A DNA stretch of 36,743 bases, from contig JAYTSD010000015.1 of assembly GCA_043745805.1 (NCBI GenBank), positions 1 to 36,743 of the forward strand, in the 5' to 3' direction. This stretch comes from Fibrobacteria bacterium. GTDB lineage: Bacteria > Fibrobacterota > Fibrobacteria > UBA11236. The notes beneath the pieces were generated by a model. That model was not told the DNA's origin. It saw nothing but the letters and a program-made list of their open reading frames with translations, and searched no databases. Positions 1 through 36,743 of the stretch are shown here, piece after piece; within the stretch, counting starts at the first letter, position 1; the number at the start of each line of letters is the position of its first letter. The position numbers and the translations under genes were made by a program.

Positions 1-53
1 TCATTGAAGCATTTATTCCTGAATCCAATGGAATGAATGCTCTCAAAGACTGA
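1..53 (+). CDS. Partial CDS (3' end only) of an unidentified multicopy protein, ...IEAFIPESNGMNALKD*
   Basis: Frame from nt 3 reads IEAFIPESNGMNALKD-TGA(51-53). It is the exact reverse complement of 36477-36529, the 3' end of the ORF running off the right window edge. Confidence 0.65.
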   Translation, partial: IEAFIPESNGMNALKD

Positions 54-56
54 CTT

Positions 57-223
57 TAATACGTAAGGTCGCCGTGACCGGACTACACATGCGTTTAGAG
101 GGGGTGGCCGAGAATCACGCGAGTTAACACTAACATTTCGTTCACATTCGACAGGCTCAGTGAACAAATGGCTCAACGACCGTGTTGACTCGTGAAGTCG
201 AGGCCAGGGGAAGGCCTTCCCCT
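57..223 (+). ncRNA. Candidate structured non-coding RNA or element end (copy A)
   Basis: Conserved stem CGC-GTGA/TCACGCG enclosing invariant CACATGCGTTTAGA; long variable hairpin GCGAGTTAACAC/GTGTTGACTCGT (119-193); terminal palindrome AGGGGAAGGCCTTCCCCT (206-223). Transcription and strand are not demonstrated. Confidence 0.4.
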
Positions 224-241
224 ACTAATAAATTTTAGACA

Positions 242-275
242 CAAAAATGCCCCACTTCTTTTGAAAGCAGGGCAT
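242..275 (-). terminator. Rho-independent terminator for the 296-1696 gene
   Basis: Minus strand reads ATGCCCTGCTTT-CAAAA-GAAGTGGGGCAT followed by TTTTGT, about 20 nt after the stop codon. Confidence 0.65.
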
Positions 276-295
276 ATTAAAAATCTTAGTAATAG

Positions 296-1696
296 TTAGC
301 GATAATGCACTAAATAAACGCCGTCTTTAGGAAGTACAGTAAGCGTTGCAAAATCATTGAAGAAAGAGCCACGCATAGCGCTCCCTAAAATTTTACCATC
401 TACGCTATGTACATCCATAAATTTAGCATCACCTACCCAAGGCAATGAACCTGCATGCGCCATTTGTAATTTCCAACCTTCAGGAAGAGCTTTTTGCGAA
501 GTCGTTTTGAGAGAAGTAACAATGGAGTCACCGTACCATACTTTATATACAGCGCCATTAGTAGTAGATGTATTTCCGCCGCCTTGCTTGGCTATGTAAT
601 ACATTGCCCCATCCACCGGACTAAACTTAATATCCAGCGGATTAGAAATTTTTGTTGCAAACTGTCCAACCGCATAATTATTGTCCAAATCCAAGGTATG
701 TATCCAGCTCCCACAATAATCCATAAAGAAAAAATAATTCCGGTATTTAGGTGGAAAATTATGAACTTTGGTTGCATTATAGAAAGAGGCTCCGGTAATA
801 GCACATACTCCAGTTTCATGGACTGCATCTATGTGTACTGGCAATTTTAATGTACCAGGCGAGTTAGCGGGATATAGTCCATTGCCCTTCCCGCCTTGAT
901 AATGTGGATAACCATAATTTGCACCAGCAACACCTTCTTGCACAACTTCTGGTCCAAAGTCTTGCACATCATTGATAAAAAATCGACCTGTTGTATTTTG
1001 AAAGGATGTCGTGAATGGATTGCGTAAACCTAATGCCCAAATTGCACGGTTATTCCCTGTCGCCGTAGCATAAAATGGATTATCTGTTGGAATAGTTCCG
1101 TCAGGATTGAAGCGCAAAATTTTCCCCAAATTTAATGTCATACTTTGCGAATACATGTCCTTGCTCGTGTTGCCAATTGCCAAATATAATTTTCCGTCTT
1201 TAGGGCTAAAATGCAAACCTCCTGAAACATGTATTGGGTGGCTGTCGGCAGCCGAATAAGATGGATCGGAATCGAATAAAATTTTTTCACCTCCAATAGC
1301 AGTATCGCCATTTGCCTGGAAACGACTAATGCGGTTGTGTCTTGGCATGGCACCATCTGGAACCGTGTAATAAACATATACCCAAGGACTATCTGGAAAT
1401 TTTGGATGAAAAGTTATTCCGATTAAACCCTGCTCTTCGGTAACTTCAGTGATAACCTTGGCAAAGGGTTTAGGCAGCAGTGAATCTTTTTTAATAATTC
1501 GCACGGCACCATCTTTGAAATTAACGAAAAGTCTACCATCAGGTGCGAATTCCATTTGAGTAGGATTTAATTTTCCCGCAATTAATTTTTCATGAAATTG
1601 CGCATCCGCAAATGTGGCGGCATTAACATTGGTTAAGCCTCCGCCAACTAAAACGTTACCCATTAAAACCAAGGCAAAGGAAGTCTTGAGTTGCAT
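296..1696 (-). CDS. Secreted PQQ-dependent sugar dehydrogenase (GSDH family) with C-terminal T9SS-like tail
   Basis: Signal peptide; motifs EQGLIGITFHP, GKILRFNPDGTIPTDNPF, IWALGLRNP and GANYGYP; C-terminal DVHSVDGK...GVYLVHYR. Confidence 0.85.
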   Translation of the reverse strand: MQLKTSFALVLMGNVLVGGGLTNVNAATFADAQFHEKLIAGKLNPTQMEFAPDGRLFVNFKDGAVRIIKKDSLLPKPFAKVITEVTEEQGLIGITFHPKFPDSPWVYVYYTVPDGAMPRHNRISRFQANGDTAIGGEKILFDSDPSYSAADSHPIHVSGGLHFSPKDGKLYLAIGNTSKDMYSQSMTLNLGKILRFNPDGTIPTDNPFYATATGNNRAIWALGLRNPFTTSFQNTTGRFFINDVQDFGPEVVQEGVAGANYGYPHYQGGKGNGLYPANSPGTLKLPVHIDAVHETGVCAITGASFYNATKVHNFPPKYRNYFFFMDYCGSWIHTLDLDNNYAVGQFATKISNPLDIKFSPVDGAMYYIAKQGGGNTSTTNGAVYKVWYGDSIVTSLKTTSQKALPEGWKLQMAHAGSLPWVGDAKFMDVHSVDGKILGSAMRGSFFNDFATLTVLPKDGVYLVHYR

Positions 1697-2028
1697 ATAT
1701 TCTCCGGCTAATAGTCCCCCGACAAATCGATCCCACCTTAATCAATTTACCGACCATCCTTGATTGGACAGCGGTTCAATAATAATGCCACCTGTAAAAT
1801 TACGCTGAATGTTTTTGCTTTAACACATCTTTTCTCCTCTTCCCCGCTATATCTAAAATCCAGATATTGATTTTCAGGGTTATAAAAAGCATTGATTCGA
1901 TAAATCCAGCCCATTTAAAGAATTATACGTAAAATAACCCACAAATAAGCTCAAGCTTATCAACAAGAAAGGCATTATTTTAATCGCAAGGCGAGGTGAC
2001 AATCTCTAGGATTTTAGGACAAGGAACT

Positions 2029-3729
2029 ATGAAAAACTCAATCCATAAACTTGTAATTTTAGGCGGAAGCTTTATTTTGACTTCGCTGATTTCCTTAACC
2101 TCTTCAGCTGTTGTCGATTTAGGAACTTATAAAGGCTGTAACCTGAAAGATACCGATTTTGTCGCCGTCCCGCTTGCTTTAGTTTCCACAAAAGTTACCG
2201 ATCAACCTTTAAAAATGGCTTTCGACCTAAGAGAAAATAATCAAGTCGATGTTTATTTCGTCGAAAGATTTGGCATAGTTAAAAAATACGATGCCATTAA
2301 AAAAACAGTGGAGGTATTAGGAGAAATTCCTGTCATCCATAAAAATGAAGAAGGACTGCTAGGCATTGCCGTTGATCCCCATTTCAAAAAAAATCACTTT
2401 TTATATTTCATGTATTCTTTTCAGGGCTTGGACACCAACTTTCGCATTTCCAGAATACCGCTTGGAAACGATGGCTTACTTAATTTAGCGGCGGAAAAAG
2501 TTTTAATCAAAATTCCAGGCAAAACAATATTACCGCATACCGGTGGCGCCATGCTATTTGATGCTTATGGCGATTTATGGGTAGCCATGGGAGACAATAG
2601 CTCTCCCGAAGCAGGCCCAGCCAATACCGCCGATTTACGTGGGGGTATCATGCGTATTCATCCCGATGAATTGGATCCCAAAGGTTACACTATTCCCTCG
2701 GGAAATTTCGGTGAAACTTTTGCTGCCTATTTTCAAGCCCAAGGAAAAGCAGATTTAGCTAAAGATTATTTGAATCCCGTCAAAGTTCGTCCCGAAATTT
2801 ATGTGAAGGGTACCCGTAACGCCTATTCCCTATCGGTAGAGCCTGTACGACGCTGGGTCTCTTGGGGCGATGTCGGTCCCGATATGGGCGGTATTTCCGA
2901 AGAACATAATTTAGTGAAATCTCCTCAATACACTGGTTGGCCCTATTTTGCAGGGCAAGTAGATGTAACAACCGTGTACGGTTTTAATTGGACGAAAAAG
3001 GATCGTGCGGCGCCAATGAATACCACCAAGATAAATGGTGTTTCGCAATTGCCTCCTAATCATGAACCAATTCTCCCTCGTGACCGAGCTTGCGCAATGA
3101 ACGGGCCGGTATTTCGTTATGATGGCAGCAACCCTGCACTTAATCAAATTCCTCCCAATCTGGATCATAAATGGATTATTGGCGATTGTAATGGTAGTTA
3201 TGGCTTTCGTATACTTAGTCTCAATGATAAAGCAGATACCATTGTGCAAAATGTTCGTGTTTTCGATCGCTTCAGTGCAGCCGTACTCGTGGATATGCAG
3301 CAAGGCCCCGATGGCGCTTTGTATTATATCGGCTGGCAAAGTGGCGTGTATCGTGTGGATTATAAAGGCTCCTGTAAAGACCCTAGTTTTATTGCGGAAA
3401 AAACGGGTTGTGCCGATTCGCATGATGCGAATTATGATCCTAAAATCAATCCCGCTTATCATGATCCGCGCTTATGTGCCAGTGGCACGGCGATACAGCA
3501 TATCCATCCCGCTAAAGAATGGCTTACCCTAAATGATCGTAGCATTGCCATTAATGCTAATGGTTGGCATGAAATCAGTATTTTTGATATACGAGGTTTA
3601 CAGATTTATAAAGTGAGTGGTTACGGAGCAAAAAGTTATGCTTTGCCTAAGTTACCTTTGGGTGTTTATCAATTGTTAGCCAATTCTTCTCAAGGAACTT
3701 ATTCCGCCAAGCTTTCTCGATTACATTAA
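2029..3729 (+). CDS. Secreted PQQ-dependent sugar dehydrogenase (GSDH family) with C-terminal T9SS-like tail
   Basis: ATG 2029 follows AAGGAAC (ORF track starts at 1996); motifs EEGLLGIAVDPHF, HTGG, IYVKGTRN and GPDGALYY; C-terminal IFDIRG...LPLGVYQL. Confidence 0.85.
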   Translation: MKNSIHKLVILGGSFILTSLISLTSSAVVDLGTYKGCNLKDTDFVAVPLALVSTKVTDQPLKMAFDLRENNQVDVYFVERFGIVKKYDAIKKTVEVLGEIPVIHKNEEGLLGIAVDPHFKKNHFLYFMYSFQGLDTNFRISRIPLGNDGLLNLAAEKVLIKIPGKTILPHTGGAMLFDAYGDLWVAMGDNSSPEAGPANTADLRGGIMRIHPDELDPKGYTIPSGNFGETFAAYFQAQGKADLAKDYLNPVKVRPEIYVKGTRNAYSLSVEPVRRWVSWGDVGPDMGGISEEHNLVKSPQYTGWPYFAGQVDVTTVYGFNWTKKDRAAPMNTTKINGVSQLPPNHEPILPRDRACAMNGPVFRYDGSNPALNQIPPNLDHKWIIGDCNGSYGFRILSLNDKADTIVQNVRVFDRFSAAVLVDMQQGPDGALYYIGWQSGVYRVDYKGSCKDPSFIAEKTGCADSHDANYDPKINPAYHDPRLCASGTAIQHIHPAKEWLTLNDRSIAINANGWHEISIFDIRGLQIYKVSGYGAKSYALPKLPLGVYQLLANSSQGTYSAKLSRLH

Positions 3730-3742
3730 CGCTGATCTCAGC

Positions 3743-3794
3743 TTCGTATGTTTTGTAGGGGCACGACATTTTGTGCCCCTACAAAACATACGAA
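3743..3794. repeat. REP-like GTAG-type palindrome (perfect 22-bp stem, 8-nt loop)
   Basis: TTCGTATGTTTTGTAGGGGCAC-GACATTTT-GTGCCCCTACAAAACATACGAA; closely related to 36335-36407. Confidence 0.8.
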
Positions 3795-3828
3795 ATTAAA
3801 AAGCCGGCTATAGAGCCGGCTTTTTAAT
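3795..3828. terminator. Bidirectional rho-independent terminator between convergent genes
   Basis: ATTAAAAAGCCGGCT-ATAG-AGCCGGCTTTTTAAT, with A/T tracts on both sides. Confidence 0.8.
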
Positions 3829-3902
3829 GAGTTTATTTTTTCATCCCTTTCTCCACTATCAAGAAGCCCCCACTTCTTAAAAGCTTTGAAAAAGCATTGC
3901 GA

Positions 3903-4673
3903 TTATTTTTTTAAATAAACACTTTTGGACAAATGCATTTTATTGCTTATGACGCTCGGAATTATTCTTCCGCTCGCATCAAACATTTTTGTTGTAGAGG
4001 AAGGCATCGATTGACCTTTCAATCCTTGGTTAATACCCACGCCAGTAGCAGGCTGTAATTCTACATAATTAATATTGTAACCCGACTTAACAATTTTCCA
4101 CTTAATTACAGCCATCCCTGCTTTCAAAGTAATTTGTCCTGCATTTTGCACATAATCCCAATAATGATAGCATTCTGGAGGAGGACAGGGTTTAGGATAA
4201 GGCATGATTAAGGCGCCGGAAGAAACCGAGTCAGTTCCTTGAAAAGCATCTACTTGAAAAGACACGTTGTCACCTTGCACTCCTACCATTGCGCTTATAT
4301 AATAAACACCAGCTTGCTTAACATCGACTGTGAATTTCAAAAATTCATTGTTAACTAGCCAGCCCCAATAAGGATCTCCAGGTACTGCATTTTTTATGTT
4401 GGTGGGAACATTTGGATCAGTAGTTTTAACTGGATCTAAATCTACATCTCCGTCAGCAGCGCGAACCTTATAACCGCCAGTAACACCTGTGTCACTATCG
4501 TACCAAGCGATATTTTTAGCTCCTTTGTCATATCTTTCGGGCCTTAAAACGCCGGGCACTGCTTGCGCTGAATCATGATAGGGTGTGCCGGTATAACCGA
4601 CAGGTACCTGCGCTTGTGTTAGTGTTACAAAAATGCCGCCTATTACAGCGGCTGAGAATAAAGAATGGTGCAT
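3903..4673 (-). CDS. Secreted carbohydrate-binding protein (CBM6-like) with basic C-terminal tail
   Basis: Signal peptide (...LTQAQ); VPGVLRPERYDKG...AWYDSD, GWLVNNEFLKFTVDVKQAGVY and NINYVEL; tail MFDASGR...VYLKK. Confidence 0.7.
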   Translation of the reverse strand: MHHSLFSAAVIGGIFVTLTQAQVPVGYTGTPYHDSAQAVPGVLRPERYDKGAKNIAWYDSDTGVTGGYKVRAADGDVDLDPVKTTDPNVPTNIKNAVPGDPYWGWLVNNEFLKFTVDVKQAGVYYISAMVGVQGDNVSFQVDAFQGTDSVSSGALIMPYPKPCPPPECYHYWDYVQNAGQITLKAGMAVIKWKIVKSGYNINYVELQPATGVGINQGLKGQSMPSSTTKMFDASGRIIPSVISNKMHLSKSVYLKK

Positions 4674-4732
4674 AAATGCTCCTTAACTAATGGGGGGAAT
4701 TCGAAGCTTTTTAAAAGGCCTGCTTCTCGGCC

Positions 4733-7465
4733 TTATTGGGTAACCTCCGCCGTTTCAGAATCGGCAGGAAGGGCATTATTTGTTTCCTCAATATTTTCTT
4801 CTGTGTCTTCTTCGCCACCTTCCGAAGGCGGCATTTCGAAATCACCTACGGAAAAATGATAAGAGAATTGTTCACCGGCATTGACGCCAATAAATAAATG
4901 CGTATAGGATTTTGCTTCCGCCATGCCCGCTAAAATTTGGCGAGAGATTTCTGGCATTAAGCGTTGATCAATAATGGTATCAATATTGCGCGCACCGCTT
5001 TGGGATGTTGTGCAGAGCATCACGATTTTGCGGACAACTTCGGGCGAGACGGCGAAGGCAATTTTATGCCTTTCCATCAAGCGTTTGCCCACTTTCATCA
5101 ATTTCAAGAAGACAATACGTTTTAAGGTTTCGGTATCCAAAGGCAAGAAAGGCACTACTTTACAGCGCGCTAATAATGCTGGTGCAAAATGATCGGTGAG
5201 CTCTTGTAATATATTGCGACGATAATCATCTAGAGTATAATTTTGGTCGCTTTGCGCAGCCATGGCGGTAATGGTATCGAGCCCTAAATTACTAGTCATA
5301 ATAATAACAGTATTGCGGAAGCTAATGTCGCGGCCTTCGCCATCGCGTAACATACCTTTGTCGAATACTTGATAGAACATATTGAGAATATCTTTATGTG
5401 CTTTTTCAACTTCGTCGAGAATCACCACGGTATAAGGACGTTTACGCACGCCTTCCGTGAGCACGCCACCTTCACCATAGCCCACATAACCCGCGCTAGC
5501 GCCTTTGAGTTGGGTGATGGACATACTGTCTTGATATTCTGACATATTAATAGTCACAACGGATTTTTCACCGCCGAAAAGAATATTGGATATGGACAAA
5601 GCCACTTCAGTTTTACCAACGCCAGAAGGACCCGTAACCAGAAAAACACCCATAGGGGCTTCGGGATTGGTGAGGCCTAATTTGGCGGTACGTAAGGTAG
5701 AGGCAATTTCGTGAACACCTGCGCTTTGGCCTACTACTTTAGCATTAATGGTTTCTTCTAATTCTAATAAAGCTTGCGCTTCATTTTTAAGCATACTGCC
5801 AACCGGAATACCCGTCCATTCGGCGATGATTTGAGCAATCACGTCTTTGGATACATGGGCATGCACCATGGCTTCTTCGCCTTGATGGACTTCGAGTACT
5901 TTCCATTGAGCATCTAAATCGGCGCGTAAGGTTTTGGCTTCGTCGGAGCCAGCTTCGGCATTGGCAATTTTTTCTTGAGTGGCGATAATTTTTTTTACCA
6001 ATTCCAATTCTTTTTGCCATTTGGTGGTCATGGCTTCTGCATCGGCTTTAGCTTGCACTAATTTTTCGGCGGTGCGTTCTAAGGCTTCGACATCTTTAAG
6101 AATACCGGCTTTATGATCTTTTTCTAGAGCGATAATTTCAATTTCTAAATTGCCAATCACTTGTTCCAAATTGATGAGCACAGGTGGCTTGGCAGTTAAC
6201 CCCATTTTCACGCGGGCTGCGGCTGTATCTAATAAGTCCACGGCTTTATCGGGTAATTGACGACCGGCAATATATTTATGCGATAAATCGCAAGCGGCTT
6301 GTACGCCTTCATAAGTGATTTTTACACCATGGAATTTTTCGTAATGGGTGCGTACACCGCGTAACATAATCGCAGCTACTTCAGGAGTGGGTTCATCGAT
6401 ATGTACCATTTGAAAGCGACGTGCCATAGCGGGATCTTTTTCAAAGTATTTACGAAACTCAGTCAGCGTAGTAGCCGCTAGGATTTTTAATTCCCCACGC
6501 GCCATTTCTGGTTTCAATAAATTGGCTGCATCCCCTTTGCCTTCATCGCCACCGGCGCCAATCATTGTATGCGCTTCATCGATAAATAAAATGACGGGAA
6601 CTTCGGAAGACTTTACTTCTTTAATCACGCCTTTAAGCCGATTTTCAAATTCACCGCGCATACTCGCGCCGGCCGAAAGCAGGCCTAAATCCAAGCTGCG
6701 TATTTCCACATTCTTCAACATGTCCGGTACACGGCCTTCAGCAATGCGCAAAGCCAAGCCTTCGATAACCGCTGTTTTACCTACACCGGCTTCGCCTACC
6801 ATAATGGGATTGTTTTTACGACGACGGGAAAGAATATCAATCATTTGTCTTATTTCATCATCGCGACCAAATATAGGGTCGATTTTTCCTTGACGACCCA
6901 TTTCGGTAAAGTTAATCGTGAAGCGAGCTAAATTGGAACCTTCTGCGGCAGTACCTGCTTGCGTGCGACCAGCGCCTTTAGCCGAGCTTTCAGTTTCCTT
7001 GGAGCCAGCAAGCATTTCGGCGAATTTTGCGAGTAAAGTGTCATAAGAAATAAGTGCGATTTGATCGGATAAACTGGGGGAAATAGCATTGGGATTCTTT
7101 TTCAAAGCCATTAAAATAGCCGCCGTGCGAATTTCGCTTTCATTGAGGTTTAAAGTGGATTCGGACCAAGCATATTCGAGAATGCTCACAAACTGTGGAG
7201 AGAAGGTCGGCTTACCCGTATTTCCCGTACGCAGGTCTCTCAATTCCTTTTGCAAAGCGCCTTTAAATAAGCCGGGATCGATTTTGAAATAGGAGAGTAT
7301 AAAAATCAAATCGCCATGACCTTCTTCTAAGGCTTGTGCGAGTATATGTGCAGCCGTTACCTCATAATGGGAGCGGCTTACACAAGCGCCGACAGCGCCT
7401 TCTAATAAGGCTCGATTATATTTATTGAGCTTCTCTAATAAGACGCGTACCGATTGAGCTATCAT
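4733..7465 (-). CDS. tssH: ClpV/TssH-type AAA+ ATPase (type VI secretion sheath disassembly family)
   Basis: Two Walker A motifs (GEAGVGKT, GPSGVGKT); ClpV-like N-terminus LEGAVGACVSRSHYEV; LDLGLLSAGASMRGEFENRLK, GYVGYGEGGVLTE and SGARNID. ATG 7465 follows AGGGGAAAA (ORF track starts at 7507). Confidence 0.85.
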   Translation of the reverse strand: MIAQSVRVLLEKLNKYNRALLEGAVGACVSRSHYEVTAAHILAQALEEGHGDLIFILSYFKIDPGLFKGALQKELRDLRTGNTGKPTFSPQFVSILEYAWSESTLNLNESEIRTAAILMALKKNPNAISPSLSDQIALISYDTLLAKFAEMLAGSKETESSAKGAGRTQAGTAAEGSNLARFTINFTEMGRQGKIDPIFGRDDEIRQMIDILSRRRKNNPIMVGEAGVGKTAVIEGLALRIAEGRVPDMLKNVEIRSLDLGLLSAGASMRGEFENRLKGVIKEVKSSEVPVILFIDEAHTMIGAGGDEGKGDAANLLKPEMARGELKILAATTLTEFRKYFEKDPAMARRFQMVHIDEPTPEVAAIMLRGVRTHYEKFHGVKITYEGVQAACDLSHKYIAGRQLPDKAVDLLDTAAARVKMGLTAKPPVLINLEQVIGNLEIEIIALEKDHKAGILKDVEALERTAEKLVQAKADAEAMTTKWQKELELVKKIIATQEKIANAEAGSDEAKTLRADLDAQWKVLEVHQGEEAMVHAHVSKDVIAQIIAEWTGIPVGSMLKNEAQALLELEETINAKVVGQSAGVHEIASTLRTAKLGLTNPEAPMGVFLVTGPSGVGKTEVALSISNILFGGEKSVVTINMSEYQDSMSITQLKGASAGYVGYGEGGVLTEGVRKRPYTVVILDEVEKAHKDILNMFYQVFDKGMLRDGEGRDISFRNTVIIMTSNLGLDTITAMAAQSDQNYTLDDYRRNILQELTDHFAPALLARCKVVPFLPLDTETLKRIVFLKLMKVGKRLMERHKIAFAVSPEVVRKIVMLCTTSQSGARNIDTIIDQRLMPEISRQILAGMAEAKSYTHLFIGVNAGEQFSYHFSVGDFEMPPSEGGEEDTEENIEETNNALPADSETAEVTQ

Positions 7466-7645
7466 TTTTCCCCTGTTTCGCTTTAAGATTGTAGGCCAAG
7501 CACCCATTTGACCATAAAGATCAAATGAGGATTAACCCAAAAATTCACCTTAAAAGTTAAATAATAATGCGCTTAGCCAAGAGAAAGAATTGGCGTGTAT
7601 TCTAACATTATCCTACTAAGAAAAGGGTTTTTGCAAAATAAAGGC

Positions 7646-8422
7646 TTAAAGCCCTTCGCGAATCCATTGTTCAATTTGCGCCTCGGAATGAGCTCCCACT
7701 TCCACGCGCTGAATAATGCCTTTCCTATCTACAACCATCAAGGTGGGATAAGCAAAAGCCTGATAAGTTCGCGTAGTCAATCCACTCACATCATTGAATA
7801 AAGGGTAACTTAGATGTTTCTGATCTTGAAAAGTTTTTAAATCGCCTAAACTTTCAGAACTGATACCGATTATTTCCAACCCTTTTGCATGGTATTTTTT
7901 ATACAGATTTTCCAAACCCGGAAGCGTCATTTGACAAGGGCCGCACCATGTAGCCCAAAAATCGAGAATAACTAATTTACCGATATTTTTATTCAAGGAA
8001 CCAATGTCTTGTGAATAGTAGTTTCCGCTTAAAGCCGGTGCCATTGAACCCACCATGCTTTGCGTAATGGCCCGCATATCTTCGGGACGCGGAGACAAAG
8101 CCATTTTTTGCGTCATCACTTTATTGTTACGTCCCAATTTTAACTCAACCACATCGCCTACTCTTTTACTGCCAATAGAATCGAGTAAAGTTTTGCGGCC
8201 GTCTAAGGTTTTACCATTGATGGCCAAAACATAATCGTCCACCAAAAGTCCCGCTTGATCTGCCGAAGTGCCTTTGTAAACCTGCAAGATACGTACCGCA
8301 CCTGCAGGAGAAGCGTGATGAAATTCCACTGGCATTTCGGTTAAGGCTATATCCGTAAATGAAATCCCTAACCAAGCTTTAGGCATCCCTGCGGCAGCAG
8401 GGCTATTTATAGCCCCACACAT
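7646..8422 (-). CDS. PDZ domain plus TlpA/ResA-like thioredoxin protein
   Basis: PDZ motif (WLGISF...GTSADQAGLLVDDYVLAING) followed by DFWATWCGPC and YPTLMVVDRKG; true start may lie upstream. Confidence 0.85.
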   Translation of the reverse strand: MCGAINSPAAAGMPKAWLGISFTDIALTEMPVEFHHASPAGAVRILQVYKGTSADQAGLLVDDYVLAINGKTLDGRKTLLDSIGSKRVGDVVELKLGRNNKVMTQKMALSPRPEDMRAITQSMVGSMAPALSGNYYSQDIGSLNKNIGKLVILDFWATWCGPCQMTLPGLENLYKKYHAKGLEIIGISSESLGDLKTFQDQKHLSYPLFNDVSGLTTRTYQAFAYPTLMVVDRKGIIQRVEVGAHSEAQIEQWIREGL

Positions 8423-8451
8423 CCAAAGTGATAAATATATTAATACTAATT

Positions 8452-9477
8452 TTATGGATTTAATAAGCGCACTTCCACAGGCTTATCTTGATTAAAATCG
8501 TTTTCCAAACCTTTATTGGCTTCTAAGGCTTCGAGAGTATAAGGAATTTCCTTCACTCGTTCTGCCTTCACCCCTTTTTCTACCAAATAGGCAACCAAAG
8601 CTTTGGAACGATCTTGCAGTAATTTAACGTATTCCTCTTTTTTCTTGCCTCGCAAAGTCATGGAAACATGAATTTCAATTTGCTTGTCACCATACTCTAG
8701 CAATTGCTTAGATAACATATCGAGGGATTGTTCGGACTCTACTGTTAATTCATCGGTACCGGTGCGGAATTTAACCGCCGCATACGATTGCGTCGCTTGT
8801 AAAGGTGCAGTAACATGATCGACGCAACCATCATCATCATCCACTCCATTCATATTTTCAGCTTCATTAGGACATTTGTCCATATTATCGGGAATACCAT
8901 CTTTGTCATTATCTGGATCGGGGCAACCATCGGCATCTTCAAAGCCGTCTTTATCTTCGGCCGCATTAGGACATTTATCTGTAGCTTGGCAAACACTGGC
9001 GTATTTTTCCGATTGACCTTTTTCCGCTACCCACGCATCGCAAATGCCATCTTTATCATTATCTACATCAGGACAACCGTCATTATCTTCAAAGCCATCA
9101 ATGTCTTCCGCATCATTGGGGCATTTGTCTTTTAGGTCAGGAATGCCATCTTTATCATTGTCGAGATCGGGGCAACCATCTTCATCTTCAAAGCCATCTT
9201 TATCTTCGGCTATTTCGGTACATTTATCACTACCATGGCAAACGCTGGCATATTTTTCGGACTGGCCTTTTTCCGCTACCCATGCATCGCAAATGCCATC
9301 TTTATCATTATCTACATCAGGACAACCATCCTGATCTTGAAAACCATCCATATCCTCCGGATCTTTTGGGCATTCATCATATTTATTGGGAATACCATCG
9401 TCATCCGCATCAAAGGCATGTAAGGGCATGCTATATAGTAAGGGGAGTAAGAATAGTAGGGGTTTTAATATCCGCAT
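8452..9477 (-). CDS. Thrombospondin type-3 repeat protein with degenerate OmpA-like C-terminal domain
   Basis: Signal peptide; multiple EDxDGFEDxDGCPDxDNDKDGI repeats; C-terminal VKFRTGTDEL...RSKALVAYLVEKGV. Confidence 0.85.
   Translation of the reverse strand: MRILKPLLFLLPLLYSMPLHAFDADDDGIPNKYDECPKDPEDMDGFQDQDGCPDVDNDKDGICDAWVAEKGQSEKYASVCHGSDKCTEIAEDKDGFEDEDGCPDLDNDKDGIPDLKDKCPNDAEDIDGFEDNDGCPDVDNDKDGICDAWVAEKGQSEKYASVCQATDKCPNAAEDKDGFEDADGCPDPDNDKDGIPDNMDKCPNEAENMNGVDDDDGCVDHVTAPLQATQSYAAVKFRTGTDELTVESEQSLDMLSKQLLEYGDKQIEIHVSMTLRGKKKEEYVKLLQDRSKALVAYLVEKGVKAERVKEIPYTLEALEANKGLENDFNQDKPVEVRLLNP
8987..9327. repeat. Intragenic direct repeat (~92 bp at 8987-9078 and 9236-9327)
   Basis: Offset 249 nt (83 aa); both copies encode GCPDVDNDKDGICDAWVAEKGQSEKYASVC. 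Confidence 0.85.
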
Positions 9478-10046
9478 AAAGTCCTCGGTTAATAATCTGA
9501 GTTAATATAGAAAAAGCCTGCTAAGATAAAAACGGAAGACCGGAATTTTTTCTGTCCAGCAGAATTTGGGGGGGAAATTTATTCGCCCCTTAAATGTCAT
9601 TTGTTCATCTGTATATAAGTGTTACTCAAGGAGTAGGAAAAAAGTTAAGCTGTAAATTAAAGTTAAAGTGAATAAATTAAAAATAAACATTCTCGCTACG
9701 TCTTATAGAGGTTACCGATGTTTTTTTATTGCGATAAATTTTAGCTTTTATTAAAGTATTTTTTAATATTAAAATTCATATCTTCAGTCTTTTGATCTTT
9801 TTTTAATTCTCTCCATTTTTCATAAGTCAAAGTATTTTCAGGGCTTACGTGCCTAATTTTTTATCCCGTTTTCTCCACATAATTTATTTGCATTTGTTAT
9901 TGCCAGCCTACATAATAAAGATATGCGTGTTATAGATATTGAAAAATTAAAAAGCGATAATAAAATAATTACTTTAAAATGCTCAAGTCTTTCAAAACTA
10001 AACCGATAAAAAACAATAGACTCATTAGCCATAGGAGGGACATCAA

Positions 10047-10622
10047 ATGAGCTTTTCAACTAAACTAAAAATGGTATTGGTCGCAGCTGCCTTATCCGCT
10101 AGTGCGACCTATGCCGTATCATTCACCATGGGTGGTACAATCCAAACAATTAATTCGCTTACAGCCGTTGGCGAACAACAATTGGATTTTACTTCCCCTG
10201 CAACATTCACCGCTATCGCTACGTTAACGATTAGTAATAATACCGATTCGTACGATTTGAATTTAAAATTCACCAATAGTGGTCAATTTCTTAAGCCATC
10301 CGCTGCTCTTGGCACAGGTGTAACTATGACCGCAATTCGAGTGAGAATGTTAACTCCAGCTGCGACTACAGGTGCGGGTGGTTGGGGAACAACTATCGCG
10401 TCCTTAGTTCCAGGTGTTGCCTCTGGTGTTACTGACGTGGTAAATTCCCTTATCACAGCTCAGGCCAATAACGTTGCGGGTTGGACATGGAATCCTGCCG
10501 ATCAAACGACCTCAACGGTGGGTGGCGTTTTGAAAATCGAAGCGTCATGGTTGGCCTCCACGAAACTCGCTGGTGCTTATAGTGAAACTTGTACAGCCTT
10601 ATTGACTTCAACGATTAACTAA
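10047..10622 (+). CDS. Putative chaperone-usher major pilin, copy 1
   Basis: RBS GGAGGGA; signal peptide; T/A/S/G-rich beta-type sequence; C-terminal AGAYSET resembles the AGxY(D/E)T strand of Csu/SCPU-type pilins; upstream of chaperone and usher. Confidence 0.75.
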   Translation: MSFSTKLKMVLVAAALSASATYAVSFTMGGTIQTINSLTAVGEQQLDFTSPATFTAIATLTISNNTDSYDLNLKFTNSGQFLKPSAALGTGVTMTAIRVRMLTPAATTGAGGWGTTIASLVPGVASGVTDVVNSLITAQANNVAGWTWNPADQTTSTVGGVLKIEASWLASTKLAGAYSETCTALLTSTIN

Positions 10623-10663
10623 TCCTTGAAGTTAAAATTGTAGTGCCGTTCAAAGTTACCCCC

Positions 10664-10698
10664 AAAAGAAGAGGATGCCCCATTCTCTTCTTTTTTTT
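10664..10698 (+). terminator. Rho-independent terminator after pilin copy 1
   Basis: AAAAGAAGAGGATG-CCC-CATTCTCTTCTTTTTTTT. Confidence 0.8.
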
Positions 10699-10883
10699 GT
10701 GCAATTTTCTCTTCACAAATTCTTTGCATTTGTTATTGCCAGCCTACATAATAAAGATATGCGTGTTATAGATATTGAAAAATTAAAAGGCGATAATAAG
10801 AATAATTATTTTAAAACGCTCAAGTCTTTCAAAACTAAACCGATAAAAAATAATAGACTCATTAACCATTGGAGGGACTTCAA

Positions 10884-11459
10884 ATGAGCTTTTCAACTAA
10901 ACTAAAAATGGTGTTGGTCGCAGCTGCCTTATCTGCAAGTGCGACCTACGCTGTGTCATTCACCATGGGTGGTACAATCCAAACAATTAATTCGCTTACA
11001 GCCGTTGGCGAACAACAATTGGATTTTACTTCTCCAGCTACTTTCACCGCTATTGCTACATTAACGATTAGTAATAATACTGATTCCTACGACTTGAATT
11101 TGAAATTTACCAATAGTGGTCAATTTCTTAAGCCATCCGCTGCTCTCGGCACAGGTGTAACTATGACCGCAATTCGCGTGAGAATGTTAACTCCAGCTGC
11201 GACTACAGGTGCGGGTGGTTGGGGAACAGCTATCGCGTCCTTGGTTCCTGGTGTAGCATCCTCTACTCCTGATGCAGTCAATTCTCTTATCACTGCCGAG
11301 GCTAATAACGTTGCGGGTTGGACATGGAATCCTGCCGATCAAACGACTTCAACGGTGGGTGGCGTTTTGAAAATCGAAGCCTCATGGTTGGCCTCCACGA
11401 AACTCGCTGGTGCTTATAGTGAAACTTGTACAGCCTTATTAACTTCAACGATTAACTAA
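10884..11459 (+). CDS. Putative chaperone-usher major pilin, copy 2
   Basis: 185/191 aa identical to copy 1; ATG 10884 after GGAGGGA (the ORF track start at 10869 overlaps the RBS). Confidence 0.75.
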   Translation: MSFSTKLKMVLVAAALSASATYAVSFTMGGTIQTINSLTAVGEQQLDFTSPATFTAIATLTISNNTDSYDLNLKFTNSGQFLKPSAALGTGVTMTAIRVRMLTPAATTGAGGWGTAIASLVPGVASSTPDAVNSLITAEANNVAGWTWNPADQTTSTVGGVLKIEASWLASTKLAGAYSETCTALLTSTIN

Positions 11460-11500
11460 TCCTTGAAGTTAAAATTGTTGGACTATTCAAAGTCACCCCC

Positions 11501-11534
11501 AAAAGAAGAGAATACCCCATTCTCTTCTTTTTTT
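11501..11534 (+). terminator. Rho-independent terminator after pilin copy 2
   Basis: AAAAGAAGAGAAT-ACCCC-ATTCTCTTCTTTTTTT. Confidence 0.8.
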
Positions 11535-11593
11535 ATGATATAATAAATGCAGAATATATCTAATAGCAATTTTTTATTGAGAGAAAGATTCTG

Positions 11594-12073
11594 TTGTTAA
11601 AATTTTTTTTTGCTTTGTTTATTACCTTATTTTTATCTAATAAGCTTTATGCAAGTTTGGACGAAAATATTAATACCATTCAAACGCAAGGCAATATTGG
11701 CTTGAGCCTAGGCGATGGGGGCAGCAATGAGCAAGTAGCCATTTTAATTATTAATAATAACTATGCAGCAGGCTTTCACATCACCTTCACTTTTACCAAT
11801 AAAGGGAAGTTTAAAAAGGGTAGTAAAGAAATTACCATGACCAGTTTAGTATTGAATAAAATGTCTACTGGTACCTTGGGTAGTGGAATTACCGCGCCTA
11901 CCAATGCGCCGATCACCTTGGATGGCTCAGGGTCATGGACTTGGAGTAGTGGAGCCCAAACCACCGAAACCACCAATTATATGTTAGAAATTAAAATAAG
12001 TTGGAATGGCAGTAGTAATAGCGCCGGATTCTATTTTGAAAATGTTACGGCAGCTATTGCAGTTGGACCGTAA
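11594..12073 (+). CDS. Putative minor pilin, paralog of the two upstream pilins
   Basis: Signal peptide; shares AxLxIxNN, FTNxGxFxK, TMT, WTW...QTT, SW and AGxYxE with 10047-10622. Confidence 0.7.
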   Translation: MLKFFFALFITLFLSNKLYASLDENINTIQTQGNIGLSLGDGGSNEQVAILIINNNYAAGFHITFTFTNKGKFKKGSKEITMTSLVLNKMSTGTLGSGITAPTNAPITLDGSGSWTWSSGAQTTETTNYMLEIKISWNGSSNSAGFYFENVTAAIAVGP

Positions 12074-12129
12074 AATTATTCTGGTACAATGGTTAAATCC
12101 ATTTTATAATGTTGCTTAAAGGAGCGGAA

Positions 12130-12948
12130 ATGCGCAGAATTTTATTGGGGTTGTTGGCTTCCAAAATACTAATATCTTCAGTATACGCTGGAGGCTATTC
12201 CATTGAGCCTTGGATATTAATTTTAGAACCCGCACAAAAAAAAATGAGCCAAGTTATCACGGTAAAATATGAGGGAGGATCCACCGCCCCCAAAACCCAG
12301 GAGCTAGGCCCTTCAAGATCAGATCCTGTGCCAGTAGAAATCAGCGTAGTGAAAAGGGAAATAGCTCTCGATGGAACAATTTCCTATCCCACTGAAAAAC
12401 AAGATGATGATTTTGTAGTGTATCCCTCACAACTCATTTTATATCCCGGTGATTTGCAAAAAGTGCAAGTGCAATGGGTGGGTTCAAAAATACCTTCCGC
12501 CGAAACTGTTTATGGTTTAATTGCCATGCAATTACCTATTAACTTACCCGTTGATGAAAATGTTAAAACTCCCATCGGCTCCATGAATTTATTAACGCGT
12601 TATGAAGGCATTGTGGTCATGAGGCCCGCCGGAATTAAGCCACAAGTAAATGTAGACACCAGCTTTGCCCTTAAAGACAGCGCAGGTAATACCCATTTGA
12701 TTTCCATTCTCAATAATAAAGGAAACGGTTTGCTATCCTTTAAAAAACTTCGCTTAACCGTAATTCCATTGGATGAAAAAGGTAAATTGCATATGCAAGA
12801 TAAAATTGAAGTTAAACCTGATTATAATCAGCCCTATGCAAAGCAAGCTTTATTTGCAGGCAATGTGAGGCGCTTTGATATTCCATGGCCCAAAGATTTT
12901 CCCATAGGACCGATTAAAGCCTTTGTGGTTTATGATTCCGAAAATTAA
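12130..12948 (+). CDS. Pilus assembly chaperone (PapD/CsuC-like)
   Basis: Signal peptide; FVVYPSQLILYPGDLQKVQVQW, ExxYGLIAMQLP and LNNKGN; RBS AAAGGAG before ATG 12130. Confidence 0.8.
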   Translation: MRRILLGLLASKILISSVYAGGYSIEPWILILEPAQKKMSQVITVKYEGGSTAPKTQELGPSRSDPVPVEISVVKREIALDGTISYPTEKQDDDFVVYPSQLILYPGDLQKVQVQWVGSKIPSAETVYGLIAMQLPINLPVDENVKTPIGSMNLLTRYEGIVVMRPAGIKPQVNVDTSFALKDSAGNTHLISILNNKGNGLLSFKKLRLTVIPLDEKGKLHMQDKIEVKPDYNQPYAKQALFAGNVRRFDIPWPKDFPIGPIKAFVVYDSEN

Positions 12949-13205
12949 TTCTGACTAGCTTTGTAACACTTTTAAAAACTAAAAGTTTCACAATTCCATT
13001 GCTTTCCCTACCTGAAAAACGTTAAGCTAAACCAGTAAATTCAGCCACTTTCATTGTTTTTTATGAAAAATGGTGAATGCTTCAAAAGGAGTTTCCTGCT
13101 GAAGGATTATTCGATTTGTATTAAAAATAAGTTCAAAGGTTAATGCATGAATAATAAAATTCACGCGCAACATAACCGAAGCATATTGAAAGTTTTTATT
13201 TAAAA

Positions 13206-16200
13206 ATGAAGGCTCTGCTTTTTTTAATATTGCTTTTTTCCCAATTCACTTGGGCACAATCTCCCAGCTTGGATGACAAAGTTTTTTCCGATGAGCAAAA
13301 TACTGATGTAACATTGGTGATTAACGGTAAAAAATTAAGTGACACCTGGGTTACGGAATCCCAAGATAAACAAAGAGTTTTTTTTCCTGCCCCGCCGGTA
13401 TTAGTAGCCCTTGCAAATGTATTAAGCCAAGAAAACCTCAAATCTTTGGAAGGGAAAATGTTACCCAATGGGATGTTTTCTAAAAATATTTTAGAATCAA
13501 TGGGTATTAATGTCATCTTTAATAAAGATCGTAGTGAATTATTAATTACCGCCAAAAGCTCCGCACCCATTCACAATGAATCCGAACTAAATCGTTTAAG
13601 TACTTTAGAAAAACTTAAAACCCCGCTTCCAAACACACAGGAAAAAACACTGTCGCCACCCTCTCCTAAAACTATTTCAGAAAATGAAAAGTCATCTGCA
13701 AAAAAAATGAAAGAAAAAAACACGGTTAGCAAAAAACCAAATAATCGTTCTACTGACCCATCAACCAATTATTCCAATGAATCGGAATTAAATGGCCTTG
13801 CTATCATCGATTCAGAAAGTGTTTCCTCGCCCACTCAATCGAATGCGAAAAAATCATCTTCTCCAAAGCATGACTCAACAGGAAAACAAAATAATACTCC
13901 AATTCTTACTCCTAATGAAAAACCATCCAATAATAAACTAACGGAAGACAAAGCGATTCCTGAAAACAAAGACTTATCACTTAAACCAAATCCCAGACAA
14001 ATCATGACATTAAACAAAACGCGCGAAGAGCTTTACCGAGAAATTTTTCACAAAGAAGCACCCAAACTTCCGGATAGTATAGAAGTTACCCTTATTGTGG
14101 ATGGGAAGAGGGGTGAAAAAATATGGATTCATCCTCCAAAAAATAATACAGAGTTTTATTTTTCTGCGCCCCCAATAGTGAAGGTTTTAGAAAATATAAT
14201 CCTCCCTGAAGCCATGAAGAAATTAACCAAAGACTTGAACGGCAGTAATCTTTTAAATGCAAAAATTATGGAAGAAAATGGTATGCCAACCCATTTGGAT
14301 ATGATTCGCTTTGAATTATCAATAACCATTCCTTCGCAATTATTGGGAACGCAAATCCATTATATTTCCAATTTTGAAATCGATCCCTATTCAGTAAATG
14401 CCATTAAACCTAATCCCTTTAGTGCTTATATTAATCTTTCCGGTAAAGAACAACTTCGTTATTTACAAAATATTGAAACTAAAAAAGACAGTGGTAACAT
14501 TGGCAAAACCATTACTAATTCCGGAAACGAAAAGCCCCGTCGCCCTTTTGTAGCAAACTTTGATGGCGCCGCTAATTATAAAGGAGTGGTTTTGGAAACA
14601 ACGGGAGATATTAATGAGGAAAATGAAAGTGGAAAAATATTAACCCATATTCAGGATTCTCGTTTTGTTTATGATCAGCCAAAATCAGCAATGCGTTATT
14701 ATTTAGGCGATCTTTTATTTCCCACGGTTGGTTATCAAACCTTTATCCCATCGGGTGGAATTGGCATGTCTAAGGATTTCAGCTTACAGCCAAATGCCAT
14801 CGCCTATCCAGTCCGTGACTACGAGTTTTATTTGGAAAACCCTGCCGAAGTAAATGTATTGATTAATAATGTTTTGGTTGCCACCCTTCAACTCGAAGCC
14901 GGGACGCAAAATATTAAGGGATTTCCCTTTGTTACTGGCGAAAGTGAGGTAGAAATTATTATCACTGATATCACTGGAAAGCGCCAACATTTGTTTTTTT
15001 CTTTTATCCATGAATCGAGTTTACTCGCACCAGGGAAATCTTTATTTTCATATAATGCGGGCTTTATAAATCGCCTAGATGAACTCGTTAATGTTCAAAA
15101 AGAACTTGTAACTACAAATAGCTACGATTTCCAAAAGCCATTTTTATCGATCTATTATTTACGCGGAATTAATTCCGTTTTTACTACGGGTATTTATAGT
15201 CAGGCAGTTTTAAATCAAGGCTTATTTGGATGGCAAGGTCTAAGGGCATTATCCTTTGGTAAAGTGCAATGCGATATGGCCTTGAGTTATCAAGACACCT
15301 TAAATCTAGATATGGCCACAAAACTCACTTACTCCTATATTCCCAAATATTCAGACAAAAAAACATCTCGTTTAAATTGGCGCGCCGAAATTGAATACTT
15401 AGGGAGAAATTTTTCTAAGCCTAATTCCAGTCTCATGAAAAATAATGCCGTAAATTTATTTACCTCATTCACAGCACCGCTTGAATTTGTAAATATCTCT
15501 TTCGGAGGTGGTTATTCTTTTAATAGGGATACTGTAAACTCGTACAATCTTTCCTTATCGCTCGCAAAATCATGGTGGAAAGGTTTAAGTTCGATATTAA
15601 ATTTTAAAAATTCTTTTCCCTTTCAAAATCAACCCAATACTATAATAACCGCTTTAGTCCAATATAATTTTTCCAAAGGTCCCTATAGTGCCTCTGCTAA
15701 TCAAAGAATTGAAAGTCATCGCGACCGAGACCTTAATCAAGCTTCTGGCAAAAAATGGGACAATTATACCGATTTAAATTTTGACTACAATTCATCCGCC
15801 CCTTTCCCAGAAAATCCTAGCGCTTCCTTTTTTACTAATTTCGGTCCCGAACAAAATGAATATAATGGTCGACTGGGATTGCGCTATGAGCAAGGATTAG
15901 GGGATATTTTTGTGCGCCGCATCGAACCCTCTAATACAGGTGAGGTAACATTTGCACAAAATTATGCAGACTTCACTTTTCAAACGGCTTTAGTTTATAC
16001 AAATAAAAAACTTGCTTTTAGCAGACCTGTTCGCAATAGTTTTGTAATGGTAAATGGCATTGAAAGTCATAAAAATACTGATATTCTGGTGAATCCAAAT
16101 AATAGCGGTTACGATGCTAAATCAGGTATTTTAGGTCCAGGAGTTTTATCTACGCTCGCCCCTTACACGCTTAAAAAAATTCATTTATTACCAGTTAATC

Positions 16201-16559
16201 CACCTATTGGAAGTAATTCTGGGGAAGGGGACTATGTATTATTTCCGACTTATAAAAGCGGTTTCTCCTTACAAATGGGTTCCGAAGCCACAATTATTGT
16301 GATTGGAAATTTATTAGATAAAAAGGAAAAACCACTTGCTTACTTGGCATTTAAAGTCGTTTCGCTCGATAGCAAAAACCCCGTCTCCTATCCTACCTTT
16401 ACCAATGCGGTTGGACGCTTTCAAATACCGCAGGGCAAACCGGGAAAATATTCTTTAGTATTTGATGAAGATAGTCCCTGGCAAAATACCGTGATTGAAA
16501 TACCCAAAACACCCGAAGCATTTTATCAAATGGGTAATGTGCAAATTCCCCATAAATAA
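13206..16559 (+). CDS. Outer-membrane usher (PapC-like) with extended, duplicated N-terminal region
   Basis: YYLGDL...GGIGMSKDFSLQP; plug-like FYLENPAEVNVLINN...LEAG; AFSRPVRNSFVMV; PTYKSG; FTNAVGRF...PGKYSL. Confidence 0.85.
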   Translation: MKALLFLILLFSQFTWAQSPSLDDKVFSDEQNTDVTLVINGKKLSDTWVTESQDKQRVFFPAPPVLVALANVLSQENLKSLEGKMLPNGMFSKNILESMGINVIFNKDRSELLITAKSSAPIHNESELNRLSTLEKLKTPLPNTQEKTLSPPSPKTISENEKSSAKKMKEKNTVSKKPNNRSTDPSTNYSNESELNGLAIIDSESVSSPTQSNAKKSSSPKHDSTGKQNNTPILTPNEKPSNNKLTEDKAIPENKDLSLKPNPRQIMTLNKTREELYREIFHKEAPKLPDSIEVTLIVDGKRGEKIWIHPPKNNTEFYFSAPPIVKVLENIILPEAMKKLTKDLNGSNLLNAKIMEENGMPTHLDMIRFELSITIPSQLLGTQIHYISNFEIDPYSVNAIKPNPFSAYINLSGKEQLRYLQNIETKKDSGNIGKTITNSGNEKPRRPFVANFDGAANYKGVVLETTGDINEENESGKILTHIQDSRFVYDQPKSAMRYYLGDLLFPTVGYQTFIPSGGIGMSKDFSLQPNAIAYPVRDYEFYLENPAEVNVLINNVLVATLQLEAGTQNIKGFPFVTGESEVEIIITDITGKRQHLFFSFIHESSLLAPGKSLFSYNAGFINRLDELVNVQKELVTTNSYDFQKPFLSIYYLRGINSVFTTGIYSQAVLNQGLFGWQGLRALSFGKVQCDMALSYQDTLNLDMATKLTYSYIPKYSDKKTSRLNWRAEIEYLGRNFSKPNSSLMKNNAVNLFTSFTAPLEFVNISFGGGYSFNRDTVNSYNLSLSLAKSWWKGLSSILNFKNSFPFQNQPNTIITALVQYNFSKGPYSASANQRIESHRDRDLNQASGKKWDNYTDLNFDYNSSAPFPENPSASFFTNFGPEQNEYNGRLGLRYEQGLGDIFVRRIEPSNTGEVTFAQNYADFTFQTALVYTNKKLAFSRPVRNSFVMVNGIESHKNTDILVNPNNSGYDAKSGILGPGVLSTLAPYTLKKIHLLPVNPPIGSNSGEGDYVLFPTYKSGFSLQMGSEATIIVIGNLLDKKEKPLAYLAFKVVSLDSKNPVSYPTFTNAVGRFQIPQGKPGKYSLVFDEDSPWQNTVIEIPKTPEAFYQMGNVQIPHK

Positions 16560-16620
16560 TTCCGTCTACTATCTAGTTGAGTTATAAATACCATATCAAA
16601 AATATATAATAGCAATTATA

Positions 16621-17334
16621 TTACTTTTTCTTCACCGCCAAATGTGAAAACAATATAACCCAAAAGCATAGCGTGATATTAAACAAAGGTACCTGCAAAG
16701 CCACGGGCAAACAATAAATAATCGTAACTGTCGGAAACCACACTATCCACGTCGATAGTAAAACAGGTAAAATATTTTTAGAATAATACCCTTTATGCAT
16801 TTCGGCTTTTAAACGCATAAATGAAAAATCCAAATCGCACCAGCGATAAAGTAAATAGGAAAAGGGTGCCGACCAAAATGGGCAATATATTAGTTGATCT
16901 ACTAATACTTTTTTAACTAAAGTTAAGGTCGTACTGTCCGATCCAAAAACAAAGGCTTGATACTTATAGAATGTATCGACTTCGGCGCCTTTATAAGCCC
17001 AAAAGATTAATAGGAAAATAAAATGTGACAAAGGGCGAATGGTTTTAGGAGTGATCCAGCGAGAATAATAAAAGGGCAATACGCCACCAAAAAAGGTAGT
17101 GGCTATAGTGGCATAGTAAAGGCCCCAATGTGCCTTAACCGCAGCCACGGCCAATAAAAATTTTTGCGTAGGGGGATGGTAATAATACGCCAATAGAACA
17201 ATTAGCGCGAAAGCTTGTAAAACTAAGCCCGGAATAAAATTGGCGCGCATTGCCAGCAAACTGATCCGTAACGAAGAGGTTTCCTCTTTTTTTAGTATTA
17301 AATGTTCAGGATTTTTTTTCAAAATGCACGGCAA
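16621..17334 (-). CDS. Mpv17/PMP22-like membrane protein (start uncertain)
   Basis: Several TM segments; KVLVDQLIYCP, WIVWFPT...LPVALQVPLFN...W resemble the Mpv17/PMP22 signature. Confidence 0.7.
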   Translation of the reverse strand: MPCILKKNPEHLILKKEETSSLRISLLAMRANFIPGLVLQAFALIVLLAYYYHPPTQKFLLAVAAVKAHWGLYYATIATTFFGGVLPFYYSRWITPKTIRPLSHFIFLLIFWAYKGAEVDTFYKYQAFVFGSDSTTLTLVKKVLVDQLIYCPFWSAPFSYLLYRWCDLDFSFMRLKAEMHKGYYSKNILPVLLSTWIVWFPTVTIIYCLPVALQVPLFNITLCFWVILFSHLAVKKK

Positions 17335-17384
17335 AAGTTTAATGGTTACTTTAGAGCGTAACCATTACGGAAGATGTTATTCAA

Positions 17385-18554
17385 TTAGGAACGCACCGGG
17401 CCGGTGTAAATATACTCAGGACGAACTATCGGTAAACCTTTGCCACCGCGAGCTTGTTTTCTTTCCCAAACAATTTGGGCAGCAATACCTACGCAACGAG
17501 AAAGGCCAAACAATACGGTATAATAGTCTTCCTCATGTAAACCACAAGCATTGAGTAACGAACCCGATACGGCATCCACATTAGGATAAGGATTGGAAAT
17601 CTTAGGTTTCTGTTTTAAAATTTCCGTGCCCACTTTACGCAAGGTAACCGCTAAGCGAAAGAGAGAATCAGTAGGAACTAATTTTTCACCCAAGGTATAT
17701 TGCACCGTAGCGCGAGGATCTTCAACACGTAAAACCGCATGGCCAAAACCAAACAATACGCCACCTTCAGCCAATAAATTTTCTGCAAATTTTTTCACGG
17801 CCCCTTCATCTTTGGGATCGGAAATGTTTTCTAAAGACTTTTTCAAAAAACGTAAGCATTCTTGATTCGCCATACCATGTAAAGGGCCAGCTAAGGCAGC
17901 CATAGCACCGATTAAAGACCCATACATATCTTCATGGCCGGAAGCCACTGCTTTACCCACGAAGGTGGATAGGTTGCCGCCACCATGATCAAAATGCAAA
18001 ATTGAAAATACGCGCATTAAGGTTTTAAGTTCGGGCTTTGCACCAGGTGCGCCCAACATATTCACAAAATTTTCCATGTATCCTAATTCCGGATTGGAAG
18101 TGATGGGCTCTCCCCAACCGGCGCGTATGCGGAAAATGGCCGCTACAATTTCGGGCAATTGCGCAATTACATTCATGCAATCTTTGCTATAATCTCCCGT
18201 TCCCGAAAACATGCCTAGTGCATTTAATCCTGCAATCAGCCATTTCATGGGATGGCCGGATTTTGGTAAAGTTCGCAAATGATCAATAATGCCAGAATTT
18301 ACTTTAGCATGCGATTTTAATTCGACTTTAAAAGCAGCGAGCTGTGCCGTATCCGGTAATTCGCGATTTAATAATAAATAGATAACCGCTTCAGGTTCTT
18401 TATCGGCAAGGCTGGCAATGGGGTAACCTCCATAGAACAAACCCAACACAGGATCAACATGACTATTAGGACAAGTGCCTACCGGGAAACCACGCATCCC
18501 AGTATCGAGATGCGCTTTGGTAATGGTAAATAGTACTTCGTTTTCATCACTCAT
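17385..18554 (-). CDS. gltA: Citrate synthase
   Basis: HFDHGGGNLS, LAGPLHGMANQ, GFGHAVLRVEDPR and PNVDAVSG; ATG 18554 preferred over 18578. Confidence 0.9.
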   Translation of the reverse strand: MSDENEVLFTITKAHLDTGMRGFPVGTCPNSHVDPVLGLFYGGYPIASLADKEPEAVIYLLLNRELPDTAQLAAFKVELKSHAKVNSGIIDHLRTLPKSGHPMKWLIAGLNALGMFSGTGDYSKDCMNVIAQLPEIVAAIFRIRAGWGEPITSNPELGYMENFVNMLGAPGAKPELKTLMRVFSILHFDHGGGNLSTFVGKAVASGHEDMYGSLIGAMAALAGPLHGMANQECLRFLKKSLENISDPKDEGAVKKFAENLLAEGGVLFGFGHAVLRVEDPRATVQYTLGEKLVPTDSLFRLAVTLRKVGTEILKQKPKISNPYPNVDAVSGSLLNACGLHEEDYYTVLFGLSRCVGIAAQIVWERKQARGGKGLPIVRPEYIYTGPVRS

Positions 18555-18598
18555 GTTTTTTCCCTTATTTCCTTGCAAGTCTAGGCTTAAAGTTTTGC

Positions 18599-19855
18599 TT
18601 ACAAAGCTTCGACAATATATTTTCCAAATTCAGAACATTTCACTTCACGTGCACCGTGCATTTGACGTGCTAAATCGTAGGTTACCGTACCATTGGAAAT
18701 GGCTTTACTAATAGCAGCCAAAATACTTTCGGCGGCTTCGTCCCAACCTAAATGTTGTAACATCATGACACCAGAAAGAATAACTGAGCCCGGATTAATT
18801 TTGTCGAGATTAGCATACTTTGGAGCGGTTCCATGGGTGGCTTCAAATACGGCGGCCAAATCACCAATATTCGCGCCTGGAGCCAAGCCCAAGCCACCTA
18901 CTTGCGCAGCACAAGCATCGGACAAATAATCTCCATTCAAATTCAAAGTGGCTAATACGGAGTATTCATCGGGACGCAAAAGCAATTGTTGAAACATGGC
19001 ATCGGCAATACGGTCTTTAACGAGAATTTTTCCTTCTGGCATTTTGCCAGCATATTTATCCCACAAATCCGCTTCGGTGACAATCGCATCGCCAAATTTT
19101 TCTTTTGCGACTTCATAGCCCCATTTCAAAAATCCACCTTCGGTGTATTTCATAATATTGCCTTTATGTACCAAGGTAACCGAAGGCAGTTTTTTGTCGA
19201 TGGCAAATTGAATGGCGCGAACCACTAAGCGTTTAGAACCGAAAGCAGAAACGGGTTTGATACCCACTGCGCTATCTTCGCGCAAAGTTTTCTTCGGCAT
19301 TTTTTGTTTGATAAAAGCAATTAAATCTTTGGCATCTTGGGTTTCCGCTTCAAATTCAATTCCCGAATAAACATCTTCAGTGTTTTCACGGAATATGGTC
19401 ACATTTAATTTCTCAGGTTCTTTAACCGGAGCAGGCACACCTTTAAACCATTGTACGGGACGCACGCAAGCATAGAGATCCAAAATTTGGCGCAAGGCCA
19501 CATTGATACTGCGAATACCACCACCAATAGGAGTGGTTAGCGGACCTTTAATCGCCACTTTATACTCACGAATAGCTTCTATAGTTTCTTCGGGTAACCA
19601 TTCATCTTTACCATAAATGGAAAGTGGTTTTTCGCCGGCATAAATTTCCATCCAGCTAATTTTCTTTTTTCCACCATAAACTTTTTTTACAGCTGCGTCC
19701 AAAACATATTGTGAAGCTTTCCAAATATCGGGACCAGTACCATCGCCTTCAATAAATGGAATAATGGGTTCATTGGGAACCTGCAAAACATTGTTTTTAT
19801 CAAGGGTAATGGCTTCGCCGCTGGAGGGAATTTTAATGTGTTTAAATGCTGGCAT
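18599..19855 (-). CDS. icd: Isocitrate dehydrogenase (homodimeric, NADP-type)
   Basis: [55 protein letters not shown] and VTYDLAR. Confidence 0.97.
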
Positions 19856-19972
19856 GGGAAAAAACCTTTGTGTATTGTATGGAAAAAATATAGCACAAAA
19901 TCGCCCCGAATTCCGGACGAAAGTACTTTTTAAAATGGTTTTTAAAAGGAAATTAAAAAGGAGTTTTTAAAA

Positions 19973-21460
19973 TTAATTCGCTGCGGGTTTCCAGCTGCGA
20001 ATATGCATATACTCAGGAAAAACCTCACTTTTATAAACCGATTTTCCGAGTAATAAACGCAAGCATTCTTGGATGCCTTCCGTAATCGAAGGATGGGGGT
20101 GAATGGATTTCATAATATCATTCAAACCTTTGTCCTGATCCATTAAATGTGCAATGACCATAATAGTACTGGAAGCCTGCGGACCCGCGGCACGCATACC
20201 CAGTATGCGATCCAAGCCATCATCACTAATTAAAATCTTCACAAAACCATCTCCGCGCCGCATCGCTATGGCACGATTCACTAGGGCATTGGAATAATAA
20301 GCCACCCGATAAGGGATTTTTTGCGCTTGGCATTGCTGCTCATTCAAACCCACTGCGGCCACTTCGGGATTAAAAAACATAATGGTGGACATATTGCTGT
20401 AACGCAGAGGATATTTGTTTGTGCCATACATTGATTTAATGGCATAACGCCCTTCCATCTCTGCTACGTTATATAGAGCCGTATGCGCATTTACATCGCC
20501 TACCGCAAAAATATTTTCTTTAACTCTACATTCGGCATCCGTATCAATAGCCCCATATTTGTTTGGAACAATACCCAAATTTTCTAAACCTAAATTATCG
20601 AGATTAGGTTTACGCCCTACGGAAATTAAAGCGGCATCTACTTCGATTACTTTAGAATGTCCATCTTCATAATCTATCACAACTTGTAAGTGATCGGGAT
20701 GTTTAATGATGTCACGTAAAATGGCATTATGATGAATTTCCACACCTCGGTTCTGTAAATTATTATTCACAAATTCACTGATATCGGGATCTTCTATGGG
20801 TAAAATGCGTTTTTGTCTATCCAATAAATGCACTTTAGTTTGTCGATAATTGGAAAAAATCGTTGCGTATTCACAGCCAATTATACCCGCGCCAATAATT
20901 ATCAAGCGTTTGGGAAAAGCTTTGAAACTAAGAATGCCATCAGAGCTGAGAATACGCTCTTGATCGATTTCAATGCCTGGAAATGCCCTGGGCTTTGAGC
21001 CGGTGGCGATCACAAAAAAATCGGCCTTAATATTTTCCTTACATCCATCCGCAGCAAAAATTTCAATTTCATGATTAGAAATAAAATGGGCAAAGCCCAA
21101 TTTTAAATCCACGCTTCCATTCCCTTTCCAATGGTTGGAGGAAAAGGTTTCTAATTGCGAAAGTATTTGATATTGCTTTTCTTTGGCGGCTTGTAAAACC
21201 GTATCGCGCACTTCTTCATAGTTTACGACTAAGCCCGCCGCTCTAAAGCCGCGATCCACACTGGCTGAAATGGCATAATCCTTAGAGAGCTCCCAAAGTG
21301 TTTTAGAAGTCATTGCCCCGTGCATTACACCGGCACCACCTATATTTGTAGCTTCAACAATGCAAACCTTTTTGCCCAAATCAAATCCGCGCATGGCTGC
21401 AGCGAAACCACCGGGACCAGAGCCTATCACGCATACATCGTATTTGTCAATCATGGTCAT
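19973..21460 (-). CDS. Pyridine nucleotide-disulfide oxidoreductase family flavoprotein (Lpd/SthA-like) lacking the redox cysteines
   Basis: GSGPGG, ATGSKP, GAGIIGCE, FAVGD and HPSITE; IGGAGVMHGAMTSK in place of GGxCxxxGCxPSK. Confidence 0.85.
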   Translation of the reverse strand: MTMIDKYDVCVIGSGPGGFAAAMRGFDLGKKVCIVEATNIGGAGVMHGAMTSKTLWELSKDYAISASVDRGFRAAGLVVNYEEVRDTVLQAAKEKQYQILSQLETFSSNHWKGNGSVDLKLGFAHFISNHEIEIFAADGCKENIKADFFVIATGSKPRAFPGIEIDQERILSSDGILSFKAFPKRLIIIGAGIIGCEYATIFSNYRQTKVHLLDRQKRILPIEDPDISEFVNNNLQNRGVEIHHNAILRDIIKHPDHLQVVIDYEDGHSKVIEVDAALISVGRKPNLDNLGLENLGIVPNKYGAIDTDAECRVKENIFAVGDVNAHTALYNVAEMEGRYAIKSMYGTNKYPLRYSNMSTIMFFNPEVAAVGLNEQQCQAQKIPYRVAYYSNALVNRAIAMRRGDGFVKILISDDGLDRILGMRAAGPQASSTIMVIAHLMDQDKGLNDIMKSIHPHPSITEGIQECLRLLLGKSVYKSEVFPEYMHIRSWKPAAN

Positions 21461-21512
21461 CCTTTTTGCTATTAAAACAAATGTAGCAAAGCCTATTCCA
21501 ACCTATGTCAAA

Positions 21513-22133
21513 CTATGTTTTGATTTTATGTCCAAACCACCAGAATAAGCCCGAAATAGCAATCACTATTGTAAATATCAAAAAACCGTTGGATAAGTTA
21601 GTCGTAGTCGCGCCTGTAATCGCATATAAAATGGACATCGGTATGCAACCTGCCAAAGCTGCTATGAACATTGGTCCCCAGCGCATAGGTGAAGCACCAG
21701 CCAGTATCGCCACGGTTTCGGCGAATAAAGGCACGGGGCGAGAAATCAAAACGGCAAGCGTTCCCCATTTTTGCAAAAGCCCATCCGCTTTTATTTTTTC
21801 GGCAGGGGAAATTAACTTTTCTAATAACTTTCCACCACGACGACCCAAATAAAAGCCTAAGCACGTAGCACCGAAGCTACCTAATAAGGAAAGCAATATA
21901 CCATTCCAAATCCCAAATAATGCGCCTTGCGCAATCATCACAATACTAGAGGGTACGGGAAGAAACACATCTAAAAGCAATAAAATCACACCGCCAGCTG
22001 CTGCCCAAACCCTACCCTTTTGCATTAGTGGGGCGGGATCAGTTAAAATAGGGATATGCAAAGCTTCAGTAATGCAAAAGGTTAACAGAAAAAAAGCCAT
22101 TACCGCAGTCATAAATAACCAATAACGTTTCAT
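21513..22133 (-). CDS. DedA/VTT (SNARE-associated) membrane protein
   Basis: LPVPSS...GALFG, FYLGR and SRPVPLFAET motifs; hydrophobic. Confidence 0.85.
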   Translation of the reverse strand: MKRYWLFMTAVMAFFLLTFCITEALHIPILTDPAPLMQKGRVWAAAGGVILLLLDVFLPVPSSIVMIAQGALFGIWNGILLSLLGSFGATCLGFYLGRRGGKLLEKLISPAEKIKADGLLQKWGTLAVLISRPVPLFAETVAILAGASPMRWGPMFIAALAGCIPMSILYAITGATTTNLSNGFLIFTIVIAISGLFWWFGHKIKT

Positions 22134-22156
22134 AAACTCCTCATTTTAACTTGCCC

Positions 22157-22186
22157 ATTTTGACATTATTTCTTTAATGTCAAAAT
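22157..22186. promoter_or_regulatory. Perfect 12-bp inverted repeat in a divergent promoter region (candidate operator)
   Basis: ATTTTGACATTA-TTTCTT-TAATGTCAAAAT; each arm contains TTGACA; TATAAT at 22211-22216. Confidence 0.55.
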
Positions 22187-22244
22187 AATGCCCCAAGCTT
22201 TACATGTTAGTATAATTTTATTCGGATAACAGTGGGAGATATTC

Positions 22245-22541
22245 ATGTCTTTAAATGCCTCGGCTTGCAATCATACTTCACCGGATGATCTTTCAAAAAT
22301 GGCGGAAGACTTACTTAAAAAAAATAATCTTCCCGAAGCCAGTTGGGATGGCTGTGTATTTGGGTTTGGTGAGAATGTGGTTTCGCCGGTTTATCTTTCC
22401 GTCTATATTGAAATTGTTCGACGTGGTGAAAATTGGTTTTCCACAAAAATTGATAGGCGTAAAGTTGCAATTGTACCGGAAGATAATGGATTTGTAATTC
22501 GTGAATTAAGTAAAGCCGCGCAAGAAAAAATCTCGCTTTAA
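22245..22541 (+). CDS. Hypothetical protein
   Basis: RBS GGGAG before ATG; 98-aa ORF filling the intergenic gap. Confidence 0.65.
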   Translation: MSLNASACNHTSPDDLSKMAEDLLKKNNLPEASWDGCVFGFGENVVSPVYLSVYIEIVRRGENWFSTKIDRRKVAIVPEDNGFVIRELSKAAQEKISL

Positions 22542-22586
22542 TTTTTTTCTATAAATCATCTTAATCCACCCGCAGCTGACTTAAAG

Positions 22587-23441
22587 CTAGAGTAACCCAT
22601 AAGTTACTTTGATGGATTCGCACCAAGCGACTTCTTCAGCTTTTTCTCGTTTCGCACAACCCAATTGATAAATGTTTAATTTTTCAGCGAGTGCCGTAAG
22701 GGTTAATATTTTTTGTTCAGGTTTTAAACTATCGAGTGTCAATAATTCCAGTATAGCATTAATTCTTAATTTATCTTGCGCTGGATAAGCCACAGAAAGC
22801 TGATCCGCATGCCCACCATAACGCCGCATATAATTTTTAGGGATTAATCCTACTGGATATTTCGCTGTGATTTTTAGCCATAATGCATAATCTTCACAAG
22901 CCGGATACGCTGGAGAGAATCCATCCATTTCGGTATATAAACTTTTTTCCATCATCATGGAAGAGGGTGTAATCATACAGGCTTTTAAAGAAAGGGCAAA
23001 AAGATCCCCCGCTTGTTTGATATAATGCTGTGGCGGATTGACTCTTACCCCATTGCGAATCCAAATATCTTGCGTTTGCACAATTCTATCCGTGGTATTT
23101 TGCAAATAATCCCATTGGGCTTTTAATATTCCGGGCAACCATTCATCATCCGAATCTAAAAAGGCAACGTATTTTCCATTGCTCATGCTCACCGCATAAT
23201 TTCTTGCCGCACTTACGCCTTCTTGAGATTGTTTATAATAAGCAAAACTACGGTTTTCTTTTACCGTAACGGGAATGTTTCCCAAATATTTTTCCACCAA
23301 GGCCGCAGTATCATCTGTGGATCCATCATCAACGATAATTAATTCGAAATCAATATTTTTTTGCAGAAGAACAGAATCAAGGGCGCGCACTAAAGTATGT
23401 GCTCGATTATAAGTGGGTAGTATAACTGTTATCGCGGCCAA
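22587..23441 (-). CDS. Glycosyltransferase family 2
   Basis: VILPTYNRA, IIVDDGSTD, GVSAARN, FLDSDD and CEDYALW. Confidence 0.92.
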   Translation of the reverse strand: MAAITVILPTYNRAHTLVRALDSVLLQKNIDFELIIVDDGSTDDTAALVEKYLGNIPVTVKENRSFAYYKQSQEGVSAARNYAVSMSNGKYVAFLDSDDEWLPGILKAQWDYLQNTTDRIVQTQDIWIRNGVRVNPPQHYIKQAGDLFALSLKACMITPSSMMMEKSLYTEMDGFSPAYPACEDYALWLKITAKYPVGLIPKNYMRRYGGHADQLSVAYPAQDKLRINAILELLTLDSLKPEQKILTLTALAEKLNIYQLGCAKREKAEEVAWCESIKVTYGLL

Positions 23442-24310
23442 GGTAAAAATTCACCGATAAAAATCACTTCGCGCTCTAAGGTAATGCCACTATTGTCATT
23501 GACCTTTTGAATCACTTCCGAAGTGAGATCATAAATATCTTGCGCGGTTGCGCCACCTGCATTTACCGTGAAATTCGCATGCTTGTCGGAAATTTGCGCG
23601 CCGCCTTTAGTTAAGCCTTTTAAACCCGCTTGCTCAATCAATGTCCCCGCATAATTTCCCGGAGGACGCTTAAACATGCTGCCTGCATTGGGTAAATTCA
23701 AAGGTTGTTTTTCTTTGCGTTTCAGTAGAGTCGAATGCATCTCTTGACTGAGAACGTCCACGTTACCTGGCTTTAATTCCACAGTAGTTTCTAAAATAAT
23801 TTCATCCCAGTCGAAAAAATTTGAATGGCGATACGCGAAACCACAAGCCGCATTATCCCTTATGCGCAATTCTCCTTGGGGAGTACAAGATTTGACTTCG
23901 GCAATGACATCTTTTAACTCTTGTCCAAAGGCACCGGCATTAATAAAGGTTCCACCACCCATAGTGCCAGGAATACCAGCGAGATGTTGTATTCCCGCCA
24001 AGCCACGTTTTACCGACTGTCCCACCAAAGTATGCAAGAGTGCGCCTGACTGGGAGGTAGCGCGCAAGTTATCCCAAGTGATATTGGTAAAAGATCCAGT
24101 ATAAATAATTAAACCGATAAAACCCTGATCCGAAAATACCAGATTCGTGCCTTGGCCTAAAAGAAAATAAGGAATGCTTTTATCCGCTGCCCATTGTAAA
24201 GCTTCAGTAAATTCAAATGTATTTTGGGGTTCGCAAAAATATTGAGCGGCTCCCCCAACCTTAAAAGAGATTAGGGAAGCCAATGGCACATTTTCCCGTA
24301 TATTAATCAC
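23429..24310 (-). CDS. murB: UDP-N-acetylmuramate dehydrogenase
   Basis: FKVGGAA, LGQGTNL, GIPGTMGG...NAGAFG, QPLNLPNAGSMFKRP, KHANF and LEREV. Confidence 0.95.
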   Translation of the reverse strand: MINIRENVPLASLISFKVGGAAQYFCEPQNTFEFTEALQWAADKSIPYFLLGQGTNLVFSDQGFIGLIIYTGSFTNITWDNLRATSQSGALLHTLVGQSVKRGLAGIQHLAGIPGTMGGGTFINAGAFGQELKDVIAEVKSCTPQGELRIRDNAACGFAYRHSNFFDWDEIILETTVELKPGNVDVLSQEMHSTLLKRKEKQPLNLPNAGSMFKRPPGNYAGTLIEQAGLKGLTKGGAQISDKHANFTVNAGGATAQDIYDLTSEVIQKVNDNSGITLEREVIFIGEFLPWPR

Positions 24311-24334
24311 GGGAGAAGTAATAATTATTAATAA

Positions 24335-26452
24335 TTACTCAGCGCGCTTGTTGCCACCGAGCTTCTTGACCAATTCTTCACCCACCATTTTTGGTACGGG
24401 GGAATACTTGAGAAACTCCATGGTGAACTCGGCTTTACCTTGTGTTAAGGAACGCAAGTCAGTCGCATAACCAAACATTTCAGACAAAGGAACCTCAGCA
24501 GAAACAATAGTGAATTGTTGTTCTTCTGTACTTCCTGTGATGAGTCCGCGCTTTTGATTAACTTGACCCATTACCGAGCCATGAAATTCAGTAGGCGTGG
24601 AAACTTCCAATTTCATAATTGGTTCCAAAATAATTGGCTTAGCTTTAGCATAGGCCTCACGGAAACCGCCGCGAGAAGCTAATTGGAAAGCAATATCACT
24701 AGAATCCACAGGATGCATTTGGCCGTCATTAATACAGCAACGAATATTTACAATGGGGAAACCAATTAAAGCACCATTGTTTAAGCAACCTTTAAAACCC
24801 TTATCGCAAGAAGGAATAAATTCGCGAGGAATTACACCGCCCACAATATCATCTTGGAATTCATAATCGACGCCTTCAACAGGTTCAATAAAACCTGCAA
24901 CGCGTGCATATTGACCCGAACCACCGGTTTGTTTTTTATGGGTATAATTGAATTCTGCTTTTTGCAAAATAGTTTCGCGATAAGCCACTTGAGGACGACC
25001 TGTGGTTAAGTCCACACCGTATTCGCGACGCATGCGTTCGATATACACCTCAAGATGTAATTCGCCCATACCGGAAATAATAGTTTGACCACTTTCTTCA
25101 TCTAATTTCACGCGGAAAGTAGGATCTTCTTTCGTAAAGCGGTTTAAGGCTTTAGATAAGTTAGCCAAATGGTCACGATTTTTAGCTTCGATCACCAAAT
25201 CAATAACGGCATTAGGAACATGCATAGAAGTCATGTTAACTTCTAAGGTACCGTCGGTAAATGTGGTTCCCGTTGCACAATCAATACCAAAAAGTGCTAC
25301 AATGTCACCGGCTTCGGCGCTTTGAATTTCACCCATTTCATTGGCATGCATACGTACTAAACGACCCACATTATGTTTTTTCTTGCTGGTCATATTATAA
25401 ATAGGTTTGCCTTTATCTACGCGACCTTGATAAACACGTAAATAAGTTAATTGACCAAAACGACCTTCTTCCAATTTGAAAGCGTAACCTACAAATGGAA
25501 GTGCACTATCGGAGAACATCTCCATTTTTTCTTCATTTTTTTCGATATCTAAAGCGTAGTTATGGTTATCATAAGGTGCAGGAAGTAAATCTACCACGCC
25601 ATCCAATAATTTTTGTACGGCTTTATTTTTGAAAGCAGAGCCCATGAATACGGGAGTTAATTCCATACTCAAAGTGGCTTTACGAATAACGGTTTTCAAG
25701 AAATCTACAGAGATTTCTTTTTCTTCTAAAATCATTTCCGTTAATTCATCGGAGAATACCGAAACCGCGTCGAGTAACATCGAACGACGTTCAGCAGCGG
25801 TTTCTTTTAAATCATCGGGGATTTCGCTGACGGTGATAATTTCACCATTAGCACCGCTAAAGCGATAAGCCTTCATATCCATTAAATCTACAATGCCTTC
25901 GAGCTTGTCTTCAAGACCGATTGGAATTTGCATCATTACGGCATTATGGCTGAGTTTTTCCCGTAACTGCTCCGTTACGCGATAAGGATTGGCACCTTGG
26001 CGATCGAGCTTATTAATAAAAGCCACGCGAGGCACGTTATAACGACGCATTTGGCGATCCACCGTAATCGATTGTGATTGCACACCGGATACACCGCAAA
26101 GCACAAGAATAGCGCCATCAAGCACGCGTAAAGAACGTTCCACTTCAATAGTGAAATCCACATGCCCAGGAGTATCAATGATGTTGATATTGGTTAGTGG
26201 TGCCTCTTTAGGATCGAGATAGAATGGACCTTTAGTCCAAGCTACGCGTGTACAAGCACTTTGAATAGTGATGCCGCGTTCGCGTTCCAAATCCATGGAA
26301 TCCATAGTCGCGCCCACGCCGTCTTTACCCTTGACTTCGTGGATCTGATGAATCATACCGGTGTAAAAAAGAATACGTTCGGTCAAAGTTGTTTTGCCGG
26401 AGTCAATATGGGCGCTAATACCAATATTTCGCAGATTATCTAATGGTCTCAT
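24335..26452 (-). CDS. fusA: Elongation factor G
   Basis: [30 protein letters not shown] and KQTGGSGQY. Confidence 0.97.
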
Positions 26453-26589
26453 GATTACTCTTTATGTGTGAAATTGAAACAAAATGGCCGAATTTCTTGA
26501 AAAGGAGCCGAGAACATAATATAATGGGGGCCTTTCGGCAAGGGCTTATACGGCTTCGATTCGTTTCAATGCTGTTATAAATTGCGAGA

Positions 26590-27144
26590 CTAGCGAGAGT
26601 CGGACATTTTGAGAATAGTAGAGAAAATATTATTGCCTACGCGATAACGCTCTTCCACAATATTCATCAGCTTTTCAATTTCAATCAATTCAGTCTTGGT
26701 AATGGTATCTAGGTTGCCAAGTATTTGTCCTAAAAAACCATCATTCCCTGGAGTTTGACCTTGAAAACGCTTGATGCGTTGACGATAGACGCGCACTTTT
26801 TGATCGGTTTCTAAGCGCTTTTTTAAAAACTCCGTGCTACTAATCATCTCTTCTAAAAAATGGCAAAGCACCACTTCTTCTTCCAGAACCCCAAATTTGG
26901 CATTGCTGCGAAACATTTCCAAATGTTTACGCTTTAATCCGCGAATAGCATCCGAGGCATAGTTGAAGGTGATTTTTAAATGCTCCAAATATTCTTCTAA
27001 GCGACGCACCATTTCTTTGGCCGGAAATGGTTTGCGTTTGGATAAACTTGCTATGGTTTCAAATAAAGCTTTCGATTGATCATAATACGTGTTGCGCATT
27101 TTGCTATAAAAAAAACGGTTTTTTTCGAAAAGATTTAAATGCAT
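26590..27144 (-). CDS. Hypothetical protein (likely helical)
   Basis: 184-aa ORF whose ATG overlaps the upstream stop (TGATG). Confidence 0.7.
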   Translation of the reverse strand: MHLNLFEKNRFFYSKMRNTYYDQSKALFETIASLSKRKPFPAKEMVRRLEEYLEHLKITFNYASDAIRGLKRKHLEMFRSNAKFGVLEEEVVLCHFLEEMISSTEFLKKRLETDQKVRVYRQRIKRFQGQTPGNDGFLGQILGNLDTITKTELIEIEKLMNIVEERYRVGNNIFSTILKMSDSR

Positions 27145-27458
27145 CAGTCGTTATTCTGGGTTTTACGGTTCATCCATACCATTAATAAATCTACTACTTC
27201 CAAATCGAGATGCGCAATATCTGCACCATCTTTTTGCTCATGAAATTCAAAATCCCCAACGGACAAATCTAGAAGTAAAAATATGGCCTCTAAGCCCTCT
27301 AAACCTCGATAAAAACTGCGCTCAATTTTACCCGCTTTTAAATCAATGAGTCCCGCGCGGCGACCGCTTACAATTTCTAATTGCCCACTTTTTTTTCCCA
27401 TGGAAAGAAATTGTAGAAAATCATGTAATGGCGTTTGTGCTAAATTTCCCTGTAACAT
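27144..27458 (-). CDS. DUF4388 (PATAN-like) single-domain protein
   Basis: LQGNLAQTPLHDFLQFL...KKSGQL...G.I...G..A.......GDFEF; TAATG overlap with the rel stop. Confidence 0.8.
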   Translation of the reverse strand: MLQGNLAQTPLHDFLQFLSMGKKSGQLEIVSGRRAGLIDLKAGKIERSFYRGLEGLEAIFLLLDLSVGDFEFHEQKDGADIAHLDLEVVDLLMVWMNRKTQNND

Positions 27459-29776
27459 TATTCCGAACCTTGACGTCTTTCTACCGACTGAATGCCTTTA
27501 ATTTTGTGCATCGCCTGCATAGCTTTTTCGAGTTGTTGTACATTACTGACTTGTATGCGAAAACGATTACGTACCAAATCACGTACCGTAACAATGGAGG
27601 CACGCTCCACATTAATTTTGGCTTTGGAAAAGACTTCGGTAATATCCTTCAATAAACCGGATCGATCTTTACCATTGATTTCCAAAGTCACATCAAATTT
27701 CTGACCTTCTTCATTACGCCATTGCACAGGAATGACGCGATCTTCATCTTTCATAAGTAACATGCCCTGCGGACAATTGGCACGATGCACTGAAACACCA
27801 CGTCCTTTGGTTACAAACCCTTTAATACGATCGCCAGGCACCGGATGACAACAAGTGGCGAAACGAATGAGCATATTTCCCATGCCCGAAACTAAAACCG
27901 AATCTTCCGTTTTGGTGGGACGCTTAAACATCATGCGATCGAGAACGCCAGGTTTTTTGCGATTAGGATTTAACTCTTGTACAAATTGAGAAATTGAACC
28001 TAAGGAGATTTCTCCATGTCCTAGCTTCTCATATAAATCATCCCATTTGGCAACGCTAAATTTTGCGGAGAAAGGGGTAAAATTATTTTGCAATTCTTGC
28101 GGTAAATGTGTGATGCGAAATTCGCGTTCTAAAATTTCTTGTCCCAGTTGAATGCTATGCGCAGTTTCTTCGGTACGTAACCAACGTCGGATTGCACTTT
28201 TCGCTTTAGTGGTGGCTGCAATATTCAGCCAATCCTTGGAAGGATGTTGTGAATCCGATTTTAAAATTTCAATGCGCTCACCGGTTTGTAAAATGCGATG
28301 CAATGGCGCTACATTACCATCCACTTTGGCACCAATACATTTCAAACCTAATTTAGAATGCAAAGCAAAAGCAAAGTCTAAAGCCGTGGCTCCTTTGGTC
28401 AATTGCACTAAATCGCCTTTGGGCGTGAAAACAAAAATTTCGCCTGGCGCTAAATCCCCACGGAAAAATTCCATGAATTCGGAAGAATCGGTTAAATCTT
28501 TTTGCCAATCTAAAATTTGATTCAACCATTTGTTTTGGCGATCAATATTTTTAGCGTCCATGCCTTCTTTATATCCCCAATGTGCGGCGATGCCTTGCTC
28601 AGCCGTCAAATCCATTTCTTCGGTACGAATCTGTACTTCAATTGGTTTGCCGCCTGGACCAATAACCGTAGTATGTAAACTTTGATACATATTGGTTTTA
28701 GGCGTTGCGATATAATCTTTAAAACGACTTTGTAAAGGAGTCCATATTGAATGCACCAAACCCAAAGCGCCATAACAATCACCAACGGTTTTTACAATTA
28801 CGCGCAAAGCATAGAGATCGTAAATTTCTTCGAAAGTGCATTGCCGAGATTGCATTTTATGCCAAATACTAAATAAATGTTTGGGGCGACCAAATACTTT
28901 TCCTGATACTTGAGATTTTAATAAAACTTCTTTTACCGGCGATAAAATACTACGAATATATTCTTCGCGTTCTTGGCGCTTCTCCACTACTTTTTTTACC
29001 AAATTCTTATAGGCATCGGGATTTAAATATTTGAAAGCTAAATCTTCAAATTCCCATTTGATTTTACCTAATCCAAAGCGATGCGCTAATGGCGCATATA
29101 CTTCCACGGTTTCCGCAGCGATAGCCTTTTTCTTATCGTCTTTCATGTAATTGAGGGTGCGCATATTATGCAAGCGATCCGCAAATTTAATCATGATCAC
29201 GCGCACATCTTTGGCCATGGAAATCAACATTTTGCGAAAAGTTTCCGCCTGCGCTTCGGCACGCGACTTCACTTGTAAGGCCGAAATTTTAGTAACGGAT
29301 TCCACTAAAAAAGCGACTTCATCGCCAAATTTTTCTTTGATTTCCTGAATGGAGTATTTGGTATCTTCCACCACATCATGCAGTAACCCTGCAGCTACGG
29401 TAACACTATCCATATGTAAGTCGGTTAATAATTTCGCCACTTCAAAGGGGTGTTCCGCATAGGGCATACCGGAGCGACGAAATTGATTCGCATGGGCTAC
29501 CACAGTAAAGTCGATAGCTCTTTCGATTAAATCGCGATTGAAGTGCGGATCCCGTGCTTGAATATAGGAGAGTAAGTGCTCTTTCGCGCGATCCAGATTA
29601 CTTTCAATTTCAGGAAGTTTTATTTCATCAGCCGTTTCAATATCGGGAAGTTCGAAATTCACATCGGCCTCCGCAACCACAGCAGATATTGGAGACAAAT
29701 TTGGAGACGTATTATTTTCAGCGGCTAATATTGGCTTAGCGGTGGATAAATCCCCTTCTCGTGCAGAATTTTCCAT
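27458..29776 (-). CDS. relA: Bifunctional (p)ppGpp synthetase/hydrolase (long RSH)
   Basis: HD motif LHDVVED, ADRLHN, RFKD, YQSLHT and EVQIRT; TGS, CC and ACT domains. Confidence 0.93.
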   Translation of the reverse strand: MENSAREGDLSTAKPILAAENNTSPNLSPISAVVAEADVNFELPDIETADEIKLPEIESNLDRAKEHLLSYIQARDPHFNRDLIERAIDFTVVAHANQFRRSGMPYAEHPFEVAKLLTDLHMDSVTVAAGLLHDVVEDTKYSIQEIKEKFGDEVAFLVESVTKISALQVKSRAEAQAETFRKMLISMAKDVRVIMIKFADRLHNMRTLNYMKDDKKKAIAAETVEVYAPLAHRFGLGKIKWEFEDLAFKYLNPDAYKNLVKKVVEKRQEREEYIRSILSPVKEVLLKSQVSGKVFGRPKHLFSIWHKMQSRQCTFEEIYDLYALRVIVKTVGDCYGALGLVHSIWTPLQSRFKDYIATPKTNMYQSLHTTVIGPGGKPIEVQIRTEEMDLTAEQGIAAHWGYKEGMDAKNIDRQNKWLNQILDWQKDLTDSSEFMEFFRGDLAPGEIFVFTPKGDLVQLTKGATALDFAFALHSKLGLKCIGAKVDGNVAPLHRILQTGERIEILKSDSQHPSKDWLNIAATTKAKSAIRRWLRTEETAHSIQLGQEILEREFRITHLPQELQNNFTPFSAKFSVAKWDDLYEKLGHGEISLGSISQFVQELNPNRKKPGVLDRMMFKRPTKTEDSVLVSGMGNMLIRFATCCHPVPGDRIKGFVTKGRGVSVHRANCPQGMLLMKDEDRVIPVQWRNEEGQKFDVTLEINGKDRSGLLKDITEVFSKAKINVERASIVTVRDLVRNRFRIQVSNVQQLEKAMQAMHKIKGIQSVERRQGSE

Positions 29777-29803
29777 GCTCCCCTCAAGAGATAAAGTCTC
29801 TTA

Positions 29804-31315
29804 TTAACTTAAATAAAACTCTTCAATATCCGTACCCCAGCCTTCGAGTTGCTTGATACGACTAGGATGCTGCAATTTGGCTAGAGCTTTACCTTCGATT
29901 TGGCGAACGCGTTCACGGGAGATGCGATATTTATCGCCAATTTCTTTTAGGGTTTTTACTAAACCATCATCCAAACCAAAACGCATTCGTACAATGGCTT
30001 GTTCTTTAGGGTCGAGCGAATCCAGTACCCCATCGATTTGCTTGCGTAGCATACGCATATTCACACCTTGCGAAGGTTTTTCTGCGCTTTTGTCTTCGAT
30101 GAATTCAGAAAAGGTATTACTTTGATCACCCGAAACATAATCATCTAAAGAAATTGGGTCTTGCGACACGTCCATGGCTAATTGCACTTTTTTAATCGAG
30201 CAACCCACTTTAGTGGCTACTTCTTCTGGATTAGGATCTTTTCCCGTTGATTGTTGTAATTCACGGCAGGCACGCATGACCTTACGCACAATATCGAGCA
30301 TATTGGCAGGGACGCGTACAGTTTTCGCTTTATCCGCAATGGCACGCGTAATGCTTTGTTTAATCCACCAAGTCGCATAAGTGGAAAACTTATAGCCCTT
30401 CGTGTAATCAAAATTTTCAACCGCGCGAATTAATCCACTATTTCCTTCTTGGATTAAATCAATCAGCTCTAGGCCTTTTGAGGTATAGCGTTTGGCAATG
30501 GAAACCACTAAGCGCACATTGGCTTCGATAATTTCTTCTTTAGCTCTATCGCGCACAGCTTCCCATTGTTTGATTTTACGCAAACAATCCATTTCTTGTT
30601 CGGTACTGCCGAGTTCGCCTTTATATTTTCCCACTAAGCGATCGATTTGTTTATGATTGAGTTTAAAATGAATACATTCGTTCACCAAACGCAATTCCAG
30701 ATTTTCAATTTCCGAAGCTAAGGTTTGCAATTCAGGGTTCTCGCCACGACGGTCTTCACTAATAGCTTGATACTGATTGGATTGCTCTTCGAGCTTGTCG
30801 TATTGCTTACGCAGGCGCATAATGCTGGCAATGGCCTTTTCTTTTTCGCTATCATAAACTTTTTGATCAGTCCAGGCATCATTGTCGATTTGCAAAATTT
30901 CTTCAATGCGTAAATCTTCTTCGATTACTTGTCGACCTAAATTTAATACTTCAGCCACCATGCTTTTGGAACGGAATATAATCGCACCGATACGTTTTTG
31001 TACTTCTTCAATACGCTTAGCAATGCTCACTTCTTCTTCGCGTGAAAGCAAAGGCACTTTGCCCACCGAATTGAGATAAACCCAAGTAGGATCATTGTAA
31101 CGCGCAAGTTTCTTAATAGAATCCGCTTTAACGGGCTTGCGCGTTTTTACTGCAAATTCCGAAACCTGAACTTTTTGCCCCACAAAATATTGTCGGAGAA
31201 TATCGAACTCCTCATCCGAATGCGCTAGCGCTCGGATTTGGTTTTCGGCAATAAAGCCTTGCAGCTTAGCTTGCTTCTGTAAACGGCGAATAATTTGTCC
31301 ATCGAGTTCTGTCAT
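29804..31315 (-). CDS. rpoD: RNA polymerase primary sigma factor
   Basis: Region 1.2 DPTWVYL...PLLSREEE; ANVRLVVSIAKRY; GYKFSTYATWWIKQSITRAI; SRERVRQIE; ATGA-coupled to dnaG. Confidence 0.9.
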   Translation of the reverse strand: MTELDGQIIRRLQKQAKLQGFIAENQIRALAHSDEEFDILRQYFVGQKVQVSEFAVKTRKPVKADSIKKLARYNDPTWVYLNSVGKVPLLSREEEVSIAKRIEEVQKRIGAIIFRSKSMVAEVLNLGRQVIEEDLRIEEILQIDNDAWTDQKVYDSEKEKAIASIMRLRKQYDKLEEQSNQYQAISEDRRGENPELQTLASEIENLELRLVNECIHFKLNHKQIDRLVGKYKGELGSTEQEMDCLRKIKQWEAVRDRAKEEIIEANVRLVVSIAKRYTSKGLELIDLIQEGNSGLIRAVENFDYTKGYKFSTYATWWIKQSITRAIADKAKTVRVPANMLDIVRKVMRACRELQQSTGKDPNPEEVATKVGCSIKKVQLAMDVSQDPISLDDYVSGDQSNTFSEFIEDKSAEKPSQGVNMRMLRKQIDGVLDSLDPKEQAIVRMRFGLDDGLVKTLKEIGDKYRISRERVRQIEGKALAKLQHPSRIKQLEGWGTDIEEFYLS

Positions 31316-33036
31316 GGGTTCCCACCTTTGTTTCGGTTTCTGTTTAAGTCCACGAGCCGCTTTGCAAGAGCAGCTTTTTTAGCAAAATCATTTTCTTCGC
31401 CCATGCGTTTTTGAATAAAACGCGTTTCCAGGGCAGCCATTAAATCGCGGTAGTTTTTATGCAACAATTCCCAAGTCGAATTTTCTACGAACTCTGCGGT
31501 AGCAATAGCATCTTGGCCTTCAGAAGATAAGCTGGGTAAAAAATCTTTAAGATTTAATTTTTTTTCTTCCGCTACAAAGGCCAATAAATGATCGATTAAA
31601 TCTCGTACAAAAACATCCGCAATCCATTCCAACTGCAATTGGTCTATGGCCAACAAACAAGTTTCATAGGAAGACAATAATAAATCCAGTAATTGCCATT
31701 CGGGATGCGCGCGGTTAGGAGCGGATATTCTAGGAAACTCAGGAGTTATGGAAGAGGCACTTTGCAATACCGAAACCGGCAAAGTATTGAGTCCTAATTT
31801 TTGGCTGAGCTGTTTATAGTATTCGGATTTCACAAGAGGTGAAGGAATCACTTGTAAGGCTTCAACCGCTTGCTGCAAAAGGCTTTCCTTTTGTTCAGGA
31901 CTCCAAGTGCCGCCTTCGAGTGCATAAGGCTCGGTGAGAAAATCTACGACATTAGGGCTTTGTTGTAATAAGGCCAAAGTTTTTTCCGCCCCATTTTTAC
32001 GCACAAAACTATCGGGATCCTCAGGAGACGGGAGTGCTGGAATTCGCACTTCCACACCCGCCGCTAATAATAAAGGAATGCTACGCAAAACAGCTTTGCG
32101 ACCTGCGGCATCGCCATCAAAAAATAAATAGGCTTTTTTTACAAAACGAGCAAGGGTTTGCACATGTTCCGTAGTTAAAGCCGTGCCAGACACTGCTACG
32201 GCATGATGAATGCCCGCTTGCCATAGTGCAAGCAAATCCATATAGCCTTCCACCAAAATCACTTCGCTGTTTTGTGCGATAACACTACGCGAAAAATTAA
32301 ATCCATAAAGAACTTTGCTTTTATGATAGAACATGGATTCGGGAGAATTCATATACTTGGCAAAATCACCATTCCCTAATAAACGTCCGCCAAAACCAAT
32401 AACATGGCCACTTAAATTCCAAATAGGGAAAATCAAACGGCCTTGAAAACGATCATAATAACGGCCTTGGGAATTTTGCCCAATAATACCCGCATCCATA
32501 AAGGATTCCACGGGGATTTTTTTCGCAGCTGCTTTTTGCAAAAGCTTATCCACACTTTGGGGCGCATAACCGATTTGAAAATGTTTAGCTGTAACCGGTG
32601 TGATACCTCTACTTCTTAAGTATTCATGCACTTCCGTATTTTGCGCAAGTTCATCTTGGTAAAATTGACAGGCAAGTTGATTCGCTTGTAAGGCTAATGT
32701 GCTTTTATCTTTTTCACCGGCATCGCGCGTATGCCCTAAATTATCAGGTATGACAATGCTCGCTTTGTCGCATAGTAGGCGCAATGCATCGATAAAGCCA
32801 ATCTTTTCATATTCTTGCACGAAATGAATCACATCGCCACCGGCTCCGCAGGCAAAGCATTTATAAAGGTTGAGCTGTGGCGTGACATGCATGCTGGGGC
32901 TACGATCATTATGGAAAGGGCAAAGACCAAGATAACGACTCCCTGCTTTCTTTAAAGGAATATACTGCCCAATCACTTGCACAATATCAAGATTTTCCTT
33001 TACTTGCAGAATAATGTCTTTTAAGGAAACAGGCAT
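31312..33036 (-). CDS. dnaG: DNA primase
   Basis: CPFH...CFAC zinc finger, FGGR, KYMNSPE, VEGYMD, FDGDAAG and DPD; ATG 33036 more plausible than 33108. Confidence 0.95.
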   Translation of the reverse strand: MPVSLKDIILQVKENLDIVQVIGQYIPLKKAGSRYLGLCPFHNDRSPSMHVTPQLNLYKCFACGAGGDVIHFVQEYEKIGFIDALRLLCDKASIVIPDNLGHTRDAGEKDKSTLALQANQLACQFYQDELAQNTEVHEYLRSRGITPVTAKHFQIGYAPQSVDKLLQKAAAKKIPVESFMDAGIIGQNSQGRYYDRFQGRLIFPIWNLSGHVIGFGGRLLGNGDFAKYMNSPESMFYHKSKVLYGFNFSRSVIAQNSEVILVEGYMDLLALWQAGIHHAVAVSGTALTTEHVQTLARFVKKAYLFFDGDAAGRKAVLRSIPLLLAAGVEVRIPALPSPEDPDSFVRKNGAEKTLALLQQSPNVVDFLTEPYALEGGTWSPEQKESLLQQAVEALQVIPSPLVKSEYYKQLSQKLGLNTLPVSVLQSASSITPEFPRISAPNRAHPEWQLLDLLLSSYETCLLAIDQLQLEWIADVFVRDLIDHLLAFVAEEKKLNLKDFLPSLSSEGQDAIATAEFVENSTWELLHKNYRDLMAALETRFIQKRMGEENDFAKKAALAKRLVDLNRNRNKGGNP

Positions 33037-33363
33037 AGTAGTCCGTGTTAAAATGTCGGATACAAAATACCCATCCGATGTGGTCTTCACTAGGGTACTC
33101 ATGAACACAATCCGTTTACTTGTTTAAGAGCCTGTTTAGTTGCTTTTTTAATTTGAAACCCAATTTCTAACTGGAAAAAACTTGGAGAAAAAACTTTCTG
33201 ACAGATTTTCCCATTATAGATTCTTTAAATCAACTTTAACTTCTTCGGTTTTTTGATAAAAAAACTTTAATGCGAGAGAAAGGGACTTGACTCCCGATTC
33301 TTATGTCAGAGAAAGGTCAAAAAAAGGTAAAGAGGGCGTAAAGTGAACATAATTTTATCGGCT

Positions 33364-34185
33364 TTAAGCATTCGTGAAAAACAAGTTTTGTGCATTTTGT
33401 TCCAAAATCTCATGAAACTCCTCTAGTGCTTGTTTGCGAATTTCCGAAAAGGCGGACAATACAGCAATAAAATCAATGGGCAAGCTTTCCCCTAATTTAT
33501 GCTGCACATTTCCCACATAAGGTGCATCAGTTTCTAAGAGCACAAAATCAAGTGGCACATAAGCGGCCATTTCCCTAACACGATTTCGCTTTGCAAAAGT
33601 TAAAGCTCCAGAAAAACTAATGTGCAACCCCAAATCCAAAAATAATCGCGTCATTTCCAAAGAGGTGGATAGCGAATGCATCACGCCTTTTAACTGGCCG
33701 CGATAGTCGGCCAAAATATCATAGGTCTTTTGCACCAAGCCTACACAATGAATAATAACCGGTAACTTTTTCGCGATGGCGAATTCTAATTGATGGCGAA
33801 AAAAGAATTCTTGTTCTTCCAAAGTATTTTCGCTGCGATTATCCAAACCAATTTCCCCAATGGCATGTAAGCCTTCCGCTTCCCAATAAGGCGAAAACAC
33901 ATCCAGTTCATAGCCTTTTAAAAAAAGCGGATGCAAACCCACAGCCCGCCTTACTTGTGTGGGGTGGTTTTTCCAAATTTGCATAGACCGATGCCAAGAA
34001 AAAGGTTTATAGCCAGGAATCACAAATCGCCCAATACCCGCTTGATTGGCAAGCTGCATATTTTCTGCGAGATGTTCAAAAATTGGCTTATCGGTTAAAT
34101 GCACATGCGTGTCGGTCCAAGTTAATATCGGACTCAGCTTCTTCTCCAACAAATCAGAGAATTTTTCCTTCGCATTAGTATTCAT
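33364..34185 (-). CDS. tatD: TatD family hydrolase
   Basis: DTHVHL, VGLHP, AIGEIGLD, LPVIIH and LLETDAPY. Confidence 0.9.
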   Translation of the reverse strand: MNTNAKEKFSDLLEKKLSPILTWTDTHVHLTDKPIFEHLAENMQLANQAGIGRFVIPGYKPFSWHRSMQIWKNHPTQVRRAVGLHPLFLKGYELDVFSPYWEAEGLHAIGEIGLDNRSENTLEEQEFFFRHQLEFAIAKKLPVIIHCVGLVQKTYDILADYRGQLKGVMHSLSTSLEMTRLFLDLGLHISFSGALTFAKRNRVREMAAYVPLDFVLLETDAPYVGNVQHKLGESLPIDFIAVLSAFSEIRKQALEEFHEILEQNAQNLFFTNA

Positions 34186-34243
34186 CAAAAGATTTTTTCA
34201 TGTTTAACCCTTCGCCCTTATTTTAGCAATTAATTTTCTCCCC

Positions 34244-35356
34244 ATGTCAGAAACTAATTTTTCTCCCTCACTAGGTTCGCTAAACCCACTAGATCATTTT
34301 GGCCCAGTTGCTTTGCCACTGCTGATTTTAGGGATGCCTGGCGTACCGGGTTATAATGCTTTTTATTTTTTTCGCAAACTTTTTGGGGATGCGGTTTTTG
34401 GTTTAACACCTTTGCATGCTCAAGAATTAAATGGACCAGGGATTATCAGCGCCGAAGCCGAAAATTTCGAAGCTTTAAAAAAAGTTTTTGATGATTATCA
34501 ATTTGCTTCTATTGTCGATGCCTCCGGCTGGTGCGCTTTAAAATCGGCAGAATATAATGTGGAACTCGCCCGCAAAGTCAATGTGGATATAGGTGAAAAT
34601 GTCATGCGTTTAGCCAGTGAACGAGGTTGCAAATTGATTCGACTCTCTACCGATTTAGTTTTTGACGGCTTGCCTTATGAAAAAAATGGGGTCATTACCG
34701 AAGGAAATTATACCGAAGAGTGGCCGGTTTCTCCGGTTACCGTGTATGGAAAAATGATGGCCTTAGCGGAAAATAAAATTTTATCGGGTTATCCTGCCGC
34801 CAGCGTATTGCGCATTTCCCTGCCAATGGGCCCTTCTTGGAACGGGCATGCCGGGGCCATCGATTGGATCGAATCGCGCTTTCGCAAAAACTCACCCGCT
34901 ACACTTTATTTTGATGAAGTGCGTAGCAGTCTGTATGTGCAAGATTTAAATCAAGTACTCTTGTATTTTTTAACGCATTCTCACGCCGGAATTTATCATG
35001 TTGGTGGCCCTTTAGCTTTAAGTTTGTATCAAATCGCACAAGTGATTAATCGTCTAGGTAATTATCAATCCGATTTACTCATGGGCTGTCCGCGTGCTGA
35101 AGCAGGGCCTATGCCTCCTCGCGCGGGGCATGTGGGAATGGATATCTCTAAGGTAACTGCAATATTACCCCTAGGAACACTTAATACTTGGCCTTTAAGT
35201 GCTGAGCAAATCCCTACCGATAAACAATGGCATGCGCCAAGAAACGCGCTATTTCCTAAACACAGTATTTCCAAATTGCTGTATGGCTATGCGGGAAATG
35301 ATCATCCGGAAAAAATTATTCCTAAAACCCATCCTTGGCATATTGATTTCAATTAA
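34244..35356 (+). CDS. RmlD-like sugar-nucleotide reductase (extended SDR)
   Basis: LSTDLVFDG, YTEE...PVTVYGK and GIYHVGG; atypical Gly-rich motif GMPGVPG. Confidence 0.8.
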   Translation: MSETNFSPSLGSLNPLDHFGPVALPLLILGMPGVPGYNAFYFFRKLFGDAVFGLTPLHAQELNGPGIISAEAENFEALKKVFDDYQFASIVDASGWCALKSAEYNVELARKVNVDIGENVMRLASERGCKLIRLSTDLVFDGLPYEKNGVITEGNYTEEWPVSPVTVYGKMMALAENKILSGYPAASVLRISLPMGPSWNGHAGAIDWIESRFRKNSPATLYFDEVRSSLYVQDLNQVLLYFLTHSHAGIYHVGGPLALSLYQIAQVINRLGNYQSDLLMGCPRAEAGPMPPRAGHVGMDISKVTAILPLGTLNTWPLSAEQIPTDKQWHAPRNALFPKHSISKLLYGYAGNDHPEKIIPKTHPWHIDFN

Positions 35357-35406
35357 GGCATCGATTAATTGCCGAAACCTAGGCACGAATTTATATTTCT
35401 CGCCTT

Positions 35407-35483
35407 GGTCGTTTAGCTCAGTTGGTTAGAGTACATCGTTCACATCGATGGGGTCGAAGGTTCAAATCCTTCAACGACCACCA
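35407..35483 (+). tRNA. tRNA-Val(CAC)
   Basis: Cloverleaf: acceptor GGTCGTT/AACGACC, D arm GCTC/GAGT, anticodon arm CATCG-TTCACAT-CGATG, T arm GAAGG-TTCAAAT-CCTTC, encoded CCA; 77 nt. Confidence 0.97.
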
Positions 35484-35584
35484 AGTATTGCACATCACTT
35501 TTAATTTTAAAGTAAAGTTTTGGAACAAACTTCCTATACTGAAAAAGCCATCGATGCATAAATCCTTTTTTTAGGGACCACAAC

Positions 35585-35887
35585 ATGATTTATATAACCG
35601 TAAAACTTTTTGGCCGAAATGGGTTTAAAGGCGAATTTAAAGATTATGAAAGCAAAGCCTTAAATATTTTTAAAAAGTATGGCGGGGAAGTAATTATTGC
35701 TTATGCGCCATTAGTCGAAATCAAAAGCGACAATACTCCTGATGAAATTCAAATTTTAAAAATCGCCACGCAAGAAGCCTTCAAAAATTTTATGGTTGAT
35801 CCGGAAAGGCTAAGCATGGCCGCTGAACGAGATGCCGTCATACGCAAAACTGAAGTTTTTGTTTCGGGTGAAGTTGTGGATTATTGA
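35585..35887 (+). CDS. DUF1330-like small protein
   Basis: FKDYESKALNIFKKYGGEVI pattern typical of DUF1330; RBS AGGGA. Confidence 0.7.
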   Translation: MIYITVKLFGRNGFKGEFKDYESKALNIFKKYGGEVIIAYAPLVEIKSDNTPDEIQILKIATQEAFKNFMVDPERLSMAAERDAVIRKTEVFVSGEVVDY

Positions 35888-35975
35888 GTTCAAAAACTTC
35901 CTGTTTCCGAATTATTAATATCGCTAGAATAAGATGGCTAGATAAAAAACCATTCTCCCCTGAATTTTCTTAACA

Positions 35976-36185
35976 ATGAAATTACCTTCAGGATTCACAA
36001 AGGAAATATCATGACGGATTTAAACCCCACTCTCTCAAGTAAACTTGCTTGATTCAATTAAAGAACACAAACCGGATGCACGTCCATTGAAAATCTCGGT
36101 TATGAATTATAATGCCGGTAGTACAGCCGCCCGATTCCTTGTGGGTTTTGGAGCAGGCTCAGCAAGATTAGTTGTTGAAGAATGA
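35976..36185 (+). pseudogene. Decayed fragment resembling DUF4410 proteins
   Basis: One frame reads MKLPSGFTKEIS*RI*TPLSQ...LKISVMNYNAGSTAARFLVGFGAGSARLVVEE*, with two internal stops; GSxAxRxxVGFGAG motif recognised from memory. Confidence 0.55.
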
Positions 36186-36301
36186 AAATGGATGAGTTAA
36201 GCGCATGAAGCGAATTTTTATTAGTAGCGTGCAAAAAGAATTTGCAACAGAGCGATCTGTATTCGGTGATTTTTTATTTTATCTAAAATTAATTCATGCA
36301 A

Positions 36302-36472
36302 AGGGGAAAGCCTTCCCCTAGCCTCGGCTTCCCTTTTTCGTATTTTGTAGAGGCACGTTTGTTTTTCGTAGGGGCACAAAATTTTATGCCCCTACGAAAA
36401 ACGAAAACGCGTGATCCTCATCTACCCCATCTAAACGCATGTGGGGTCAAATCACAGCGCCCTTATGTATTA
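36302..36472 (-). ncRNA. Candidate structured non-coding RNA or element end (copy B)
   Basis: Same conserved stem and CACATGCGTTTAGA core (here with ACCCCA/TGGGGT pairing), variable long hairpin, and terminal AGGGGAAGGCTTTCCCCT. Confidence 0.4.
36335..36407. repeat. REP-like GTAG palindrome with an extra half-copy
   Basis: GTTTTTCGTAGGGGCA/TGCCCCTACGAAAAAC perfect 16-bp stem (36361-36402), preceded by TTTTCGTATTTTGTAGAGGCACG. Confidence 0.8.
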
Positions 36473-36476
36473 AAAG

Positions 36477-36743
36477 TCAGTCTTTGAGAGCATTCATTCC
36501 ATTGGATTCAGGAATAAATGCTTCAATGATCAAAGTGTTGCCTTCCACAAAAATATTATGTCTTAGTGAAATAAAATCGGATTCAATTTCTAGTTGATGG
36601 GGCGATAGATATTTTAATGCGAATAATTTTCTTTCCTTGGGCAAGGGGTGTTGTCCGGAATTATGTTTACACAATTCGGAGACATAATGAAAGAACTGGT
36701 CAATCAGCGAAATTTTACCGAAGAATTCAAACGGTTTGTGGTA
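36477..36743 (-). CDS. Partial CDS (C-terminal 88 aa) of an unidentified multicopy protein, open to the window edge
   Basis: Frame open from 36743: YHKPFEFFGKISLIDQFFHYVSELCKHNSG...IEAFIPESNGMNALKD*. Confidence 0.7.
   Translation of the reverse strand, partial: YHKPFEFFGKISLIDQFFHYVSELCKHNSGQHPLPKERKLFALKYLSPHQLEIESDFISLRHNIFVEGNTLIIEAFIPESNGMNALKD

Follow-up and report, generated by a model that had tools for sequence, protein, structure and literature searches.

The BOX elements of Streptococcus pneumoniae have the general composition boxA-(boxB)n-boxC. Another described system, REP/BIME, comprises GTAG-tagged palindromic repeats of Enterobacteria and Pseudomonas, according to the parts of the survey of Di Nocera et al. 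considered here (Di Nocera et al. 2013, PMC3733652). In those parts, GTAG repeats are listed for Proteobacteria, Cyanobacteria, Chloroflexi, and PVC, the Fibrobacterota not being among them, and the tag is described as lying outside the base pairing (PMC3733652). The intergenic regions of Fibrobacteres have been screened by Weinberg 2017 (PMC5737381), as stated in the portion of that paper considered here, and its supplements might list the motif treated below. No published description of Fibrobacter repeats was found in the literature searched, and the phylum-wide repeat reported here is apparently undescribed.

The repeat occurs at both ends of a Fibrobacterota contig, where it takes part in an inverted bracket around 36 kb of DNA. 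With a probability of about 80%, nothing but ordinary components build up this bracket, namely an orphan gene and a dispersed hairpin repeat, each in several copies, the right-hand copy of the gene being cut by an insertion sequence (IS).

Inverted arms at the two contig ends

The window, i.e., the whole stretch of DNA analyzed, corresponds to the entire contig C15 (positions 1–36743) of a 50-contig metagenome-assembled genome, G000, with a completeness of 99.19% and a contamination of 0.7%. An inverted-repeat search over the whole window yields only eight inverted pairs of at least 25 nt. The outermost arms, 1–57 and 36473–36529, are 57 nt long and 100% complementary, a perfect inverted repeat that cannot be due to chance, and a second pair, 55–121 and 36408–36474, extends over 67 nt with 81% identity. 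The inverted end copies noticed in the preliminary description of this DNA are thus real. It had also reported two ungapped blocks of lower identity: the second, 194–223 versus 36302–36331, indeed has 27/30 identical positions, whereas the first, 58–122 versus the right arm with an offset of one extra T, has 51/65 upon recounting and not 52/65. The motif AATTTTAGA, likewise reported, is present in both arms just outside the element, at 231–239 on the plus strand and reverse-complemented at 36282–36290 (own count). The central stretch of the arms is unlike, with a TTCGACAGGCTCAGTGAA-type module on the left (147–164) and a GTAG palindrome on the right (36364–36399). The arms do differ at this place, as had been noted, but what looked like a non-homologous insert is an exchange of one small palindromic module for another at the tip of a hairpin.

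The open reading frame shared by the two arms ends with a TGA codon at 51–53 on the left and at 36479–36477 on the right. The 36 kb located between the arms are core chromosome (ClpB, citrate synthase, IDH, EF-G, MurB, RelA/SpoT, RpoD, and DnaG), and an inversion of this segment between the arms is possible. The tRNA-Val (CAC) gene at 35407–35483 (plus strand) is an ordinary neighbor outside the repeat.

Structure of the hairpin repeat

The core of the left copy spans positions 101–225 on the plus strand, as testified by a covariance model, R1 (87.1 bits, E 1e-17), by the fold, and by pair counts. Its 5′ box, GGGGTGGCCGAG, and its 3′ box, GTCGAGGCCAGGGG, flank a long covarying stem that carries one TTCGACAGGCTCAGTGAA module at its tip, and a GGGG/CCCC hairpin forms the terminal part. 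The core is preceded by a 5′ extension (58–100, plus strand) that, according to nhmmer and a phylum alignment, corresponds in degenerate form to the upstream GC hairpin of other Fibrobacterota. This extension is also found without the gene at C4:119300–119346, where the nhmmer matches start at query position 7–8 and tblastn detects no gene copy in contig C4. The second copy occupies 36300–36428 on the minus strand (R1, 76.3 bits), with the GTAG palindrome at its tip in place of the module of the left copy; its own 5′ extension (36429–36476, minus strand) is about 80% identical to 54–100 by sequence comparison. The GTAGGGGCAC...GTGCCCCTAC palindrome is present a second time in the window, at 3751–3786, as the inverted-repeat search and the module count show; its exact 10-mer occurs 28 times in the genome. 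A terminator scan detects a canonical hairpin and T-run terminator at 247–275 (minus strand), belonging to the convergent glucose/sorbosone dehydrogenase gene (296–1696, minus strand); the terminal hairpin of neither repeat copy in the window is called a terminator by a simple scan.

In the genome, nhmmer detects 13 or more loci besides those of the window, and model R1 finds 21 copies in all. The copies range from 62 to 178 nt, with common ends and different tips, unrelated modules and also an IS having entered at the tip. The number of inner modules varies from 0 to about 4 per copy. These modules are independent palindromes that are also found alone, with 49 and 28 matches in the genome.

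The repeat is predicted to fold into an irregular hairpin with a closing helix of 4–5 bp, a purine-rich G·A internal loop, a long stem, and an exchangeable tip, followed by the GGGG/CCCC hairpin. In the own-genome alignment, 89% of the cells are paired versus 78% in shuffles, none of 500 shuffles reaching as high a value, and 10 pairs show double changes. A MAFFT alignment built independently with 20 copies from 10 genomes gives 87% versus 78%, with helix pairs such as GC:14/AU:6 and CG:11/UA:8. The excess of G·U over A·C in the stems is only 14 to 6, so that selection at the RNA level, as opposed to a hairpin at the DNA level, is not proven. When Rfam 15 was searched with the window, only the tRNA reached the gathering score, and a relaxed search with seven copies from this genome and six from G028 and G111 gave at the elements only hairpin matches or other chance matches far below it. 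Inspection by eye also led to the rejection of a hammerhead or a K-turn as an interpretation of the GA loop, as core positions misfit and no Rfam ribozyme scored.

The repeat resembles the BOX elements in architecture only, with conserved outer boxes that pair mutually around a varying number of inner modules. It bears no sequence relation to BOX and belongs to another phylum, and its modules differ in being the autonomous palindromes mentioned above. With REP/BIME, as far as these are portrayed in the sections of the literature considered, it shares the nature of a short, dispersed, hairpin-forming intergenic repeat, located mostly near gene 3′ ends between convergent or co-directional genes, as well as a GT[AG]G motif on the 5′ side, stem mismatches, G·T pairs, and mosaics with other small modules. 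In contrast to what those sections describe, the tag T-R-G of the Fibrobacterota repeat is paired with the 3′ box and covaries: the aligned copies carry GT[AG]G within their 5′ box, its R position covaries as GC:10/AU:6 in the own-genome alignment, and the two pairs that come after it covary across genomes (GC:14/AU:6 and CG:11/UA:8). Moreover, its conservation is phylum-wide and not species- or genus-wide. A GTAG REP mobilized by a RAYT is not supported as an identity for the repeat, given the base-paired tag and the RAYT searches (Y1 transposase, PF01797), which gave no match in five of the six genomes tested (G000, 99% complete, G111, G053, G142, and G146) and two matches in G069 only; the intergenic position at gene 3′ ends does agree with it. 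The integron attC sites are similar in their closing helix, unpaired or irregular spacer, second helix, and variable tip, and in their position after accessory ORFs. The repeat is, however, dispersed and not arrayed, it has no RYYYAAC/GTTRRRY boxes, and the R″/R′ core sites (AAC...GTT) are absent from its consensus. An attC identity was also rejected by direct comparison: a true attC array of 20 kb beside IntI in G142 has a different sequence and no R1 match.

Distribution and gene neighborhood of the repeat

The repeat is present in 14 of the 31 other genomes of the family (including G008) and in 80 of the 151 Fibrobacterota genomes sampled, a survey that applied strict filters beyond 40 genomes and scored no more than 25 candidates in each genome. 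In the Fibrobacter-like genus g10, it was detected in each of the 35 species sampled, and the complete genome G111 has 22 copies. In G000, 11 of the 21 copies abut the stop codon of a convergent gene with a gap of at most 93 nt, and five follow a same-strand ORF with a gap of at most 76 nt, in addition to the three that follow copies of the orphan gene. In G111, 13 of 22 copies have a same-strand ORF upstream, at a distance of 40–1041 nt that is at most 79 nt in eight cases. The neighbors are unrelated genes, coding for ParE, GNAT, HsdS, amylase, or DUF2971 proteins, and no small ORF is consistently found upstream of the elements. Copies that point against the nearest gene end outnumber, in G000, those that point with it.

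Transcripts of whichever gene is upstream would include the repeat in their 3′ UTR, where it may act as a structure that protects or terminates the 3′ end, in the manner of REP/BIME or BOX elements. The alternative that fares best is that the repeat represents a functional RNA class of the Fibrobacterota, either a protein-binding 3′-UTR module or small RNAs, selected at about 20 copies per genome, and not a passive REP-like element. Its sequence and structure are indeed conserved across the phylum, distant genomes have like copy numbers (21 in G000 and 22 in G111), the closing helix covaries strongly around an invariant G·A-rich internal loop, and RAYT genes are missing from most genomes tested. 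However, the neighboring genes form no regulon, the orientation relative to genes is mixed, the tip accepts unrelated modules and even an IS, a behavior typical of selfish or neutral repeats, and 71 of the 151 genomes have no match at threshold under the survey settings given above. We consider this alternative possible, yet rather doubtful. Equally tentative is its more specific form, in which the element would belong to a class of structured RNAs that is undescribed and phylum-wide and that binds a conserved factor at mRNA 3′ ends, the reason why each genome retains some 20 copies. In such an RNA, an upstream GC hairpin and a GGGG spacer would precede the hairpin with the invariant G·A-rich internal loop, the tip of which is free, and a GGGGG/CCCCC hairpin would follow.

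Whichever its role, the covariance model of a hairpin repeat found in over half of the sampled Fibrobacterota is a useful by-product of the analysis. The repeat is a marker of gene ends and, probably, of recombination breakpoints, and cultured Fibrobacter makes it accessible to experiment.

The orphan gene ORF148

The gene shared by the two arms is found in full length, as an ORF of 148 amino acids (ORF148), at C3:1292–1738. C3 is a repeat contig of 1.8 kb into which the left end of the window runs; it also carries a gene for an XRE-type HTH protein (HTH_3/HTH_26 by domain match), divergent from ORF148, and a PAAR (T6SS) gene. A 30-nt palindrome at C3:1223–1252 is a candidate operator. On the left, an intact-type copy of ORF148 enters the window with its last 16 codons and the stop (1–53, plus strand), as indicated by the translation and by the last 99 nt of C3, which equal both window 1–99 and C21:1–99. 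On the right, a 3′ remnant (36477–36646, minus strand) encodes residues 93–148 and the stop, and is identical to C3 at 169/170 nt with one synonymous change. The 88-aa open frame at 36477–36743 (minus strand) is a chimera of this remnant and the antisense strand of the IS end.

ORF148 gives nothing significant in Pfam (one sub-threshold match, E 0.31), no match in NCBIfam and PADLOC, and no hit in the 31 other genomes of its family. A search of 5.8 billion proteins returned only the ORF itself and one fragment with 91% identity, and the ESM Atlas gave no usable match, with low recognition. A single-sequence AlphaFold2 model (pLDDT 37) is too poor for a structure search. ORF148 is an orphan without family, fold, or relatives. 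The protein thus falls outside any IS, TnpB, RT, or integrase family by Pfam, NCBIfam, and PADLOC searches, in agreement with the preliminary description, which could assign it to none of these. TnpB/IscB-ωRNA, retron, and other protein-ncRNA systems were rejected, as ORF148 has no nuclease or RT domain and 18 of the 21 elements are without the ORF.

The gene appears to be lineage-specific and to exist in about three copies, a number derived from the assembly graph and from Logan contig depths, which are not copy numbers. Two C3-type copies would lead into the left ends of C15 and C21. The third copy would have a different N-terminus, with its 5′ half at the right end of C18 and, after the split by the IS, its 3′ half at the right end of the window; the contig with the right IS junction would then be the C18-type half. 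Logan contigs contain both a variant matching C18 and a C3-like form without 389 nt, and part of this variation could, in a metagenome, be allelic between strains. Behind each copy, a repeat element starts 4 nt past the stop codon.

The preliminary description was right in considering the sequence multicopy. It had proposed either the end of a mobile element or a protein plus ncRNA system. Neither proposal is supported: the non-coding part is a family of 21 copies, of which three follow the ORF and the others lie beside unrelated genes, and the repeat is present in 80/151 Fibrobacterota genomes but the ORF in 0/31 other genomes of the family. The structured element downstream cannot be regarded as the partner of an ORF that is lacking at 18 of its 21 copies. 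The repeat is independent of ORF148.

A related alternative holds that ORF148 and the downstream element form a mobile or cassette-like unit that inserts beside repeat elements or recombines at them. It would account for the element behind all three ORF copies, for the copy of a related strain that is also followed by an element (a loose end behind C3:1768 leads into another 5′ box), for the identity of 169/170 that falls to about 80% exactly 4 nt past the stop, and for the left ends of C15 and C21, which part at 99/100, precisely where the core starts. No recombinase or transposase accompanies the ORF, though, and the homology of the third copy is limited on its 5′ side by C3:1346, inside the ORF, so there is no defined left end. 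In addition, most elements stand without ORF148 and with no consistent small ORF upstream, and the element is no integron attC by the comparison in G142. Such a unit is therefore quite improbable. The sharp identity breaks at 57/58 and 99/100 would result from recombination or gene conversion between element copies.

The insertion sequence and the contig breaks

The IS3 family is characterized by an OrfA with HTH_Tnp_1, an OrfB with a DDE (rve) domain, and target duplications of 3–4 bp. The right end of the window consists of the terminal 97 nt of an IS (36647–36743, plus strand) that splits a copy of ORF148; the inverted repeat occupies 36647–36672, and the first ORF starts at 36687. The same 97 nt are present at five other contig ends. 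The six left-end junctions have unrelated flanks, the other end of the IS is found at four contig ends, and the genome carries at least six copies. In the Logan contigs, loose ends at C3:1569 and 1571 lead into the two ends of the IS; this implies a 3-bp duplication, one copy of which is 36644–36646. A second insertion, between the right end of C5 and the left end of C11, has the duplication GAA, so that 3-bp duplications are seen at both resolvable insertions. The IS is a candidate member of the IS3 family, which it resembles by these duplications, by imperfect terminal inverted repeats (19/26 by letter comparison of the ends), and by a first ORF right behind the left end, the 28 available residues of which have HTH_Tnp_1 as their only Pfam match, below threshold (E 0.12); it differs by its ends, which read GGT...ACC. 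The body of the IS (DDE transposase, OrfB) is absent from the assembly, where rve matches are other or unlinked fragments, and the IS has no match in the 31 other genomes of the family.

The right end of C3 and the left ends of C15 and C21 are linked by exact end overlaps of 99 nt, as are the right end of C15 and the left end of C17. The assembler broke the contig at the ORF148 repeat on the left and at the IS on the right, where the contig ends because a different repeat was inserted in the gene copy. Both ends are assembly breaks at repeats, which had been anticipated. The least credible alternative, an assembly or binning artefact with one real gene copy and positions 1–57 as a graph overlap or strain variant, could appeal to the genome being a metagenome bin, to end overlaps that equal the assembly k of 99, and to related strains of 2–5% divergence in the same study, but it is opposed by a right arm lying 214 nt inside the contig and joined to unique sequence on both sides, by arms that differ past nt 57 and are thus distinct loci, by C15 and C21 being long contigs of a bin of high completeness and low contamination, and by distinct variants whose contig depths are similar in runs X1 and X2 (24.3 versus 21.7 in X1). 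More than one real copy of the gene is present, contrary to the single copy that the preliminary description had named as its refuting case.

The striking contig-wide bracket results from orphan genes that are paralogs, from an IS, and from breaks in the assembly; in itself it matters very little. Several contig links are gained from its analysis: C3 joins the left ends of C15 and C21, the right end of C18 would join the right end of C15 via the IS, and the right end of C5 joins the left end of C11, also via the IS.

Inverted arms and assembly setting

The preliminary description had reported an inverted repeat at the window ends, and its arms at 1–57 and 36473–36529 are indeed 100% complementary. 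A second ungapped block (55–121 versus 36408–36474) reaches 81%, the two non-coding blocks described earlier recount as 51/65 and 27/30, and both arms share AATTTTAGA (231–239 and 36282–36290) and the TGA that ends the frame (51–53 and 36479–36477). We consider, with a probability of about 0.8, that this bracket is a composite of copies of ORF148, a 148-aa ORF, of a dispersed hairpin repeat and of an insertion sequence (IS). The inverted bracket itself is ordinary, and what appears to be new is the phylum-wide repeat.

The window corresponds to one entire contig, C15, of an assembly (G000) of 50 contigs and 3.95 Mb that is 99.19% complete. It is an uncultured Fibrobacterota bin, as indicated by its source runs, a sediment metagenome, and by its EF-G, with 85% similarity to MAGs labelled Fibrobacteria/Fibrobacterota. 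The contig ends overlap exactly over 99 nt, which is the assembly word size: the right end of C3 equals the left ends of C15 and C21, and the right end of C15 is the reverse of the left end of C17. Both window ends are therefore assembly breaks at repeats, as had been anticipated. The intervening 36 kb are core chromosome, encoding ClpB, an AhpC-type redoxin, citrate synthase, isocitrate dehydrogenase, EF-G, MurB, RelA/SpoT, RpoD, DnaG, TatD and tRNA-Val. Judged from their sequence, the arms could support RecA-mediated inversion, with 57 perfect nt and, the IS discounted, ~400 nt of ORF sequence at 95–99%.

The orphan ORF148 and the left end

The remainder of the left-arm gene is carried by C3 (1784 nt), with the 148-aa ORF at C3:1292–1738. 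In the divergent direction, C3 encodes an HTH_3/HTH_26 protein of 84 aa as well as the N-terminal part of a protein with a PAAR motif (type VI secretion), the gene of which extends into C36. A perfect 30-nt palindrome (C3:1223–1252), a candidate operator, is found 40 nt ahead of the ORF148 start and beside the divergent XRE-type HTH gene. One Logan-contig variant has lost this palindrome together with the HTH gene. ORF148 is perhaps under the control of the divergent HTH protein.

As C3 branches to the left ends of both C15 and C21, two C3-like segments are expected. The Logan contigs from four runs of a single study are broadly consistent with this: beside the C3 form, one form is devoid of 389 nt (the HTH gene) and another of 115 nt (the palindrome), and contig depth is higher in the 3' part of ORF148 than in the middle of C3. 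These forms and depths are no more than suggestive of a duplicated C3-like segment, because Logan contig depths are not copy numbers. The PAAR-domain gene has at least two N-terminal versions, 96% identical (C3 and C40-right), both of which seem to enter C36, where small ORFs adjoin one that resembles class-3 lipases and bears a GHSLGG motif; the C3/C36/C40 set has the look of a type VI effector island that was duplicated.

ORF148 is an orphan. The protein had been left unassigned to any IS, TnpB, RT or integrase family, in line with the lack of significant matches in Pfam, NCBIfam and PADLOC, and its assignment as a transposase, TnpB, RT or integrase is rejected. A single relative, a 106-aa fragment with 91% identity, was found among 5.8 billion clustered proteins, and a search of 31 genomes of its family gave none. 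Its language-model recognition is low and its predicted fold, with a pLDDT of 37, is unusable. A degenerate paralogous fragment lies at C39:19855–20028.

An insertion sequence at the right end

The final 97 nt of the window (36647–36743) are found again at five other contig ends, where the copies part from one another at the same base and have unrelated flanks. Read outward, this sequence begins with a 26-nt terminal repeat, followed by an ORF starting 40 nt in, whose 28 available residues have HTH_Tnp_1 as their sole match, below threshold (E 0.12). In Logan contigs on C3, one loose end runs into the 97-nt sequence before C3:1569 and another into a second sequence behind C3:1571. The latter, present at four further contig ends, agrees with the first in inverted orientation at 19/26 positions in a letter comparison of the ends. 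The two loose ends, together with the inverted-repeat ends, indicate that one copy of ORF148 is interrupted by an IS whose target duplication is 3 bp; the 88-aa open frame at the right end of the window, in which only residues 93–148 belong to ORF148, is therefore a chimera. The 5' half of the split copy is most likely C18-right, where ORF148 residues 20–54 stand behind a different N-terminus. The upstream sequence of C18 is reproduced by a Logan loose end before C3:1349, and a variant with 7 differences extends the C18-type sequence to C3:1517; we infer that this variant connects to the IS junction.

Another insertion of the same IS has C5-right (C5:9056–9227) and C11-left (C11:1–160) as its two sides, with GAA (3 bp) duplicated. 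The hairpin repeat that it splits is a 22nd copy, and the insertion point is the loop of the GTAG palindrome that this copy has at its tip; the insertion joins both contigs. The IS body was found neither in the G000 assembly nor in 31 related genomes. Two other IS types also break the assembly: one, collapsed into C16 (2286 nt), has an rve domain and a left end that is common, over 77 nt, to five other contig ends, and the other is an IS3-like element with its OrfA (HTH_Tnp_1) ending C50 on the right and its OrfB (rve) starting C32 on the left.

The right ORF148 copy differs from C3 at 1/170 coding positions, synonymously, and identity drops to ~80% four bases past the stop. C15-left and C21-left are identical up to position 99 and split at the first core base, beyond which C21-left equals the right arm for ~30 nt. 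These breakpoints fall on sub-module borders of the element, a pattern that may reflect recombination or conversion among its copies.

A modular hairpin repeat

Searches by nhmmer with the three stretches that follow ORF148 retrieved many more G000 loci with no ORF copy. In all G000 copies the 5' box reads GGGGT-R-G...GAGGA and the 3' box G-R-GCCGAGGC-Y-AGGGG plus a GGGG/CCCC hairpin, and between the boxes a long stem varies in sequence by copy and keeps its pairing. When 18 copies are aligned with MAFFT, 89% of cells are paired versus 78% in shuffles, with double changes at 10 of 20 pairs, and no shuffle or slid register came near the observed pairing; a separate alignment, built on 20 short copies taken from 10 genomes, gave 87% versus 78%. 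The phylum alignment resolves four parts. The first is an additional GC hairpin on the upstream side, and the second a closing helix of 4 bp that covaries cleanly across genomes (GC:14/AU:6 and CG:11/UA:8) and has no unpaired cells. The third is an internal loop, rich in purines and invariant (GGA opposite G-A/C-A), and the fourth a terminal hairpin that hardly varies. Window positions 58–100, the 43 nt from the ORF stop to the core, are the degenerate G000 form of the upstream part, which also accompanies the C4 copy, where there is no ORF.

Small palindromes are interchangeable at the tip of the long stem. Units of the TTCGACARGCTCAGTGAC type give 49 matches (at most 3 mismatches), from 0 to ~4 per element, while the exact 10-mer of the GTAGGGGCAC...GTGCCCCTAC palindrome occurs 28 times, with one window copy at 3751–3786. 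The difference between the arms that had been taken for a non-homologous insert is real, and it is a tip swap, the left arm being of the TTCGACARGCTCAGTGAC type and the right arm of the GTAGGGGCAC...GTGCCCCTAC type. Long copies in G111, a complete genome of the Fibrobacter-like genus g10, have insertions at the same tip position.

The covariance model of the element, R1, finds 21 copies in G000, in agreement with the dispersed, multicopy character proposed earlier. It matches 14 of the 31 other genomes of the family, a count that takes in the unpublished G008, and 80 of 151 genomes in the phylum sample, including 35/35 of g10; G111 holds 22 copies. In G000, 11 of 21 elements have a convergent gene whose stop is at most 93 nt from the 3' end of the element (at most 32 nt in 10 of these), and five of the 21 elements follow a same-strand ORF within 76 nt, besides the three behind ORF148. 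At 8 of 10 loci from relatives, a convergent gene ends at most 128 nt from the 3' end of the element that faces it, and 13 of the 22 G111 elements have an ORF upstream on the same strand, at a distance of 40–1041 nt, with eight of these gaps at most 79 nt. The neighbours are unrelated and often accessory (ParE, GNAT, HsdS, alpha-amylase, DUF2971 and unknowns, with one Fib_succ_major domain in G111), and no consistent small ORF precedes the elements.

Such a placement is also reported for REP-type repeats (PMC3733652). The element would most likely work, once transcribed, as a hairpin at the 3' end, of the REP/BIME/BOX kind, a reading whose odds we regard as about even; a more specific RNA role is less likely. 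No Rfam 15 family was matched. The idea that RAYT drives the element is not supported, its domain PF01797 being present in G069 and absent from the five other genomes of six (G000, G111, G053, G142 and G146). The protein-plus-ncRNA system proposed earlier does not hold, as the element is found at many G000 loci that have no ORF copy. Identity with attC sites is rejected. Three genomes of genus g19 have a true integron integrase (418–431 bits versus a cut-off of 265, passed by 0/14 controls); in one of them, G142, the integron (L187, G142:C18:11100–31090) combines an IntI of 430 bits with a canonical array of at least 11 cassettes and attC sites of ~150 nt, the two others being sister genomes with IntI. 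The attC array adjoining this IntI has 0 R1 matches, and four lie on the other side.

Other features of the window

A tandem duplication at 9857–11100 (~837 nt, 86–93% identity) yields paralogous ORFs of 191 and 196 aa that have no Pfam matches, each followed by the same 31-nt hairpin (10664–10694 and 11501–11531). On the minus strand, the ORF at 8452–9477, with no Pfam match at 1e-5, encodes an Asp/Gly-rich repeat protein and contains internal repeats of 249 and 88 nt at 8825–9379.

Follow-up and report, generated by a model that had tools for sequence, protein, structure and literature searches.

A dispersed folded repeat with an insertion-tolerant stem in a Fibrobacteria genome and its relatives

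Inverted copies at the two ends of the window

The window, by which we mean the whole stretch of DNA analysed (36,743 nt), is the entire contig C15 of a 50-contig, 3.95-Mb assembly with 40% GC and 99% completeness; its genome is labelled G000 here, C-numbers are contigs of that genome and L-numbers are loci. The two ends of the window are inverted copies of one arrangement, copy A at 57-223 (+) and copy B at 36302-36472 (-), and the common architecture given in a preliminary description of this DNA is present in both: the last codons of an open-reading frame and its stop are followed by an extension of ~43 nt, a 5′ arm, an unrelated middle, a 3′ arm and a GGGG/CCCC hairpin. A 30-nt pattern covering the 3′ arm and the hairpin has exactly two matches, 194-223 (+) and 36302-36331 (-), and none in 100 dinucleotide shuffles, so the observation of two look-alike copies is real.

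At the left end, positions 1-53 (+) hold the 3′ end of a 148-aa open-reading frame (stop codon 51-53); the first 99 nt of the window are identical to C3:1686-1784, and the full gene lies on C3. Copy A begins with a subfamily-specific 5′ extension (57-99, +), which contains a hairpin (61-94), and continues with the 5′ arm (100-121, +), made up of a G-run, the 5′ strand of a helix P1 with its internal-loop GA and the base of a second helix, P2. The variable P2 cassette (122-193, +) is a long hairpin whose apical part is a REP-like hairpin of a family we call family 1 (motif 147-166), and it is followed by the 3′ arm, which is the 3′ strand of P1 (194-206, +; GAAGTCGAGGCCA), and by the hairpin P3 (207-223, +), GGGG-loop-CCCC and then T. 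In P1 of this copy T198 pairs with A113, giving an A-U pair where other copies have G-C. Copy B, entirely on the (-) strand, comprises a 5′ extension of the same subfamily (36430-36472), the 5′ arm (36408-36429), a variable P2 cassette (36332-36407) built on a family-2 REP-like palindrome (core 36368-36395) with ~22 extra nt before the 3′ arm, the 3′ arm itself (36319-36331; GAAGCCGAGGCTA) and P3 (36302-36318). As first described, the variable segments (122-193, 72 nt, and 36332-36407, 76 nt) are unrelated, giving no mutual alignment, yet occupy the equivalent position and each fold as a hairpin. The 5′ extension includes CACATGCGTTTAGA, which had been called invariant; it is indeed in both window copies, but only 4 of the 22 copies in the genome have it (C15a, C15b, C21 and C4), and it is the 3′ strand of the separate hairpin at 61-94, in which the C4 copy has a single compensatory change. 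The conserved 5′ arm is GGGGTRGMYGAGGATC (101-116), missed as a distinct unit in that description.

Next to copy B lies a remnant of the 148-aa open-reading frame (36477-36646, -), its last ~52 codons and stop; an insertion sequence cuts the frame, and homology to C3 ends at ~36646. The left end of this insertion sequence (36645-36743, +) is outside the element and is given as context. We take it to be IS3-like because its first open-reading frame, which starts at 36688 (MKELVNQRNFTEEFKRFVV...), resembles typical IS3 OrfA starts; its final 40 nt are found at 6 contig ends in all, the others being on C5, C9, C10, C17 and C48, and its interior is absent from the assembly.

The element is found far from the open-reading frame that precedes it here. 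A covariance model (R1), built after fuzzy matching of the arms from an alignment of 18 copies of this genome (A2), gave 22 matches at E<1e-4 on 19 contigs, together ~0.06% of G000, and only three of them are 3′ of the 148-aa frame (C15:100-223, C15:36302-36429 and C21:100-239), which itself has no Pfam family match. Contig C3 (L170:1-1784) is a 1.8-kb repeat unit with a partial PAAR-domain gene, a HTH (Cro/C1-type) gene and the 148-aa frame, and it overlaps both the left end of the window and contig C21 by 99 nt. The C3 repeat unit and a ClpV/TssH gene at 4733-7507 together hint at duplicated accessory cassettes of type VI secretion; the 36.7-kb contig is bracketed by inverted copies. The element adjoins the 148-aa frame because a duplicated cassette of PAAR gene, HTH gene and small open-reading frame carried it along, and it is not an RNA partner of that frame.

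A conserved core and its variable stem

Read 5′ to 3′ on the G-rich strand, the element consists of (A/G)GA, GGGG, the 5′ strand of P1, P2, the 3′ strand of P1, and P3, the last being GGGG, a loop, CCCC and then T; P1 is interrupted by a purine-rich internal loop and encloses P2, an open-ended stem. In the 18 G000 copies of A2, 85% of cells pair. The P1 pair of columns 7-161 has 10 copies with G-C and 7 with A-U, and at one P3 pair four Watson-Crick types and one G-U occur. In a second alignment (A4) of 49 copies from several genera, which were fitted to the model and hence lean towards it, 85% of cells pair and double-sided changes occur at 13 of the 17 pairs; none of 500 shuffles came up to the score of the real alignment, and when the partners were displaced by 1-3 columns pairing fell to 44-59%. 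An independent parse of 57 copies gave GC 41, AU 10, CG 2 and four non-pairs at one P1 position, and CG 39, UA 13, UG 3 and two non-pairs at the next. P1 and P3 covary; the foldable, covarying scaffold that the two window copies had hinted at was found once further copies were aligned (18 from this genome, 49 multi-genus, 57 parsed).

Relatives carry a further hairpin upstream, P0, which is readable in all 20 of the G081 copies with closing pairs GC..GC, UA..UA and AC..GU. RNAalifold did not recover P0 from a MAFFT alignment of the region, in which the variants are offset from one another by one column, which explains the miss, and a crude hairpin detector flagged 41 of 70 copies vs. 112 of 350 shuffles; the case for P0 is therefore mainly the reading of the 20 G081 copies.

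The two strands are not equivalent. The conserved arms are non-palindromic and purine-rich on one strand, and in 62 of 71 copies it is the G-rich strand that gives the better fold. These features are more in keeping with a strand-specific RNA than with a symmetric DNA repeat. However, the number of G-U pairs is even between the strands (96 vs. 98), and the missing excess on the G-rich strand counts against a structured RNA and for an element acting at the DNA level.

P2 varies freely in length. Among G000 copies the arm-to-arm distance across P2 is 29-131 nt and the smallest copy measures 61 nt overall; whole elements in relatives are 46-126 nt, and the minimal copies of 46-56 nt retain the core alone. 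Three loci (L218 and L219 in G081, L150 in G033) have P1-P2 replaced by a short, conserved TGGAGAGCAACGAAGTGCGAACCA-like segment between the G-run and P3, a variant conserved in two genera. Only the base of P2 is constrained, so its tip can be as small as a 3-nt loop or as large as a composite hairpin of >100 nt. At this base TCACGCG is the 5′ strand, and its partner in copy A and most others is CGTGA just 5′ of the 3′ arm. The preliminary description had instead proposed a CGC-GTGA/TCACGCG stem, which competes with this pairing and prevails only in the lowest-energy fold of copy B, the copy with ~22 extra nt separating P2 from its 3′ arm; it is not the conserved pairing of the family.

In G000 two REP-like families recur in P2. 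The hairpin of family 1, whose loop reads TTCGAC..GCTCAG, has 30 matches in the genome, 8 of them inside 7 elements; the palindrome of family 2 is GTAG-headed, measures 28 nt and is found at 18 loci, three of them inside elements. As the elements make up so little of the genome (~0.06%), both families are strongly concentrated in P2, and the alternative raised at the outset, a tolerant loop that collects REPs, is supported by these 8 of 30 and 3 of 18 occurrences and by exchange of P2 contents at an orthologous locus (below). A free-standing family-2 palindrome lies in the window (3755-3782), between the convergent open-reading frames 1996-3729 (+) and 3903-4673 (-). The family-1 motif often occurs as inverted pairs ~50 nt apart, with a cluster on C46 (C4:119192-119260, C1:5480-5538, C17:220503-220587, C43:5275-5345 and C46:1561-2158). 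Its loop is also conserved in Fibrobacter-type hairpins, so it may be a second conserved module. One further G000 copy of the element is split by another copy of the insertion sequence seen at the right end of the window, placed in the centre of its family-2 palindrome (C11:1-142 and C5:9060-9160), with an apparent 3-bp duplication.

Distribution, turnover and gene context

R1 matched 13 of 40 relatives, other genera and families included, where the consensus is GGGGGTAGCGGAAGAC ... GGCTGAAGCGA GGGGGAGGCTTCCCCCT, preceded by P0 and a GGGGCGTT-like run. With a second covariance model (R2), built from 49 aligned matches, 110 of 151 genomes of the class matched. Genus g16 matched in every one of its 62 genomes, and a genome gave up to 26 matches among the 27 candidates scored in each. 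In a phylum sample at E<=1e-4, 86 of 151 genomes matched, other classes included; by family the counts were 6/8 in f9, 15/39 in f15 and 3/4 in f16, and none in f12 (0/8) or f18 (0/4). Copy number among relatives runs from 0 to more than 25. These tallies and A4 include one unpublished genome, G021 (one match and one row), and no claim depends on it alone. The sampled phylum is probably Fibrobacterota; the fibro-slime domain was found in 4 of 4 genomes tested vs. 0 of 14 controls, and Fib_succ_major has 81 matches in G081. A link of the element to Fib_succ_major proteins was considered and rejected, as these are upstream in 5 of the 25 top loci but in only ~1 of 25 copies in G081. A degenerate 17-mer of the 3′ arm, searched against wider genome contigs, gave, among the matches listed, only chance ones in GC-rich genomes. 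The 2.9 million viral contigs of IMG/VR contained one match (L220), on a 10.8-kb contig, which speaks against a mobile DNA element; L220 carries an exact Fibrobacter-type 3′ arm and P3.

Copies change both within and between genomes. G000 copies have common arm variants absent from relatives, a sign that copies have been amplified or have undergone gene conversion inside lineages. One and the same composite element is present at non-homologous loci of different genomes (L156/L164 by alignment, L193/L194 by reading) and synteny breaks coincide with element edges; both count as repeat-like behaviour and also agree with a DNA-level element. Orthologous copies with matching neighbour proteins were also found (L142/L143, L147/L152 and L193/L197), and L179/L180 are identical; compensatory changes at two of these orthologous loci (L193/L197 and L142/L143) are as expected of a selected structure. 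The turnover is clearest at an orthologous locus: upstream of an aminotransferase-like gene (named from its translation) in six g16 genomes, the flanks share 86-98% identity and the element is present in all six with no empty site. Three of these genomes have a P2 of 14 nt and two have one of about 75 nt, REP-like hairpins have been added between P3 and the arm or just beyond P3, and in one genome P1-P2 is deleted between the two G-runs. As the element is kept in all six genomes while its hairpins vary, the locus is stable and the hairpin modules come and go. The element ends are alike in inverted orientation over only ~5 nt (by eye). In G081, a single contig with 25 copies, 11 are on the plus and 8 on the minus strand in the first half and three on each in the second, with the origin assumed near position 1; a replication-strand bias, seen in G067, was on this assumption not seen in G081. 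On the one contig of G067 (G067:C1) 10 of 14 matches are on the plus strand within 0.65 Mb (0.4-1.05 Mb), a cluster that may be a local expansion; the contig has five Y1-transposase matches.

The element lies in mixed orientations relative to genes. Among 68 copies, judged by crude ORF calls of 80-90 aa or more, 13 are tandem sense, 18 tandem antisense, 20 convergent, 14 divergent and three undetermined, and the neighbour genes are diverse (gyrase, CPSase, TonB-dependent receptor, GH43, AbiEii and others). Only two of 45 copies have a sigma-70-like site in the 125 nt before them, the consensus being of the E. coli type, which may not fit this phylum. The sequencing runs listed as containing the organism are four DNA runs of one sediment-metagenome study. 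P3 as a canonical intrinsic terminator was rejected: a terminator scan did not flag it as a hairpin with a T-run, and most copies lack a T-run after it (about 8 of 25 Fibrobacter-type copies have one 3′ of P3, by reading). A hairpin with a T-run does lie at 247-275 (-) in the window, where it is the canonical terminator of a PQQ-dehydrogenase-like gene (296-1696, -) convergent with copy A; ordinary intrinsic terminators are thus used in this genome.

Relation to known repeats and candidate roles

Enterobacterial REP/BIME sequences are dispersed, intergenic, imperfect palindromes that form mosaics of conserved and variable modules in tens to hundreds of copies per genome; they are often at gene ends and between convergent genes, serve as insertion sequence targets, are species-specific and are tied to the RAYT (Y1) transposase. 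The present element is likewise a dispersed intergenic mosaic, an insertion sequence target and often located between convergent genes. However, its arms are non-palindromic, purine-rich and conserved across the phylum, and G000, G081 (25 copies) and G035 (16 copies) have no Y1 transposase, which was found in G067, G019 and G051. BOX of Streptococcus pneumoniae, boxA-boxB(n)-boxC, is not known beyond a narrow species group; it shares with our element constant end modules, a centre variable in content and length, a stable fold and placement in either orientation near genes, yet its sequence is unrelated, and in our element the variable part is a stem tip that hosts unrelated hairpin families. 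ERIC/IRU is similarly an imperfect palindrome kept beyond one genus with internal insertions at fixed sites, but is not known to have a separate conserved 3′ hairpin or G-runs, and the two differ in sequence and architecture. Integron attC resembles our element as a folded site with a variable centre just 3′ of an open-reading frame; attC conserves structure over sequence, whereas the arms of the element are strongly conserved in sequence, and attC was rejected as the 22 copies are scattered over 19 contigs and not arranged in cassette arrays.

We conclude that the element is a dispersed, folded, non-coding mosaic repeat of the REP/BIME-like kind with an insertion-tolerant stem, with many intergenic hairpin copies and exchangeable modules. 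In its favoured form, which we consider somewhat better supported than not, it would be a cluster of co-transcribed hairpins and a platform for a host factor, kept and reshuffled in the manner of a repeat. The constant core is the G-run, P1 with its purine-rich internal loop, and P3, with P0 upstream in relatives; the P2 tip is mostly filled, in G000, by the two REP-like palindrome families that also stand free. What was first called a swappable cassette is the unconstrained P2 tip, whose contents change as hairpins are inserted or deleted and, probably, as copies recombine. The element would work in folded form, as nucleic acid that is most likely transcribed together with the ends of adjacent transcription units, whichever way it faces, and in a role similar to that of REP/BIME or BOX: a stable hairpin cluster and a putative docking site for some conserved host factor that recognises the internal loop of P1. 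Three observations sit less easily with a repeat. The ~50-nt core is conserved phylum-wide, far deeper than is usual for REP-type repeats, which suggests a specific function or partner; the strand asymmetry of the arms and of folding favours RNA; and the compensatory changes at retained orthologous loci imply selection on the structure.

These same observations lead to the best of the rival explanations, a possible but clearly less likely one, namely a small structured RNA class made from the G-rich strand, either as its own transcript or cut from longer ones, that serves as a ribonucleoprotein scaffold, a protein sponge or a self-cleaving ribozyme and whose P2 would be dispensable, like the peripheral stems of many ribozymes and riboswitches. 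Three covarying helices, conserved nucleotides mostly in junctions and the internal loop, phylum-wide conservation, minimal 46-56-nt copies that are core only, the more stable G-rich strand (62 of 71 copies) and the compensatory changes at orthologous loci all agree with such an RNA. However, promoter-like sites precede only 2 of 45 copies, most copies have no T-run after P3, there is no G-U excess on the G-rich strand, and a copy number of 0 to more than 25 among relatives, with copies homogenised within a genome, is the behaviour of a repeat. CsrA is excluded as a partner, and with it a CsrA-sequestering sRNA, since it was not found in the element-rich G081 and G035 (16-25 copies) and is present in the element-free G004. 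A resemblance to the hammerhead or the kink-turn, judged by eye, was dropped because the core positions do not fit and there was no Rfam match. Rfam 15 gave no family match in the window at the gathering threshold, and at permissive E-values nothing recurrent in the first 300 nt, 16 loci of this genome, 20 of relatives and 20 of G081, so an RNA class, if it is one, would be new. The idea of a conserved, folding scaffold with a swappable cassette, outside the known Rfam families, is supported. Literature searches found no description of the element; supplements, which could list a discarded candidate, were outside their scope. Fibrobacteres intergenic regions are named among those screened in passages of Weinberg et al. 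2017 (PMC5737381), and in PMC2864571 the passages that matched are confined to the reference list. The most specific form of the RNA explanation we put forward only tentatively and as unlikely: the core (G-run, P1 with its conserved purine-rich loop, P3 and, across most of the phylum, P0) would be an undescribed functional RNA class of Fibrobacterota with up to 25 or more copies per genome, a ribonucleoprotein scaffold or self-cleaving ribozyme whose P2 carries cargo hairpins.

Rather improbable is an element that works at the DNA level, its hairpins in single-stranded or cruciform DNA being read by a transposase or recombinase, as a non-autonomous mobile element or a recombination hot spot. 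The occurrence of one composite element at non-homologous loci in different genomes, synteny breaks at element edges, hairpin modules inserted at several junctions, equal G-U counts on both strands and a 36.7-kb window contig bracketed by inverted copies would all be accounted for. Against this stand the lack of a Y1 transposase in G000, G081 and G035, the 25 G081 copies without strand bias (again with the origin assumed near position 1), terminal inverted repeats not beyond 5 nt by eye, the absence of an empty site among six genomes at one locus and the single match in 2.9 million viral contigs.

The preliminary description had favoured a guide- or template-bearing RNA (omegaRNA, bridge RNA, retron msr-msd), or a DNA end read by an HUH enzyme, serving the upstream protein. 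This proposal is not supported, and guide or template function for the adjacent protein is now very improbable. A constant scaffold and a variable segment do lie directly 3′ of a repeated open-reading frame, and OMEGA guide RNAs, IS110 bridge RNA and retron ncRNA likewise combine a constant folded scaffold with a variable segment. However, that frame (148 aa, no Pfam family) precedes only 3 of the 22 copies, the copies are unlinked to any one gene, the variable segment is an internal, self-paired palindrome that also stands free elsewhere, and the partner enzymes are absent. In G000 (99% complete) neither the TnpB zinc-ribbon domain (PF07282) nor the IS110 recombinase (PF01548) nor a reverse transcriptase (PF00078) had a match, which speaks against IS110 bridge RNA and retron msr-msd; IS200/IS605 ends, like a REP-RAYT system, are disfavoured by the lack of a Y1 transposase in G000, G081 and G035; for a TnpB omegaRNA, in addition, 19 of 22 copies are away from the open-reading frame and the variable part is internal and self-paired, not a single-stranded terminal guide.

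On the favoured reading of a reshuffled hairpin repeat, Fibrobacterota, which include major rumen cellulose degraders, appear to have an unnamed, phylum-wide and undescribed folded repeat family. It turns over like a repeat and yet keeps a small asymmetric core deeply conserved, two traits seldom seen together. For annotation, the element accounts for broken contigs, for the points where synteny is lost and for seemingly "conserved" sequence 3′ of unrelated genes in Fibrobacterota genomes with copies. If the core is a functional RNA or a protein-binding site, each such genome would offer ~25 natural variants of it with a built-in insertion-tolerant stem.
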